From an uncultured archaeon (GTDB lineage: Archaea; Iainarchaeota; Iainarchaeia; Iainarchaeales; 1-14-0-10-31-34): a stretch of DNA of 64,000 bases. The notes under the pieces were generated by a model. It saw only the letters and a program-made list of their open reading frames with translations. It was not told where the DNA came from and searched no databases. Positions 1 to 64,000 of this stretch are shown piece by piece. Within the stretch, counting starts at the first letter, position 1. The number at the start of each line of letters is the position of its first letter. A program made the translations under genes and the position numbers. The stretch lies in NCBI GenBank assembly GCA_964608675.1, contig CAZSOZ010000003.1, positions 1 to 64,000 on the forward strand. Direction: 5' to 3'.

Positions 1-13
1 TTTTTTTTTTTTT

Positions 14-3000
14 TTATTTAATGCATTTCTCTTGTATTTCTTTTGATTCTTTTATTGAATCAAGTGAATCATCTACTTTTTCAGGGTTCCAGAAAAAGAA
101 AGCATAAGCTGAATTGTCTCCTCCGCCTACACATACGTCTTCTGATTTAACTAAATCAAATATTTTTTGCAGGGAAGTTATTTCAGTACTTGAAACCCCG
201 TTTAATGGAACAAATGCATTCAAGCTTGAATCTTGTTCTATTGAAGCTGAATCATTTGGAACAGTTATTATTGTTTTATTGCTTGCGCTAATTAATTCTA
301 TTCTTGAATCTGATTCAAGCGGAGTAAATAATAGTGTTTCAAGCCAGAATTTTCCTGTTTTAATTGGATTATTCCATACCCATCCGTAAGCATAAGCTTT
401 GCTTCCTGATGTAATTACTCCTCCTTCTGCTTCTTTGCTTAATCCATACACGTCAAATGTTTCTGAATACTTTAATGAACTTTTGTCTTCAAAGTCTTTG
501 CAGTTTGCATTTAATCCAGTCCATTTTGTTAGTCCCTGGCTTCCTGTCTTTTGAGGCTGTCCGTCAACTGTAACTGCATAAAACACGTATTCGTTTTCTT
601 GTGCGCTTTCGTTTGTTCTTGTCATTTCAAGAAGTACAGGAGTAGGTTTTGAAGGAGTGTAAATTAATAAAGTTGAATTGCTTGTTCTTTGGAATTCCAT
701 TATTTTTCCTCTTTGATCTATGTTTGTTTTTTTGAAGTCTGTTTCATAATAAGTTTTTAGTGTTTGTATTGGCACTGCAACAGGAATTGGAATTGTTTTA
801 ATTGCTCTGTCTGTGTCGTTGATTTTGATTTCTGTTCCCATAATATTTTCGTAGTCTATTCCGTAGTCAATTCTTCCGTTTTCAGAATTAATTCCTATTT
901 CTCCGTCAAACGGCAGATAATACAACGGCGAAGTAGGCTGAGCTGACTTTAATTTATTTAAATGAATTATTATTTTTGCGTTTGGAGTGTTTCCTTCAAA
1001 TAAATTCCATGTCTGGTTTTCGTAATTTATTTCTATGTCAACTTTGTATAATCCTGGAGACATAAGAGGCTGGTTTGGCGCTCCATCATAATCAAAGTCA
1101 AACAAATCTTGGTTTTTAAAGTATTCTCCTATTCCTGTTTGTTGTCCTTCTTCATAATAATAAGTTGGGGCATCAAAGAATGAAATGTTTACTGCATAAT
1201 CGTGGAAGTCTTCCTGAAAGTCTTTTGAGTAACCATCTTTCATTAAATATGACCTAAAACTAATTAAATCTGTTATTTTTTGTTTTGATGCAATTGGAGT
1301 TCCTTCTGCTTCTGCTTTTTGCATTAATTCTGATAAATCCATAGTTGAACAGTTTTCAGTGCATTCAATTGATTCTGATTCAAGCAAGTCAGTTAATTCA
1401 TTTATTTTTTTCAGTAATTCAATTGAAAACTGTGTGGCATCACAGTAAATATAGTTTTCGTTTTCTATATCGCATGCATCTTTGTCTATTTGGCTCCATC
1501 TCCAGTCTAATTTTATTTTTGGCAGAGCTTGTGCTCCTGTTTGTCCTGTCATTTCTCCAAGCCTGCATGATTCAAATCCTAACGGTCCTGGAAGAATGTT
1601 TTCATCGTAATCAAATGAATTAAACTGAAGCCTGTGATATTGATTAATTTCATTTCTTTCGCTTGTTTTTTCTTTTAATGGTTTTTCAAAATCATAGTCT
1701 GTTCCTCCAAATAATTTTTTAAAGAAAGTTTTGTTTTCATTAAAGTAATCTGAATCATATTTTTTTTCCCAGAATTTTTCTGTTGATTCTGTTTTTAGGA
1801 TTTTCATTATTGGAGTGTTTTCGTTTTCTTGTATTATTGAGTTTTCGTTTTTGAATGTTAAATCCCAGCAGTCAATTGTTTCTCCTGTAAATGAATTAAA
1901 GCATGAAAAAGGTCCTTCTGTTATTAAAGTGATTTCTGTGTCTTCTACTTCAATTTTTTCTGTTGTATATTTTATTCCATCCAATAATTTTGTGTTCATT
2001 AAAACAATGTCTTCTGCTGTAGTGTTAATTTGTATTTCGTCTGCACCAAAATAATTAATTAAAGTTGATGCAGCAAAAGTCAAGCCGAACGCTCCGAATG
2101 GATTAATGCTTCCGAAAATGCTTGGAAGAAGGTTTCCTAATCCAAGTAATTTTCCTATATCTCCAAGGCCTCCTATTAAGAGTCCGGTAGGCTGTGCCAA
2201 TACAGCCAAAGTTACGCTTCCTTTAGGTGTTCCATCATCGTTTAAGTCTCCATCATCGTTTAAGTCTTGTTCTTTATTTTGTCCTTGGAATGCTATGGAA
2301 CCCCCGAATGCAAGTATTGCCGGCAGAAAGGCTTTTCTCATTGCCAGACTCCAATCCTGTGTGTCAACTGTAATTTCAATCGGTTTTTCTGAACAATAAT
2401 TATATAATTGCGCTGTATCATATCCGTCATATAATTCGTTTGGGTCATCATAAATGTCAAATTCATATCTGCTTAATTCAATGCACGAATCTTCAAAGAC
2501 TGTTGCATAAACGTTTTCTAATTCTGTTTTTGTCTGCAGTGCGTTTCCTTTTGCTTGAATTTTAATTACAAATCTTCCTGAATATTCTCCTTTTGTGTCA
2601 ACTGTAATTTCTTTGTTTGCCTGTGAACCTAAACTGAATCTTTCCACATTGGTTTTTAGTTCTGAATCCAAAGTAAAGTCCACTGAATTTCCGCATCCAA
2701 GGGTTTCAATTTTAAATGAAGCAGTTTCACCTTTTTTTATGTTTAATTCAGTTGGAGTGATTTCAATACAGTCCTCTAAGTTAATTATTTTTATTTTTGT
2801 GTTAATTGAATCTGAAAGGAATTCGTCTTTTCCGTCTAATTCATTTCTTGCTCTTATTTCTATTTCTGCTTGAGCGTTTCCGTTTACTCCTCCGTTGGGT
2901 TCAAATGAAAGAACTGCTGTTGCTTTTTTGTTTGGAAGAATGTCAACAAGTTTTTTGTAGTAAGCTGATCTTAATTCAACCGGATTGTCTTCTAAAGTCA

Positions 3001-6000
3001 GAGTGTATGTTCCTAAATGATTGGTTTTCCAGTTAACTATTGCTTCTAAGTCTTTTAATTCAATTGGATTTCCTTCTATTGTACAGGAATTTTCTATTGA
3101 AAAATTCACTGAAACTTTTTGTCCTTCTGTTCCTGTTTTCCATTCTTTTGTTTCAACTGTCAGGCAGTTAGGATTGTCTGCTTCTCCGCCTACGCCAATT
3201 GAAATTTTTGCAGGAATTTCTTCAGTCCATACAGCTGTTCCGTTTGAAAACTCTAATTCTAAGTCAAGTTCAACTATGTCTCTTTCTGCTCTTTTTATTG
3301 CATAATCAGATAAAATTGCTTTTGCTTCAATGTTTTCAAATAATTTTGAAGGAACTTTAATTCCTTGATAATTTGTTTTCATCCAGGCATTCATTGCACT
3401 CAAGTCAAGCAGTCCTCTTGTGTTTCCTATGAATTTAATTGAATTCAAAGTTAAATCAAATTCAAGCAAATTTTCTATTTTTAATCCAAAAATGTCTTCA
3501 GGATTCTTTTTTGTATTAAGGCTTATTCCGATTCTTTCAGGAGAGATTTCAACTATTTTTTCATTAACTGGAATTTCTTTTTCTAAAACCTGATATTTTT
3601 GTTTTGATACTCTTGCAGTTAATTTTGTGTCAGGAGCTTGTCCTGGAATTTCAAGTATTGCTTTTCCTAGTTCATCAGTTAAAACAGGCCCTGCAATCAA
3701 GTCATCAAATCTATCAATGACTTTTATTTCTGCATTTCTTACTTCTGTTCCTGTTTCATAATTTCTTGCAGTCAATTCAATTGTGTTTGTTGTAGTTGAA
3801 GGAATTATTTCTGGTTCAATTTCCAAAGAAAATTGTTCTGGTGCTTTTATTTCTAAGGGAATTTCTTTTTCAAAAACTATTTCCTGACTTGAAACAATCT
3901 GAATTACAATTGTTCCGGGTTGTGATTCCTGTGTAATAAAATTTATTTCTCCGGTTACATGAGTATTTGGATTAAAATCTCCTAAATCAATCCAGGGAAT
4001 TTCTTGTTCATCAGCAAACCCTGTTCTGGTTAATGAATCAGCATTCTTTATTTTGTAATCCAAAAAATTAAGCATTTCTTCAGGATTAAAAACCTGTATT
4101 CTTGCATCATAATGTTTTCTGCTTTTATTGTTGTTCAGTACATCAAACCATAATTTATATTCCTGCAGGATGTTTGTAGAATAAGCTGAATTGGTTACGC
4201 TTTCAATTAAGTTTTCTTCTAAGTCTGTTATTGTTGCAGTAAAACAAAATTCATCTGAACACAATACATTTGTTCCAACAGTGTAAGTTTTTTGTTTTAC
4301 TGCTGCATTTAATTCTTCTCCTGCACTTATTTCAACATCTGTTGGATTTCTTTCTGTTTTTCCTGCTTGTTTTGCGTAAGCCCTGTAGCTTAACTGAAGT
4401 TCTTCTCCAAGCAAAGCATTTTGTTTTACATACAATACTGCTTCAATTTCATATACTCCGTTTTCAGGAGCAATCCACGATGAATTAAACCATTTTGCGT
4501 TTCCTTCTGTCTGGCTTGCTTTTGTTTCCTCTAAGTTTTCTTCATTAAACAAAGTGAATTTTTTTGTTATTGCATTTGATGCATTAACTTTTTTCACTAT
4601 AATTGAATCGTTTTCCATGAAAACATCTTTTCCTGTCCTGAAATGAATTCCTGCTTCACTGTAATCTTTTCCTTCAGGCAGAATCAAATAAATTTTTGCA
4701 TTATACTCTTGTTTTCTTTCCAAAGAAGAAACTTCATGAACTTTTTCTTCTTTTGAATATAATCCAATCAAATTTATTTCAGGGCCCTCCATTCTTTTTT
4801 CAGGAATCATTTTTATTGTTTCATTTATTGTTTCGTTTCCAAATACAGCGTGACTTTTGCTATGATACAAAAAATAATCTTCTTTTTTTACTTCAAAGAA
4901 AACTTTTTTGTCTGCTTTGGTTGTAAAACTTATGTTTCCGTCTGCATCTGTTTTGAATGCACCTAATTCTTTTACTGTTCCTTCTTCAAAAAAAGTCACT
5001 GTGGAAAAAGGAATTGAATTGTTTTCCTGGTCAACTATCTTTAAATTAATTTTTCCTTCAGGAATTATCATTACTGCAGTTAATTCAATTGCATCAGCGT
5101 TTCTTCTGTCATAAAGTGTTTCATCACTCCATCCAGATGAAGTTCCTTTGTATGCAAAAGCTTTATAGAAACCGTTTTCTACTCTTTTGAATTTTGCTGT
5201 TCCGTTTTCGTCAGTTATTTTTTCTCCTAATCCTGTTAAAAAAATTTTTTCATTTTCAACTGAATACAATGCAATTTTTGCATTCCTTATAGGAACCTGT
5301 TTTTCTCCGTCAATTGTGATTGCCCTTACTTTTAGTGTGCCTGCATTTGTTCCAGTAAATTTTTCTAATTCAATTGTATAACTGCTGTCTGCATACAACG
5401 GCCCGGTTTTTTTAACTAAATAAACTTCATTATCTAATACTGCAGTGTATTCTGCTGTTTCATCTTTTACTTTGAATTCTGCTGTTCCATCAGAATCTGT
5501 TGTTCTTTCTTTTATTATTCTATCTGCATCATACAAACTGACTTGTGTTTCAGGCAGTTCAACCTGCGTGTCTTTGTCTACTGCAGTTATTGTTATTGTT
5601 CCTGTTCCTATTCCTGTTTCCTGCATTTCAATTCTTATTGTTTGGTTTTCAGAAAAACTGTAAAGATTTCTGCTTTCTTCATAATGCTGTCCTGAATCAT
5701 CAAATGCTTTTATTATATAGTCTCCTGCTTCTAATTCAAATACTGCTCTTCCATTTGAAGTAAATGAACTGTCAGTAAAAACTGGTTCAGGGTTGCTGTC
5801 ATATAAAGCATAAACTTTTACTTTAATGTAATCCAAAGGATTTCCTTCAAGGTTTTCAACTGAAACAGTCAAAGTATTAGTGCTGTATAATGAATCAAGG
5901 TAAATTGCATTGCTTGAATTATTTAATTCAATTGATTTTGTTTCAGAATGGTCTCCTGATACTTCTGCTGTTAAAGTTCCGCAGTTTTCTGGTTCAAATA

Positions 6001-6598
6001 CTTCTCCTTTTCCGTTGGAAACAGTTATTGTTGAAGGAGGACTTGCTTCAGGATTACTGCATGAAAAATATATTGTATAGCTTCTGTCTGAAATTAATTC
6101 ATTTGAATGAGAGCTGTCATATAATTTTATTGTTCTTGTTGTTCCTTTTATTTGTTTTTTTGTTAATTCAATTTTTTTTTCTCCTTCTTCTATAAACTTG
6201 AATTCGTCAACTTTAATTTCATATCCTTCTTTGGTTACTTCAAAAACTACATCTGAATTCAAGGGAACAGAAATTTTTTTTGTTTTTCCAAACGCATTGG
6301 TTTCAAGGTTTTTTGTTTCTTCGTTGAATGAAACAATTATTTTTGTGTTTCCCACTGCTTGCCCTTCTTCGTTTACAAGCTTAAAACTTAATTCTTTTTC
6401 TTCTCCTAATCCTGTTCCATAAATTGAATTTATTCCAATTAAAACCAGCAGTAAAACAACTGCAATTAAAACCATGAATGAAGGAACAAATCGGTCTATT
6501 TGGTCGGTTAACTTGTTTACCGGAATTGTTGTGCTTATTTTGTCTATTATTTCATAGTATTTGTCTTCTGCCTGGTAATACAAATCTTTTACCGCCAT
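14..6598 (-). CDS. Giant membrane-anchored surface protein (2194 aa), paralog 1; repeated carboxypeptidase-regulatory-like/Ig-like beta domains
   Basis: Long ORF with AGGTGA SD upstream. Short N-terminal segment (EDKYY..PV..D..PSF) then one TM helix; repeated 'TDxxGxAxF/A.K.GY' beta-sandwich motifs; Cys-pair-rich C-terminal half. Shares motifs (GIHFRTG, YCDATQ, LPFDG) with neighbours. Confidence 0.85.
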   Translation of the reverse strand: MAVKDLYYQAEDKYYEIIDKISTTIPVNKLTDQIDRFVPSFMVLIAVVLLLVLIGINSIYGTGLGEEKELSFKLVNEEGQAVGNTKIIVSFNEETKNLETNAFGKTKKISVPLNSDVVFEVTKEGYEIKVDEFKFIEEGEKKIELTKKQIKGTTRTIKLYDSSHSNELISDRSYTIYFSCSNPEASPPSTITVSNGKGEVFEPENCGTLTAEVSGDHSETKSIELNNSSNAIYLDSLYSTNTLTVSVENLEGNPLDYIKVKVYALYDSNPEPVFTDSSFTSNGRAVFELEAGDYIIKAFDDSGQHYEESRNLYSFSENQTIRIEMQETGIGTGTITITAVDKDTQVELPETQVSLYDADRIIKERTTDSDGTAEFKVKDETAEYTAVLDNEVYLVKKTGPLYADSSYTIELEKFTGTNAGTLKVRAITIDGEKQVPIRNAKIALYSVENEKIFLTGLGEKITDENGTAKFKRVENGFYKAFAYKGTSSGWSDETLYDRRNADAIELTAVMIIPEGKINLKIVDQENNSIPFSTVTFFEEGTVKELGAFKTDADGNISFTTKADKKVFFEVKKEDYFLYHSKSHAVFGNETINETIKMIPEKRMEGPEINLIGLYSKEEKVHEVSSLERKQEYNAKIYLILPEGKDYSEAGIHFRTGKDVFMENDSIIVKKVNASNAITKKFTLFNEENLEETKASQTEGNAKWFNSSWIAPENGVYEIEAVLYVKQNALLGEELQLSYRAYAKQAGKTERNPTDVEISAGEELNAAVKQKTYTVGTNVLCSDEFCFTATITDLEENLIESVTNSAYSTNILQEYKLWFDVLNNNKSRKHYDARIQVFNPEEMLNFLDYKIKNADSLTRTGFADEQEIPWIDLGDFNPNTHVTGEINFITQESQPGTIVIQIVSSQEIVFEKEIPLEIKAPEQFSLEIEPEIIPSTTTNTIELTARNYETGTEVRNAEIKVIDRFDDLIAGPVLTDELGKAILEIPGQAPDTKLTARVSKQKYQVLEKEIPVNEKIVEISPERIGISLNTKKNPEDIFGLKIENLLEFDLTLNSIKFIGNTRGLLDLSAMNAWMKTNYQGIKVPSKLFENIEAKAILSDYAIKRAERDIVELDLELEFSNGTAVWTEEIPAKISIGVGGEADNPNCLTVETKEWKTGTEGQKVSVNFSIENSCTIEGNPIELKDLEAIVNWKTNHLGTYTLTLEDNPVELRSAYYKKLVDILPNKKATAVLSFEPNGGVNGNAQAEIEIRARNELDGKDEFLSDSINTKIKIINLEDCIEITPTELNIKKGETASFKIETLGCGNSVDFTLDSELKTNVERFSLGSQANKEITVDTKGEYSGRFVIKIQAKGNALQTKTELENVYATVFEDSCIELSRYEFDIYDDPNELYDGYDTAQLYNYCSEKPIEITVDTQDWSLAMRKAFLPAILAFGGSIAFQGQNKEQDLNDDGDLNDDGTPKGSVTLAVLAQPTGLLIGGLGDIGKLLGLGNLLPSIFGSINPFGAFGLTFAASTLINYFGADEIQINTTAEDIVLMNTKLLDGIKYTTEKIEVEDTEITLITEGPFSCFNSFTGETIDCWDLTFKNENSIIQENENTPIMKILKTESTEKFWEKKYDSDYFNENKTFFKKLFGGTDYDFEKPLKEKTSERNEINQYHRLQFNSFDYDENILPGPLGFESCRLGEMTGQTGAQALPKIKLDWRWSQIDKDACDIENENYIYCDATQFSIELLKKINELTDLLESESIECTENCSTMDLSELMQKAEAEGTPIASKQKITDLISFRSYLMKDGYSKDFQEDFHDYAVNISFFDAPTYYYEEGQQTGIGEYFKNQDLFDFDYDGAPNQPLMSPGLYKVDIEINYENQTWNLFEGNTPNAKIIIHLNKLKSAQPTSPLYYLPFDGEIGINSENGRIDYGIDYENIMGTEIKINDTDRAIKTIPIPVAVPIQTLKTYYETDFKKTNIDQRGKIMEFQRTSNSTLLIYTPSKPTPVLLEMTRTNESAQENEYVFYAVTVDGQPQKTGSQGLTKWTGLNANCKDFEDKSSLKYSETFDVYGLSKEAEGGVITSGSKAYAYGWVWNNPIKTGKFWLETLLFTPLESDSRIELISASNKTIITVPNDSASIEQDSSLNAFVPLNGVSSTEITSLQKIFDLVKSEDVCVGGGDNSAYAFFFWNPEKVDDSLDSIKESKEIQEKCIK
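2231..2266. repeat. Perfect 18-bp tandem duplication (TCCATCATCGTTTAAGTC x2) encoding DLNDDG-DLNDDG
   Basis: Read directly in the sequence. Confidence 0.9.
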
Positions 6599-6609
6599 TT
6601 TTTCACCTT

Positions 6610-9600
6610 TTAATTTATTTCCTTCATTAATTTTGTTTTATTCCATTCAAGACTGAATTCGGTTTCGTTTGTTTCAAAACAGACATTTTCTGATTTAATG
6701 TCTGTAATCCATTTTTTAATGCTTGTCTTGCTGTTAATGCTTGGTTCTATTTCTGAACTAAATGTTGTTGTTTCAGGCAGACTGTATTCTTCTGCAGTTC
6801 CTTCATAATCAAACGCATATCCTTTCATTTCTGTTATTCCTTTATTGCAGTGTTTTGCAAAAGTGTACGCCCAGTTAACCGGAACAAAACTTAAAACTTT
6901 TTGTGTTTCTTCTGCACCAGAAGAAAAAATTACTCCAAATCTTTCTGACTTGCATTCTGAAGTATTGTTTAATTGGCTTTCTTTTTGTTTTGAGTCTTTT
7001 TTTTCTGAAGGAATCCATTCAAACAAATAATTCAATTCTTTTTCGTGTCCTGCGCTTAATCCTATTCTTTTGTCTTCGTCTTCTTTTGCTCCTTTAATTA
7101 AATCATAAAAAACTCCTTTTTGTCCTGCAGAAGCAAGCCCTGCTTTTAATCCTATTGCTTTGGATGGAGTGAATTCAAATTCTGTTTCTGAAATATAAAT
7201 TATTCCTGCATTTCTTGTTTCAGCAAACTTTTCTTTTTTTTCTGTGTCAGTTAATTTTTTGAATGCAGTGTTTACTCCTGATTTATTTTCTTTTAAATTT
7301 ATTTCTGATGTAAGATAAATGTCATTCACACTTGAATTTAATCCATATTCTGTTCCGTATCCTTCTCTTTGAGTGAATTCGTTTACGCCTGTTTTTCCGT
7401 CAAACGGAATTTTAAACAAATAGTTTTCTGCATAAAAGGATCCAAGTTTTTCTTCCAAATTTAATTCTGTTTCAGTGTTTTTTCTTTTGTCTGCCCAGCT
7501 GTAATTCAAGACAATTTTATGTTTTCCTGATTCAAAGCTTTTATTGGGTTTTTTTGTCTTGAATTCCCATTCCTTAAAATTATGTTCTTTTGATTCAGGG
7601 TATTCTGATTCAAAGTCTTCTTTGAAGTCGTCTGTTAATCCATCTGCTTTCAAGTAAACTTCAAATTCAATGTTTTCATTATAGAATTCTTCAAGCGAAC
7701 TTACTTCAGAGATTCTTGTTTTTCCTTCTTTCATTATTTTTGTTTTTTCTTCTTCTGAAATTTCTTTTATGTTTCTTATTCCAACTTTGAATTCAATGTT
7801 TTCTTGCAGGTTTTTCATGAATGAAATATCAATTCCTGTTGTTCCTGTTGTTTTGTTTTTTACTTTGTTTATTTCGCATTCTTCTGCCTTTTCATTTAAT
7901 TTAATGCATGCTTTTAGTTTGTTTCTGAATGCTTTGTATTCATTAAAAGTAATTGCATATTTGGTTGTGCTTCTTTCTATTAAGTCTCCTCCGATATCTA
8001 TGAATTTTTCTTTGTCTATTTTGCTTGAATCAATTTCTCCTATAATTGATTCTTCGTTTAATTCAGAATTATTTTCTATTTCTGTTATTATGTCGTCAAC
8101 TAATTCATTAACTGTTTTTGCGTTTCCTGAAAGATTTCCTTCAAGCCATTCTGCAATCAAATTAATGTTAGTTAAATTTCCGGTTAATTCATTTGAATTA
8201 AATTTTTTTCCTGCAATAATTGAATTGTTTTTGTTTACAAAAAAAACAAATTCTTTTTCTGTTATATCGTCTTTTATTTTTGTCTGGTTAATTAAAAACC
8301 TGAACAAATTCTTTGAATCTTTTACGTCTTCTTCGCAGTATCCTTGGCATAAATCATCCAACTCAATTGTCTTTAATTCATTTATTCTTTCTGCTTTCTT
8401 TGTTAATTCAATTCCTAATTGTGTTGAATCACAGTAAGTTTTTCCTGTATCGCATTCTTCTGCTGAAATATTATCCCAGTCCCAATCCAATTTAATTTTA
8501 TCAAAACCATATTTTTTGAATGCTGTTTCTCCTGTGAATCCTCCTTGTTCGCATGCCTTCATTTCAGCTGGAGTTTCTTCCGGAACCAAGTATTCTGCTA
8601 TTTCTTTTATTTGATCTTCAGTTAATCCATCGCAAATTTCTTTCAGCAATAAGATTATCAGCCTGATTTTTTCTTTTCTGTCTTTTGAGTCATCATCAGT
8701 TATTTCTTTTATTTTTTCTCCTGCATCTTCTCCTTCTTTTGTTTTTGCTTTGCATTCTTCCTGTTCTGGAGTCAACGGCTTTTCAGTGCATTCATTAAAT
8801 CCTTCAATGTCTAAACATATTTCATATGGAATTGAAACAGTTCGTGTTTCTGCTGGATTAGCTCTTGAAAGCCTTAAATAAAGCGTGTTTTCTATTTTGC
8901 CTGGATTGCATGTCATGTTTCTTTTGTCAACATTAACTTTTATTTGGTCTCCGTTTTCAACTGAAAACAAAAGAATTATCCCTGAATCCAATTCAATTTT
9001 ATTGTTTATTATTCTTGAAATCCTGTCTGTGTCTCCGCAAAATTGCTTGCTTTTCTTTATTACTGTCTGTGAATCAATTTTAAGTATTCCGTTTTCAAAA
9101 ACTGCATCTTCAAAGCATCCTTTTTCATTTGTTCCGTTTTTAATTGGTTTAATAAAAGACAATGCTCCTTCTTCAATGCATTGCTGATGGGCTGTTTCAG
9201 GATTTCCAAAGTTAATTATGTCTTGTCCTGCTAAACCCCATAAATCTTCAATAATAATATCAAACGGAATTATTTCCTGTGTTCCTGTTCTATTATAAAA
9301 TGTAACCGGAAGCCTTTCTTCTGCTTCAACTGCATAATATAATCCAGTTAATTTTATTCTTAAGTTTGCTAATTCAATTAATGGATTGTCTGCATCAGGA
9401 AGATTTACTTGTTCAGGTCTGTAAGCAAGATTTTTTCTCATTCTGAATTTTAGTTCCTGAATTATTTTTCCGTCTTGGCCGGGCCTGTTAATTAACTGAA
9501 TGATTTCAATTGAATCAATTATTCCTGAATTTCCTAATTTCTTCTGCCCTTGTTCGTAATCAAAAGGAAAACCATAATTTACTGCCCCGCTTAAATCTCT

Positions 9601-12600
9601 TGGAATTGAATTATAATTTAATACGACTCCTTGTTCATAACAAGTATTCCAAACAGTTCCTTCAACAGGCTTTTGTATTATGTCGTTGAAAGTAAAAACT
9701 CTTTTGCTTAAGCTGATGCAGTCATAATAATTTCTTAAAAACTCTGATTCAACTAATACATTATATTTTCTTATTTCTGCAGGAGAATCAGTTGAACTCT
9801 TATGTTTTGCTCTTACAATTAAAGAGTATTGGCCTACAAACATTGTTGGCGTTACTTCAATTGTTTTTGTTCCTCCTTCTTCTAAAATTACAGTTGAATC
9901 TGAAACAGAAATTTCGGGTGCGCCCTCTAATTCAATTTGAACTTCTGCAGGACAGTCATTCCTTATTTCAATTGTTCCTTTTCCTGGTGAATTAAATCCA
10001 AACTGGTAATTTAATGCTGGATTGAATGCAGTTGGATTAGTGTATTGTCCCATATGATAAGTGTGAGGCCATTGCTGGCTTCTCCAGTCTCCTGCTGCAA
10101 CCACATTTTTGTTGTTGAAAACGCTTCCAGGGGAAGCATTTGGATCATAAGGATAATCATAAAAAGGAAAATTCCTGTTTAAAGTAGTTTGAGTATTAGG
10201 ATTAAATAAATAAGGCAAAGTGTTTTGCGGACTCTGTGCAAAGTATTGATTCATATGCCCCCAGCCTTGATTATAGTAATTCATTTGTATTCTCATTTGA
10301 GTTGAAGAAGGCTGTATTCTTAGGCATTCACTTAACTCGCTTATTTGAACTTTTACTTCTATTTTGTCTTTAAGTATTTCTTCTCCTGATTCAGTTGGAT
10401 TAACTGCTTCAAAATAAATTACTGCTGTACTGCTTCCTAATGGAATGTCATCAGGAGAAATCCTTAAAGTCAGGTTTTCTTCTTCTGTATGCGGATTAAA
10501 TGTTTCCGCCAAAACCTTAAATGAATTATTTAAATTAACTGCTTTTGATTCTTCTATTAATGGATTTAATGTGAATTCTCCTATTGCGTTTTCTTTCCAT
10601 ACAACTTTTGCTTTTACATTCTTTAATGCAATGTTTTCTCCTTCCACTGTGCAGGAATTCCTTAAAACAAATTTGTTTTCTCTTGCGTTTCCTTCAGTTA
10701 AAACATTCCATTCATTTGGAAGAACTGCAAAGCAGTCAGGTGAATCAACTTCTCCTCCTAATCCAATTGTTATTTCAATTGGAATGCTTGCAGTCCATTG
10801 TTTTCCTGCTTCAAGGTTTTCAAGCACAATAATTATTTCTCCTTTTATAGAAGTTATTTGAACGGCTTTTCTTCCTTTTTCTGTTAAACCTAAATTAACT
10901 AAAATTTGTTCTTCGCTTCCAATCAACAAATTTGTTTCAGTGAAATCTGAAATTTCTGCGTCAACTAATCCTTTAAAGGAATCAGTTAATTCAACTCCGA
11001 TTATTGTTAACGGCATTTCAGTAATGTTTTTCAGAGTAATATCTCTTGTTATTCTTCTTTCAGGTTTTTTTGCATTAAAAGTTTCTTTTATTTCTGTTGG
11101 CATAAAAGAAACAATGTTTTCTTTTACTTGAATTATTTTTTCTGTTGGATTGAATCCTGCTTTTTCTGCTGTAATAATTATTTCGGTTCCTGCATTTAAT
11201 GGCTCAAAAGAATAAGCATAAATCCCTTTTGAATCTGTTTTTCCGATTGAAATTATTTCGTTGTCTTTTTTTATTTTAACTGTTGCTTCAATTAAATCAT
11301 TTTCTTGTTTCTCAGCTAAATGTACTAATAAATTGTTTTGAATAAACGGCAGTAAATTTTTTGGGGAAGTTTCTATTTTCATGTTTTTTGCCATTGCAAC
11401 TTCTGCTCTGATTGGATTAAACAATATTTTTTCTTTTCCTAAATTCAGGCTTTCTCCAAACAAACTGAAATCAATTCTGTTTGTTCCCTCGCTTTTTGTT
11501 GTAAAATTAATTTTGCCTGAAATTTTTTGTCCTTTGGAAATAGTTCTTGTTGGAATAATTATTTTTCCTTCAGCGTTTTTTTGGATTCCTTCTATTTCAT
11601 ATGAATTTAATTCCAGTCCTTTTCCTTCTATTGCCAGTTCGCTGTTTGAATAACTTTTTTCGTTTATGCTGATTATATTGAATTCTATTTCATAATTGCT
11701 TGAAATTTTTGCCGGAAACGAATCAACAATATTTGTTCTTGTTGCATTTGCTATATCTCTTACTGTAAAGCTTGTGCAAAAGTTTTCTGAACACAAACTT
11801 GATGCCCCAATTTTTAATGGTTCATGCCTTGTTTCTGCATACAATGCCTGTTTTGCTGTAGTGCTTTCTGTTTCCTGTAATTCTTCGTCGAAAGGATCTC
11901 TTTGGTAGCCTGAATCAATTACCCATCCTCTGTAAGCTATTTCTAAAGGAGAACCGCTCAATAAATCTTTTACTTGAATTACTGTTTCAATTTCATATAC
12001 TCCTTCTTGAACGTCATTAAAAATCACATTTGTCCATTTAGCGTTTCCTGAAGTTAAATGGCTTGAATCAATTCCATAACCTGTATTGGGATTAAAGGTT
12101 GTTCCTTTAATTATTTTTGCGTTTGCAGCACTAATTTTTTTAATATACAAATCGTCTTTTTCCATTGTATTATTCTGGTTTTTTGTGTCTTCTCCTGTTC
12201 TTATATGAATTCCTGCTTCATTTGAATAAACTCCTTTTGGAATCATTAATTTAAATACTGCTTTGTATGTTTTTCCCTGATTGACTGTTTCGTCTTCCAG
12301 AGTTTCTCCGTTTAATTTTAGTTCCTCTAATTTTACTGCAAAAGAATTAATTGAATCCTCTAATACAATTGTTTTTTCTTCTGTTCCGTCAAACATTTGA
12401 ATTGGTGCACTAATGTAATTTGAGTGCCCTGATTCATTCACTTCCAAAAAAACTTTTTTGTCTGCTCTTATATTAAAGCTTTTTTTGCCTTCAGTGTCAG
12501 TGGAATATCTTGCATATTCTTTTCCTGTAAAATAATCAATTACTTTTACTGTTGCTGACTGAATTGCCTGTTTTTCTTTATCCAATATAATTACATCCAA

Positions 12601-14115
12601 AGTTCCCTGCCCGATATTCAAAGTAATTGTAATATCCTGAGGTTCTTTTTCTTTTATTGTGATTTTTCGTGAATCTTTTCCTTCAAATCCTCTTTTTTCT
12701 GCACGAATAATGTATTCTCCTTCAGGAACTCTTTCAAACACTGCTTTTCCGTCAAAACCAGTTATTTTTTCTTCTCCAACAATATTCAAAGTTAATGCAT
12801 CTTTTAAGAAAATTTTAGTGTTTTCTACAGGCTGTCCTTTTTCATCCACTACACTTACATTTATTGCTCTTTTATTTGAAGGAGTTGCTTCCTTCAAAAC
12901 AAATTCAAAGTAATCCGCTGAAGGCAAAACATTTTTTGAATCAGAATTCAGATAATCAGGATGAGTGACTGAAGCAGAATAATTAATTTGCTCTGAAACC
13001 TTAAAAATTGCATTACCGCTTGAATCAGTTCTTTTGTCTCTTAATTCTGCTCCATCTTTAAACAATTTAATTAAAGCATTTTCAATTGGATTTCCTTCAA
13101 TGTTTTTTACTTTAATTTTTATTTCTCCTATTATTCCTTCCTCTAAAACAATTTCAAATTCTTGATTCATGTTGTTTGAATTAATTGTCAAAGTTGTTGT
13201 TTGTTCCCTTGAATCATAATCTTTCCATTTTCCTGTCCAGTCGGTTGTTCTAATATAATAAGTTCCGAATGAAACTTCTGCTGAACACATTCCATTATAA
13301 GTTGAACAAGAATTTTCTTCTATTGTGCTTCCGATTGGAAGAGCCATTGCTTCTATTCCATTCAATAAATTTCCTTGTTTGTCCATTACAGTGAAATCAA
13401 TTATTCCTTTTTCTGTTTCATTTTCTTCCAAATAAATTTTGATTAAAGAAGTGTCTGCAGTAAAATCACAGTCTTCGCAGGTTTTTCCGAATGGTTCAGC
13501 TAAAATTGTTCCGCAGTCTGCAGGAACATCATTTAATTGAGTTGAACCAGTGTTTACGGTTATTGTTTCATTCCATTCGTTGTTCTGGGAACAATTAAAT
13601 CTTACAGTTAATTCTTCTTCAAGGAGTTCGTTTCCTTTTCCTAAAAGCTGGACTTCAATTGGCTGCATTACGCTTGGATTTAATTCAATTGTTCCGCTTT
13701 TTTTTTCTGCATCAAATTTTTTTGTTTCTTTTTTGAATCCTGTTTTTTCTGCGCTGACAGTAAACTCTTTTCCAATAACAACATTTAATTCAGCTTTTCC
13801 GTCTTCATTTGTCTGAACAATTTTTTTTTCTTCATTAACATAATAAGTTATTACTGCGTCTTCAACAGGAACGCTTCCATCATTTACAGTTAATTCAAAT
13901 GAAGTGGTTGTTTGAAGAATGCCTTCTCCTGACAAAATAAAATAAATTCCGGTTAAAAGTGCAAGCAGTAAAATCAAAAAAACAGGAAAGGAAGGAATGC
14001 TTTTTGATTCAATAAAATCAATGGCTTTATATACAGGAATTCCTGCTTTATCCAAGCCATCCATTAAATCATAATATTTTTCTTCTATTCCGGAATAAAT
14101 CTCTTTTACACCCAT
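6610..14115 (-). CDS. Giant membrane-anchored surface protein (2501 aa), paralog 2
   Basis: Same N-terminal motif (EEKYY..PVYK.ID..PSF) plus TM helix; Ig-like/carboxypeptidase-regulatory-like repeats; GIHIRTG, RDPFDE..KQALYA, KIKLDW.W, YCDSTQ and IPFDG motifs match the other paralogs. Confidence 0.85.
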   Translation of the reverse strand: MGVKEIYSGIEEKYYDLMDGLDKAGIPVYKAIDFIESKSIPSFPVFLILLLALLTGIYFILSGEGILQTTTSFELTVNDGSVPVEDAVITYYVNEEKKIVQTNEDGKAELNVVIGKEFTVSAEKTGFKKETKKFDAEKKSGTIELNPSVMQPIEVQLLGKGNELLEEELTVRFNCSQNNEWNETITVNTGSTQLNDVPADCGTILAEPFGKTCEDCDFTADTSLIKIYLEENETEKGIIDFTVMDKQGNLLNGIEAMALPIGSTIEENSCSTYNGMCSAEVSFGTYYIRTTDWTGKWKDYDSREQTTTLTINSNNMNQEFEIVLEEGIIGEIKIKVKNIEGNPIENALIKLFKDGAELRDKRTDSSGNAIFKVSEQINYSASVTHPDYLNSDSKNVLPSADYFEFVLKEATPSNKRAINVSVVDEKGQPVENTKIFLKDALTLNIVGEEKITGFDGKAVFERVPEGEYIIRAEKRGFEGKDSRKITIKEKEPQDITITLNIGQGTLDVIILDKEKQAIQSATVKVIDYFTGKEYARYSTDTEGKKSFNIRADKKVFLEVNESGHSNYISAPIQMFDGTEEKTIVLEDSINSFAVKLEELKLNGETLEDETVNQGKTYKAVFKLMIPKGVYSNEAGIHIRTGEDTKNQNNTMEKDDLYIKKISAANAKIIKGTTFNPNTGYGIDSSHLTSGNAKWTNVIFNDVQEGVYEIETVIQVKDLLSGSPLEIAYRGWVIDSGYQRDPFDEELQETESTTAKQALYAETRHEPLKIGASSLCSENFCTSFTVRDIANATRTNIVDSFPAKISSNYEIEFNIISINEKSYSNSELAIEGKGLELNSYEIEGIQKNAEGKIIIPTRTISKGQKISGKINFTTKSEGTNRIDFSLFGESLNLGKEKILFNPIRAEVAMAKNMKIETSPKNLLPFIQNNLLVHLAEKQENDLIEATVKIKKDNEIISIGKTDSKGIYAYSFEPLNAGTEIIITAEKAGFNPTEKIIQVKENIVSFMPTEIKETFNAKKPERRITRDITLKNITEMPLTIIGVELTDSFKGLVDAEISDFTETNLLIGSEEQILVNLGLTEKGRKAVQITSIKGEIIIVLENLEAGKQWTASIPIEITIGLGGEVDSPDCFAVLPNEWNVLTEGNARENKFVLRNSCTVEGENIALKNVKAKVVWKENAIGEFTLNPLIEESKAVNLNNSFKVLAETFNPHTEEENLTLRISPDDIPLGSSTAVIYFEAVNPTESGEEILKDKIEVKVQISELSECLRIQPSSTQMRIQMNYYNQGWGHMNQYFAQSPQNTLPYLFNPNTQTTLNRNFPFYDYPYDPNASPGSVFNNKNVVAAGDWRSQQWPHTYHMGQYTNPTAFNPALNYQFGFNSPGKGTIEIRNDCPAEVQIELEGAPEISVSDSTVILEEGGTKTIEVTPTMFVGQYSLIVRAKHKSSTDSPAEIRKYNVLVESEFLRNYYDCISLSKRVFTFNDIIQKPVEGTVWNTCYEQGVVLNYNSIPRDLSGAVNYGFPFDYEQGQKKLGNSGIIDSIEIIQLINRPGQDGKIIQELKFRMRKNLAYRPEQVNLPDADNPLIELANLRIKLTGLYYAVEAEERLPVTFYNRTGTQEIIPFDIIIEDLWGLAGQDIINFGNPETAHQQCIEEGALSFIKPIKNGTNEKGCFEDAVFENGILKIDSQTVIKKSKQFCGDTDRISRIINNKIELDSGIILLFSVENGDQIKVNVDKRNMTCNPGKIENTLYLRLSRANPAETRTVSIPYEICLDIEGFNECTEKPLTPEQEECKAKTKEGEDAGEKIKEITDDDSKDRKEKIRLIILLLKEICDGLTEDQIKEIAEYLVPEETPAEMKACEQGGFTGETAFKKYGFDKIKLDWDWDNISAEECDTGKTYCDSTQLGIELTKKAERINELKTIELDDLCQGYCEEDVKDSKNLFRFLINQTKIKDDITEKEFVFFVNKNNSIIAGKKFNSNELTGNLTNINLIAEWLEGNLSGNAKTVNELVDDIITEIENNSELNEESIIGEIDSSKIDKEKFIDIGGDLIERSTTKYAITFNEYKAFRNKLKACIKLNEKAEECEINKVKNKTTGTTGIDISFMKNLQENIEFKVGIRNIKEISEEEKTKIMKEGKTRISEVSSLEEFYNENIEFEVYLKADGLTDDFKEDFESEYPESKEHNFKEWEFKTKKPNKSFESGKHKIVLNYSWADKRKNTETELNLEEKLGSFYAENYLFKIPFDGKTGVNEFTQREGYGTEYGLNSSVNDIYLTSEINLKENKSGVNTAFKKLTDTEKKEKFAETRNAGIIYISETEFEFTPSKAIGLKAGLASAGQKGVFYDLIKGAKEDEDKRIGLSAGHEKELNYLFEWIPSEKKDSKQKESQLNNTSECKSERFGVIFSSGAEETQKVLSFVPVNWAYTFAKHCNKGITEMKGYAFDYEGTAEEYSLPETTTFSSEIEPSINSKTSIKKWITDIKSENVCFETNETEFSLEWNKTKLMKEIN

Positions 14116-14177
14116 AAATACCTTTCCCCTTGCAATTATGTTTACGTTGTATAAATAATTACTTTTGTGTATTTAAT

Positions 14178-14193
14178 TCTTTATATAGTTTTG
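14178..14193 (-). promoter_or_regulatory. Putative archaeal BRE/TATA promoter for the paralog 2-paralog 1 operon
   Basis: Minus strand reads AAAACTATATAAAG about 65 bp upstream of the 14115 start. Confidence 0.45.
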
Positions 14194-14221
14194 TCTTTTT
14201 TTTATTTTAATTTCGTTTAAT

Positions 14222-16015
14222 TCAGCTTAAAGGTTTGCATCCTCCGGTGCTTTCTCCTATGCCGAAATCAGTTCCTTCGCTGAATTCATATCTTTCACAA
14301 ATCCATTCATTTCTGTTGCAGGAATTGTTTGTTTCATTTTGCAGTCCGCAGGTTGTGCTGTTAACAAAAAATTGTTTTGTTTGATGAAATTTTTCTTCAG
14401 TTGAATTTGGAGTAAATTTGTTGTCAACAATTTTAATTACATAAACTGGTTCTTTTGTTTTGTCTATAATATAATTCTTGTTTTTTTCTTTGAATGCAAT
14501 GTTCACTTCAACTTTTGTTACTTCAGTGCAGGTTCCGTAATCTGCACTATAGTTGTCTGAAAAATCAGAAAAGCAAGGGCTGTCTTCTGAAGTCTTCTGA
14601 ATTACTTCTCCTTGTTCATTTAATCCTATTCCATATTTTCCCCATGCATTCCCCCATTCCATAGGACAGCTTCCATCAACATTTGCTCCATAAGAATATT
14701 CTGTTGCATTATCTAATTGAATGCTGTTAATTCCTTTTTGATTTATTTTAACTGAATTTCTTGCCCAGTCTTCTATTTTAATTGAAACAGAACTTTGGTT
14801 TGAAAGCATGCATGAAAAAGCAGAAGAAGAAATATTTTCTGCTTCATCCAAAATGAATTCATCTTTTGTTCCGTTTACTTTTGGGTCAAGATAATTTTCT
14901 GATGAATAATTGTTTCTTATAATTTCGCATAATCTTCTTGCAGTTAATTCCCTTAAAGCCTGCTGTTCGCTTGTTCTGTTTCCCATTAAAAATTCATCTA
15001 TTACAGGAATTTGCTGGTCTGCTTCTTGTTCAGTGCACATTCCTCTTTCTGCCATGCTTGAACTGCAAAAAATTTCTGTTTGTGTTTGATAAGCGTTTCC
15101 TGAAGGGCAGGGAACATCCATGTTTTTTTTTAGCGGAGAAACAAAAGGATTTTTTCTTATATTGCAGTACCCTGGATCACAGAAACCTAATTTCATTTCT
15201 TCTATTTCGTTGTGAATTCTTAAAGAAAACAACCCGTAATTTTCTTTCCATGTGTTTGCTTCTTCTTTTTCAAACTCTAATGCCAGTGCTCTGGATTCAG
15301 CCAAAGCTTTAAACAACCTGATTGGAATATAAATTTTTATGTTTCCTTTTGGAAAAATTGATTCCTGCAAAACCCTGTCAGTTCTTGGATTATAAATTTT
15401 TATTTGTGGAAAAGATTCATAGGTTTCCTCACTTATTTCTTCTATTTTTAAATTCAAATAAAATGTTCCAATACAATTTTTTGGGTTTCCGTTTTCGCAT
15501 TCAACTACTTCAAAAAAATTTCCTGAATCAACGCTTTTTTCAAACATTTTTTGCAGGGATTCAGTTAAAATTCTTCTCTGTTCTTCTGAAGTTTTTCCTT
15601 TATGAACTATTGAAATTTCATAAGGTCCCACAAACCTTTTTTGAGGCCATGATTCAATTAATGCATTGCTGATTTGCTCTGTGAATGCTGTTCCTCCTCC
15701 TGCTCCAAAAAATCTTTCTCCAAAGCGTTCTTTCATTTCATTAAAAGAGTCATCCAAAGGATAAATTGTTATTTCATTTTGTTGTACAAAAAAATATGAT
15801 TCCATTGTTTTTCTTAAAGAATAATTAAATGTCTGCAGTGCTTCTGCCCTGCTTAAGTCTGCCATTGCCTGCATTTCTGCTTGTTCTTCTATATTAGAAA
15901 TTAATTCTGTTCTGTCTCTTTCTGCTTTAATCATTGTCTGAACAATCATTGCAGTCAATAAAATTAATACAAATGAAACCAAAGCAGTAAACAAAGTGAA
16001 TCCTTTTTTATTCAT
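14222..16015 (-). CDS. Large Cys-rich pilin-like protein with class III signal peptide (597 aa)
   Basis: N-terminus MNKKG|FTLFTALVSFVLILLTAMIV fits a type IV prepilin cleavage site plus hydrophobic helix; many Cys in the C-terminal part. Confidence 0.75.
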   Translation of the reverse strand: MNKKGFTLFTALVSFVLILLTAMIVQTMIKAERDRTELISNIEEQAEMQAMADLSRAEALQTFNYSLRKTMESYFFVQQNEITIYPLDDSFNEMKERFGERFFGAGGGTAFTEQISNALIESWPQKRFVGPYEISIVHKGKTSEEQRRILTESLQKMFEKSVDSGNFFEVVECENGNPKNCIGTFYLNLKIEEISEETYESFPQIKIYNPRTDRVLQESIFPKGNIKIYIPIRLFKALAESRALALEFEKEEANTWKENYGLFSLRIHNEIEEMKLGFCDPGYCNIRKNPFVSPLKKNMDVPCPSGNAYQTQTEIFCSSSMAERGMCTEQEADQQIPVIDEFLMGNRTSEQQALRELTARRLCEIIRNNYSSENYLDPKVNGTKDEFILDEAENISSSAFSCMLSNQSSVSIKIEDWARNSVKINQKGINSIQLDNATEYSYGANVDGSCPMEWGNAWGKYGIGLNEQGEVIQKTSEDSPCFSDFSDNYSADYGTCTEVTKVEVNIAFKEKNKNYIIDKTKEPVYVIKIVDNKFTPNSTEEKFHQTKQFFVNSTTCGLQNETNNSCNRNEWICERYEFSEGTDFGIGESTGGCKPLS

Positions 16016-16049
16016 TCATATTCCTTTAGTTTTATTGTTTTTTTATTCT

Positions 16050-19000
16050 TTACTCGTTTTTTTCTTTTATTGCTTTTTGGTATATTTCAATTAGTTCCTG
16101 GCTTAACATTTCCGGTTCTGATTCACATGAATCTGAATCAAGTCTTTCTGAATTCTTTATGTTTGCTAAATTTTCGGATGCAACTTCAGAATAAGTGTAA
16201 ATTGGTTTTCCTGTATTATATCCTGCTTTTATTTTAACTTTGTATGTTTTTCCTTTTTCAAATTCTATTGCATTTAATTCTGCTTCAGGTTCATTGATTT
16301 TGTCATAGTCGCCCATTAATGCATTTGCAAGCATCCATCCTGCTATTCCTCCAGCCATTGTTCCTCCGCTTCTCAAAAGCCCTTTGGCAAGCCTTGACCA
16401 TTTCGGATTTTTTGCTGAAAATGCTTCCAGTTTTGTTTGTTTGGAAACTGCTTGTTCTTGTCCTAATTGTTTTGTTATTGCTTTTTGTGATGCTCCTGAA
16501 GGGGCTTTTATTGTTTTTTTTGCTTGACTGATGTCATCAACTGTTTTATCTACAAACTTGTTTTTCATTTCTAAAAGTTTTTTTCCTTCAGGGGTTGCAG
16601 GATTTGCTTTTGCATCAACTTTTGCTCCCCAGTCTTCAATTCTTTTTATTAATCCTGTTTCAGCGTCTCCTGCGATTCCGTCAATTATAAAAGAAGGATT
16701 TCTTCCGCTTCCAAGCCCTCCGACAGTATTTCTAAATGTTTCATCTACAAACATTTGAGCATTAATTCCTCTTCCCTGAACTCTTGTTTTTCCTATAGCT
16801 TTAATTAATTCATCATAAGCTGAATCAAATCCAGTATAATTAGGATCGGTTATTCCTTCTATTAAAATTCTTTTAGATCCTGTTATAGGCACTTTTATTT
16901 CAATAAATCTTTTTCCGGCAACATCAATTGTTTTTCTGAATCCAGGCACTTTAATTGGCTTTGCTGTGTCTGCATAAGTTCCTATTTTTGTTATTTCTGT
17001 TTTTGTTAAAGTTTTTTTGGCGCCATTGTATCCTGAAATATCTTTTTTTATTAATGAAAATTCGTCAATTAATTCTTTGTCTCCGATTGAAGCTAAAGCG
17101 TCTGCGGTTTCTTTTGCTTTTTTTGCTTCCTCGCTTAAAGGAAGAACATTTTTTATAGTTTCTTTTGCGCCTTGATTGATTGCATGAAGTTTAACGGTTT
17201 CCCTGAAAAACTCGTCGTTGCTTAATCCTGTTCCTTTTTGGACTTCTTCTAGTTCGCCTGCATCAATTCCTATTGATTTTAATCCTGTTTTAAATGAATT
17301 TTCAGTTATTTCTTTTACTTCTTTTCCTGAAGAAAAAGCAGCAATTCCTATTGCAGGAGCTGTTCCAAAAAGCATTTCTTTTGCAATCATTCCTGCTCCA
17401 AGGGTTCCGCCTGTTGCTGCAGCAGTAATTGCAAACCCTGCAATAGAACCTATTCCGTATCCAACCAAACCCCATGCTTTTCTTTCATTTATCTGGCTTT
17501 GCCTTTGAGCTGAAGGGCTTTCTTTTGGATGCTTTAAATAATATGCATTCATTAAAACTTCAAACGGAATTTTGTTTGGTTCTCCCTTCCAGTCAATTGT
17601 TGCATAATAGTTTCCGGGCTTGCTTATTTCTTTGCTTCTTTCAATGAATTCAATTGGGCTGATTGAACATACTCCAAACTGCAGGGTTTTTTCTTTTAAT
17701 CCTGTGACATTTAATTTTAATTTAGAGTTTTTTGCCAGCCTTGGGTTTTCTGAGCCAGTAAAACAAAGCTTGAATTCAAATTCATAGTTTGTGCCTGCTT
17801 CCTTCCATTCCACGTTGTTTAAATTAAATTCTGTTTCTCCTTTGTTGGTTATTTCTCTTCCGTCAGAATACTTAAAGACGGTTTCATTTTTTTGTATTCC
17901 CTGCAGGTTTTCATTAACAAAATCAAGAGAAAGTTCTGCTTCAGGAGCATTTAATTTGCTTGACATTTTTAAGTCAACACAGTTTTCTGCATTAGGATAA
18001 AGATTAACAAAGTTTTCTGTTTCTATCCACTTCAAGTTTGCTATTTCAGAAATATTTTTAACTGAACCTAAAATCAAATAATCCATTTCACTTGAAATGC
18101 ATCCTTGTTCTATTTTTCCGTTTTTCAGGTTTGAAATAATTAAGCCTGCTTCTCCTGCAATATCGTTTTGTATTTCTTCGCTTGAATTAAAATACTTATC
18201 AGTTATGTATACGTCTATTTGTTTTGGTGTATTGCTTGCTCCGCTTCTTTCTATTTCTATTTTTACTATTCCTTTTGTTTGATCAAAGCTTCCTTTGCTT
18301 ACTCTTATTAAATTATTTTCCTGATTTTGTGTTACTCTTGCTCCTTGATTGTCTTTGAATAAGGTTTTTGAAAAACTTTTTTGGAGTTCTTCTATTTCAG
18401 GATTTCTTATTATTAATCCAAGCCAGCTTCCGTTTCTTCTGCTTGGACTGTAGTCTTCGTTTACCGGCAGAAAGTTCATGAAATTTTGTATTCTGTTATA
18501 GCATTCTGGTGTTTCTTCTCTGCTTCCTTCAATTTTTAACAGCAGGCTGACTGAATCTTTTCTTATTTCGTTTCCGTTTACTGCTACTGCTCCAATAAAT
18601 TTTGCCTGATATCTTCCGCATCCTCTTATTGACGGCAGTAACAGCAAATGTTCTCCGAATGATTTTCCTGCTGTTGAATACAATTCTTGTTCTGTTTCAC
18701 CGTGCCTTATATACAGGCTTTGTATTTCTTTTGCTCCTAATTTTTTTATTTCGCTTTCAAGCATGCTTGTTGTTAAATTATCGTTTTTGAAATAAAATTC
18801 AAATGATTCTGTTGTTATTCCCATTGCTCCGAATGAACAATAATCTTCAATTAAATTGCATTTTGCTCCTAAATTTTCAACGCTTTTTACATCTGATATT
18901 CTTAACTGCGCTTTTCTTAATTCTTCTTCTATTTTTTCTGCTAAAAATCTTCCTAATTGTTGTGCATCACAGTAGCCTTGTCCGCAGTTTTCTGACTGCT

Positions 19001-22000
19001 TTGGAAAATAAACTGCTGTTGTTTCTGGTTTATCGCAGTAATCTAATGTTGTTTCGTTTTCCCATTTGCAGGGCTCGTTTTCGTTTCCGCATTCCCCTGA
19101 ACCTTTTCCTATTGCTATTTCTATTTCAAAAGGCATTGAATGAATTGTTTTTGCAGGCATTGATTTTTCTCCTATTCCTATTACTTTTATTTTTATTTTT
19201 TGGTTTGCTTCTGATTCTTTTGTCAGCCTTAAAATGAATTCATCTTTTGTTCCTGGAGGCAGAGTGTATCCTGAATCAATTAAAGTTATGTTATTTCCTC
19301 CGATTTTTTCCGGTTCAATTCCTATTATTCTTACTGGTTCAACGCAGTTGTTTACAATATTTAAACTTTTGTCTATTGAACCAAATTCTGCGTTCGGAGA
19401 ATTGAACAGCATGTCGTCTGACCATGCTTCCAAGCAACTCCAGCCTGCGCTTACATTTACAAATACATTTATTTCTCTTAACGCATATTGTCTTCCGTTG
19501 ATTGTTCCTGACACAATTATTTTTCCTGTTATTCTTTGGTTTTCTGATGTATTGGTTTCTGCTTGAATTACTGCAGGCGGAATTAATGCCATTCCTCTTC
19601 TTAATTCTGGAACATTTCTTCCTTCACTGTATCCATAACTTACTGTTATTTTTGTGTTTGCAGGTTTATTGAATTCTGTTGCAAAAGTTAAATTTGTAAT
19701 GTCTGCTAAACCTGTATTTCTTATATACAGCGGATGAACTGCTGTTGCTTTTTCTTTTTGTTTGCTTTGAGTCAGCCATAATACAACTGAAGGACTTGCT
19801 TCTAATGCAAACATTTCATGCCATAAAATTATTCTTGCAGGAATGCTTTTGGTTAACTGCCTTGACGCCAAAAACAAATCGTAATCTAATTCATTTTGTC
19901 TTGCATAATTTCTTTGTATTTTGTTTATTACTCCTATTTTGATTGTTTTTACTTCGTCTTTTGCTATTTTTATTGTTCCTGAACTGAATTCTATTTCTTT
20001 GTCTGAATGGTTTTTTGGATGAACTTCTAATTCAAACTGCAGTGCCTGATTGCAGTTGTTTTTTAATCCTAATTCAAGTTCTTTTGAATTGCCTCCTGCT
20101 CCAATCAAGTATTCTTTTAATTCTGTTTTATCAAATTCAAGGCAGTCTTCTTTGAGTTTCTGGTTGTAGTTTGCTTTAATTTTTGTTTTTGTTTTTATTG
20201 GAATTCCTTCAATGAATCCTGTAATTATTATTTCTGCTTCTCCGTGGAATACTGCTGTATTTGTTCCTGAATACTCTAATATTATTTCTGTCTGGTTTTC
20301 TTCTTTTGCTGAAAGAACTGCAGGAGGATTAACGCTTAACTTAAATTGTTTTGGGAAATTTCCTGAAGGAATTATTTCTGCAGTAATTCCTTCAATTGTT
20401 TTTTCAGTTAAATTTTTTATTTGAATTCTTTTTGATGTAAACAAGTCTCCTGAAGGAATATTTATTTCTGCTTCTGATTCTATTTCAAGTCCTTCTCCAA
20501 ATTCAATCTGGAGTTCTTTTTCTTTTGTTTTAAATTTGTCTGCTTTTATTTTAATTAAATAATTTCCTGCTTCAAGATTGTTTTCTATTCTGTATTTTCC
20601 GTTTCTTCCGTTTAATTCGTTTCCTGTAATTGTTTTTTCAAGCCTTCCTTTAATATTATAAAATTCTATTTCCGCGTTTTCTATTCCTTTTCCCTGATTG
20701 TCTTTTACGTTTATTTCAAAATCCTGTCCTTTTCTTGCTGTTTCTGGAGCTTGTATTTCCATTTTCTGTTCTTCAAATACTTTAAAATAAAAGTTTTCTG
20801 TCATTGAATCTTTTGGAGTCAATGCAATTGATTTAATTGAACTTTCCCCTGTTTTTTTTGCTTTAAAGTATACTCTTATTTTTGTTCCTTCTCTTGAAAT
20901 AATTTCCTTGAATTCAATTGAAGTATCGCTTTTATTGTTGTCTATAAACTGGCTGAATGAATTAACTTCTTTTCCTGTAAAACCTATTTTTGGGTTTTCT
21001 TTTGAAGTAGTAATCCTGAAAGTTGTTTCAACTGAAAGTCTTGCTTCTGCATTCATTTCCAGTGCATAAACTTTTCCTTTTACTGCAAAAAAATCTTTTT
21101 TGTCATATACTCTTTCGTCTTCGTCTTTCAAAACATATTCAATGCATGCTTCTTCCATGCATTCAGGTTCTGAATCATAGACTTTTATTTCTATTTCTTT
21201 TGTGTCTGCATATAATGCTTGTTTTTCTTCTGTGGTTTTTTCTTTTTCAAGAACTTCATCAAAGGGATTCCTGTAATAGTATCCGTCTGCATAACTCCAT
21301 GCCCTGAACTGCATTCTTATTGTTTGATGTGAAATTAATTCTCTTGCTTTAATTCTTACTTTAATTATTTTTGTTCCTTCTGGTTCATTGAAATATAATT
21401 CAATAAACTTGTTTAGTTTTCCTCCTTGTCCTGAATTAGAGTAATCTATTTCCTGGTAGCCCGGGGAAGGATTTGGAGTAAAGCTTCTTCCATAAAAATA
21501 CTTGTTTGTTGGTGCATCAAATCCTGTTATTCCTATGTCTTCAGAGTCAGCGTATTTAATTGAATCAATTCCTGTTCTGAAATGAATTCCTCCTGATTCA
21601 AGGCCTTTGCTCCATTCAGTTTTAAATTTTAAAATGTAATCTTTTCCTTTGGTTATTCCTTCAACTTCGTTTCCTGCAATATCATATGCTCCTAAAAATT
21701 CAATGTTTGGAGTTTTTTCTGTGTATTTTCTTGCATCTAAATCAACTTCAATCTCTGTTTTGCCTTCTAAGTTTATTTCTTCTGAGTATTTTGTTCCATC
21801 TTCTTTTGTTAATTCAAATTCAACAAAATTGCTTTCTCCTGCTTCAAATAAAATTTCTTCTTCTATTTCTCCGTCAAATAATATTTCTCCTGCCTGATTT
21901 TTAATTATCAGTGTTCCTTTTGTTATTTTTCCTTGTGCATCAAAAAATTTAATGCTTTTAACTGAATCCTTTTTTTCCAGTTTTATTATCATGTTGTTAT

Positions 22001-23495
22001 TGTTTTGTGATTTTATTTCAAGGGATTGTGTTCCCTGAAGCAAATCTTTTACTGCTTTAACTGTTATTTCTGCATCTCTAGGTACAGTTAAAGTGAATTT
22101 TCCGTTTTCGTTTGTTTTTTTTGCTTCGATTCCAAGAGGAACAAAAAATGCTTCATTTGAATCTCTTTTAGTAAAATAAAGTGTTGCGTTTGCAACAGGT
22201 TTTTCATTAAAGTCAACTACTATTATTGCTAATTCTCCTGAATTTTTTGCTGTTGCTTTAGTTAATTGAATTATTTCTGTTTCTTTTTCTATTTTTTTTG
22301 TTTCCGGAAGATATCCTTCTTTTTCTGCTCCTAAATAATATTCTTCTTCTTTTTCAAGTCCTTTGAATTCAGTTAACCCTTCATACAAAGTCGTGCTGGA
22401 ATTAATTATTTTTTTTTCTGAATCAAACAAAGTTATTTTTGCACCAACTGCAGGATTTTGTGTTTCAGCATAAACTGCTTTTATTTTGATTTCTTTTCCG
22501 CCTTTTTCTAATTCTACTGCGCCTAAATTTTCTTCTTCGCTTCTTAAAGTAAATTCATTTGATTCAAATAATTTGTAGCCTTCTTTTTCTGCCGTAAATC
22601 TTACTGCAATTCCTTTCGGAAAATTTTCAGAATAAACTCCTTCTGAAATAATTTTTTCGTCTATTAAGTCATTGCTTTCTGCGTCATAAACTTTTATTTT
22701 TGCGTTTTCAATTAATTCTCCTGTTTCTTTGTCAAACAAAGTTATAATCAGATTGCTTTCTCCTTCAAATGCCAGTTCTTTTGGGTTAAGGTAAATTGAT
22801 TTTGTTTCTTCTGATTCAAATGAAATTACTCCTGTGTGTTCATAATACGAGTCTGCTTCTGCTGTAATATATATGTCTTCTTCTAATGGCACATCCAAAA
22901 ATTCAATTAATCCTTCTGAATTTGATACTGCGTCTTTTATTATTCCTTTCCATTCAATTGATGCTCTTACATTTGAAACAGGGGTTTCTGTTTCATAATC
23001 ATAAAATTTTATTTTTGCTTTAATTGTATTAATTATTTTTTTTAAATTTAATTCTGCTGTTTCTTTTTTGTTGATTACTTTTATTTTTGTTTCATCTGAT
23101 TCAAATCCCTGTTTTTGTGCAGTTATTGTGAGTTCTGCTCCTCCTTCTACCTTTACTTCAATCAGGTCTCCATTGTTTTTTATTCCTTTAAATATTTCTT
23201 TTTCTGTTGAATCAACTATTTTTATATTCACCTGGCTTAATCCTTTTCCGTATGAATCCACTAAATTTAATTCAATTTGCGCATCAAAGTTTGCTCCAAT
23301 TACTCCAAAGCCGAACACAACAAACAATAAAACTGCAATTAATGCAATGCTTAAAGGAAAAAAGGGAATTCCTTTTTCTTCTATTGGATCGATTAATGTA
23401 TAAACAGGAAGCCCTTTTTCTTCAAGAAAATCAAAGACTGAATAAAACTTGTCTTCTATTTCTGTGTATATTTTTCCTAATGTTTCTGAAATCAC
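16050..23495 (-). CDS. Giant membrane-anchored surface protein (2481 aa), paralog 3, with C-terminal Gly/Ala-rich helices flanking a basic domain
   Basis: GTG start; same N-terminal motif (EDKFY..PVY.LID..PFF) plus TM; Ig-like repeats; GIHFRTG, RNPFDE..KQALYA and YCDAQQ motifs. Confidence 0.85.
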   Translation of the reverse strand: MISETLGKIYTEIEDKFYSVFDFLEEKGLPVYTLIDPIEEKGIPFFPLSIALIAVLLFVVFGFGVIGANFDAQIELNLVDSYGKGLSQVNIKIVDSTEKEIFKGIKNNGDLIEVKVEGGAELTITAQKQGFESDETKIKVINKKETAELNLKKIINTIKAKIKFYDYETETPVSNVRASIEWKGIIKDAVSNSEGLIEFLDVPLEEDIYITAEADSYYEHTGVISFESEETKSIYLNPKELAFEGESNLIITLFDKETGELIENAKIKVYDAESNDLIDEKIISEGVYSENFPKGIAVRFTAEKEGYKLFESNEFTLRSEEENLGAVELEKGGKEIKIKAVYAETQNPAVGAKITLFDSEKKIINSSTTLYEGLTEFKGLEKEEEYYLGAEKEGYLPETKKIEKETEIIQLTKATAKNSGELAIIVVDFNEKPVANATLYFTKRDSNEAFFVPLGIEAKKTNENGKFTLTVPRDAEITVKAVKDLLQGTQSLEIKSQNNNNMIIKLEKKDSVKSIKFFDAQGKITKGTLIIKNQAGEILFDGEIEEEILFEAGESNFVEFELTKEDGTKYSEEINLEGKTEIEVDLDARKYTEKTPNIEFLGAYDIAGNEVEGITKGKDYILKFKTEWSKGLESGGIHFRTGIDSIKYADSEDIGITGFDAPTNKYFYGRSFTPNPSPGYQEIDYSNSGQGGKLNKFIELYFNEPEGTKIIKVRIKARELISHQTIRMQFRAWSYADGYYYRNPFDEVLEKEKTTEEKQALYADTKEIEIKVYDSEPECMEEACIEYVLKDEDERVYDKKDFFAVKGKVYALEMNAEARLSVETTFRITTSKENPKIGFTGKEVNSFSQFIDNNKSDTSIEFKEIISREGTKIRVYFKAKKTGESSIKSIALTPKDSMTENFYFKVFEEQKMEIQAPETARKGQDFEINVKDNQGKGIENAEIEFYNIKGRLEKTITGNELNGRNGKYRIENNLEAGNYLIKIKADKFKTKEKELQIEFGEGLEIESEAEINIPSGDLFTSKRIQIKNLTEKTIEGITAEIIPSGNFPKQFKLSVNPPAVLSAKEENQTEIILEYSGTNTAVFHGEAEIIITGFIEGIPIKTKTKIKANYNQKLKEDCLEFDKTELKEYLIGAGGNSKELELGLKNNCNQALQFELEVHPKNHSDKEIEFSSGTIKIAKDEVKTIKIGVINKIQRNYARQNELDYDLFLASRQLTKSIPARIILWHEMFALEASPSVVLWLTQSKQKEKATAVHPLYIRNTGLADITNLTFATEFNKPANTKITVSYGYSEGRNVPELRRGMALIPPAVIQAETNTSENQRITGKIIVSGTINGRQYALREINVFVNVSAGWSCLEAWSDDMLFNSPNAEFGSIDKSLNIVNNCVEPVRIIGIEPEKIGGNNITLIDSGYTLPPGTKDEFILRLTKESEANQKIKIKVIGIGEKSMPAKTIHSMPFEIEIAIGKGSGECGNENEPCKWENETTLDYCDKPETTAVYFPKQSENCGQGYCDAQQLGRFLAEKIEEELRKAQLRISDVKSVENLGAKCNLIEDYCSFGAMGITTESFEFYFKNDNLTTSMLESEIKKLGAKEIQSLYIRHGETEQELYSTAGKSFGEHLLLLPSIRGCGRYQAKFIGAVAVNGNEIRKDSVSLLLKIEGSREETPECYNRIQNFMNFLPVNEDYSPSRRNGSWLGLIIRNPEIEELQKSFSKTLFKDNQGARVTQNQENNLIRVSKGSFDQTKGIVKIEIERSGASNTPKQIDVYITDKYFNSSEEIQNDIAGEAGLIISNLKNGKIEQGCISSEMDYLILGSVKNISEIANLKWIETENFVNLYPNAENCVDLKMSSKLNAPEAELSLDFVNENLQGIQKNETVFKYSDGREITNKGETEFNLNNVEWKEAGTNYEFEFKLCFTGSENPRLAKNSKLKLNVTGLKEKTLQFGVCSISPIEFIERSKEISKPGNYYATIDWKGEPNKIPFEVLMNAYYLKHPKESPSAQRQSQINERKAWGLVGYGIGSIAGFAITAAATGGTLGAGMIAKEMLFGTAPAIGIAAFSSGKEVKEITENSFKTGLKSIGIDAGELEEVQKGTGLSNDEFFRETVKLHAINQGAKETIKNVLPLSEEAKKAKETADALASIGDKELIDEFSLIKKDISGYNGAKKTLTKTEITKIGTYADTAKPIKVPGFRKTIDVAGKRFIEIKVPITGSKRILIEGITDPNYTGFDSAYDELIKAIGKTRVQGRGINAQMFVDETFRNTVGGLGSGRNPSFIIDGIAGDAETGLIKRIEDWGAKVDAKANPATPEGKKLLEMKNKFVDKTVDDISQAKKTIKAPSGASQKAITKQLGQEQAVSKQTKLEAFSAKNPKWSRLAKGLLRSGGTMAGGIAGWMLANALMGDYDKINEPEAELNAIEFEKGKTYKVKIKAGYNTGKPIYTYSEVASENLANIKNSERLDSDSCESEPEMLSQELIEIYQKAIKEKNE

Positions 23496-23587
23496 GTTCT
23501 GCCTCTAAAAACCTTTAATAGTTATGAATAATTAGTTTTTAATAGTATTTAAATCTAGCGCGGTTCTTTAATAAAAACCAAAAAAAC

Positions 23588-24094
23588 TTATATTTTGTTT
23601 TTAATGCTTTCAGGAATTCCTTTGACTGACAAATAATACCATGCAAAATAGTATCCTGCAATCAACACAAACAATGAAATCCTGAACAATAAATCGTGTG
23701 CTAATTCAATTGTCTGCAAATCTGTTTTTTTAATCAAAAAAACAGTAATAATTATTCTTGCAGTATTAAACAAAAAGGTTGTAATGCCTGCTCCGATTAC
23801 CCCGATTGCTTTTTTTTCTTTTGTTATTTCTCCTGTTGCAATTACTGCTGAAGCCAGCACAATGAATTCCATTAATCCAGTGCATAAATAACTAATTTGA
23901 ATTGAATAATTTTCAAACAAAATTAAAACAGGTTCCTGAAAAACAATTTTTCCTCCGGTAAAAACTGCAACTGCTTTTGCAGTAATTAATTCAATCCATT
24001 CCAAAGGAATAAATGAAATCAAAAAAGAAAGAAAAACATAAAAGAAAACCAGAATTAAAACAAACTTTCCTACCTGAACTATTTTTTTGTCCAT
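23588..24094 (-). CDS. Exosortase/archaeosortase family transpeptidase (short form)
   Basis: Multi-TM protein with Cys-Arg-His triad motifs ISYLCTGL, FNTARI and LAHDLLF. The ATG at 24094 (MDKKIV) is the likely start because it avoids overlap with the divergent gene. Confidence 0.8.
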   Translation of the reverse strand: MDKKIVQVGKFVLILVFFYVFLSFLISFIPLEWIELITAKAVAVFTGGKIVFQEPVLILFENYSIQISYLCTGLMEFIVLASAVIATGEITKEKKAIGVIGAGITTFLFNTARIIITVFLIKKTDLQTIELAHDLLFRISLFVLIAGYYFAWYYLSVKGIPESIKNKI

Positions 24095-24149
24095 TAAATT
24101 TAATTTAATCAGCAAAGTATTAAATATTCTTTTTTTTATAATTTTTTGC

Positions 24150-25145
24150 ATGGCTGGAGTAATTGATTCATTTGCATTCATTCTAAAAAAAAGCTTTGAC
24201 TTAAAGTTATGGCTTTATTTTCTGCTTATTTTAATTATTGCAGTTGTTTCTTTTGGAATACTCTTTTTTGTTTTTCTTTTTATTGGATTTCTTTTATTTT
24301 TAATTCTGCAGTTTTCGCTTGCAGGATTTTTGTTTTATTTTATTTTTTTTATTTTGTTTTTGGTTTCAATGTTTGCTTTGGGTTCAGCGGTAAATGGAGT
24401 TTTATTGAATTTTGCAAGAGATTACATTCATTCAGGCAAAATCGATTTAGGGCTGGCTTTCAATAAAACTAAACCAAGAATTTTCACTGCAGTTAAAGTT
24501 GAGGTAATTGTCGGAATTTTCTTTTTTGCAGTTTTTTTATTATTTTTTCTTCCGTTTATTTTTTCTTTAATTGAATTAATTAATACTGCTTCTCTTAGAT
24601 TTCTGATTGCGCCTAATTCATCTCAAATGCTTTCCCTGTTTTTTTCTGTTTTAGGTTCTCTTTTGCTGGGTTTTCTTTTGTATGGAATTTTCAGCATTAT
24701 TGTTGCTCCGTTCAGCATTCTTTACAGGCAGATTCCTTTTTTTGAATCCCTTTCAGCGGTTGATTCAATTAAAAGAGCAGTTTTTCTTGCAAGAAAAAAT
24801 TATTTTTCTAATTTAGGTTTTGCGGTTCTGGCTTTCATTATTACAGGTGTTTTTACTTTTGTTTACATGATTTTTTCTTTTGTTTTAGCTTTAACTAATG
24901 CAAGTCAGATTATATTTCTGATAATACTTGCAATTTTTTTAAGAATAATTTTAGAGTTTGCTTTTGTTTTGTGGACTACGGTTTTTAATTATCTGGTTTA
25001 TGTTAAAGTTTATGAATTCAATTCAACTGAACAAAAATTTTTTCAGCCGAAAACTTTTCTAAAAACAAAACCTAAAACAAAATCAAAATCATTAAAGCCA
25101 AAGCCTTCAACAAAAACCAGAGTCAAGCCCGGCACAAAAAAATAA
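24150..25145 (+). CDS. Multi-pass membrane protein with Lys-rich C-terminal tail
   Basis: Several hydrophobic helices; likely start ATG 24150 (MAGVIDS); sits directly upstream of the ATPase. Confidence 0.7.
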   Translation: MAGVIDSFAFILKKSFDLKLWLYFLLILIIAVVSFGILFFVFLFIGFLLFLILQFSLAGFLFYFIFFILFLVSMFALGSAVNGVLLNFARDYIHSGKIDLGLAFNKTKPRIFTAVKVEVIVGIFFFAVFLLFFLPFIFSLIELINTASLRFLIAPNSSQMLSLFFSVLGSLLLGFLLYGIFSIIVAPFSILYRQIPFFESLSAVDSIKRAVFLARKNYFSNLGFAVLAFIITGVFTFVYMIFSFVLALTNASQIIFLIILAIFLRIILEFAFVLWTTVFNYLVYVKVYEFNSTEQKFFQPKTFLKTKPKTKSKSLKPKPSTKTRVKPGTKK

Positions 25146-25161
25146 ATCCTTTTTTTTTAAA

Positions 25162-25178
25162 GAAAAGACTTTAATATA
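25162..25178 (+). promoter_or_regulatory. Putative BRE/TATA promoter of the ATPase operon
   Basis: GAAAAGAC-TTTAATATA about 27 bp upstream of ATG 25205. Confidence 0.5.
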
Positions 25179-25204
25179 ACTTTCACCTATTTTTTTAGGT
25201 TTAA

Positions 25205-27484
25205 ATGAAGATTGGAAACTTTGAAGTAGGAGATTATGCTGTTAAGGAATCAGGCGGAAAACGTCATTTAATTTTTGACTGCAGAAACTGCGTTTATTCT
25301 TCTTCTTTGACTGATGATAAAGCATGCCGTTATCATGTTATTTCTATTTTATCTCAGATTGAAGCAGACTTAATTGTTTTGGCTGAAGTTTATGAAAGAG
25401 TTTATAACCAGCATCAAACTAAATTGCTTAAAGAGATTGCAGAACTTATCCCGCGATTTGAATTAGAAAACTTGTGGGGTGTTGAAAATTTAGGTGAATC
25501 CGGAACCGAATGCGAAAAATTGTTTGGATTAAGGCATGATCTTTTAGTAAAAATTTCGCATGACTTAATTGCATTTGATCCAATACTTTCTTACATTACT
25601 TTGCTTTCCGAAATACAAAAAGAAAAACAAAAAATGAAAAACGAGAATTATGCTTCCTGTTCCAAACCATTCATTCAAACTTTATTGTATTTAAAACAGG
25701 AATTCGAAAAAACTGAATTGATTTCAAAAGCAAAACAAATTATTGCAAAATTAGAGGAAATGCCTGACACAAAACAATTATATTACTCTTTTTTTGAAGC
25801 TCAAGTCAAGCCTTCTTTTATTGGTTCAAGATTAATGTTTGAAAAAGCAGAAACACTTGAATTATTGGATGAATATTCTGTTAAAAAATCCAACGTGCAA
25901 ATTTTTAAGCATCCGAACAAAGTTGAAAAACTTTATTTTTTGAATCCGCCTGAATATACTTTGCCTCCGGAAAAATATTTTGTGTTAAGCAAAACAAAAG
26001 AAATTGTTGCCACTTATCAGCCCGGCAAAACTTCTTTGTCAACTATTGCCAAAAGCAGAAAATATTTTGAAAGAGTTTATGAATCAACTATTTTTGATAT
26101 TGCAAAACAAAACAATATTTCTTTGTCTAAAGAAGAAGTAAAAGAATTAAGTGAAATTGTTGCAAGATATACTGTTGGTTACGGAATCCTTGAAATTTTG
26201 TTGAGCGACAGAAATCTTACAGATATTTATTTGGATTCTCCGATAGGACAAAAACCTTTGTATGTTGTTCACTCTGAATACGGCCAATGCCAAACCAACA
26301 TTTTGTATACAGAAGATGAAGCTGAATCAATGGTTTCAAAATTAAGGGCTATGTCAGGCAGACCGTTTGATGAAGCGCATCCTGTTTTGGATTACGATTT
26401 GCAGGAACTGGAAACAAGAACTGCTGTAATTGGAAAACCTTTGGCTCCTGATGGAATTGCTTTTGCTTTTCGTTTGCATAAAATGACCCCATGGACTCTT
26501 CCTCAGTTTATTGACAAAAAATTTATTTCTCCTTTGGGAGCAGGCCTTTTGTCTTTTTTTATTGACACTCAGTCAACTATGCTTGTAACTGGTTCTCGTG
26601 GTTCTGGAAAAACTTCTTTGCTTGGAGCATTAATTCTTGAAATTTTGCAGAATGCAAGAATTATTGTTCAGGAAGACACTTTGGAAATTCCTGTTTCTTA
26701 CATGAAGGAAATAGGCTTTAATATTCAGAGAATGAAAACAAGGGCTCCAATTGGTACAGCTAAAAGCGAAACAGAAGTTTCTCCTGAAGATGCTTTAAGA
26801 ACTGCGTTAAGGCTTGGTGATTCTGCTTTGGTTTTAGGTGAAGTTCGTTCAACTGAAGCAAGAGTTTTGTATGAAGCAATGCGTGTTGGTGCAGCAGGAA
26901 ACATTGTTTTGGGAACAATTCATGGTGATTCAGCTTACAGTGTATGGGACAGAGTTGTAAATGACTTGAATGTTCCAAGCACTTCTTTTAAGGCAACTGA
27001 TATAGTTGTTGTTGCCCGTCCAATTCGTTTTGGGGGCTCTCTGGAAAGGCAGAGAAGAGTAGTTCAATTAACTGAAATAAAAAAGGAATGGATTGAAGAC
27101 CCTTTGCATGAAGGAGGCCTGCTTGATTTAATGCTTTTTGATGCATCAAAAAACAAGCTTGAATTACAGGAAGACAATTTAAAGGAATCAACTTTGTTTG
27201 ATAGAATCCATAAAACTTATGGTTTGAGTATGACTGAAATGTGGGATTCAATTAAAATGAATTCAAATTCCAAGGCTTTTATGGTTGAATTAAAAAACAA
27301 ACTGGGTTTCCCTGAATTGCTTGAAGCAGAAAACACTGTTCCTGCAGTCAACAAATTAATGTTAATGAAACAAAACCAGCTTGAAGAAAACGGTTCAGTT
27401 GACTTTGAAGAAGTTTTAGGCAAATGGAAATTCTGGTATAAAAATGATTTCGTTAAAAGACTGCATTCAAGAAGGAAAAAATAA
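25205..27484 (+). CDS. Type II/IV secretion / type IV pilus assembly ATPase (VirB11/TadA/FlaI superfamily) with N-terminal Cys-containing extension
   Basis: Walker A GSRGSGKTS, Asp box QEDTLE, Walker B region ALRLGDSALVLGEVR, His box GTIHGDS; N-terminal CRNC..C. Confidence 0.92.
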   Translation: MKIGNFEVGDYAVKESGGKRHLIFDCRNCVYSSSLTDDKACRYHVISILSQIEADLIVLAEVYERVYNQHQTKLLKEIAELIPRFELENLWGVENLGESGTECEKLFGLRHDLLVKISHDLIAFDPILSYITLLSEIQKEKQKMKNENYASCSKPFIQTLLYLKQEFEKTELISKAKQIIAKLEEMPDTKQLYYSFFEAQVKPSFIGSRLMFEKAETLELLDEYSVKKSNVQIFKHPNKVEKLYFLNPPEYTLPPEKYFVLSKTKEIVATYQPGKTSLSTIAKSRKYFERVYESTIFDIAKQNNISLSKEEVKELSEIVARYTVGYGILEILLSDRNLTDIYLDSPIGQKPLYVVHSEYGQCQTNILYTEDEAESMVSKLRAMSGRPFDEAHPVLDYDLQELETRTAVIGKPLAPDGIAFAFRLHKMTPWTLPQFIDKKFISPLGAGLLSFFIDTQSTMLVTGSRGSGKTSLLGALILEILQNARIIVQEDTLEIPVSYMKEIGFNIQRMKTRAPIGTAKSETEVSPEDALRTALRLGDSALVLGEVRSTEARVLYEAMRVGAAGNIVLGTIHGDSAYSVWDRVVNDLNVPSTSFKATDIVVVARPIRFGGSLERQRRVVQLTEIKKEWIEDPLHEGGLLDLMLFDASKNKLELQEDNLKESTLFDRIHKTYGLSMTEMWDSIKMNSNSKAFMVELKNKLGFPELLEAENTVPAVNKLMLMKQNQLEENGSVDFEEVLGKWKFWYKNDFVKRLHSRRKK

Positions 27485-29817
27485 TGAGAAGAACCCAGAA
27501 AAAAGAAAAAGAAGTTTATGAAACCAGAAAAGTTTCTCCTGGAGAATTATATAAGGGAATTTCTTATTCAGGAACAAAATTTGGTGAAGAAACAAAATTA
27601 TTAAAAAAAAAAGAGCATTGGTTTGTTGTTTTCTGCAAAAAATTTTTTAGTTCATTTCCTTCTCTTGGAAAAGGAGCAAAATATTCAAAAAAATACAGGG
27701 AAGCCATTGATTTCCTTGGATGGAATCTTTCTCCTGAAGAATTTTCTGCTTCAATTAAACTGACAATGATTGCTTCAATTATTTTTGCTTTTATTTTGTT
27801 TGTTTTAGCAATTTCTTTTGGGGCAGTTGAAGCAATAACAGAGTTTACCGGAAGCTCTTTGCTTGCTTATTTTTATCTTTTTGTTCCTTTAATTTTGATT
27901 GTTTATTTTGCAGTAAATTTTGTTCAAAAGTTTCCGTTGAATGAAGCAAAAGTTGAACAAGTTCGTGCATTAACTTTTGTTCCTGAAATCATGGGGTACA
28001 TGATTATGTCCATGAAGCTTGTTCCTAATTTAGAGAAAGCAGTTGAGTTTGCTGCAACACACGGAAGAGGAAAAATTGCAGAAGACCTTAAAAAAGTTAT
28101 TTGGAATGTTGAACTTGGCATTCATAAATCTTTAAGCGAAGGCTTGGATGAAATGGCTTACAATTGGGGAAAATTTTCTGATGAATTTAAGTCTTCTTTG
28201 ATGATGATTCGTGCTTCGGTTTTGGAAACCAGTGAAGCAAAACGCTATCAGATTCTTGACAAAACAATGGAGCAAACCCTTGAAAGCATTAAAACCAAAA
28301 TGGAGCAGTATGCAAGAGAATTATCTCAGCCTACAGTTGTATTGTTTTATTTAGGTGTTTTACTGCCTTTAATTTTAATTATTGTTTTGCCTGTTGGCTC
28401 TGCTTTTTCCGGACAAGGTTTAGCGAGGCCGGAAATCCTTGTTTTAATTTATAATATTTTAATTCCTGGCGCAACATTTGTTTTTGCTTTGAATGTTTTA
28501 AGAAACAGGCCTCCAACTTATGAGCCTCCGAAAATTCCTGATGGCCATCCTTCTCTTCCAAAAAAATATCAAATGAAATTAGGAAAAAATTTTGTTGATT
28601 TAAGGTTTGTAATGCTTGCAGTTTTAATTGCTGGAGCAGGCTTGACTTGGTTTTTTCATTCCAACGGAATAGTGTTTGAATTTGATCAAGAAAAGCTTAC
28701 TATTATTCCTCCTGACAGAACAAAAGAATTTGTTTTGGAAAGAGTTAACCGGCCTGAAAACTGGTATAACGAAGATGGTCCTTTTGTCCAGCAGTTGATT
28801 TCAAGAGGAGTTGAACTTCAAGCCGCACAAAAAACTGTTGCTGCAGAAAAAGCAATGTTTTTTATGAAACCTGAAAATGATATTACTCCATACAATTTAA
28901 TTTTTGGTTCGCTTTTAACTTTTGCTTTAATGTTTTTCATTTATTTTAATTTCACTTCAATTTACAAAAGAAAAGTTCAGGAAGAAACAATGGAAATGGA
29001 ATCAGAATTTAAAGACTCCCTTTATGTTATTGCTTCCCGAATGGGAGAAAATAAGCCGGTTGAAGAATCTTTAAGGCATGCACAAAATTTTCTGCCTGAT
29101 TATGTTATTTCCCAAAAGCTTTTCGGTAAAACCGTTGACAACATTAATTTATTAGGCATGCCTTTGGAGAACGCTGTTTTTGACCCGAATTATGGTGCAT
29201 TAAAACATAATCCTTCTAATATAATCCGCAGTTCAATGAAATTGCTGGTTGATTCAGTTAAAATGGGAGTTGAAGTTTCTGCCAGAACTTTAATGTCTCT
29301 TTCACTTCAGCTTAAAAACTCTGAAAAAGTAAACAAAACTCTTTCAATTTTAGTTAAAGAAATTACGTCCACTATGAAAACAATGGCAGTGTTTATTGCA
29401 CCGGTTGTTTTGGGTATCACGACTGCTTTGCAGAAAGTTGTAATGATTTCTATGGGTTCAATTATTTCTGAAGGATCCCTTGATTCTGTTTCAGGAAACA
29501 TAAGCAACGTGGATTTAGCCGGAGCAAATTTGGGTTCAGGGTTATCCAGCCAGCTGAGTGCTTTTTCTTCTTCTATTTCAAGTTTTAAAATGGATCCCGA
29601 AGTTTTTGCTTCGCTTGTTTCTCCTGCTCAATTCACTTTTATTATTGCTTTGTATGTAATTGAAATAGTAATTATTTTAACTTACTTTACTTCCAAACTG
29701 GAAGAAGATAATAATGTTCTGGCTACTTTGAGGATTGCAAAAGCTTTGCCGGTTGCTTTGACTGTTTTTGTTCTGGCAATCATTGTTTCAAATTCAGTTG
29801 TTGGAGGCTTCATGTAA
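27484..29817 (+). CDS. Type IV pilus/T2SS membrane platform protein (TadB/TadC/FlaJ-like, two fused T2SSF-type domains)
   Basis: Translationally coupled to the ATPase (TAATG overlap); two cytoplasmic domains (PNLEKAV..GKIAEDL; GENKPVEESL) each followed by TM bundles. Confidence 0.85.
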   Translation: MRRTQKKEKEVYETRKVSPGELYKGISYSGTKFGEETKLLKKKEHWFVVFCKKFFSSFPSLGKGAKYSKKYREAIDFLGWNLSPEEFSASIKLTMIASIIFAFILFVLAISFGAVEAITEFTGSSLLAYFYLFVPLILIVYFAVNFVQKFPLNEAKVEQVRALTFVPEIMGYMIMSMKLVPNLEKAVEFAATHGRGKIAEDLKKVIWNVELGIHKSLSEGLDEMAYNWGKFSDEFKSSLMMIRASVLETSEAKRYQILDKTMEQTLESIKTKMEQYARELSQPTVVLFYLGVLLPLILIIVLPVGSAFSGQGLARPEILVLIYNILIPGATFVFALNVLRNRPPTYEPPKIPDGHPSLPKKYQMKLGKNFVDLRFVMLAVLIAGAGLTWFFHSNGIVFEFDQEKLTIIPPDRTKEFVLERVNRPENWYNEDGPFVQQLISRGVELQAAQKTVAAEKAMFFMKPENDITPYNLIFGSLLTFALMFFIYFNFTSIYKRKVQEETMEMESEFKDSLYVIASRMGENKPVEESLRHAQNFLPDYVISQKLFGKTVDNINLLGMPLENAVFDPNYGALKHNPSNIIRSSMKLLVDSVKMGVEVSARTLMSLSLQLKNSEKVNKTLSILVKEITSTMKTMAVFIAPVVLGITTALQKVVMISMGSIISEGSLDSVSGNISNVDLAGANLGSGLSSQLSAFSSSISSFKMDPEVFASLVSPAQFTFIIALYVIEIVIILTYFTSKLEEDNNVLATLRIAKALPVALTVFVLAIIVSNSVVGGFM

Positions 29818-29892
29818 ACCGTCACGCTCGTTTTATATGCGTGCACTGTCTTTGCTGTGCTAGACAGGGCTTAATAATTTTAAGGTGGTAAA

Positions 29893-30399
29893 ATGGTTAA
29901 TCAAAAAGGACAGTCTTTTGAAGTATTTAATTTGTTGATTGGAGCAATTCTTGCTTTGGCTATTCTTGTAATTATTATTTCTATTATTAATTATCTTGAA
30001 GAAATCAAAGTTGATTCAAGCCTTGAAGCAATTGAACAAAAATTAAAGAATGCTTCTCAGTCTCCTGATGGACGTATTTTTGTTTCAAATGAAGTTGTTA
30101 TTCCAAAAGATTACAGTTTTAATTCAAAGCAGGTTTCAAAGATTTTGAATATTTCAGAGGAATGCGTTGAATTTGATTTTCCTCAGAACGCGAAATGGGC
30201 TGTTTATCCAAACAGTCCTGAACGAAACCTTGTTTTTTTTCCTAAGCGAATTGAAACAAATTTTTATGTTGTCTGCCAGTCTTCTGATGAAAGACTTTAC
30301 CATAGTGATTTTTCTTTAATGCAGTGCCCTGCAGATTCGTGTGTTGAATTCTGCTGTCTGCTTTCTTTTGGAGTGAATCCTAAAACAGCTAATGAATGA
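29893..30399 (+). CDS. Pilin-like protein with class III signal peptide
   Basis: MVNQKG|QSFEVFNLLIGAILALAILVIII; Cys-rich C-terminus. Confidence 0.85.
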   Translation: MVNQKGQSFEVFNLLIGAILALAILVIIISIINYLEEIKVDSSLEAIEQKLKNASQSPDGRIFVSNEVVIPKDYSFNSKQVSKILNISEECVEFDFPQNAKWAVYPNSPERNLVFFPKRIETNFYVVCQSSDERLYHSDFSLMQCPADSCVEFCCLLSFGVNPKTANE

Positions 30400-30410
30400 T
30401 TTCTTAAAAC

Positions 30411-30424
30411 TAAAGCTTTAAATA
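30411..30424 (+). promoter_or_regulatory. Internal TATA box upstream of pilin 30459
   Basis: AAAGC-TTTAAATA, followed by GGTGATG SD before ATG 30459. Confidence 0.5.
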
Positions 30425-30458
30425 TTTCTTTGGTTTTCTTTTTAGTGGTGATGTTTTT

Positions 30459-30998
30459 ATGTTAAACCAAAAGGGACAGGAGTTCAGTGTATTCAAATTA
30501 TTAATTTCTGCTATTGTTGCAATAGTTGTTTTGACTTTGCTTTTGAATATTCTTGGAATAGTTGATTTTAATCCAAACACTGATCCGGCAGAAGCAGCAA
30601 AGAATCTTTTGACAAGCGTGGATAACTCTAATTTTCAGGAAAAGATAAGCGACAGAATTGATTTTACTTCTGAGAACAGCATTAATTCAAAAGCTTTATC
30701 TGATGCTACGGGTTTATCTGAAAACCAAATTTGTTTGCTTGTATCAGAAGAACTTACTGACAGAGGTTTTACTTCAAACGGAAAACTTATAACTTATGCC
30801 AACAATAGTTCTATTAGAGTTAAATTAGCAGGCATTTGTGCTGAAGCATCTGATTTCAGGGAAAACGATTTTTTATCATCATATACTAAAACCATGGCTG
30901 AAGAAGTTCCTGCAGATCTTGGGGATTGTAGTTTTGTTTCAGAATCAGATTCCACTGGAAGAGCATGTTTGATGGTTTTAATTCGTTCAAATGAATAA
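30459..30998 (+). CDS. Pilin-like protein with class III signal peptide (paralog of 29893)
   Basis: MLNQKG|QEFSVFKLLISAIVAIVVLTLL; four Cys. Confidence 0.85.
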   Translation: MLNQKGQEFSVFKLLISAIVAIVVLTLLLNILGIVDFNPNTDPAEAAKNLLTSVDNSNFQEKISDRIDFTSENSINSKALSDATGLSENQICLLVSEELTDRGFTSNGKLITYANNSSIRVKLAGICAEASDFRENDFLSSYTKTMAEEVPADLGDCSFVSESDSTGRACLMVLIRSNE

Positions 30999-31072
30999 AT
31001 TTTTAAGAAAAGTTTTAGCAAAATGTACAGCGTAAAAAACCGTACTCTCAAACTTATTTTTTTTTAATTAAC

Positions 31073-31080
31073 TTTAAATA
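31073..31080 (+). promoter_or_regulatory. TATA box for the 49-aa mini-pilin and downstream pilins (probably a leaderless transcript)
   Basis: TTTAAATA about 24 bp upstream of ATG 31104. Confidence 0.5.
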
Positions 31081-31103
31081 CCAGTTTAGCCTTATTTTTT
31101 GTT

Positions 31104-31253
31104 ATGGAATTATTAAAGGAAAATAAAGCGCAAAGCGAATGGAATTCTGTTTACATGCTGATAGTTTTGATTATTGCTGTACTGTTGTTGATTACTGTTA
31201 TTAAGCCGATGTTTGAAAAAAGCCAGCAGATAAACAAGCCGATAGGAGGCTGA
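31104..31253 (+). CDS. 49-aa mini-pilin with class III signal peptide (absent from the ORF track)
   Basis: Manual translation: MELLKENKA|QSEWNSVYMLIVLIIAVLLLITVIKPMFEKSQQINKPIGG*. Its 3' end supplies the GGAGG SD for the next gene. Confidence 0.8.
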   Translation: MELLKENKAQSEWNSVYMLIVLIIAVLLLITVIKPMFEKSQQINKPIGG

Positions 31254-31257
31254 TTTT

Positions 31258-31806
31258 TTGTTTTGCAGAGGACAAGAGGAAGCGCCTTTTCAGTTGCTAG
31301 TTGCAGTTATTTTAATGACTTTTGTTATTATTGTGGGCTTGAATGCAATGAATGAAGCTTCAAGAGAAAAATGTTTTAATAATACAGAAAAATTATTGAA
31401 TGACTTAAAGCAGTCAATTGAAAAAACTGCTATTTATAAACAGCCGTCTTCTATTAATTTTAATCCTCCTGGATGCACTAAAAATGAATCTTTTGTTTTA
31501 ATTAAATCAGATGAATCAAGAATTTGCAGTGAACTTTGCATGAATTCATCAAGCAGTTGTATTTTGTTAAGATACAAAACTGTTGAAATAACTGAAATTC
31601 AGGATAAATGCATTAACATTTCTTATGACACTCAATTCAGACATTATGCTGATGACTGGGATTCCGGATGCATGCATCTTGAAGGATACACTGGAATTTC
31701 AATTGATTCACAGGGTTTTATTCCGGGAGTTTATCAGTTTTTGTATTCTGAAACTTCAGGAACAACAAGCCCTGTTGTGTGTGTTTATATTAAAGAAAAA
31801 AATTGA
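31258..31806 (+). CDS. Pilin-like protein with class III signal peptide
   Basis: TTG start; CRG|QEEAPFQLLVAVILMTFVIIVG; multiple Cys. Confidence 0.8.
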   Translation: MFCRGQEEAPFQLLVAVILMTFVIIVGLNAMNEASREKCFNNTEKLLNDLKQSIEKTAIYKQPSSINFNPPGCTKNESFVLIKSDESRICSELCMNSSSSCILLRYKTVEITEIQDKCINISYDTQFRHYADDWDSGCMHLEGYTGISIDSQGFIPGVYQFLYSETSGTTSPVVCVYIKEKN

Positions 31807-31816
31807 GGTAATTTGA

Positions 31817-32464
31817 ATGCTGGGTTTTACTTTAAGCAAAATAAATTTGTTGATTTTTGTAGTTTCAGTTTTTTCAATTATTTTGTTTTTTATTTTTAGT
31901 TTTTCAACTATTTTAATTGAAAACATTGCAAATGATTATGTAAGAATTCATGCACAGGATGCTTTTACTTTGGTTGGCTCGCCTTCTTTGTGTGCCTCAC
32001 AAATTCATTATTTAAAAGATTCACTTGAATCTAATTCAGGGAATTCAGGAAGAGGATTATATTATATTATGGACATAAAGAAAGCTGAAGGAAATGAAAT
32101 GAATAAAATGATTTTTGCTTTGGCTCCAAGGAAAACTCCTGAACAGTTTATGGCTGCTGCTTCTTTTGACACTGAAGCAGACATAAAATTTTTTGATTTT
32201 CAAGAATTAACCAGCAATAACTGTGATGAATTTAATGCTCCTGCTTGTTCTTCAATTAATCTTTATGATTCAAATATTTTGCTTGACCCTCAGGCTTTGC
32301 TTCCATCTAATGCATACGTTCTATTAAAAGAAGTTGTGTCAGGAGAAACAACTGTTTATGTTATTCCCTGCAGTAACAGGCAGGGTTCTGATTGCAGGGT
32401 GCTGTTTGAAAGAGCAGGCAATAAAATTCGTGAAGAGGGATTTAATTGTTCTTATGCAGATTGA
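31817..32464 (+). CDS. Pilin-like protein with atypical minimal leader
   Basis: MLG|FTLSKINLLIFVVSVFSIILFF; N-terminal helix plus Cys-rich globular domain, within the pilin array; GAGGT SD. Confidence 0.65.
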   Translation: MLGFTLSKINLLIFVVSVFSIILFFIFSFSTILIENIANDYVRIHAQDAFTLVGSPSLCASQIHYLKDSLESNSGNSGRGLYYIMDIKKAEGNEMNKMIFALAPRKTPEQFMAAASFDTEADIKFFDFQELTSNNCDEFNAPACSSINLYDSNILLDPQALLPSNAYVLLKEVVSGETTVYVIPCSNRQGSDCRVLFERAGNKIREEGFNCSYAD

Positions 32465-32946
32465 ACCAGAAAGCATATCTTGGCCCGATTGGAGATGACC
32501 TTCCTTCTTTGATTCCTTTAATGTTTGCTTTGGTGATTTTCTTTTCTTCTTTTTATTCTGCAGTAAATGTTTATAATGACAGGACAGTTGATTTTGAAAA
32601 CGATATCGCGGTCGTGCAAATTTCTGCTTCTTTAAGGGGAACAGGATTAGTTTCTTCTTTGGAGCAGTTTCATAATTCCTGCAATGCATTAAATGTCAGA
32701 CAGCCTTATTTTTCTGCGGGCTTAATTGACTTAAACAAAGATGTTAATATATTTGATTTAAGGGAAAATTATTTGTTTGAAGGCAGTGAATTATATGAAT
32801 GTTCTAATGTTGTTCCTGAAAAAATTTTAACCAAAGAAAAAGTCCTTCAGCCTAATTCAAAGGTTGTTGTAAGAACTTATCCGTTAATTCTTCAAAGAAA
32901 CGAAGTTTCTTTGCCTGTAAAGCTGGTGGTTGTTGCATGGGAATAA
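32446..32946 (+). CDS. Pilin-like protein with class III signal peptide
   Basis: NQKA|YLGPIGDDLPSLIPLMFALVIFF; the true start may be TTG 32461, overlapping the upstream stop. Confidence 0.7.
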   Translation: MFLCRLNQKAYLGPIGDDLPSLIPLMFALVIFFSSFYSAVNVYNDRTVDFENDIAVVQISASLRGTGLVSSLEQFHNSCNALNVRQPYFSAGLIDLNKDVNIFDLRENYLFEGSELYECSNVVPEKILTKEKVLQPNSKVVVRTYPLILQRNEVSLPVKLVVVAWE

Positions 32947-33656
32947 TGAATTCAAGAGGACAGGCTGCAATAACTGATGCATTGTTTTTTTTGGTTATTG
33001 TAATGTCTTTGGTTGTATTTCTTTTCTTTTTTACTTCTCAGTACGGCAGAAGTGTAGGGGAATATTCTGATTCAAAGTATAGCTCTGATTATGCTTCCAG
33101 TGCACTGAAAACTGTTTTATATTCTTCTTTTGCAAGAGACGGTCTTCCTTTGTGTATTGAAGAAAGCTGTTCAAAGGAAGTCGATTTTTTGATTGCTGCA
33201 ATTAAAGAAGATTATGCTGACGACAAAAACATTAATTATTTTAAGGATGAATTAACTGAATCAATTAAATTGGTTATGAAGCCTGTAAGAAATTCTTTTG
33301 ATTTCATGCTGTTCATTAAAATTTCTTCTGATTCTGTTCCTAAATACCCTTATTTTTTTATTTCAAGAAAAGAGTTTTCTTATCAGGATCAAGGGCCTTT
33401 TGTTTCTGATGTTCAGTCTGAAGAAAAAAATTATTACTGTAATGTTTCTCAGAGTTCTTCTTTTAATCAAAATAAAATAGATGAATTTATTGTTTTTACC
33501 GGAGTAAAAGGACTGGCTGTTTCTTCTTTGTGGTTTCCTTTGGTTAATACAATCGAATACGATAAAGGAGAAATTGATTTGATTTTATGGAATCCCAAAG
33601 ATTTTAATGAAAGCCAAAAAGTGTTTAAAGAATTGGACTGCCAGCTGATTGAATAA
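32946..33656 (+). CDS. Pilin-like protein with class III signal peptide
   Basis: MNSRG|QAAITDALFFLVIVMSLVVFLFFF; ATG overlaps the previous TAA (TAATG). Confidence 0.85.
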   Translation: MNSRGQAAITDALFFLVIVMSLVVFLFFFTSQYGRSVGEYSDSKYSSDYASSALKTVLYSSFARDGLPLCIEESCSKEVDFLIAAIKEDYADDKNINYFKDELTESIKLVMKPVRNSFDFMLFIKISSDSVPKYPYFFISRKEFSYQDQGPFVSDVQSEEKNYYCNVSQSSSFNQNKIDEFIVFTGVKGLAVSSLWFPLVNTIEYDKGEIDLILWNPKDFNESQKVFKELDCQLIE

Positions 33657-34457
33657 TTATTTTTTGGTTACGTGTCCGCAGTGAGGACACAAATATTTTG
33701 TTTTGTTTCCTTCTTTGTGTTTTATTTTTGTGCATTTGTCGCAGTAAGCGTTTCCGCATTTGGAGCAAAAAATCAGTTCATTAAATTGCTGTCCGCAGTT
33801 AATGCATTTTCCTTTTTCTTTTTTTTCTGTTTCTTTTTGTGATTCAATGGTTTTTTTTTGAATTCCTTTTTTTTCTTCACTTAAATCCAAATCTAATTTA
33901 AATCCTTCAATTTCTTTTTTTTTCAGTTTCCCTGTTTTTGCTGGTTTTGTTTCTCCAAGCAAATCTTTGATGTTTGTTCCTTTCATTTCCGGAAACTCAA
34001 TTTCATTTTTTTCTTCTGTTTTTTCTTTTCTTTTTCTTTCTGTTTCTTTTTTTGTTTCTTCTTTTTTGTTTTCTTTTTTTTCTGTTTCTGTTTTTTTAGG
34101 TTCTTCTTTGATTTCTTTTCTTTCTTTTAGTCTTTCCATTCTTCTTTTTTTCCATAAAGGAATTTCTTCTTTTCCTTCTTTTTTTCCTGCAATTTTTTTT
34201 GATATTTCTTCTGCTTTCTTTTTTTTCTTGTTCTTTTTTTCCTGTTTTTTTTGTTTTTTTTCTTGTTCTTTTCTTTTCATTTGTTCAAATATTGTTTCAG
34301 CTATTTTTTCCGGTTTCTCTTTTTGTATTTTAAGTTTTTCATTAAAATCTTTTTGTTTTTTTTTGGAAAGACTTTTAAGATTTTCAGATAACTTTTTTTC
34401 TTTTATATTTTTTTTCCTGTGAAATCTTTTAAGCCTTCGGGGTATTTTTTCTGCCAT
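33657..34457 (-). CDS. Lys/Glu-rich low-complexity protein with C-terminal 8-Cys zinc-finger
   Basis: CINC..CSKC..CDKC..CPHC at the C-terminus; highly charged N-terminal ~210 aa. Confidence 0.7.
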   Translation of the reverse strand: MAEKIPRRLKRFHRKKNIKEKKLSENLKSLSKKKQKDFNEKLKIQKEKPEKIAETIFEQMKRKEQEKKQKKQEKKNKKKKKAEEISKKIAGKKEGKEEIPLWKKRRMERLKERKEIKEEPKKTETEKKENKKEETKKETERKRKEKTEEKNEIEFPEMKGTNIKDLLGETKPAKTGKLKKKEIEGFKLDLDLSEEKKGIQKKTIESQKETEKKEKGKCINCGQQFNELIFCSKCGNAYCDKCTKIKHKEGNKTKYLCPHCGHVTKK

Positions 34458-34511
34458 ACATTAAATTAAAGCATTAGTTATTTATATTAGTTTTCTCTTA
34501 TTTTTCCTGTT

Positions 34512-35048
34512 ATGCCTAATAATTTTTTTATTGACTTGCTGGTATCTGTTTTTGATTTCCTTAGAGGAGCCTTTCTGCTTTCGGTTGTTATTTTTTTTCT
34601 TTTTTTAATCGGCTATTTTTTTTCCAGAAAAATTTTGGAAAAAAAATTTAATTTAAGCTGGATGCAGAAAACTTTTTTGAGCAGTTTTTTTGTTTTTGTT
34701 TTGCTTTTACTGGTTTTTTTTGTTTGGCCTGTAATTGAAGCTTTTTTGGCTGTTGATTTAGGTGTTGTCCCTGAACCTTTGAAGATGACTTTGCCTGAAT
34801 TTTTTTATTTAATTGTCTCTCTTTTAGTTAAGCTTATTGTCGCTTCTTTTATTTTTTCTTTGCTTGTTTTGCCTTTGGCTTTTTTTGGGGTTTTTGTTTT
34901 TGATTTTATTTCCAAAAGGTTTAACTGGAATACGTTCATTAATTTCTTTTTAGCATGTTTTGCTTCAACCATTTTAGGGTATTTTTTGGTTTTGTTTTTG
35001 TTTCCATGGATTATTGCAGGAGCATTGTATTTGGTGTATTTTGGGTGA
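34512..35048 (+). CDS. Integral membrane protein (about 4-5 TM), co-transcribed with the 1490-aa protein
   Basis: Hydrophobic ORF ending 4 bp before the next start. Confidence 0.7.
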   Translation: MPNNFFIDLLVSVFDFLRGAFLLSVVIFFLFLIGYFFSRKILEKKFNLSWMQKTFLSSFFVFVLLLLVFFVWPVIEAFLAVDLGVVPEPLKMTLPEFFYLIVSLLVKLIVASFIFSLLVLPLAFFGVFVFDFISKRFNWNTFINFFLACFASTILGYFLVLFLFPWIIAGALYLVYFG

Positions 35049-35052
35049 ATGA

Positions 35053-38000
35053 ATGAATAAAGTAAACGTTTTTTGGTCGGCATTTATTATTTCTTTGCTG
35101 TTGAATGTTCCGTTGTTTTATGCTGTAAGTTCAAATGAATTTTATTTTCAGGATGAATCTGAATTAATTGAAGAACCAGTTAACACTTTTTCTTGTTCTC
35201 AGAGTTCTCTTTCTCCTGAAGAAATTCAGGCTTTTCAGGAAAACATTCTTGAAACAGGTTTTTCGGGAGAAAATCTTTCTGCAGGCTCACAGCCTTTAAA
35301 GGATCGTGAAACACTTGAAAATAATACTGCTTTGCTTGTTTCTCCTGATTCAAATATTGCACAAAAAGTTGAGCTTCCTAATCAGGAGATTTCAGCTGAA
35401 GAAGTTTCTTATCTTTTAAATAATCGTTATGATGGAGCTTATTCTTTTGGTTTGCTTTTGAATGATTCTCTTAGATTAGGCCAGTGCAGGGATAATTCAG
35501 CTGACTGTCCTTTAATGGGAAACAATTTAACTTATAGAACTGATGGAGAGGGATTTAAAGAAGATTTTGTTTCTGTTTGGGGGGATTTAAAGGGAGTGGT
35601 TAATGACTGGTTTGGAAGCAAAAAAGATGTTCCTGGCGAACAGCTTCCTGAAGAAACAAAACAAAGGATTAAGGATTATTTTGAAGCTGGAGCTGAAGAA
35701 GATGTTGAAGGAACAATTGTTAAAAAAGTTCCCGGCGAATACATGTCTAACAGTGTTTTAACTGATGAATTCACTGCTTCTATGGGAACAACATGCAGGG
35801 ATTCTTCTTGTACTATTTCTTTGTATTCTTTTTTTGATAAGCATTTCAATCAATGGTTTTCTTCTAATATGGTGGTTCAGACTGCAGGTCCTACTTTGTT
35901 GTTTGGAGCAAAAAAATTGTTTGGCTTGAGTGCAAGAAGAGGTTTGTTTGGAGCCCAGTTTATTGATGTTGAAAACACTAATTTAGTTAAGAATATGAGA
36001 ATGAAAATTTGGGGTCCTGATTCTTTTTTTTCAGAAAAACTTGGTTCAAGGATTATTCAGCAAAAAAACAAGTATGATGGTTTTCCAGAGTTCTATAAAG
36101 AGTTTGTTCAGAATTCTCTTTATGAAAAAGGAATGGCTGACAGCGACGACACTTCAAGGATTCTTGCTAAATTTCTTGACCCTAAAACTTCTCCTTTGTA
36201 TACTAATGGAACGATTTCAATTGAAAAAAAGAAGGCTTTTGTGCAGTTAGCAAAAGACCTTAAAAGATATACTACTACTGCGGATTGGTATGGTCAGGCA
36301 GCAAAAAGGGAAATGGATGACATAATTGAAGTTTTTGGAAGAGAGTCTCCTCAGGGAATTGAAGCAAGAAGATTATATGGAGCAAAAATGTCCAGATTGT
36401 ATGGAAAGTTTGATGATGATTTGGATGCAGATTTCCCTAATATGATTGCAATGCAGGAAAGGCTTGGATTATGGAATAAAGGATTAAAGAATGCCAGAAC
36501 AGGAAACGTTCAAACTATTGCTGCTGACAGCGATGTATGGAACAACATAATGAAATGGTTTGGTGGACACGGAAAATATGATTTTTCTTTAAGGGATGTA
36601 ACTGATTTTGAGCCCGGAACTTTTGCTAATGCTGCAAGGCACTGGCATGTAAGAGGAGATGATTTAGTTTATTATAAACTTAAACCTACTTTGACTTCTG
36701 ATGTTATTCCAAGAGGAGACTTAAAGGCATGGGTTGCAAAATCAAAGACTGATGATCTTTATGCTAATATTCCTGGTCATGGATTTATTGAAATAAGGGA
36801 TAATACAAAAGATTTTATTTTAGAGCAGGTTCCCGGGGACGTAAGAATTTATAAAGGTTCTTGGTCTGAAGCTGGAGCTCTTAAACCTGAACAAATGGGT
36901 GACCTTCTTGCAGATAAACCGACTAAAAGGCTTCAGAAGGCTTCTGCTATGAATGAACAGTTATGGGGGGCTTTAAGAGAAAAAAATTGGGCTGAAAGAA
37001 AATACTTTAATGCTATGGATAAAATTTTTGCTAATGAAGAAAGGCTGGCTAATGCTTATTTTAGGAGTGTTGGAGGAGCAGCAAAATATACTGTGGTTCC
37101 TTATATTTACTGGCAGGCAAAAAGAGGTTTTGGTGTTGATGAATTAAGTGCTTATATGCTTCCTGAAACATGGAGGACAGTGCATTATTCTTCTGGAGAA
37201 GACAAATTGTATGACGATGCTTTTATTGATTTTTTTGCTAATTCAGGTTCTGATGACGGAGACCTGTTTATTAGGGTAATTGACAATCTTCCATGGAAAT
37301 ATGTTTTGAATACTTTGTCTGAAAAATTTAATCTTGTTAAACAACAGTATGACCGTTATACTAAACCTAATGGAGGGCTTAGAACTGAAGTGGGAAACAT
37401 TGCAGTTTATTCTAATACTTCTGAGAACTGTATTGGATGTGGCATTACTTTGAATTCTTCTTCTGCAAATGATTTTCTTGCTTTATTTAAGTCTGGAAGC
37501 AGGACTTCTTCTATTGTTTTAGAGGATACTCCGAAAGACGAGCAAAAGAATGGTGCAGTATTAATTAATTATGCTCATCATCTTGATTTGCAGGGAAAAA
37601 CTCCTGAAGGAGTCCCTGAAAAAATTAATTTAAGTGAATCAGTTTCTGAAAATAATACTTGTCAGGATGCAATAGAGGAAGCAGGTTATGGAGTTGGATT
37701 TGCAAACAAACATGGAATTAATCCTGGTTTTTATTTGGCTTCAGCTGAAGCTGCTTCTTATCTTATTTTTGGAATGGGAGGAGCAATTGTTACTGCTGTC
37801 CAGCAGTTTGTTGTTGCATCAAAATTGCAGGGTTGTGTTGATTCAAGTGAAGGTTATTATACTCATTTTTTTGTTCCTGCTTTTGAAGAAGAAGAACCTC
37901 CTAAAGAAAACACTGTTGAGTATTCAACTCAAAAGGTTTCTAATTTAATTGATGATGCTTCTTCTCAATTAGAATCTTTTTTTACTGGAACAGGAACTTT

Positions 38001-39525
38001 AACTCAGGATGCAGTTGATAATGTTAAAAGAGAACTTGATTCTCTTTCAAGAGGAGCAAAGAGCTCTGATTTAGTTCAGGCAACTTATGATACTTATGGT
38101 TTTTCCAGAGGCATGATGTCTGGAATAAGATTGTTTTATTTTTGGGTTGCTGGAGGCACAAACATTGAGCCTGCAGAATATAAAACTAAAGGAAAAACTG
38201 TAATTGAAGGAGTAAACGGGCAGACTGCTGTTTCAGACAACGAAAAAGGAAATTTGGTTGTTGATGGAAAAGAAGTGTTGAATTCTGAAGATCATGTTAG
38301 AATGGCTTCAACTGATTTAGCAATTCCTGCGACTGCTTATCCTAATGATTTGAGTATGACAAGATTTTCAGGGAATCCTTCTCAATTGGTTTTTGAATTA
38401 AAGATGTCTCCTTTGGGGGATTCAGCTGACATTGTTGTTCAAGATAAAGATTTATTGGATTGTATTAAGGAAGGAGTTTTAAAGCAGACAGGCTTGTCTT
38501 TGAATTCAGCTAATTTAAGTGAAGCTTTTGGTAAATTCAAAGAATTAAAGACTTCAACTCATTCAAGTGTTTTTGTGCAGGATGGAAAAATTGTTGCTGA
38601 AGGAATTCCAAGAAAAACTGCTTTTAATGAACCTGGTTTGGAGGTTTATGGAGACAGAAGCGTTAAATTGTTGAATTCCAAAGACGAGGATCCTGACATA
38701 GGAAAATTAACTGCAATGTATTTTGATAACGGTTATTTTATTTATAAAGAATCCACTAATGAATTTATTTTTTGGTTAAGACATCATGAAAAAGGAAAAC
38801 TAGAACAAGAAGATGTTTTTGGATTAAATGTTTCTCCTAAAATGCAGACTAATCCTGTCACTGGATGTGAAGAGTATGTGTTTGATATGAAAGTTTTAGG
38901 AGACCCTGAGTCTCCTGCTAAATCAGAGAAAGCAAGATTGTTTAATGAGTCTTTGAATAAAATGGGTCCTTTTAGTACATTTAAAACAGATAAAAAAACT
39001 TATGTTTTTTATGAAGATGAAGACTGTAAAATTCATTTAAGAATTATTGATAATGAAACAGGAAAAATTGAGTATGATGAATTAATTGATTCTTTGGATT
39101 CAACTGCTGATGGATTTAATGTAAAAACTGCTGACGGACAAAGTCATGACTTTGGTTTTTCAACTGAAAACGGAAGGCCTTTCCTTGACTATAACGGAAT
39201 AAAAGAATTATTGAGAACTGTTTCAGGACAAAATGGAAGCATGTGGTATGACCCAGAAAAAGGTTTATGGTATGCAGAAAACGCTCAGCTGTTGCCTTTG
39301 CTTGATTTGTTTAGAACTGAAGGTCTTAAGTTAACAGTTGAAGATAATGTTGCAAAAGGAGTTCCTGGAGCCAACACTATGAACATTAATTTGAATGACA
39401 AGACTGCAAACAATCCTTTTAATTTGCCTTCTTTGCCTGAATCTCTTTTGGGTTTAAGCTTGTTTTTTGTTTCTTTGATTGCATGCATGTTTTTGATTCA
39501 GTTTTCAGTTAAAAAGAAAAAGTAA
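35053..39525 (+). CDS. Large secreted protein (1490 aa) with signal peptide and C-terminal LPSLPE-TM-KKKK anchor
   Basis: N-terminal signal peptide, paired Cys, internal hydrophobic segments, C-terminal NLPSLPESLLGLSLFFVSLIACMFLIQFSVKKKK. Confidence 0.85.
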   Translation: MNKVNVFWSAFIISLLLNVPLFYAVSSNEFYFQDESELIEEPVNTFSCSQSSLSPEEIQAFQENILETGFSGENLSAGSQPLKDRETLENNTALLVSPDSNIAQKVELPNQEISAEEVSYLLNNRYDGAYSFGLLLNDSLRLGQCRDNSADCPLMGNNLTYRTDGEGFKEDFVSVWGDLKGVVNDWFGSKKDVPGEQLPEETKQRIKDYFEAGAEEDVEGTIVKKVPGEYMSNSVLTDEFTASMGTTCRDSSCTISLYSFFDKHFNQWFSSNMVVQTAGPTLLFGAKKLFGLSARRGLFGAQFIDVENTNLVKNMRMKIWGPDSFFSEKLGSRIIQQKNKYDGFPEFYKEFVQNSLYEKGMADSDDTSRILAKFLDPKTSPLYTNGTISIEKKKAFVQLAKDLKRYTTTADWYGQAAKREMDDIIEVFGRESPQGIEARRLYGAKMSRLYGKFDDDLDADFPNMIAMQERLGLWNKGLKNARTGNVQTIAADSDVWNNIMKWFGGHGKYDFSLRDVTDFEPGTFANAARHWHVRGDDLVYYKLKPTLTSDVIPRGDLKAWVAKSKTDDLYANIPGHGFIEIRDNTKDFILEQVPGDVRIYKGSWSEAGALKPEQMGDLLADKPTKRLQKASAMNEQLWGALREKNWAERKYFNAMDKIFANEERLANAYFRSVGGAAKYTVVPYIYWQAKRGFGVDELSAYMLPETWRTVHYSSGEDKLYDDAFIDFFANSGSDDGDLFIRVIDNLPWKYVLNTLSEKFNLVKQQYDRYTKPNGGLRTEVGNIAVYSNTSENCIGCGITLNSSSANDFLALFKSGSRTSSIVLEDTPKDEQKNGAVLINYAHHLDLQGKTPEGVPEKINLSESVSENNTCQDAIEEAGYGVGFANKHGINPGFYLASAEAASYLIFGMGGAIVTAVQQFVVASKLQGCVDSSEGYYTHFFVPAFEEEEPPKENTVEYSTQKVSNLIDDASSQLESFFTGTGTLTQDAVDNVKRELDSLSRGAKSSDLVQATYDTYGFSRGMMSGIRLFYFWVAGGTNIEPAEYKTKGKTVIEGVNGQTAVSDNEKGNLVVDGKEVLNSEDHVRMASTDLAIPATAYPNDLSMTRFSGNPSQLVFELKMSPLGDSADIVVQDKDLLDCIKEGVLKQTGLSLNSANLSEAFGKFKELKTSTHSSVFVQDGKIVAEGIPRKTAFNEPGLEVYGDRSVKLLNSKDEDPDIGKLTAMYFDNGYFIYKESTNEFIFWLRHHEKGKLEQEDVFGLNVSPKMQTNPVTGCEEYVFDMKVLGDPESPAKSEKARLFNESLNKMGPFSTFKTDKKTYVFYEDEDCKIHLRIIDNETGKIEYDELIDSLDSTADGFNVKTADGQSHDFGFSTENGRPFLDYNGIKELLRTVSGQNGSMWYDPEKGLWYAENAQLLPLLDLFRTEGLKLTVEDNVAKGVPGANTMNINLNDKTANNPFNLPSLPESLLGLSLFFVSLIACMFLIQFSVKKKK

Positions 39526-40479
39526 TTATTTTTTTCCTGCTCTTTTTCTTAGTTGTTCAAAGTATGCTTCTCTTTTTTTTTGTATTTCTGAAAGCCTGTT
39601 TTTTGACAGCCTGTAATTTTTTTCGTGGTCTTTATGTAATTCTATTGCTTTGGTTAATGCAAGGTATTTCATTTTAGCTAAATTGCTTTTGTATTCTCTT
39701 AAATATGGAAGTCTAATGAATTCACCAGGATTTAACTTGAATCCAAATCTTTCTAATCCGGTTATTCTGCAGAATTCTTCAAATGGTTTTCCTACTTTTT
39801 CAAATAATGCTTGATAATTCATTTTGTCTGCAAATTTATTGTGGTTTTTTATCAGGTTCTGCAGGGTTCCTTCATATTTTTTTAAAAGAATTCCGTTTTC
39901 CCATGCTTTTCCTGCTTGTTTTGCTTTTTCAACTATTTCGTTCCATTTTTTTGTTCCTTTTAATTTGTTTATTCTGTCTAAATTGTTTTTGAAGGGATCT
40001 GTAGGATGAACAAAGTTTGCGTCCCCCCAGAATTCTTTTCTGAATTCAGGTGAACCTCTTAATAAAACTAAAAGCTTGTGTCTTTTTAGTGCTTCTTTTT
40101 CTGCTTGAATTCTTGCAATATTTTCGCTTACTTTTTCTCTTATTTTTTTTTCTTCTTGTTTAATTTTTCTTTCATAGTATCTTCGTGTTTCGTCTTCCAT
40201 TATTTCTTTCAAACTTAAATTTGATTTTTTTTTGATTTTTTGGGTTCCTTTTTTTTCTCCGTAAATGTGAATATGAGTACTGTCTCCTATTTTAACTTTT
40301 TTTCCAGGAATTTTTTTTCCTTTTCCGTCATCAATAATAAATTTTGAAGGCTTCTTTTTTACGTTTACTGTATCGCCTTCTACTTCCAGGTTTGTTTTCA
40401 TTCCGGGAACTTTAACTGTAGGGGTTTTTTTCTTTTTTTTTCTTTTTGGTTTGGGTCTTCTTCCTATTCCTCCAGGCGT
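39526..40479 (-). CDS. Basic hypothetical protein; frame is open upstream of the called ATG (40401) to an ACG at 40479 and beyond
   Basis: In-frame extension reads (T)PGGIGRRPKPKRKKKKKTPTVKVPG-MKTNLEVEGDTVNV; 5' end uncertain. Confidence 0.6.
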   Translation of the reverse strand, partial: TPGGIGRRPKPKRKKKKKTPTVKVPGMKTNLEVEGDTVNVKKKPSKFIIDDGKGKKIPGKKVKIGDSTHIHIYGEKKGTQKIKKKSNLSLKEIMEDETRRYYERKIKQEEKKIREKVSENIARIQAEKEALKRHKLLVLLRGSPEFRKEFWGDANFVHPTDPFKNNLDRINKLKGTKKWNEIVEKAKQAGKAWENGILLKKYEGTLQNLIKNHNKFADKMNYQALFEKVGKPFEEFCRITGLERFGFKLNPGEFIRLPYLREYKSNLAKMKYLALTKAIELHKDHEKNYRLSKNRLSEIQKKREAYFEQLRKRAGKK

Positions 40480-40496
40480 TTTTAATCCCTTCTTTT

Positions 40497-40721
40497 TTAT
40501 TTTTTTCTTTTAACTATAGGTTTTTTTGGAATTTTCCCTATGTTTATTGTAATAGGTTTTCTTTGTACGTTTACTCTGTCGCCTTCTATTTCTAAGTTTG
40601 TTTTCATTCCCGGAACCCTTGTGTTTGGTTTTTTTCCGTTTGCCGGCGGTTTTCTTTTATGCTTTTTTACTTTAATTGGTTTCCTTTTTTTTGGAACTGG
40701 CCTTCTTCTTGGTGCTGGCAT
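40497..40721 (-). CDS. Small, very basic Pro/Lys/Arg-rich protein sharing a VPGMKTNLE(I/V)EGD motif with the downstream gene
   Basis: GGAGG SD is properly spaced for the ATG-CCA start (MPAPRRRP). Confidence 0.6.
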   Translation of the reverse strand: MPAPRRRPVPKKRKPIKVKKHKRKPPANGKKPNTRVPGMKTNLEIEGDRVNVQRKPITINIGKIPKKPIVKRKK

Positions 40722-40784
40722 AAATTTCATCCTCCTTTATTTGTTATTTATTTTATATTTTTCTTTTTTTATTAAATCTTGTTT

Positions 40785-41534
40785 TTAAGTGTACATTGGT
40801 GTTTGGCCTTCAAATTTTTCTACTTTGCTGGATGTTTTTTTTATGTTATTGAAATGTTTTAATAGTTCTTTTTCTGTTTTTTTTGCTTCGTTTAATAACG
40901 GTTTTGTGTCTACTTCCAGTGAAAGCATTTTTGAAAGTTTTTCCAGAATTCGTGCTGCTGATTTGTAGTCTGCCTGCAAATTAACGCTTCCTAAAAGGCT
41001 TATTGCTTCAAAGTTTTCTTCTTTTTTTAATTGCAGTAAAATTAATGAAGTTATTCCTGTTGTAATTCCTTCTTTTATTGGTTCAATGCCGTGTTTTTTT
41101 AGTACTTCTAATGATTTTTGGTTTGAAGCTATCCCGTAAATTTTGTTTTGTTCTTTTGCTCCTGTATTAATTCCTTCAATTGAAATAAGTCTTGCAAAAT
41201 TGTTTTCTTCAATCCATTCAACTATTGCTTTTGCCATTTTGTCTGCATAATATTTCGGCACAATTTGTTCTGAAATAATTATTGCAATTTTTTTTTCTTC
41301 GTTAACATAAATTCTTGAAGGATTAACGGGTTTTCCTTCATGGATTCTTATTATTGGAATAAAAATATTTGTTTCAATATGACCTGCTTCTTTGAAGTTC
41401 ATTTTTTCTGCTAGATATTTTGCACCTATTGTTCCAACTAATCCCATTCCGGGAAAGCCTTCAATTAATGTGTATCCTGAAAAATTTACCGGCGTTTTTT
41501 CTATAAATTCTATTTTCATTTCTTCTTTTATCAT
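40785..41534 (-). CDS. PAC2-family proteasome assembly chaperone
   Basis: LIEGFPGMGLVGTIGAKYL, ITTGITSLIL and ADYKSAARIL motifs. Confidence 0.88.
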   Translation of the reverse strand: MIKEEMKIEFIEKTPVNFSGYTLIEGFPGMGLVGTIGAKYLAEKMNFKEAGHIETNIFIPIIRIHEGKPVNPSRIYVNEEKKIAIIISEQIVPKYYADKMAKAIVEWIEENNFARLISIEGINTGAKEQNKIYGIASNQKSLEVLKKHGIEPIKEGITTGITSLILLQLKKEENFEAISLLGSVNLQADYKSAARILEKLSKMLSLEVDTKPLLNEAKKTEKELLKHFNNIKKTSSKVEKFEGQTPMYT

Positions 41535-41633
41535 TATAACCCCTTTTTTTAATAAAAAAGGCTTTTAGTCTTTATTAAAGTATGTTTTTTTTTCCAGCAA
41601 GTTTTTTAAAGATCTGAATTTATTATTATTCTT

Positions 41634-42281
41634 ATGCCTAAAAAACCCAGAAACCCAAAAAGAAGACTTTCTCCTGCAGGAAAAAGAAATCTTGCTAAAA
41701 GGCAAAAATTGCTTAATACAAATTTTTCTGTATTGGGAAAAAAAGCAAATTCAAGGAAAGAATATTTTCACAGATTGCAGGATTTGGCGTGGAAGCAGAT
41801 AGGAAAAGCAGATTTTTTGAGGTTGAAGAAAGGAGCAGGGCCTTTTTTGATTCCAAAAAAAGCAAATGTAAACAACTGGATTTTGAGAAAAACAATGCTG
41901 GATTTTTTTGCAAAAAATCCTAAAAAAAACATTCAGTTATTCAGGGATGCTTTTCGTTTTGAAGCAGATGAAAGTTTGAGAAAAGATGCAGTTAATTTAT
42001 TGAGGAAATCAAATGATAAAGCTTCAGCGCCGTTTATTTTAAGTGAATTAAAAAAAGAAGATAATGGATTGTATTTCAGGCTTTCTTGTGCTAAAGCTTT
42101 AAATAAACTTGGAGGAAAAAAAGAAAGAACTGAATTGCAGAGAATGCTTAAAGAAAAACATGAATTTGCTGAAACTCCTTTAATGTTCAGGCTTGCTTTG
42201 GCTTCAAGTCCTGCGGAATACAGGAAAGTTTTAAGGGAAATGAAGGAAAAAGAAATTATTTTTGATTTAAATCTGCATTAA
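41634..42281 (+). CDS. Basic protein with HEAT-like repeats
   Basis: MPKKPRNPKRR N-terminus; LRKDAVNLL..ASAPFILSEL..FRLSCAKALNKLGG resembles HEAT/PBS-lyase repeats. Confidence 0.6.
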   Translation: MPKKPRNPKRRLSPAGKRNLAKRQKLLNTNFSVLGKKANSRKEYFHRLQDLAWKQIGKADFLRLKKGAGPFLIPKKANVNNWILRKTMLDFFAKNPKKNIQLFRDAFRFEADESLRKDAVNLLRKSNDKASAPFILSELKKEDNGLYFRLSCAKALNKLGGKKERTELQRMLKEKHEFAETPLMFRLALASSPAEYRKVLREMKEKEIIFDLNLH

Positions 42282-42291
42282 ATTCATTCAA

Positions 42292-43287
42292 TTATAGAAT
42301 TAATGCAAAATTATATGAAAGAATTCCTATGGGAATTAAAATCAAAGAGTAAACTAAAAATTTTTTTATTTGTCCTTCTTGGTTTGCAATAAACAGAGAA
42401 GAAATTAATGCGTATTCTATTATGTAAATTTGGTTTGCAAGCATTGAAGCAGAAATTAATTCATTTCTTTGAATTTCGTTCATTCCTAATCCGAGTTCTT
42501 CTATTCCTATGAAATTCATTTCCTGTACAAATCCTACAATTAAACCTAAAAGCATTGGGACAATTATTCCTCCTGCCAGAATTAAAGTATATTTTTGTAT
42601 GAATAAAGATGCAATTCTTTCTTTTATGATTGACTGGGTTTCAAGAATGTCTTCTGCGCTTTCTTTGAATACTTTGTTCATTTCTGCTCCTGATTTGTTT
42701 CCTTGAATTAACAAATTTAGTGCACGGGAAATTATTCTGCTTTTGCTTCTTTCTGAAATCCCTTGCAATGCTTTTTCTATTGTTTTTCCTTTTTGTATTT
42801 CGTTGAATGCTTTCCTGAATTCTTTTGAAATCAGACCGTAATCTGATTTTGAAATGTATTCAATTATTTTTATGATTGGAGTGCCTTTTGGAAAAATGCT
42901 TGCCTGAAGCAAAACATCAGGAATTATTTCTTCTTTTTCTTTTTTGTTTTTTTCAAATAAAAACAAATGATAAAAATAATGAGTTATTCCAGGAATAATA
43001 AAGCAAAAGCAAAACAGAAGAAATGAATAAAAAAAATTTAATTCTTGTAAAGAAGAAAATCCAATTGAAATTAAACCAAAAGCAAAACCTGTTCCCAAAT
43101 ACCATTTAATTATTTGTTTTGAATTCAGTGTACAGTTGTTTTCTTTTAAAATCTGAGTGAATTCATTTATTTTTTTCCATTCAAAAAAATTAATTTGGTT
43201 TTCAGGATATTTTGTTTTGTTTTTTTGTTTTAGTTTTTTGAATTCTTTTCTTGTTTTTTGAATTATTTTTTTTATTTTTTTATTCAT
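42292..43287 (-). CDS. Type II secretion F / TadC-like membrane protein
   Basis: PDVLLQAS..YGLISKEF..IQKG..IEKAL..SRIISRAL..SGA pattern followed by TM helices; in operon with the ATPase. Confidence 0.85.
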   Translation of the reverse strand: MNKKIKKIIQKTRKEFKKLKQKNKTKYPENQINFFEWKKINEFTQILKENNCTLNSKQIIKWYLGTGFAFGLISIGFSSLQELNFFYSFLLFCFCFIIPGITHYFYHLFLFEKNKKEKEEIIPDVLLQASIFPKGTPIIKIIEYISKSDYGLISKEFRKAFNEIQKGKTIEKALQGISERSKSRIISRALNLLIQGNKSGAEMNKVFKESAEDILETQSIIKERIASLFIQKYTLILAGGIIVPMLLGLIVGFVQEMNFIGIEELGLGMNEIQRNELISASMLANQIYIIEYALISSLFIANQEGQIKKFLVYSLILIPIGILSYNFALIL

Positions 43288-43292
43288 TTTTT

Positions 43293-44078
43293 TTATTCCT
43301 TCATAAATTCAGGAGTTTTGCTTTTTATCAGCAGAAGTATTCCTGAATTAATTAATGGAAAAAGAATTACTGTGATGAACAGAATCTGGCTTGCAGTGAA
43401 ATCCAATTCCATAAAAGTGCTTCCAATTGAAACAAACGCCTGAAAAAAAGCAGGAATTATTGCAGACAAAACTATGAACACAACTGAATACATTGTCATT
43501 TTGGATGTAAATTCTTTTGATTCTGTTTTTTGTCTGGAAAGCAGTTCTTTTGCCAGCTGTTTTATTGGTTCTCCTTTTTCGTGGGAGCCATGTTCGTAAA
43601 TGCTTATAATTTGTGAAACACTTCTTTTCAGTATTTTTGAGTCAATTCTTTCGCTTAAATTAAATAATGCTTTTTGTATTGTTGCTCCGGCTTTTATTTC
43701 TTGAACGCATTTTTTTATTTCTTCTGAAAATTCTCCGTATTCGTCAGTTAAATTTTCAAGTATTTTTTCAAAGCTTAAATTAATGTTTAATTCAACTGAC
43801 ATTGCCATTAAAGCAAAAGGCAGATGCTTTTCAATTTTTTTTGCTTTTTTTTTCTTTAAAATAAACGGGATTTTTAATGCAACAAAAATTCCTGAAAGAA
43901 AAACAAGGATTCCTGAAAACAATGCAGTTGTAAGTTTTGTAAATGCAAAAACGCTTATCAATGAAATAATTCCTGCTGTAAGGGAATACTTTACTGCTTT
44001 TTTTGTGAATTCTTTTTCAGTTAAATTTATTCCTGCTTTTTTTAAGTTTTTTTCTTTTGCCAGAAAAATTTTTTTCAT
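43293..44078 (-). CDS. Type II secretion F / TadB/TadC-like membrane protein
   Basis: IEKHLPFAL..YGEFSEEI..IKAG..IQKAL..SKILKRSV pattern. Confidence 0.85.
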   Translation of the reverse strand: MKKIFLAKEKNLKKAGINLTEKEFTKKAVKYSLTAGIISLISVFAFTKLTTALFSGILVFLSGIFVALKIPFILKKKKAKKIEKHLPFALMAMSVELNINLSFEKILENLTDEYGEFSEEIKKCVQEIKAGATIQKALFNLSERIDSKILKRSVSQIISIYEHGSHEKGEPIKQLAKELLSRQKTESKEFTSKMTMYSVVFIVLSAIIPAFFQAFVSIGSTFMELDFTASQILFITVILFPLINSGILLLIKSKTPEFMKE

Positions 44079-44080
44079 TT

Positions 44081-45496
44081 TTAGTTCCCTATTTTTTTAT
44101 GAAATTCTTTCATTGAAATATTTTTTCCTTTCATTTTTTCCAGGATTTTTTTTCTTTTTTTTATTTCTTTTCTGAATTCTTTTTCTGTGAACCCAAAGCA
44201 TTGTTTGATTTTGTTTTTGATTCTGATGCTTTCGTTTTTTTTAATTAATTTTTTTCGTTTGAAGTCGAATTCAAATAAAATATTCAGTTTTGTTTTTGCG
44301 TTTTCTTCTGTTATTTCTGCTGCTTCAATTACGTGCCTTTCTTCTTTTTTGATTCCTTTTTTTAAGTCAATGGAATTCCATCTTTTTTGCACTAAAACCA
44401 AGTCAATGGAATTCAAATCCATTTCCATTAATCCTAAATTTTTCATTCTGGTAATAAATTCTTTTGCGCTTAATGCGTGAACTGTTGCATAACTTCCTTT
44501 TCCTTGTCCTGCAAGCAGTGTGTCAATGAATGCTTTTGCTTCTTTTTTTTCTCTTATTTCTCCTACAATTATTCTGTCAGGGCGCATTCTCAGAGTGTTT
44601 ATAATTAATTCCTGCATTTCTATTCCAAGGTTTTCTGCTGTATTCAGTTTTATTGAATGTTCTTGGGGAAGACAGATTTCAGGAGTTTCTTCTGTAATAA
44701 TAATTCTTTCTTTGCTGTCTGCAAAAGAAAACAAGGCATTCATGGTTGTTGTTTTTCCGCTTCCTGTGTTTCCTGCTATAACAATACTTGTGTCTGTCTG
44801 AAGTGCAAGCCATAAAAATGCAGTTAATTCAACTGAAAATGTTTTGTTTTCAATTAATTCAATCGGAGTAAACGGGTTTTCGTTGAATTTTCTTATAGTT
44901 ATGTTTGGAGTTTTGGATACAGGAAGCGTTATTGCATTAATTCTTTCTCCGTTAGGCAGAACTGAATTTAATTTTGGATTCTGCAAAGTAAGTCTTCTGC
45001 CAATGGTTCTTGACATTTTGTTTGCTAAATTCACTATTTCTTCTTGTGTCTGGTAAAGCAGATTAGTTTTAATCCAGCCAAAATTTTTTTTGAATACAAA
45101 AACATTTTTGTTTTTTCCGATTATGCTGATTTCTTCAATTGAATTGTCTTTCAGCAGGAAATCCATTGCTCCAAATCCAAACACAATTGATTCAACTGCT
45201 TTTTTTATGTAAAAATTTTGTTTTTCTTCAAGTTTAATCCATTCTTTTTCGCAGTATAAATTAATTTGTTTTTGAATTTCTTCTTTTTGAATTTTTTCTT
45301 CTTTTTGTATTTCTTCAGTTATTTTTTTTACTGCTTCTTTTTCTTGTTCAGAAAAACAAGGGATTTCAGTAATCAGATAATATAGTTCTCCTTCAAAATC
45401 TTGAATTAATTCTGTTTCATTTCGTTTTTCGATTATTTTTCTTTTCTTTTTTTCAGGAAAATTTTGAACAAAAAAACCTAATGCTGTTTCAGCCAT
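44081..45496 (-). CDS. CpaF/TadA-family secretion ATPase
   Basis: ITIRKF, Walker A GNTGSGKTT, EETPE, LRMRPDRIIVGEIR, ATVHA. Confidence 0.92.
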   Translation of the reverse strand: MAETALGFFVQNFPEKKKRKIIEKRNETELIQDFEGELYYLITEIPCFSEQEKEAVKKITEEIQKEEKIQKEEIQKQINLYCEKEWIKLEEKQNFYIKKAVESIVFGFGAMDFLLKDNSIEEISIIGKNKNVFVFKKNFGWIKTNLLYQTQEEIVNLANKMSRTIGRRLTLQNPKLNSVLPNGERINAITLPVSKTPNITIRKFNENPFTPIELIENKTFSVELTAFLWLALQTDTSIVIAGNTGSGKTTTMNALFSFADSKERIIITEETPEICLPQEHSIKLNTAENLGIEMQELIINTLRMRPDRIIVGEIREKKEAKAFIDTLLAGQGKGSYATVHALSAKEFITRMKNLGLMEMDLNSIDLVLVQKRWNSIDLKKGIKKEERHVIEAAEITEENAKTKLNILFEFDFKRKKLIKKNESIRIKNKIKQCFGFTEKEFRKEIKKRKKILEKMKGKNISMKEFHKKIGN

Positions 45497-46014
45497 GCAT
45501 TAATTCAAATTCAAGAGAATTAAAATGGCTTTATTTCGTTAATCCACGAAAAAATTTCAAAGAATATAAACCTTTCTGTTATGTAGCATTTATATTGTTT
45601 TTTTCTTGGATTTTATTTATGGCTTCAGTTTTTTTTAATTATTTTTTGGAGCAGTTTAATTTCTGGCTTTGGATGCTTATTGCAGTAATTATTTTTTTGA
45701 CTCTTGCAAACAATAAAGGCTGGAAGAAAGCCTATTTTTTGGTGATAATTATTGGTTTTCTTGTTTTGGGCAAGCTTATTAATGACTGGTTTGTTTCTAC
45801 TGCTTTAATTGCTGGCTGGCTTTTGATTTTTAATTTGGATTTTTTTGTTTCTAAAGCTGTTTTGTTTTCTGCTATGATTGCCCTTGTTTTTTTAGGTGTG
45901 TCAAGTCCTTTATTTTATTTAATTGTTTTTGTTTTATGGATTATAATAATGTGGTTTTTTATTAGTTCAACTTTTAGTGCTTTTTATTCTGAACAAACCA
46001 CAAAAAAAAAATAA
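45481..46014 (+). CDS. Small membrane protein (true start probably a downstream ATG, MASVFF)
   Basis: About four hydrophobic helices; the called 5' part overlaps the divergent ATPase. Confidence 0.55.
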   Translation: MLFQPCINSNSRELKWLYFVNPRKNFKEYKPFCYVAFILFFSWILFMASVFFNYFLEQFNFWLWMLIAVIIFLTLANNKGWKKAYFLVIIIGFLVLGKLINDWFVSTALIAGWLLIFNLDFFVSKAVLFSAMIALVFLGVSSPLFYLIVFVLWIIIMWFFISSTFSAFYSEQTTKKK

Positions 46015-46097
46015 ATAAGGATTGCTAAGTTTTTTTGATTGTTTTTGTTTGGATTCCAAACAACGAAAAGTTATTAAAGGAAAAAGCTCTATTTTAA

Positions 46098-46181
46098 GTC
46101 GGGTATATCACCCCGGATTCTGCAAAGGAAGACAACAAAAGGCAAAGGAGGAAAGTTTTAAACTTTCCTCTTTCTTTTTTT
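46098..46181 (+). ncRNA. Candidate small non-coding RNA
   Basis: BRE/TATA-like GAAAAG-TTATTAAA at 46065-46078; GC-richer ORF-less segment with a GGGT/ACCC hairpin, ending in a strong hairpin plus T-tract. Confidence 0.4.
46148..46181 (+). terminator. Stem-loop plus oligo-T terminator (may also serve the convergent DUF192 gene)
   Basis: GAGGAAAGTTT-T-AAACTTTCCTC perfect inverted repeat followed by TTTCTTTTTTT. Confidence 0.65.
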
Positions 46182-46192
46182 AATCAGTTTTT

Positions 46193-46552
46193 TTATGAAA
46201 ATTCTTGCCATTCTAATTCGTCATTTAATTCAATTTTTTTTCCAATTGTTCCTGCAAGAAATTCAATGAAATACTTTGAAGGAGTTTTTGGAGTGTAATT
46301 TAAGCTCCAAGGCATAAAATTGTATTTGATGTCAACTACTTTTTTGTTTGAATCAAGGTAAACTACATCGATTGAATAAAAAACAAACAGCATGTGAATG
46401 CTTGCATTTAGTTTCCCTTCTTTTTCCAGTTCAAAAATAAGTGCATAATCAGGTTTTTTTGAAAACATTAATCCTTTAAAACGTTTAAAAAAAGAATCTG
46501 CAATTTTTGTTTTTTTTATTACTTTTAATTTTTTTGTTTTATTGAACAACAT
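46193..46552 (-). CDS. DUF192 family protein
   Basis: ADSFFKRFKGLMF, SIHMLFVFYSIDVVYLD, YFIEF motifs. Confidence 0.85.
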   Translation of the reverse strand: MLFNKTKKLKVIKKTKIADSFFKRFKGLMFSKKPDYALIFELEKEGKLNASIHMLFVFYSIDVVYLDSNKKVVDIKYNFMPWSLNYTPKTPSKYFIEFLAGTIGKKIELNDELEWQEFS

Positions 46553-46557
46553 TAAAA

Positions 46558-46773
46558 TCAGTCGTCTTCTAGTGCCTCTAAGGTTGGAACTTTTAATTCT
46601 TCTAGTTTGTGTTTGGTTTTTTCTGCTTCTGAATAAATTTTTTCAGGGCTTTCTTTGATTTTGGATGCACTGGTTTTTAGTTTGTGCATTTCTTTTCTGG
46701 ATATAGTTAATTCTTCCAGTTTTTTTATTATTTCTTTTGCTTTTTTTTCATTTATTTCTTCCAGTTCTTTCAT
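46558..46773 (-). CDS. Small charged hypothetical protein
   Basis: ORF ending 5 bp before the DUF192 start; K/E-rich codon pattern as in host genes. Confidence 0.55.
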   Translation of the reverse strand: MKELEEINEKKAKEIIKKLEELTISRKEMHKLKTSASKIKESPEKIYSEAEKTKHKLEELKVPTLEALEDD

Positions 46774-46901
46774 GTTTTTTATATTGTTTTTTTTATTATT
46801 TAAAGAGATAGGTTTAAATTTAATTAATTCCTATAATATTCATTTAAAATGTTTTTTACTAGAAATAATTAATCAAATCGTATTTGAAAAAGGTATTTTT
46901 T

Positions 46902-47594
46902 ATGTTGAATTCTGTTGCTTTTATTCCTGATGGAAACAGAAGGTATGCTTTGTCAAACAATATTCCTTTATTTCAGTCTTATCAAATGGGAACCAGAAAA
47001 GCATGGGATGTAATTGACTGGCTTAAATCTTATCCAAAAATTAAGGTTGGAACTTTTTATACTCTTTCTTTGGAAAATTTAACCAGAAATAAAGCTGAAT
47101 TAAAGATTTTGTTTTCAATTTTTGAAAGAGAATTAGATAAAGTAATTAACACAAACTATCTTCAGGAAAATGAAATAAAATTAAAGTTTGTAGGACGCCT
47201 TAACGATTTTCCTGAAAAAATAAGAAACAAGATTTTTAAGGCAGAGAAATCAACTGAAAACAATAAAGGAAAAACAATTAATTTGGCTTTGGGTTATAAT
47301 GGTCAGACAGAAATAGTTGATGCAGCAAAAAAAATTGCTTTGGCTCATAAAAATGGACTTGACTTGAATTCTTTGAATGAAAAAGAATTCAAAAAATATT
47401 TGTATTCTGATTTTGCTGACCCTGATTTAATTGTAAGAACTTCAGGAACTCAAAGGCTTTCAGGTTTTTTGACTTATCAAAGCAGTTATTCTGAATTATA
47501 TTTTTCTAAAAAATTTTGGCCTGAATTTTCAAAACAAGAATTAGCTTCTGCAGTAAATGAATACGAGCAAAGGCAAAGACGTTTCGGTAAATAG
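46902..47594 (+). CDS. uppS: cis-Prenyltransferase (polyprenyl/undecaprenyl diphosphate synthase)
   Basis: FIPDGNRRYA, SLEN, LGYNGQTEI, PDLIVRTSG.QRLSGFL.YQ..YSEL, RRFGK; start taken at ATG 46902. Confidence 0.93.
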   Translation: MLNSVAFIPDGNRRYALSNNIPLFQSYQMGTRKAWDVIDWLKSYPKIKVGTFYTLSLENLTRNKAELKILFSIFERELDKVINTNYLQENEIKLKFVGRLNDFPEKIRNKIFKAEKSTENNKGKTINLALGYNGQTEIVDAAKKIALAHKNGLDLNSLNEKEFKKYLYSDFADPDLIVRTSGTQRLSGFLTYQSSYSELYFSKKFWPEFSKQELASAVNEYEQRQRRFGK

Positions 47595-47695
47595 GCTTTT
47601 ATGTTAAGCATGCATGCCAATAAATCTAGCTATTTCGTTTCACTCAATAGCTTATTAATATTTAATTGTTTTTTTTATTAGTTATTATTCTTGTT

Positions 47696-47768
47696 AGCCC
47701 CGTAGTCTAGTGGCCAAGGATGCGAGGTTCTGGACCTTGTGACAGGAGTTCGAATCTCCTCGGGGCTA
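47696..47768 (+). tRNA. tRNA-Gln (anticodon CTG)
   Basis: Acceptor AGCCCCG/CGGGGCT, D-loop AGTGG, anticodon arm CGAGG-TTCTGGA-CCTTG, T-arm AGGAG-TTCGAAT-CTCCT; A1-U72 is typical of archaeal tRNA-Gln; CCA not encoded. Confidence 0.95.
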
Positions 47769-47779
47769 TTAATTTTTTT

Positions 47780-48240
47780 AAAAAGGAAAATTTATGTTTT
47801 TCAAAAAGTATTCAAAAGAGATTCAGCAGTGTTTTCAATGAATTTATAAAAAAGCCATGGATTGCGGTTGTTTCATTTTTGATATTTATTTTTTTTATTA
47901 TTCCTTTATTAAACCTGTTTTTGTCTAAACAACTTCTTGATTTTATGTTTGGATTTTCTGTTTTAGTTATCCTTGTTTCAATAGTGTTTACTTTTTCTTC
48001 TTATAAACAGAACACTATAAAGAATTCTTTGGTATTTAAAGGAGATTATTATTTGTCTTCTGTTGACGTGTCAGCTGGCTTAATGCAGTATCAGGAATAA
48101 GCATTTTAATAATTTTTTTTGCTACTGTTTTTTCTATTTTAATTGACTTGGCTGTATTGTGTTTTAACATTTTGTTGCTTTTTGGGGGCTTTTATTTGAT
48201 ATTATTGCAAAATTTGTTCAGATGCAGAAAAAAATTTAAT
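47780..48240 (+). pseudogene. Probable decayed membrane-protein gene downstream of the tRNA
   Basis: Hydrophobic reading frames (PWIAVVSFLIFIFF...; WLNAVSGISILIIFFA...) are split across frames with no proper start. Confidence 0.4.
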
Positions 48241-48254
48241 CCGCTTAATTTATT

Positions 48255-48512
48255 TCACTTGTATATTTTGTCATGATGGTCATAATCTTCTATTACAATA
48301 GTTTTTTCTTTGATAGAATAAATCAAAACAAAAGACCCAAATGTATGGACTCTTCTTTTATTTTGCATTGGTTTTTTTAAAGGTTTAAACACAAAAGGAT
48401 TTTCTAAAATTTGTTTTATTTTCTTTTTTACGGCTTTTTCTTGTGTTGGGTCTCTTTTTGCAATTTTTTCTAAAGTTTTTTCTACATGTTTTCTGATTTC
48501 AAGTTTGTACAA
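48255..48512 (-). CDS. RelE/ParE-superfamily type II toxin (mRNA interferase-like)
   Basis: 85 aa, basic; KKIKQILENP..FKPL..RRVH..SFVLIY..DHHDKIY. Confidence 0.85.
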   Translation of the reverse strand: MYKLEIRKHVEKTLEKIAKRDPTQEKAVKKKIKQILENPFVFKPLKKPMQNKRRVHTFGSFVLIYSIKEKTIVIEDYDHHDKIYK

Positions 48513-48518
48513 TGAGAA

Positions 48519-48761
48519 TCATCTCTTGCGCAGTTTTTCAAAATATTGATCGATATTTTTTACTTTAATTGTTTTTTCTTTTTCAATTTTTTTGAGCTTT
48601 TCAAGGTATTCTGGTCTAAGCTCTGGTTCAAGCAACTCTTTTTCGTATTCTTCAGCCATTTTATTTATTGCTTCACTTTTATCTCTTAAATCGTATTTTG
48701 CTTTGATAATGTTAATTACATGATTAGCTTTTTCATTTATTTTTACTATTGCAGTAGGCAT
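48519..48761 (-). CDS. Antitoxin (DUF2683-like)
   Basis: NHVINIIKAKYDLRDKSEAIN..LEPELRPEY; immediately upstream of the toxin; GGTGA SD. Confidence 0.8.
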   Translation of the reverse strand: MPTAIVKINEKANHVINIIKAKYDLRDKSEAINKMAEEYEKELLEPELRPEYLEKLKKIEKEKTIKVKNIDQYFEKLRKR

Positions 48762-48798
48762 ATTATCACCATATTAATATAGTATTAATATTGTATTA
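48761..48798. promoter_or_regulatory. Putative TA autorepression operator
   Basis: Perfect inverted repeat ATATTAATA-TAG-TATTAATAT (48771-48791) within four TATTA units spaced 11 bp apart. Confidence 0.55.
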
Positions 48799-48810
48799 AA
48801 AAACTTTCTT

Positions 48811-49950
48811 TTAAGAAAAAGCAAACTTTAAACCGGTTGGAATCAAACTCCATTTGCTTGGAGACCACATCATTTTTCCGATAAATTTTGATGGAAAATC
48901 CATGTCTCCGTGTTTTTCTAAAAATTCTTCCATTTTGGCTTTTTTAAATTTTAAAAACAAGTCATTTATTTGTTTGTCATTTAATGAATTAAAGTATTTT
49001 CTGATTTTCCAGTGCATTTCAAGTTCTTTATTTAATTCACTTAAATTTTTCCAGTAATCTGTTAAAGGTTTTTTGTGTTTTAAATGGTTTGAAATAGTTT
49101 TAACTAAAATGTCTGATGCCATGCTTCCTGTTATTATTCCTCCGCCTGTTGTTGCTTTGGTTTGATATGCTGCATCTCCTACTAAAAACAAATTATTTTT
49201 TTGTATTTCTTTTGAAGGTTTGGTTATTGGAATAACAAAAGCTGATTCACTTAATACTTCTATGTCCATGTTTGAAATAAATTTTTGAAGGGCTTCCCGT
49301 GCATTAATTTTTCCGTTTACTCCTAATCCTATTCTTGCAGTTGATTTGTTTTCCGGAATAACCCATGCAAAAAATCCTTTGCAGAATTCTCCTAAGTGAA
49401 CTTCAACTAATTTGTTTTGAAATGAACCTTTTGCTTTTATTTGGTATGTTCTTACAAAACCTTTTGGGTTAATTTTGTCCATTACCAGCCTTCTTGTTTT
49501 TGATGCTGCTCCGTCTGCTCCAATCACGAATTTTGTTTTTAGCATTTCTCCTCTGTTTTCATGCTGAACAAAAACTGTTTCTTTTCTTGAATCAATTAAT
49601 CTCGTGTTTTTTTTTATTTCTATTCCTTTGCTTTCAGCTTTTTTTTCAAGGCTTTTATCTAATTCTTTTCTGTCAATTAAGTAAGCTACTGGTTCTTTTC
49701 TTTCAATTTGTATTTTTGTTTTGTCTGGAGAAAAAATTTTTGCTCCATAAATCTTGTTTATTGTTACATTTGAAACATCTATTTTGTTTCTTTTTAACCC
49801 GCTGGAGCTTAATAATCCTGAACAGTTTTCAGGAACGCCAACTTCTTTGTGGTCTTCTATTACTGTTACATCCCAGCCTTGGTCTTTTAATCCTGTTGCT
49901 GTTCTTAAGCCAATGGGGCCTGCTCCTACTACAGTAATCATTTTTTCCAT
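48811..49950 (-). CDS. Geranylgeranyl reductase family FAD-dependent oxidoreductase
   Basis: VVGAGPIG, PENCSGL, IDRKELD, IGADGAAS, FAWVIP, LVGDAA.QTKATTGGGI. Confidence 0.88.
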   Translation of the reverse strand: MEKMITVVGAGPIGLRTATGLKDQGWDVTVIEDHKEVGVPENCSGLLSSSGLKRNKIDVSNVTINKIYGAKIFSPDKTKIQIERKEPVAYLIDRKELDKSLEKKAESKGIEIKKNTRLIDSRKETVFVQHENRGEMLKTKFVIGADGAASKTRRLVMDKINPKGFVRTYQIKAKGSFQNKLVEVHLGEFCKGFFAWVIPENKSTARIGLGVNGKINAREALQKFISNMDIEVLSESAFVIPITKPSKEIQKNNLFLVGDAAYQTKATTGGGIITGSMASDILVKTISNHLKHKKPLTDYWKNLSELNKELEMHWKIRKYFNSLNDKQINDLFLKFKKAKMEEFLEKHGDMDFPSKFIGKMMWSPSKWSLIPTGLKFAFS

Positions 49951-50052
49951 TTAAATCACTTTTATTAATATTATTAAACTGTTTTTTTTAATGCTTTGTT
50001 TTCTTTTTTTTCCTGGGAACTTTTAAAAATAGTTTCTATTTATTAATATTTC

Positions 50053-50433
50053 ATGCCTTTGATTGAATTGGTTTTTGGTTTAATTGCATTGTTTTTGGTT
50101 ATTACTTTGCCCGGCTATTTTTTGTCTTTGGGTTTTTTTCCAAACAAAAATGAAATTGATTCAATTGAAAGATTTACTTTTTCTTTGGTTTTTTCTATTG
50201 CTTTTCTGCCTTTGATTGTTTTGATTGAAAACATGGTTTTTGGAATTCCAATTAATTTTACTTCAAGTATTGCGTCTGTTTTGCTGTTAATTATTTTTGG
50301 TTTAATTTCTTGGATGATTAGAACGCAGAAAATTTCTGTTCCTGAACCACTTTATTTTGTTTTTCCTAAAATTGAAAAACAAAATTCAGTTGACTTATTT
50401 TTTGTTTCTTTTTTTAAAAGAAAAAAAAGTTAA
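50053..50433 (+). CDS. Membrane protein (DUF1616-like N-terminal region)
   Basis: LPGYFLSLGFFP..IDSIERFTFSLVFSIA motif; three TM. Confidence 0.65.
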   Translation: MPLIELVFGLIALFLVITLPGYFLSLGFFPNKNEIDSIERFTFSLVFSIAFLPLIVLIENMVFGIPINFTSSIASVLLLIIFGLISWMIRTQKISVPEPLYFVFPKIEKQNSVDLFFVSFFKRKKS

Positions 50434-50439
50434 GGAGAT

Positions 50440-53400
50440 TTAATTTTCTCTGTATGCAAATCTTCCGCCTTCTTCTTCACTGTTTAAGGGATTAACTGTT
50501 TTTTTTGGTTTTTCGTTTTCTCTTAAAGTTCTTTTTTTCCTGAAGAAATTTTGGTTGTATGCTGATGCAAGTCCTGCTGGTTCATCTTCTTTTTTTGAAT
50601 CAAAATTTATTCTGTTTGATTTAACAAACATAATCACTGCAAGTAATGCAATAATTATTATTGCCCCTAAACCTATTGGCAGAAGTCCTTCCAATAAAAG
50701 AAATCCTGTTGCAGGAATAAAGTTTTCGTTTTCTATTTTTGTTTTTTGGTCTAATATTATTGGATTTCCTTCAAAGTTTATTTGGCTTTCAAGTATTTGA
50801 TCTGCTTTTTCTTTGGTTAATTTTTCGTTTAAAGAGTAAACAATTTCTTTGGTTTCTCCTGCTTCAAGTTCGGTTTCCCATTTTATTACTGGATCAGATT
50901 CTATTATTGTGAACTTGTAATTGCTTAAAATCATTTCTGCTGATTCAATTATTTCTTTTGGAATAACTTCTATTATTTGTATTTTTCTTGTTTTGTCCGC
51001 AGTGTTTTCAAATTTTAAAATAAAATTTTGCTGGTAGTATGTTTCTCCGTCATGAATTATTTCAATTAACTGCATTTCTCTGATTGGATTGACTTGTTCT
51101 TTTAATTTTTGGTTTTCGTTTTCCAGGTTTGCGCTTAAATTTATTTCAGTGCTGGAATTCATTGTTTCAATACTGTATTCTTTTATTTCGGTTTGAATGA
51201 ATTCATCAAACTTTTGTTTTGCTTTTTCTGCATCTTTAATGCATTCATTTAATTGGTTTTCTTGGATTTCTTGTTCTGCTTTTTTTAACAGGTTGTTTCC
51301 TTCAATTATTTTTTCGTCTGAAGAAAAATTTAAATTAAATTTTTTCCAGTAATTCATTAAATCTATTGCTTCGTTTTTGCTTTGTTTTGCTTTTTCTATT
51401 GTTTTTTCTGCAAGACTCAAATTTTGGTCTTTGTTTTGATCTGAATTTATTCTTAATGCTGTTAAATCTCTTTCAAGTTTTATTTTAATTGTTTTTGAAT
51501 TAATGTTTCCTGGTTTATCTCTTGCTAAAACTTTTAAATCGTATTCTCCGTTTTCGAGTCTGCTTGTATTCCATATTACTGTTTTGGTTCCGTTCAAAAT
51601 GTTTTGCTGAAAGCTGTCAATTGAATTAAATGATGTTTCAGAACTTTTTTTGTAAGTAAAGCTTACGAAAGCCAGAGTTGAAGTGTCTGAGATATATGCT
51701 TTTAGTGTTATGTTCATGTCTTTTAATGTTTCTCCTTCTTTTGGTTCTCTCCATGAAACTGAAGGCGCAATTGAATCCCCTGAATAATTATTGTTGTTGT
51801 TTTCTGAATCAGAGGGAATTGTTATTTGTCTTTCGTTGCTTAAACTTAAATCTGATTCCTGATCTAAATTGTCTGTTGCTGTAATTTTATAGTAGTATGT
51901 TGTTCCCTGGCTTCTTCCTGTGTCAGTATAATTTGTATTTGTTTTTCCGTCAATTGATGCAATTGAAGAATAGCTTTCGGAGTTTGTTTTTCTGTAAATT
52001 TTGTATCCTTTTATTCCTGAATTGGATGAAGAAGGATTGTCTGTTGATTCTGTCCAGCTTAAGTTTACTTCTCCGTTTGAGTTTGCTCCAGGAGAATTCA
52101 ATGAAGGAGCATTTGGAGCACTTTTATCTATTTTTATTGTTGCAGTGTTATGTGTTCCTTCATTTTCATGGGTGTCTGTTGCCCAGAATTCCAGTGAATT
52201 TTCTCCTTCTGATGAAACATCAAATGATTGAGGGTTTGTTGTTGTTTCGTATTCTGTTCCGTTTATTTTGTAGTATAATTTTTCAAAATCTAATGCAGTG
52301 CAGGTTAAAGTTATTGTTTGTGTTTGTTTGTGCCAGTTTGAATTTGCTCCCTGTATGCTGACAGCAGGTCCGGTTGTATCTATTGCTCTTGCGTTTGCAT
52401 CATTGGATGAATTTGAATCGTTTCCTGCATTATCAACTGCTTTCACATAATAAATATAGGTTGTATTGTGGTCTGTGTTTGTATCTGCATAAGAGTTTGT
52501 TGTTGAAGCCGCGTATTCTGTTGAATTCCTGTAAATTTTGTATTCTTTTATTCCTGATCCATTAATGTCAGTTGAAGCAGTCCAGTTTAAGTTAATTGTT
52601 AATCCGTTTGCTGTTGCATTTAAGTCTGCTGGAGTACTTGGATTAATTGAATCAATTTTAATTGAATAAGTTGTTGAGTTTTCATTTAAATCTGTGTTGT
52701 CTGTTGAATAAACTTCAATTGAATGAATTCCTTCTTCGCTTACATTCAGAGTGTTTCCTGTCATGCAGTTCCATCCTGTTTGATTTAAATTGTAGAATGT
52801 TTTATTGCACCCTGAACCTGAATCAGTGCATTCAAATAATATAGTTAATGGATTTAAGTTAGTCCATTCTTCGTCAGTGAATCCTGAAATAGTTGTTTTT
52901 GGAGGGGTTTCATCTAAAGGACTTGCGTTTGCTTGGTTTGATTCATTTGATAAATTGCCTGCATTATCAATTGCTTTAATTTTGTAGTAATAAGTTGTTC
53001 CGAATGAAATATTTGAATCTGTATAATTTGTTTCTGTTGTACTTGCAATTAAATTTCCTTCCCCTGCAATGAAGCCGTCTGTAATGCTTCTGTAAACATT
53101 GTATTCTTGTAAGTCATCTGAATTTGATGCATTCCAAATTAAATTTATTTGCATGTCTCCTGCTGTTGCATTTAAGTCTGCTGGATCCATAGGAGCATTT
53201 TTGTCTACTAAAAATTCTTCTGAGTATTTTGATGAATTCTGGTTTCCATCTGTGGTTTCAATAAAAATGTAATAGCTTCCATCTCTTATTCCTGTGGTAT
53301 TCCATGTATATGTGTTTGTTCCGTTTACTGTTGAGTGAACGGAAATTATTTCTGTTTTTTCTGTTGAATTAGTATCTTCATCATAATATATTGCTGAAGT

Positions 53401-53583
53401 CAGTGAATTATTTTCGTCGTATGAAACACTAAAAATAATATCAAAATCAGTTGTTAAAGAATTTATTTTTGTAGAAGCGTTTGGAGCTGAAATTTCTTCA
53501 ACTGTTAAAGCTGAAGCAGTTGAAACTAAAAAAACTGCAAGTAAAATAAAAAATTTTGAATTCAATTTATCCCCCCGGAACAA
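50440..53583 (-). CDS. Secreted fibronectin type III / Ig-like surface glycoprotein with C-terminal TM anchor
   Basis: Signal peptide; three FN3-type repeats (L.W..S.D..YKIYR..Y.D..YYY.I.A.D.AGN); many N-x-S/T sequons; coiled coil; PATGF followed by TM. Confidence 0.85.
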   Translation of the reverse strand: MFRGDKLNSKFFILLAVFLVSTASALTVEEISAPNASTKINSLTTDFDIIFSVSYDENNSLTSAIYYDEDTNSTEKTEIISVHSTVNGTNTYTWNTTGIRDGSYYIFIETTDGNQNSSKYSEEFLVDKNAPMDPADLNATAGDMQINLIWNASNSDDLQEYNVYRSITDGFIAGEGNLIASTTETNYTDSNISFGTTYYYKIKAIDNAGNLSNESNQANASPLDETPPKTTISGFTDEEWTNLNPLTILFECTDSGSGCNKTFYNLNQTGWNCMTGNTLNVSEEGIHSIEVYSTDNTDLNENSTTYSIKIDSINPSTPADLNATANGLTINLNWTASTDINGSGIKEYKIYRNSTEYAASTTNSYADTNTDHNTTYIYYVKAVDNAGNDSNSSNDANARAIDTTGPAVSIQGANSNWHKQTQTITLTCTALDFEKLYYKINGTEYETTTNPQSFDVSSEGENSLEFWATDTHENEGTHNTATIKIDKSAPNAPSLNSPGANSNGEVNLSWTESTDNPSSSNSGIKGYKIYRKTNSESYSSIASIDGKTNTNYTDTGRSQGTTYYYKITATDNLDQESDLSLSNERQITIPSDSENNNNNYSGDSIAPSVSWREPKEGETLKDMNITLKAYISDTSTLAFVSFTYKKSSETSFNSIDSFQQNILNGTKTVIWNTSRLENGEYDLKVLARDKPGNINSKTIKIKLERDLTALRINSDQNKDQNLSLAEKTIEKAKQSKNEAIDLMNYWKKFNLNFSSDEKIIEGNNLLKKAEQEIQENQLNECIKDAEKAKQKFDEFIQTEIKEYSIETMNSSTEINLSANLENENQKLKEQVNPIREMQLIEIIHDGETYYQQNFILKFENTADKTRKIQIIEVIPKEIIESAEMILSNYKFTIIESDPVIKWETELEAGETKEIVYSLNEKLTKEKADQILESQINFEGNPIILDQKTKIENENFIPATGFLLLEGLLPIGLGAIIIIALLAVIMFVKSNRINFDSKKEDEPAGLASAYNQNFFRKKRTLRENEKPKKTVNPLNSEEEGGRFAYREN
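52609..53185. repeat. Identical 25-bp direct repeat (TGCTGTTGCATTTAAGTCTGCTGGA at 52609-52633 and 53161-53185) at the start of two FN3 domains
   Basis: Read directly; encodes PADLNATA twice. Confidence 0.85.
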
Positions 53584-53656
53584 AAATTTTTGTTTTAAGT
53601 AAAGAATTAGTAGAATATTCTGATTGAAAATGTTTTTTAATGCTTTTATTTTTTTG

Positions 53657-54559
53657 TCAGCATTTCTTTTCTTTTGATTTTTTGTTTTTCCTGAAATTAT
53701 GCATTATCCAAATTAAGGCAATTCCCAGAAAAAAGACTGTTAAAAGAATTAAGGTTGTCTGCAAATTCCATTCTGGTGTTTGTTCTGCAATTCTTTTGAA
53801 TGGAACTAAAAGGCTTCCTATAACCAATCCCAGCAAAACATATAATGTTTTACATCTGTTTTTTTGAAACAAAAAATTTATTGCTCTTGAAATAAAGAAC
53901 ATTCCAATTAATGCTCCTGAAGCTGAAACCAAAAAATAATCTATTTTTTTTGGCAAATCAGAAAAAATATCTATCATGAATTCCCATAAACCCATTATCA
54001 GCAGAATAAATGAACCTGAAATTCCCGGCAGAAACATTGCACTTACTGCAAAAAAACCTCCTAAAAAAACATATAAATAGGAAGGAGCAGCATTAACCGG
54101 AACAAGAAATGCAAGTGATGCGCCTAATAAAAATCCTATTCCTCCAAATAAAATGTTTTGTTTTGAATGACTTTTAATGTCATCAAAAATTATTTTTGAT
54201 GAAGCAATAATTAATCCAGCAAAAAAAGAAACAGTTAAAGTAAAATAATTTTTTACTAAAAATTTGATTCCTTTTGAACCTAAAAATATTGCTGTTGCAA
54301 TTCCTAATCCTAAAGCCAACAAAAAAAATACATCGAGTTCTTTTAGGTTTTTTTTGAGTTCTTTTTTTGTTTCAGGGTTTTTGTTTGTAATGTATTTGAC
54401 TGCATTAAAAAAAAGTTTTGGAGAAATATTTGAAATGGATTTAATCATTTTATCGTAGATTCCTGTAATGAATGCAATTGTGCCTCCTGAAATCCCTGGA
54501 ATTAAATCACATATTCCCATTAAAAGTCCTTTAAAATATAATTTTATTTTTTCGTTCAT
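53657..54559 (-). CDS. DUF368 family membrane protein (polyprenyl-phosphate translocase family)
   Basis: Two repeats: KGLLMGICDLIPGISGGTIAFITGIY and AMFLPGISGSFILLIMG. Confidence 0.9.
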   Translation of the reverse strand: MNEKIKLYFKGLLMGICDLIPGISGGTIAFITGIYDKMIKSISNISPKLFFNAVKYITNKNPETKKELKKNLKELDVFFLLALGLGIATAIFLGSKGIKFLVKNYFTLTVSFFAGLIIASSKIIFDDIKSHSKQNILFGGIGFLLGASLAFLVPVNAAPSYLYVFLGGFFAVSAMFLPGISGSFILLIMGLWEFMIDIFSDLPKKIDYFLVSASGALIGMFFISRAINFLFQKNRCKTLYVLLGLVIGSLLVPFKRIAEQTPEWNLQTTLILLTVFFLGIALIWIMHNFRKNKKSKEKKC

Positions 54560-56152
54560 TTAAATCAGTTTTCCTAACCCTAAAAGAGATAAAATTACTC
54601 CTGTGAATCCTTCGCCTGCAATTAATCCTGCTGCAATAAGCCTTCCTTTTTCTGTCAGCTTTTTTTTGTCTGCAATTAATCTTATTATTCCTCCGATAAA
54701 CAAAGGAAAACTTAATTCTATTGGTACATATACTCCTATTCCGAATGCTGCAATAATTATTGCTGACTCAAAAAAAGATATAATTAATGCAAGGATTCCT
54801 CCAATTAAAATTCCAAGCAGTAAATTTCCGCTTAAAGTGTCTGCTTTAATTATTTCGCTTAATGCTACTGCTTGAGGTGCAGGAAGTTCAGGCCCTCCAA
54901 AAGAATAAGTTTGATTTAATGCAAGCAGTATTATTCCGATTACCATTCCTCCTATTATTACTCCGATTAATTGTGCAATAAACTGGTTTTTTGGTTTTGT
55001 TCCTAAAATAAATCCTGTTTTTAAGTCCTGCAGAGTGTCTCCTGCTATTCCTGCTGAAATACAGACTACTGTAGCAATTATTACAAGGAAAACTGCGTTG
55101 AATCCAAAAACAATTTTTGCAGCAATCAATACAATCATTGCAAATAATTCCATTGGATCAACATTCATTTCTCCTGTTATTCTTCCTCCAATGTATGCCA
55201 TTACAAATGCTCCGAGAATTGCAATTACTGCCAGAATCAAATTCATTTCTGTTATGATTGTGATTGTTCCTGTTAACACAATTAAAATTAATCCAATTAA
55301 TTTTCTGTTTTCTTTGAATGCTTCCTTCCAGTCAGAAAAAATGTTTTTTAATGCAGGAATTCCTTTAAGCAGAAAATACATTATTGCTGTTCCAATCACT
55401 ATTCCTATTCCTAATGGTTTAGTTAACTGGATTCCTGCAGTAATTTTGTCTGAAAAAATTCCGTTTGCTATAACATAAGGCAGAATAAAAAAATATGAAG
55501 TCACTGCTCCTAAAAACCATATTCCTGTAAATTTTGGTCCAATCAAGTATCCTCCGGAAAAAGGAATTAATGAAATGCTTGAACCCAAAGAAAACAGTTT
55601 TGAAAAAGAAACTTTCAGTGAATCCAAATTAATAAAAGATGGAATTATTTTCAGGTAATCCCGCAAAAAAGAAAAAATTATTCCTAAACCAAACATTCCT
55701 GCAAGAACTTTTATTTTTTTTCCTTTTTGGTCTCCTGCTAAAATAATTGATGCTGCTGCTTTTCCGTCTGCATACTCTAATTGTTCTTTTTCTATCATTT
55801 GTTTTCTTAACGGAACAGAAAAAATTACTCCTGTTATTCCTCCAACCAAAGAAATTATTGTAATGTCAGTTAAAGAAATCTGCATTCCGATTATATACAA
55901 AGCCGGAACAGTAAAAATTATTCCTGCTGCAAGAAGACCTCCTGCAGAAGCAATTGTTTGCGCTACATTAACTTCGTTTTTGTTTGTGTTTCCAAGCAAA
56001 TTTAAAATTCCTAAAGCCATTATTGATGCAGTTGTAATAGGCCAGTAAACTCCTCCTATTTTGAGTCCGGCAAAAGCAGAATACATGGTAACAATTACTG
56101 CCAGAACGCTTCCGATTAACACTGCTCTTAAACTGAGTTCTTTCATTTGCAT
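54560..56152 (-). CDS. OPT/YSL family oligopeptide transporter
   Basis: [43 protein letters not shown]. Confidence 0.9.
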
Positions 56153-56214
56153 TAAATGTTCAACAATACCTTTTTTATTTTATTTCTTTCAGTTTTAATG
56201 CAGGAGGTTTATTT

Positions 56215-56766
56215 ATGCTTGAATGGATTGCATTAATTTTAGTTATAGTTCTTTTGGGTTTTCTTGTTTTAATTTACAACGGTTTAATTGTAAAAAGAAA
56301 CAGAGTGGATAATGCTTGGAGCCAGATTGATGTTCAATTAAAAAAGAGAGCAGATTTAGTTCCTAATTTGGTTGAAACAGTTAAAGGTTATGCAAGGCAC
56401 GAAAAACAGGTTTTTGAAAACGTTACAAAAGCAAGAACTCAGGTAATGAAAGCAGGAGACAACGTCCAAAAAAAAGCTGAAGCAGAAAACATGTTAACCG
56501 GAGCACTAAAATCTTTGTTTGCTGTAGCTGAAGCTTATCCTGACTTGAAGGCAAACGAAAACTTTAAGCTTTTGCAGGAACAACTTGATGGAATTGAATC
56601 CAAGATTGCTTATGCAAGGCAGTTTTACAATGATTCTGTTTTGGATTACAATAATTCAATTCAGGTTTTTCCAAACAATGTTTTGGCAGGAATGTTTGGC
56701 TTTAAAGAAAAAGAATTTTTTGAAGTGGAAGAATCAGCTAGAACTGCACCAAAAGTCAGTTTCTGA
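56215..56766 (+). CDS. lemA: LemA family protein
   Basis: [44 protein letters not shown]. Confidence 0.95.
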
Positions 56767-56844
56767 CTTTCTTCTTTTTTCTTTTTTTTTTATTTTTTGT
56801 TGTCAAATTTAAATATATTTCTTTTCAGTATTATTTGTGGTTTA

Positions 56845-57738
56845 ATGATTTATGACAGAATTGCAGTAAACAAAAGAAACTCAATTTTATTGTTTGCATT
56901 TTTTTTTATTTTCATTTTATTTTTAGGATGGATTTTTGGAGAAATTTTTGGCTGGGGATTGTTTGGATTAATTTTTGCTTTTCTTTTGGCTTTATTTTTG
57001 ATTTTTATTTCTTATTATAAAAGTGATTCTTTGGTTTTGTCTGTTTCTAAAGCAAAACCGGTTAAAGAAAAAGAATGGCCTCATTTATATCATTCAGTTG
57101 AAGGCCTTGCAATTGCTGCAGGCATTCCCAAGCCAAAACTGTATATGATTGATGACACTGCAATTAATGCTTTTGCTACCGGTCGTGACCCTGAACACGC
57201 GGTGATTGTTGTAACTAAAGGAGCAGCAACAAGGCTGGATAGACTTGAATTAGAGGGAGTTATTGCTCATGAAATGTCTCACATAAAAAATTATGATATA
57301 AGGTTCATGATGCTTGTCACTGTAATGGTTGGAACTGCTGCTTTGTTAAGCAATATTATTTTGAGGAGTTTTTTGTGGGGAGGTCATTCCGGAAATAGGA
57401 GAGGTGGAGGAGGAGCTCAATTGGCATTAATTGCTTTAGGTTTAATTTTTGCTGTATTAACTCCTTTTATTGCTCAGGCAATTAAGTTTGCTATTTCAAG
57501 GAAAAGGGAATTTCTTGCAGATGCAGACGGAGCATTATTAACTCGTTATCCAAAAGGGCTGGCTGATGCTTTAAGGAAAATTAATGCTGATGCAGAACCA
57601 TTAGAGGTAGCGAATGAGGCAACAGAAAATTTGTATATTTCTAATCCCTTCAAGAAAAAACATAAATCTTGGTTTAAGGGAATGTTTAACACTCATCCTC
57701 CTTTAGAAGACAGAATAGCAGCTTTGGATAAAATGTGA
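56845..57738 (+). CDS. htpX: M48 family zinc metalloprotease HtpX
   Basis: NAFATGR, HEMSH (HExxH), SRKREFLAD, THPP..RI; follows lemA; start taken at ATG 56845. Confidence 0.92.
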   Translation: MIYDRIAVNKRNSILLFAFFFIFILFLGWIFGEIFGWGLFGLIFAFLLALFLIFISYYKSDSLVLSVSKAKPVKEKEWPHLYHSVEGLAIAAGIPKPKLYMIDDTAINAFATGRDPEHAVIVVTKGAATRLDRLELEGVIAHEMSHIKNYDIRFMMLVTVMVGTAALLSNIILRSFLWGGHSGNRRGGGGAQLALIALGLIFAVLTPFIAQAIKFAISRKREFLADADGALLTRYPKGLADALRKINADAEPLEVANEATENLYISNPFKKKHKSWFKGMFNTHPPLEDRIAALDKM

Positions 57739-57774
57739 AGAATAAATACTTTTTCTTTTTATTAATTTGTTTGT

Positions 57775-58437
57775 ATGAATAAACCTTTTCTTTTTGGAGT
57801 TTCAACAGCCAACAGAGGTTTTTTACAGGATTTTTTTCGGGTTATTCACGAAAAAAATATTTCAGTTAAAGATAATATCGGAGTTGAATACACTCGTTAT
57901 CATTATGACAGCCTGCCAAGAACCCAACAGGATTTTTTTTGGAAAGGGGTTATTGATTCTCTTAAAAGAAAGGGGTTCAAGGAAATTGTTTTTCTTGACG
58001 ACCATAAAACAAGAATGCAAATTGATGCAGTTCATGAAAAAGGCCGTCCTTTAACTGAAAAAGAAGCAGAACTTGTTTTTGAAAGAGAAAAAATTTTTAA
58101 ACAAAGGTTTTCTGATTGCAGGGCAGGAATTTTAGGTGCAGCACATGCATTAAATTTAAAGCAGGACCTTAAAGCCAATGTTTATTTGGATTCTATTTCT
58201 TTTTTAATGCATTCAAAAAATTTGATTCCTCTTAATGCAATTGATTTGCTTGATAAAAGAAAAAGTCTTGCAAGATATTTTGTTGTGCAGGATATTTTGT
58301 CTGGAAAAATCAGGCTTCAAAAAGGTTTTGTTAAAGTGACTAAAATAAAAACAAAAAAGAAATCCACAAAAAAAAAATTTAAGAGAAGAAGAAAGCCGGC
58401 AAAAACTATTTTAAATCAGAGAAGAAAACCTAAATAA
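57775..58437 (+). CDS. Hypothetical protein with very basic C-terminal tail
   Basis: 220-aa ORF ending KTKKKSTKKKFKRRRKPAKTILNQRRKPK. Confidence 0.6.
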   Translation: MNKPFLFGVSTANRGFLQDFFRVIHEKNISVKDNIGVEYTRYHYDSLPRTQQDFFWKGVIDSLKRKGFKEIVFLDDHKTRMQIDAVHEKGRPLTEKEAELVFEREKIFKQRFSDCRAGILGAAHALNLKQDLKANVYLDSISFLMHSKNLIPLNAIDLLDKRKSLARYFVVQDILSGKIRLQKGFVKVTKIKTKKKSTKKKFKRRRKPAKTILNQRRKPK

Positions 58438-59206
58438 AAGCGTTTTTTAGTGCGTGCCTGCATTCACAGTCTTTTTGTGTGTCTATTATTGGAACAACTT
58501 TTTTGATTAATTGCTTTAATTTTTTACTGTTTTCTTTCATTATTTTGAGAACGCTTTCCACGTTTACAGGAGTTTTTTTCCATACATCATAATCGGTTAT
58601 TGTTGCAATTGAAGCATAACAAATTTCTGCTTCTCTTGCCAGAACTGTTTCTGGAACCAAAGTCATTCCAATTACATCTGCATTCCATTTTCTAAAAAGC
58701 ATGCTTTCTGCTTTGGTTGAAAACCTTGGGCCTTCAATTACAATGCAGGTTCCTTTTTCATGAAAACCAAATTTTAGTTCTTTTGCTGATTGAATCAATT
58801 TTTTTCTTAAATCAGAGCAGAATGGTTCTGCAACAGAAATATGACATACTTTGTTTTTGTCGTAAAAAGTCTGCTGTCTTTTTGTGGTTTTGTCTATGAA
58901 TTGGTCAACAAAAACAAATTCTCCTGGCTTAAATTTTTCTTTCAGGCTTCCTACTGCTGATGAAGCCAGAATTTTTTTTGCTCCAATTTCTTTTAGTGCT
59001 TTAATGTTTGCACGATAATTCACGTTTGTGGGGTTGATTGTATGTTTTGTTCCGTGCCTTGAAAGCAATGCAACTTTTTTTCCTGATATTTCTCCGATTT
59101 TAATTGTGCTTGAAGGTTCGCCGAATTCAGTTGAAATTTTTTTTTCTTCTTTTAATTTAAATAAATCAGGGTCTTCAAATCCTGTTCCACCTATTAATCC
59201 AATCAT
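58430..59206 (-). CDS. mtnP: S-methyl-5'-thioadenosine phosphorylase
   Basis: IGGTG, LSRHG..H, VNYRANI, SAVGSL, EGPRFST.AES, GMT..PE, TDYD. Confidence 0.93.
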   Translation of the reverse strand: MIGLIGGTGFEDPDLFKLKEEKKISTEFGEPSSTIKIGEISGKKVALLSRHGTKHTINPTNVNYRANIKALKEIGAKKILASSAVGSLKEKFKPGEFVFVDQFIDKTTKRQQTFYDKNKVCHISVAEPFCSDLRKKLIQSAKELKFGFHEKGTCIVIEGPRFSTKAESMLFRKWNADVIGMTLVPETVLAREAEICYASIATITDYDVWKKTPVNVESVLKIMKENSKKLKQLIKKVVPIIDTQKDCECRHALKNAFI

Positions 59207-59213
59207 TTTTTTT

Positions 59214-59735
59214 TCACTCTGAACTGTAATTAATTAAAGAAAAAACTTTGTAGGGCTTTAATTTTTTTCTTCCTTTCAAAAAACTTAATTCAATTAAAAA
59301 ACAAAATCCAATTATTTTTCCGCCGGCTTTTTCAATTAATTCTGCTGTTGCTTTTGCTGTGCCTCCTGTTGCCAGCAAATCATCTACAATTAAAACGTTC
59401 TCGTTTTTTTTTACTGCATCCAAATGCATTTCAAGTTTGTCTTTTCCATATTCTTTTTGATAGCTTGCTTTTTGTGTTTTAAAAGGAAGTTTTCCAGGTT
59501 TTCTTATTGGAATAAAAGATGCATTTAATTTGTATGCAATTATTGCTCCAAAAATGAATCCTCTTGCTTCTGTTCCTGCCACTACATTAATTTTTTTGTT
59601 TTTGAAGGGCTCCAGCATTCCTTGAACTGCTTTTTTTACTGCTTTTGGGTCTTGAAGCAATGTTGTTATGTCTTTGAATATTATTCCTTTTTTTGGAAAA
59701 TTTGGAATGCTTCTGATTTTTTCTTTTAAGTACAT
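59214..59735 (-). CDS. apt: Adenine phosphoribosyltransferase
   Basis: PNFPKKGIIFKDIT, EARGF, RKPGKLP, EYG, VDDLLATGGT. Confidence 0.95.
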   Translation of the reverse strand: MYLKEKIRSIPNFPKKGIIFKDITTLLQDPKAVKKAVQGMLEPFKNKKINVVAGTEARGFIFGAIIAYKLNASFIPIRKPGKLPFKTQKASYQKEYGKDKLEMHLDAVKKNENVLIVDDLLATGGTAKATAELIEKAGGKIIGFCFLIELSFLKGRKKLKPYKVFSLINYSSE

Positions 59736-59750
59736 TAACTCACTTTTTTT

Positions 59751-60713
59751 TTATTGTTTTATTTTTTTTCTCCAGTAATCAAGCAAATCCTGCATTGTTT
59801 TTTCAAAGGGAATTTCAGGTTTCCATCCTGTTTGTTTTCTGAATTTAGTTGAATCTCCTAATAAAATTTGCACGTCTGACGGCCTTAATCTTTTGGGGTC
59901 TTGTTTTACTTCAAATTCTATTTTGCTTATTTTTTGGAGTATGTCAACTATTATTTGTATTTTGTATGCTTTTCCTGAAGCAATATTGTATACTTCTCCG
60001 GGAATTCCTTTTTCTGTTGCAAGCCAGTATGCTTTAACCATGTCTCTTACGTCTGTGTAATCTCTTTTTGCTTCAAGGTTTCCTACTTTTAATACAGGTT
60101 CTTGTTCTCCTGTTTCCATTAATGCAACTTGTTTTGCAAAATTGCTTGTAACGTATTGTTCTCCTCTTCTGGGGCCTTCATGATTAAAGGCTCTTGTTCT
60201 GATGATTTTTAATCCATAGCTTTTATTGTACTGGTAGCCAAGCAAATCCATTGCCACTTTGCTTACCCCATAAGGACTTAATGGCCTTAATGGATTGTCT
60301 TCTGTTATTGGAACTTCGTTTTCTTTTACTAATCCGTATTCTTCGCTTGAGCCTGCAATTTGAATTCTTATCTCTTTGTTGTGTTTTTTTATTGCTTCAA
60401 AAATATTTAATGGCCCGAAAATGTTTGCGTTCATTGTTTCTATTGGAGATTTCCATGAACTTGGCACAAAAGCCTGTGCAGCTAAATGAAAAATGTATTC
60501 AGGGCTGATTTCTTCTATTGTTTTGTCTACTCCATATGAATCAGTTATGTCGCATTCTACTAAATTTATTTTTTTGTTTATTTCTTTGATGTTTGATAAG
60601 TCTTCGTTTTTTCTGTAGGTTCCGTATATTTCTCCTAATTTGTTTTCCAGAATATATTCGCTTAAATGGCTTCCTACAAAACCATTTATTCCTGTTATTA
60701 ATACTTTTTTCAT
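59751..60713 (-). CDS. GDP-mannose 4,6-dehydratase / GDP-6-deoxyhexose reductase-like extended SDR
   Basis: TGINGFVG, HLAAQ, GSSEEYG, SPYGVSK, FNHEGPRR, GNL.A.RD. Confidence 0.88.
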   Translation of the reverse strand: MKKVLITGINGFVGSHLSEYILENKLGEIYGTYRKNEDLSNIKEINKKINLVECDITDSYGVDKTIEEISPEYIFHLAAQAFVPSSWKSPIETMNANIFGPLNIFEAIKKHNKEIRIQIAGSSEEYGLVKENEVPITEDNPLRPLSPYGVSKVAMDLLGYQYNKSYGLKIIRTRAFNHEGPRRGEQYVTSNFAKQVALMETGEQEPVLKVGNLEAKRDYTDVRDMVKAYWLATEKGIPGEVYNIASGKAYKIQIIVDILQKISKIEFEVKQDPKRLRPSDVQILLGDSTKFRKQTGWKPEIPFEKTMQDLLDYWRKKIKQ

Positions 60714-60731
60714 TCAACCACCTTTAAAAAA

Positions 60732-61577
60732 TTAAATTATTCCTTTCCATTTATTTTTTGCTTTTTCGTATCTTTCTATGGTGTCTGTGGGAAACCATTG
60801 CCCGTTGTAAACATATCCGTATAATTTTCCTTCTTCGCTTAATTTTGGAAAAACTGCTTCTTCAATTAAAGAGTATCCTTTTGGAAGCATGTCAATTACT
60901 TCGGGTTTTAGAATATATGTCCCTGAATTAATTAAATTTGATTCTGGTTTAACTGGTTTTTCTATGAATCTTTTTATTTGGTTTCCTTGCAATTCAATTA
61001 CTCCAAAGTTTTTGGGGTCTTTAACTGAAGTTAATGCAATTGTTGCATATGCATTATTTTTTTTGTGGAATGTGTGCATGTCATTCAGGTTAATGTTTGT
61101 TAGGTTGTCTCCGTTGAACATAAGAAATTCGTCAAGAAGCAAATTTTTTGCAAGCCTTAACGGCCCGCCTGTTCCTAATGGTTTTTTTTCTATAACGTAT
61201 TCAATGTTCATATCCCATTTTTCTCCTGTTCCAAAGTATTCTTTGATTTGTTCTGCTTTATATCCTAAAGCCATAACTGCGTTTTTTACATGATATTTTG
61301 AAAGCAGTTCAATTACGTATTCTAAAATAGGTTTTCCTTTTATTCCAATCATTGGTTTTGGCGTATTGTTTGTCAAAGGCCTTAATCTTGTTCCTTTTCC
61401 TCCTGCTAGAATAAATGCTGTTGACAAATCAGCGCTTTGAATTGCTTTTCTTACAAGATATTCGACTGCATGGCTTCGGTTTCTGATTTTTTGTCCGTCA
61501 ATTTTTTTGTCTATTGCGTTTAGAACTCCGGAATCAATATTAATAGTAACCCTTTCCTTTTCATTTTTTTTGTTCAT
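60732..61577 (-). CDS. RHH (CopG/NikR-like) DNA-binding domain fused to a sugar-phosphate nucleotidyltransferase (intact motifs)
   Basis: ERVTINID..ID..RNRSHAVEYL N-terminus; LAGGKGTRLRPLT..PKPM, EKKPLGTGG, NGD, EKP. Confidence 0.88.
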   Translation of the reverse strand: MNKKNEKERVTINIDSGVLNAIDKKIDGQKIRNRSHAVEYLVRKAIQSADLSTAFILAGGKGTRLRPLTNNTPKPMIGIKGKPILEYVIELLSKYHVKNAVMALGYKAEQIKEYFGTGEKWDMNIEYVIEKKPLGTGGPLRLAKNLLLDEFLMFNGDNLTNINLNDMHTFHKKNNAYATIALTSVKDPKNFGVIELQGNQIKRFIEKPVKPESNLINSGTYILKPEVIDMLPKGYSLIEEAVFPKLSEEGKLYGYVYNGQWFPTDTIERYEKAKNKWKGII

Positions 61578-61598
61578 AATTTTTCATATTATTTATGA
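61574..61598. promoter_or_regulatory. Putative RHH operator TCATA-N5-TCATA-N5-TATGA overlapping the start codon
   Basis: TCATA at 61574 and 61584, TATGA at 61594; same spacing as at 63265. Confidence 0.55.
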
Positions 61599-61652
61599 TT
61601 ACATTCCTTTTAAAAATTAACCGTTGTTTTATTTTTTTTAGGTTTTTTTTGC

Positions 61653-62465
61653 ATGCTTGGAATAAGTTCTAGTTATTTTGCTTCAAGGGGTTTTTCTGTT
61701 TATGATTCAGTTCAGCAGGCGTATTCTTTGGGTTTTAAGGCAATTGAATTAGGTGCAGCGCATTCTTTTGAAGAAAATTTAAATGAAACAATCCAAAAAA
61801 TTCATGACGATTTTGATGTGTTTTTTACTTTGCATGGATTGTTTCCCCCAAGAAAAGAAAAAGTCTGGTTTAATCCTTCTTTGGGTTTAACTCAAACAAA
61901 TAAAGAAATTATTGATTCTTTTTTTGTTTTTGCTGAACTGGCCGGCGCAAAACTTATTGGCTTTCATCCAGGTTTTTTGTTTGAAGTTTCTTATGTTGAA
62001 AAACAGGGTTTTGGGGAAACCAAAAATTTAAGGCCTTTGGAAAAAACTGTTTCCTGGAATAATTTGTTTGATGTAATGAATTATTTTAAAGAAAAAAACA
62101 GCAATAAATTTTTTCTTGCAATTGAAAATATTACTTCAACTGAAGAAAAAGCTTTGGTTTACGGAAAAAATTTTGAGAAAGTTTTCAGTAAATTTCCTTT
62201 TTTTGGTTTGCTTTTTGATTTAGGGCATTCTATTACAGACAAAACTTATTCTGATTTAATGGAATTCAAAGACAAAATACAGGAAATTCATTTGCATAAA
62301 CCTGAAGGAAAAAAAATCCATCTGCCTGTTTCTGAAAAAGACCTTGAACTGCTTAAGCCAATAAAGCAAATCAATTCAATTCCTGTTATAATTGAGCATT
62401 TTAAGGGAATAACAGAAAAACAAATCCTTGAAGAAAAAGAATTGTTTGAATCTTTTTTTGGTTAA
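61653..62465 (+). CDS. Xylose isomerase-like TIM barrel (sugar phosphate isomerase/epimerase / AP endonuclease 2 family)
   Basis: IEL, TLHG, FHPG, AIEN, FDLGH, EIHLH, IIE metal-binding pattern. Confidence 0.85.
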   Translation: MLGISSSYFASRGFSVYDSVQQAYSLGFKAIELGAAHSFEENLNETIQKIHDDFDVFFTLHGLFPPRKEKVWFNPSLGLTQTNKEIIDSFFVFAELAGAKLIGFHPGFLFEVSYVEKQGFGETKNLRPLEKTVSWNNLFDVMNYFKEKNSNKFFLAIENITSTEEKALVYGKNFEKVFSKFPFFGLLFDLGHSITDKTYSDLMEFKDKIQEIHLHKPEGKKIHLPVSEKDLELLKPIKQINSIPVIIEHFKGITEKQILEEKELFESFFG

Positions 62466-63268
62466 ATCATTTTTTTGGCTTTTTCGTAGTCTTTTTTTGT
62501 GTTAATGTTTAAGTAGATTCCTTGGAAAGGGTATCCTGTTAGAAGTCCTTTTTTTGCAAGTTTTGGGAATAAGTCGTTTGAAATGCTTTTCATGTTTCTT
62601 GAAATGTATTTGAATATTTCAGGTTCAAAAATATAGTAGCCTGCATTAATCAGATAACTTGAAGCTTCTGTTTTTGGTTTTTCTTTGAATTCAGTTATTT
62701 TTTTTCCTTGTAATACTGCTACTCCGTAATCTTTTGGGTTGTTTACGGTTGTTAATGCAATTGTTGCAGTTGATTTGTTTGCCTGATGAAATGAAAGCAT
62801 TTCATTTAAATTAAGACTGCATAATGTGTCTCCGTTTGCCACCAGAAAAGTGTCTTTTAGCTGGTTTTTCATTCTCAGCAAAGGCTCTATTGTTCCTGAT
62901 GCTTTTTCTAATTCAAGAAATTCTGCATCAATCTTTTTTTGGTTTATTTCTTGAATTATTTCTTCTTTTTCTGCATCCATGCTGACAGTAATTTTTCCTG
63001 CATTGAATTCCTGTAAATAGTTTATTACTCTTTCAATTAATGTTTTATTATTTAATTCCAGAAGAAACCTGCTTTTTTTTCCTGTTCCTTTAATGAAATC
63101 TTTTCCTCCTGCTAAAACAATTGAATTTTTTATTTTGTAGTCTGAAAGTGTTTTGGATAAAAGGTATTCTACTGCCTGGCTTCTGCTTCTGATGCTTAAT
63201 CCGTCCACTATTCTGTCTACCTGCTTTAATATATCGTCTTTTATTGTAATTGTAATTCGTTCTCTCAT
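62462..63268 (-). CDS. RHH domain fused to a degenerate nucleotidyltransferase domain (paralog of 60732)
   Basis: ERITITIK..VD..RSRSQAVEYL; LAGG is followed by KDFIKG..SRFLL instead of xGTRL..PKP. Confidence 0.82.
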   Translation of the reverse strand: MRERITITIKDDILKQVDRIVDGLSIRSRSQAVEYLLSKTLSDYKIKNSIVLAGGKDFIKGTGKKSRFLLELNNKTLIERVINYLQEFNAGKITVSMDAEKEEIIQEINQKKIDAEFLELEKASGTIEPLLRMKNQLKDTFLVANGDTLCSLNLNEMLSFHQANKSTATIALTTVNNPKDYGVAVLQGKKITEFKEKPKTEASSYLINAGYYIFEPEIFKYISRNMKSISNDLFPKLAKKGLLTGYPFQGIYLNINTKKDYEKAKKMI

Positions 63269-63290
63269 ACTTTCTCATACTATGTATGAG
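63263..63290. promoter_or_regulatory. Putative RHH operator (TCTCATACT direct repeat plus CTCATAC/GTATGAG inverted repeat) overlapping the start codon
   Basis: TCATA at 63265 and 63275, TATGA at 63285. Confidence 0.65.
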
Positions 63291-63359
63291 TCATTCTTAT
63301 TTTAAAATCTTTTTATGCCATTTTACTTTATTGTTTATTTTTTTTGGGAAGTGATTTTT

Positions 63360-64000
63360 TTGAAGATTTCTGTTATTGGAACAGGTTATGTTGGACTAAT
63401 TTCAGGCACAGGTCTTGCTTTGAATGGCCATCAAATTGTCTGTATTGACAGCAATAAAGAAAAAGTTGATTTAATTAACAGTAAAGTTCCTCCTATTTTT
63501 GAAAAAGGCCTTAAGGAAGCCTTGAATAAAATTGTTCCTGACAGGCTTTCTGCTTCATCTGATTTAAAAAAAGCTGTTTTGGATTCTGATGTTTCTTTTG
63601 TTTGTGTTGGAACTCCGTGCAGTAAAGAAGGAAAATGCGATTTGACTGCAGTTGAATCTGTTGTAAAGGAAATTGCTTTGGCTTTAAAGGAAAAGACTTC
63701 TTTTCATACAATTGTAATTAAGAGCACTGTTGTTCCTTCCACTACTGAAAAACTTGTTTTGCCTTTGCTTGAAGAATTTTCAGGAAAAAAGCTGGGAGAG
63801 TTTGGCTTGTGTATGAATCCTGAAACTTTAAGGGAAGGTTTTGCTTTAGAGGATTTTTTGAATCCTGACAGAATTATTCTTGGAATTCAGGATGATAAAA
63901 CCAGAAAAGCAATGAAGGAAGTTTATTCTTCTTTTTCTTCTCCTAAATTTTTTTGCGGTTTTTCTGAAGCTGAAATGATTAAATATGCTTCCAATTCCTT
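63360..64000 (+). CDS. UDP-glucose/GDP-mannose dehydrogenase family protein (partial, runs off the window; not in the ORF track)
   Basis: TTG start; KISVIGTGYVGL, PIFEKGL, FVCVGTP, IKSTVVP, NPETLREG, PDRIILG, AEMIKYASNS. Confidence 0.9.
   Translation, partial: MKISVIGTGYVGLISGTGLALNGHQIVCIDSNKEKVDLINSKVPPIFEKGLKEALNKIVPDRLSASSDLKKAVLDSDVSFVCVGTPCSKEGKCDLTAVESVVKEIALALKEKTSFHTIVIKSTVVPSTTEKLVLPLLEEFSGKKLGEFGLCMNPETLREGFALEDFLNPDRIILGIQDDKTRKAMKEVYSSFSSPKFFCGFSEAEMIKYASNS

Follow-up and report, generated by a model that had tools for sequence, protein, structure and literature searches.

Results

Organization of the locus

The window is a stretch of 64,000 nucleotides (positions 1 to 64,000 of contig CAZSOZ010000003.1) from a 1.2-Mb MAG of Iainarchaeota (Diapherotrites, DPANN) with a GC content of 31%. 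It carries genes for three giant surface proteins, a type IV filament (T4F) ATPase, a platform protein, prepilin-like proteins, an archaeosortase-family protein and a large secreted protein (Table 1). Every open reading frame between positions 14 and 39,525 was recovered at the coordinates given in an earlier note on the sequence, and in a genome of 31% GC, frames of 2,200-2,500 codons are not due to chance. The divergent layout described there was likewise recovered, with gene groups pointing apart around 24.1 kb. The contig start truncates the locus on the side of window position 1, where it very probably continues into contig C5 with a fourth giant next to the window start.

Table 1. Genes of the locus in window coordinates. 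A slash marks a prepilin cleavage site, as read by eye.
Product	Position	Strand	Features
Giant A, 2194 aa	14..6598	-	N-terminal cytoplasmic motif and TM anchor; Ig-like (CarboxypepD_reg/Big_1) repeats
Giant B, 2501 aa	6610..14115	-	Paralog of A; same N-terminal motif and TM helix
pil597, prepilin-like, 597 aa	14222..16015	-	KKG/FTLFTAL...; 16 Cys
Giant C, 2481 aa	16050..23495	-	N-terminal motif with (K/R)G-IP ahead of TM helix
Mini exo/archaeosortase-family protein, 197-aa ORF	23588..24181	-	TIGR04178 and PF09721 matches
Polytopic membrane protein, 352 aa	24087..25145	+	Lys/Pro-rich tail; no family match
T4F ATPase, 759 aa	25205..27484	+	290-aa N-terminal domain, then FlaI/TadA/GspE2-like core
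TadC/FlaJ-like platform, 777 aa	27484..29817	+	Borderline T2SSF match in N-terminal half only
Prepilin-like 1, 168 aa	29893..30399	+	QKG/QSFEVF; 6 Cys
Prepilin-like 2, 179 aa	30459..30998	+	QKG/QEFSVF; 4 Cys
Prepilin-like 3, 182 aa	31258..31806	+	RG/QEEAPF; 9 Cys
Prepilin-like 4, 215 aa	31817..32464	+	MLG/FTLSK; 6 Cys
Prepilin-like 5, 166 aa	32446..32946	+	Conserved GPIGDDLPSLIPL and hydrophobic stretch; 3 Cys
Prepilin-like 6, 239 aa	32937..33656	+	RG/QAAITDA; 4 Cys
Lys/Glu-rich protein, 266 aa	33657..34457	-	Cys-rich zinc-ribbon-like C-terminal end
Polytopic membrane protein, 178 aa	34512..35048	+	
Secreted protein, 1490 aa	35053..39525	+	C-terminal NLPSLPE motif, TM helix and basic tail

Among the fetched neighbourhoods of relatives, the 352-aa membrane protein is poorly conserved (BLAST matches in G006 and G032 only), the 266-aa Lys/Glu-rich protein keeps its position, and the gene for the 178-aa membrane protein always lies immediately upstream of the 1490-aa gene. 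The 266-aa protein is probably cytoplasmic, and its Pfam zinc-finger matches all fell under their cut-offs.

The motor belongs to no named system tested

The 759-aa ATPase matches Pfam T2SSE with 61.9 bits (cut-off 24.9). It had been called a VirB11/TadA ATPase; profile comparison places it with the FlaI/TadA/archaeal GspE type, and the VirB11 assignment was rejected. Its scores lie under the cut-offs for FlaI (131.8 vs 550), BasE (73 bits vs 1000) and GspE (about 30 vs 617-630), and far below that for ComGA, in agreement with the earlier view that the locus fits no characterized T4F system. These profile comparisons support a T4F-type gene set outside every named archaeal or bacterial system tested. 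The 290-residue N-terminal domain, in which C26, C29, C41 and H44 are nearly invariant, is unique to this ATPase, kept in its orthologs and probably zinc-binding. The genome encodes six further T2SSE ATPases (seven in total) with their own TadC and pilins, and the locus ATPase is unlike the five ordinary ones.

The platform protein scored 23.8-25.1 bits against T2SSF (cut-off 25.2), and 29 bits in the genome search. The idea that it is a double TadC was not upheld: only the N-terminal half touches T2SSF, and neither BLAST nor hhalign of ortholog profiles detected a likeness between the halves.

Seven prepilin-like proteins

The earlier note counted eight pilin-like proteins, seven of them Cys-rich and encoded in tandem. 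The tandem, Cys-rich arrangement stands, with six class III-like N-termini between 29893 and 33656; the supposed seventh (34512-35048) was rejected, its product being a polytopic membrane protein. Together with the 597-aa protein, the count is seven. The six small proteins contain 3-9 Cys each and the 597-aa protein 16. The latter is indeed pilin-like, starting with MNKKG/FTLFTAL, a class III-like prepilin start, and has a weak N-terminal match to ComGF (19.2 bits vs cut-off 80). Its gene lies between those of giants C and B in every fetched neighbourhood. Both prepilin peptidase genes of the genome lie outside the locus.

An archaeosortase and its candidate substrate

The archaeosortase assigned earlier to the junction of the gene groups was confirmed by matches to TIGR04178 (32.9 bits vs cut-off 23) and PF09721 (27.4 bits vs 25.7), and 11 orthologs share its Cys, Arg and His. 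Translation probably starts at an internal Met, giving about 168 aa instead of 197. Unlike the named archaeosortases, the enzyme has only ~168-197 aa and scores under the subfamily cut-offs (XrtG, 25.8 vs 102.75; ArtD, 17 vs 125).

The large secreted protein at the far end was also as described, with 1490 aa, a signal peptide at the N-terminus, and at the C-terminus a TM helix followed by KKKK. The NLPSLPE motif, TM helix and basic tail recur in eight of nine orthologs, the ninth ending at the edge of the fetched region; in this genome the signal occurs on the 1490-aa protein alone. As in ArtA/PGF-CTERM sorting, the family signature and the Cys/Arg/His residues accompany a tripartite C-terminal signal on a large secreted neighbour, pointing to the 1490-aa protein as the likely substrate of this enzyme. 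To our knowledge, NLPSLPE is assignable to no named CTERM class. Searches for family, PDB and Atlas matches to the 1490-aa protein returned none, and its AF2 model has a pLDDT of 59.

Three giant paralogs share an N-terminal motif

Pairwise alignments bore out the proposed paralogy of the giants (A/B, 28% identity over 1349 aa, E 5e-90; B/C, 26% over 836 aa, E 3e-36; A/C, 25% over 704 aa, E 2e-18). A C-terminal Cys-containing region is common to A and B. Membrane anchoring was likewise confirmed: in each giant an N-terminal cytoplasmic motif precedes a single strong TM helix (KD 2.7-3.0). This 45-residue cytoplasmic motif is new and is kept in 24/24 aligned giants. It was matched in 1049 cluster representatives among 1.84 billion (E<=0.001); in the best 150 of these the motif is N-terminal in nearly all, and 79 are at least 1,500 aa long.

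The AF2 model of giant A residues 1290-2194 (pLDDT 83) shows PapD/ASH-like Ig domains, one of which bears a helical hairpin with a hydrophobic Gly-rich loop (1438-1497) at its tip. Giant C has Gly/Ala-rich hydrophobic segments within its C-terminal ~480 aa. Such internal segments are moderately hydrophobic (KD 1.4-1.9 vs 2.4-3.5 for the N-terminal anchors); in the ortholog comparison they are consistent in the giant C family (11/11), present in 3/5 of the giant A family and not consistent in the giant B family. The membrane activity that the earlier note gave such segments is conjecture.

Murein hydrolase domains form the C-terminal end of two of nine giant C orthologs (SLT, 45.6 bits; Amidase_2, 100 bits). 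SLT occurs in frames of at least 1,900 aa in 7/201 phylum genomes, and the G023 locus contains a 1016-aa Amidase_3 protein. In the domain scan, the genome's own four giants (three in the window and that on C5) carried no hydrolase domain, nor did any of 17 further motif-bearing giants, one of which has a CAP domain. Only one gene of the Mur-ligase family is present in the genome, making it unlikely that the cell has its own murein wall.

The locus is conserved across the phylum

An ATPase ortholog was found in 41/41 close genomes (E<=1e-20), full-length or intein-split in 39; G021 has paralog-level matches only and G019 a contig-end fragment. At E<=1e-100, orthologs occur in 177/201 sampled phylum genomes and in 56 of the 58 of high quality, with 50-92% identity among the matches listed. 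The ATPase system is probably single-copy across the phylum. Giants are present in 40/41 close genomes, and their sequences diverge much more quickly (25-59% identity, against 58-92% for the ATPase).

The earlier note had proposed comparing the linkage of giants and ATPase in relatives. They lie on one contig within 40 kb in 22/40 relatives and clearly apart in three, with 15 not assignable either way. Giants unlinked from the ATPase and pilins in related genomes would have refuted the note; this linkage and the shared gene order do not refute it. Ten of the 12 fetched neighbourhoods share the gene order giantA-giantB-pil597-giantC-sortase-ATPase-TadC-pil1..6-Zn-ribbon-membrane protein-1490-aa protein, and this arrangement is held in two or more orders and in over 30 families; G041, from another order, has the same layout. 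Family f2 (0.8-Mb genomes) has the three modules scattered along the chromosome, which shows that close linkage is not required; all three are retained with their inner order, and pil597 still lies among the giants. The modules are also dispersed in G027.

Discussion

Like the archaellum (FlaI/FlaJ), Aap, Ups, Epd and bindosome (Bas) systems, as the available survey text describes them (PMC4858521), the locus combines an ATPase of the FlaI/TadA family with a polytopic platform resembling TadC/FlaJ and several class III signal peptide proteins that have conserved Cys, and the genome encodes a prepilin peptidase. In contrast to these systems, the locus has an ATPase that scores below every equivalog cut-off and bears a 290-aa Cys3His N-terminal domain, its 777-aa platform is barely recognizable, and it includes three or four N-anchored giants of 2.2-2.5 kaa, an archaeosortase and a probably sorted 1490-aa protein. 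In the available text of that survey (Makarova, Koonin & Albers 2016, PMC4858521), terms for DPANN, archaeosortases or giants do not occur. Makarova, Wolf & Koonin (2019, PMC6393860) described DPANN islands in which FlaI and TadC accompany signal-peptide dark-matter proteins read as divergent pilins, parts that recur here; the text accessible to us is a general statement with one figure example, in which giants, the N-terminal motif, a sortase and phylum-wide synteny are absent. Murein lytic transglycosylases reaching 3,000 aa have been reported from Woesearchaeota and Pacearchaeota, where a role in binding or degrading the walls of bacteria has been suggested for giant extracellular SLT proteins (Castelle et al. 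2021, PMC8204110; Vigneron et al. 2022, PMC9723730). SLT similarly ends some Iainarchaeota giant C orthologs, but here it occurs as an occasional tip in a family whose hallmark is the N-terminal motif and which is linked to a T4F motor; the accessible text of both papers, which concern other phyla, mentions "pili" 0 times. As far as these published descriptions extend, the phylum-wide motor-plus-giants arrangement is set apart from known DPANN loci and previously undescribed.

We tentatively propose that the locus encodes a lineage-specific T4F machine coupled to the giants to form a cell-contact apparatus. The machine would comprise the ATPase with its probably zinc-binding N-terminal domain, a TadC-like platform of large size, and seven prepilin-like subunits that one of the two peptidases encoded elsewhere would process. 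To this machine three or four giants are genetically coupled, and we infer that the coupling is also physical. Each giant would be held in the archaeal membrane by its N-terminal helix, with a long Ig-like stalk pointing outward to a variable tip, and pil597, which always lies among the giants, may serve as the adaptor between them and a short filament or pseudopilus. The mini-archaeosortase would probably give the 1490-aa protein a lipid or membrane anchor via its NLPSLPE signal. The giants would attach to the envelope of adjacent cells, bacteria being the likeliest; in some lineages murein hydrolase tips could cut that envelope, and the ATP-driven filament may position or tension the giants.

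The hydrolase tips of some orthologs point at bacterial cell walls and lend some support to the host or neighbour contact proposed earlier; the giants of this genome lack them. The idea of a bacterial target rests on a minority, because neither these giants nor the 17 further ones carry a hydrolase.

The locus might instead be a surface-gene island, in which an ordinary adhesive pilus shares a neighbourhood, and perhaps regulation, with giants and a 1490-aa protein acting as independent adhesins or coat. Pili are generic in this genome, which has seven T2SSE ATPases accompanied by TadC and pilins of their own, the modules are dispersed in f2 and G027, and the giants evolve far faster than the ATPase. 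Such an island seems doubtful to us: the gene order is kept over orders and families, a prepilin-like pil597 sits inside the giant operon in all cases seen, the ATPase is unlike the other, ordinary five and has a unique conserved N-terminal domain, and even 0.8-Mb genomes retain all modules. We regard it as rather unlikely, too, that a bindosome-like short pseudopilus organizes the cell's own surface layer, with the giants and the sorted 1490-aa protein as wall parts. ArtA and the S-layer glycoprotein form an archaeosortase/substrate pair, which the archaeosortase and its dedicated C-terminal signal may resemble; a phylum-wide, probably single-copy system is what a housekeeping envelope function would predict, and most giants have Ig-like domains only. 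Against this, a self-coat would have little use for the murein hydrolase or CAP tips of some giants in a cell with one Mur-ligase gene, three to four fast-diverging paralogs suit interaction proteins more than one abundant lattice protein, and the ATPase scored 73 bits where BasE membership takes 1000.

The pilin make-up, one major-like pair and five minor-like proteins, one of them large, presumably recalls the GspG-K and ComGC-GG sets. Together with the ATPase and platform, we take this to be a parts-list likeness to a T2SS or Com pseudopilus, and the weak ComGF match and the Lys-rich zinc-ribbon protein fit a role in DNA uptake or secretion with the giants as unrelated cargo or neighbours. 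That role is highly improbable: GspE, ComGA and ComGF scores are far under their cut-offs, the scanned ORFs of the locus include no ComEA/ComEC-like gene for DNA binding or translocation, and the N-terminal anchor of the giants looks uncleaved, leaving them membrane-anchored and not free as T2SS cargo is. Unlike T2SS hosts, archaea have no outer membrane or secretin.

If the cell-contact reading is true, motor and giants together may be how these tiny cells hold or attack their neighbours.

Organization of the locus

The locus at positions 14-39525 of the window is a real, phylum-wide and undescribed variant of the type IV filament (T4F) system, with giant accessory proteins. Its source genome, from the DPANN phylum Iainarchaeota (1.207 Mb in 53 contigs, GC ~31%), is 94% complete. 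Three DNA sequencing runs, all from a single microbial-mat study, contain the stretch, in one case just 6% of its words, and the listing includes no RNA run. All reading frames claimed in an earlier note on this DNA were recovered at the coordinates proposed there, and they are compiled in the table below. On the minus strand, the gene order is giant C, a 597-aa prepilin-like protein (pil597), giant B and giant A.

The window starts with 15 T, and contig C5 of the same genome ends in a ~60-base poly-T run, 143 bp beyond the start codon of a further giant whose N-terminal motif is the same as that of the window giants. This C5 giant is orthologous (54% identity over 1127 aa) to the giant adjoining giant A in the relative G005. 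The contigs probably parted in this homopolymer during assembly, and the locus therefore most likely comprises four giants, spanning about 47 kb.

Genes of the locus and related features of the same genome (window positions unless a contig is named)
Feature	Position	Strand	Length or remark
Giant A	14-6598	minus	2194 aa
Giant B	6610-14115	minus	2501 aa
pil597	14222-16015	minus	597 aa
Giant C	16050-23495	minus	2481 aa
Exo/archaeosortase-family gene	23588-24181	minus	upstream of giants, same strand
Membrane protein		plus	352 aa, ahead of ATPase
T4F ATPase	25205-27484	plus	759 aa
TadC-like platform protein	27484-29817	plus	777 aa
Six small prepilin-like genes (pil1-6)	29893-33656	plus	
Lys-rich zinc-ribbon-like protein	33657-34457	opposite to plus-strand genes	
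Membrane protein		plus	178 aa, between zinc-ribbon-like and 1490-aa genes
Putative sortase substrate	35053-39525	plus	1490 aa
Second T4P set	42292-45496		ordinary-looking
Surface-glycan neighborhood	46.9-63.3 kb		
Secreted protein	50440-53583		1047 aa
Fourth giant	C5:62280-69616		2397 aa
Paralogous divergent set (L113)	C4:84484-95878		
Second archaeosortase-family gene	C1:327547-327807		51.8 bits
Secreted (L/I/V/M)PE(T/I) protein	C4:15248-18169		
Secreted (L/I/V/M)PE(T/I) protein	C5:50671-54526		
Secreted (L/I/V/M)PE(T/I) protein	C6:35198-37546		
Secreted (L/I/V/M)PE(T/I) protein	C4:54957-55982		
Secreted (L/I/V/M)PE(T/I) protein	C2:74237-76930		
Secreted SLT murein transglycosylase protein	C2:166704-170153		1149 aa; SLT in a 1153-aa frame

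Beyond the locus, the second T4P set comprises the gene of a 471-aa ATPase (125.5 bits to T2SSE) and a pair of separate TadC genes, which score 50.5 and 40.9 bits. It is followed by a surface-glycan neighborhood with genes for a cis-prenyl diphosphate synthase, geranylgeranyl reductase-like and undecaprenyl-phosphate translocase-like proteins, and nucleotide-sugar enzymes, together with the 1047-aa secreted protein, which carries fibronectin type III and Ig-like domains.

The motor and the pilin-like proteins

The ATPase matches PF00437 (T2SSE; 61.9 bits, cut-off 24.9) and contains Walker A (GSRGSGKTS) and GEVR motifs, which places it in the PilB/GspE/FlaI family. Its closest solved relatives are Archaeoglobus afGspE (2oap; 113.5 bits, residues 295-682), CpaF (91) and FlaI (70). 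The best NCBIfam scores (FlaI 131.8, TadA 123.8, BasE 73.1 and VirB11 67.6 bits) all fall far under their cut-offs. The enzyme thus differs from the motors of the archaellum (550 bits for the FlaI equivalog NF058587) and of the bindosome (Bas; 1000 bits for BasE NF053672). Among the seven T2SSE ATPases of the genome, it and its C4 paralog (39% identity) are the two most divergent, with FlaI scores of 131.8 and 122.7 bits versus 221-296 for the other five.

Residues 1-294 of the ATPase matched nothing in our searches. Across 29 orthologs, this N-domain has a mean column identity of 68%, and C26, C29, C41, R42 and H44 are near-invariant, a pattern suggestive of a zinc site. In several relatives an intein interrupts the ATPase ortholog, confirmed by Pfam in G001 (Intein_splicing 67.7 bits, LAGLIDADG 61.3 bits). 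The intein-bearing frames, at locus L040 on contig C3 of G001 and in G002, G015, G033 and G039, are 1259-1361 aa long, with the insertion near residue 490 or 550; only that of G001 is Pfam-confirmed.

T4F platform proteins (PilC/GspF/TadC/FlaJ) normally contain two T2SSF domains. The TadC-like protein gave a single T2SSF match, at residues 181-303, with 23.8-25.1 bits against a cut-off of 25.2 (29 bits in the genome search). Neither Pfam nor the PDB yielded a match for its second half, which also lacks similarity to the first half, and PDB sequence searches with the separate halves returned none; the C4 paralog matched weakly across halves (E 7e-4). The "double TadC" of the earlier note is thus unproven, T2SSF being at threshold in the first half only and the halves not detectably alike.

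Seven proteins have class III-like prepilin starts, as read from alignments rather than by a dedicated predictor such as FlaFind: the N-terminus is short and basic, position -1 is G, position +1 is Q or F, and a hydrophobic helix is present. With a slash before position +1, the starts are KG/QxFE (pil1), KG/QxFS (pil2), G/QEEAPF (pil3), MLG/FTLSK (pil4), KG/FLGPIGDDLPSLIPL (pil5), KG/QAAxTDA (pil6) and KG/FTLFTAL (pil597). These features are kept in orthologs from 8-10 of the genomes compared, and each protein contains 3-16 cysteines. Two Peptidase_A24 (prepilin peptidase) genes (54.3 and 52.2 bits, cut-off 26.5) lie on C1, outside the locus.

The paralogous set L113 encodes a 557-aa ATPase, 39% identical to that of the locus and without the N-domain, a TadC-like protein of 626 aa and six small Cys-rich membrane-start proteins, together with two pilin-like proteins, one of 834 aa with 31 Cys and the other of 636 aa with 40 Cys. 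Motif-bearing giants are absent from it, and L113-like ATPases (39-44% identity) occur in only 3 of 40 relatives.

The giants share an N-terminal motif

Giants A, B and C are paralogs: A and B are 28% identical over 1349 aa (E 5e-90), B and C 26% over 836 aa (E 3e-36), and A and C 25% over 704 aa (E 2e-18). Pfam recognized only Ig-like modules in them (CarboxypepD_reg, up to 87 bits, plus Big_1, bMG3 and SpaA), and a PDB sequence search with giant C found no match. Each begins with a conserved motif of ~45 residues, approximately LK-x-x-Y-x-x-x-E-(D/E)-K-(Y/W/F)-Y-x-x-x-D-x-L-D-x-x-G-I-P-V-Y-x-x-I-D-P-I-E-x-x-x-I-P-S-F-P, followed by a single strongly hydrophobic helix (KD 2.4-3.5). Hydropathy indicated no C-terminal anchor in any giant, and the N-terminal helix therefore suggests an N-in topology with a huge external part, a proposal that draws on hydropathy rather than on a topology predictor. 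We rejected the idea that this N-terminus is a prepilin-like cleavage site, since (K/R)G precedes IP(S/F)F only in the giantC family; the preceding residue is mostly N or S in giantB (G in 1 of 10) and hydrophobic in giantA.

A 48-column profile built from 24 sequences of the motif was searched against 1.84 billion cluster representatives and matched 1049 at E<=0.001, 517 of them at E<=1e-10. With six exceptions, the match begins no later than residue 12 in the best 150 of these 1049; in five of the exceptions it begins at residues 24-63, and the sixth is an internal-repeat protein. Of the 150, 79 are at least 1,500 aa long, and 58 are below 500 aa, most likely reading frames clipped by contig ends. 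Motif-bearing proteins are named only "hypothetical" or "carboxypeptidase regulatory-like domain-containing protein", and the organism labels are only "Micrarchaeota archaeon", "archaeon" or "Diapherotrites". Two 3-kb contigs come from a MAG labeled bacterial, probably as a result of mis-binning.

An AF2 model of the C-terminal 905 residues of giant A (29 alignment rows; pLDDT 83, pTM 0.60) predicts two Ig-like domains that resemble those of PapD, ASH and MSP (Z up to 9.9, with 79 residues aligned at an rmsd of 1.9 A), the matches being generic. In the model, the second domain bears a long helical hairpin with a Gly-rich hydrophobic loop at its tip (model residues 149-208, giant A residues 1438-1497), itself predicted at low confidence; the 525 residues after the loop are confidently folded. 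Foldseek gave TM-scores of at most 0.09 normalized by query length, and the generic matches of the VIA-wide search fell on residues 1-375 only, residues 380-905 being barely tested by it. These searches do not demonstrate fold novelty for this model, nor do those with the 1490-aa protein described below.

Gly/Ala/Cys-rich segments (KD 1.4-1.9) near residues 2000-2560 are found in 11 of 11 members of the giantC family and 3 of 5 of giantA, and inconsistently in giantB; an alignment of a giant C C-terminal fragment with full-length orthologs was left out as visibly misaligned. Their hydrophobicity is much weaker than that of true anchors, and the "membrane-active" role put forward for them in the earlier note is a guess.

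Hydrolase domains at the ends of some giants

Some relatives carry murein hydrolase domains at the tips of their giants. Among nine giantC orthologs scanned, that of G008 carries the lytic transglycosylase domain SLT at residues 2551-2601 (45.6 bits, cut-off 21.3), and that of G022 has a C-terminal Amidase_2 (100 bits) as well as a cupredoxin domain. The G023 locus contains a 1016-aa secreted protein with Amidase_3 (117.6 bits), PKD and a sub-threshold glucosaminidase match, and the G022 locus an 821-aa neighbor with a sub-threshold glucosaminidase match. SLT was found in 53 of 201 sampled genomes of the phylum, in 7 of them within a reading frame of at least 1,900 aa, which shares a contig with the ATPase in at least three (G008, G018 and G024).

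The four giants of the source genome gave no SLT, amidase or glucosaminidase match, unlike the large DPANN murein transglycosylase proteins, which carry SLT (GH23; Castelle 2021, fam00969). Scanning 17 further motif-bearing giants revealed no hydrolase domain and, in one, a C-terminal CAP domain. Searches by phmmer with single hydrolase domains against 150 motif-bearing proteins recovered only the source protein, being too insensitive. Elsewhere in the source genome, the secreted SLT protein on C2 (58.4 bits) recurs in each of the five further genomes of its genus, and no Amidase_2 was detected.

A putative sortase-substrate pair

The small gene between the divergent operons carries the archaeosortase family signature (TIGR04178, 32.9 bits versus 23; PF09721, 27.4 versus 25.7). 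Its C(T/S)G, N..R and H(D/N/G/E) motifs, with Cys, Arg and His kept, are conserved in the 11 orthologs printed. It reached no cut-off of a named subfamily (ArtA-ArtF, XrtG and others), the best being XrtG (25.8 versus 102.75) and ArtD (17 versus 125). In 8 of 9 orthologs of the 1490-aa protein, the C-terminus consists of NLPSLPE followed by a TM helix and a basic tail, and the remaining one is truncated at the edge of the fetched region. NLPSLPE occurs in no other protein of the genome. It is reasonable to infer from these sequences that the two form a dedicated enzyme-substrate pair, in which the sortase would process the 1490-aa protein. The latter has no family or PDB match (chance PDB matches at E 0.05 only) and no usable ESM Atlas match; its model is poor (pLDDT 59), and a fold search matched only helical bundles (Z up to 7.2).

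Six other secreted proteins of the genome end in (L/I/V/M)PE(T/I), a TM helix and a basic tail; with the C1 archaeosortase, they may constitute a second sorting system with its own signal.

Conservation across the phylum

ATPase matches at E<=1e-20 occur in 41 of 41 close genomes, with the ortholog proper (58-92% identity) in 39. At E<=1e-100, 177 of the 201 genomes sampled across the phylum contain the ortholog, including 56 of 58 high-quality ones. Giants are present in 40 of the 41 close genomes, the single miss being 74% complete.

Comparing coordinates in 40 relatives, we found a giant on the same contig as the ATPase and within 40 kb of it in 22; it is clearly away in three, and the other 15 are undecided, with contigs too short or one gene not found. 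Gene order is the same in 10 of 12 fetched neighborhoods (36-50 kb), and in G041, from another order, giants, ATPase and TadC are arranged as in the window. The exceptions in gene order belong to the genus of G009 and G040, in which giant and ATPase are >350 kb apart on one contig; in the third relative, G027, 46 kb of contig upstream of the ATPase contain no giant. In G009 the system lies in three pieces, each with its inner order kept: giantC-pil597-giantB-giantA with further giants; TadC-pil1..6-(241-aa opposite-strand gene)-membrane protein-1490-aa homolog; and the ATPase alone. The 241-aa gene occupies the position of the zinc-ribbon gene and has no BLAST match to it.

Insertions were also seen. 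On contig C4 of G020, ~20 kb of unrelated genes separate giant C from the sortase (region coordinates 2.4-24 kb), with large ATPase/helicase-looking frames and a small PIN-like gene, and this insert looks like a mobile or defense island. At the same place, loci L109 (G017) and L115 (G032) encode extra proteins of 2729 and 2521 aa, which have an N-terminal TM helix, lack the motif and gave no Pfam match.

Discussion

We found no description of this locus in the literature on DPANN or Iainarchaeota pili, giant proteins and murein hydrolases, as far as the available portions of these sources go, and supplementary tables may list some of the families. In those portions, Makarova 2016 (PMC4858521) has no DPANN content, Makarova 2019 (PMC6393860) treats DPANN T4P islands in general terms only, and DPANN giants are not covered by a 2025 article in PLoS Biology about peptidoglycan hydrolases of archaea. 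Castelle 2021 (PMC8204110) and Vigneron 2022 (PMC9723730) report that Woese- and Pacearchaeota encode SLT proteins as long as 3,000 aa, with no link to pili in the parts available.

We tentatively favor a cell-contact apparatus in which the motor and the giants are coupled. The relatives with giants far from the ATPase fit a pilus that is simply encoded next to surface proteins unrelated to it. However, all pieces of the system are kept in the 0.8-Mb genome of G009, and a pilin-like gene keeps its place among the giants; these two points argue most strongly for parts that function jointly, and we consider mere co-location unlikely. A complex prediction with ATPase residues 1-300 (29 rows) and the N-terminal peptide of the giants (48 aa, 24 rows) scored 0.00 without controls; it allows no verdict and speaks neither for nor against binding.

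The same parts might instead assemble the envelope of the cell itself, which we regard as distinctly improbable. The murein pathway requires four Mur ligases; the source genome has one Mur-ligase-family gene, as do control archaea, and remodeling of its own murein by the hydrolases was therefore judged unlikely. A role like that of Com or T2SS is hardly credible: the ATPase has a T2SSE domain, but it does not reach the bacterial T2SS, Com or T4aP families (GspE 28-32 versus 617-630, ComGA 43.6 versus 300, PilB 24.8 versus 675 bits).

For a coupled contact apparatus, the mechanism that we propose is plausible but unproven. The giants may dock through their N-terminal motif, pil597 may act as an adaptor, and the target could be bacterial. 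In its most specific form, which we consider very doubtful, the T4F motor would be an archaeal contact-dependent attack or feeding device against bacteria. Growth of a short pseudopilus, powered by ATP and with pil597 as the adaptor at its end, would push giant fibers of 80-100 nm or put them under tension. At their tips, the fibers would cleave murein and drive Gly-rich hydrophobic hairpins into the membrane of the prey, and each giant would be recruited to the machine by its conserved N-terminal motif, acting as a docking signal. If true, no cross-domain nanomachine for predation or parasitism would have been described in DPANN archaea before this one, which uses a T4F chassis.

The conserved locus of 40-47 kb takes up about 4% of a 1.2-Mb genome. 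The N-terminal motif of the giants (~1,000 clusters worldwide) and the N-domain of the ATPase are two new sequence handles for metagenome detection and enrichment tagging. To our knowledge, no member of the Iainarchaeota has been cultured, and they may live freely or bound to a host. A pilus-type motor coupled to giant fibers is a concrete and testable candidate for how these archaea touch their partners, and the wall-cutting enzymes on the fiber ends in some lineages hint that those partners may be bacteria rather than archaea.
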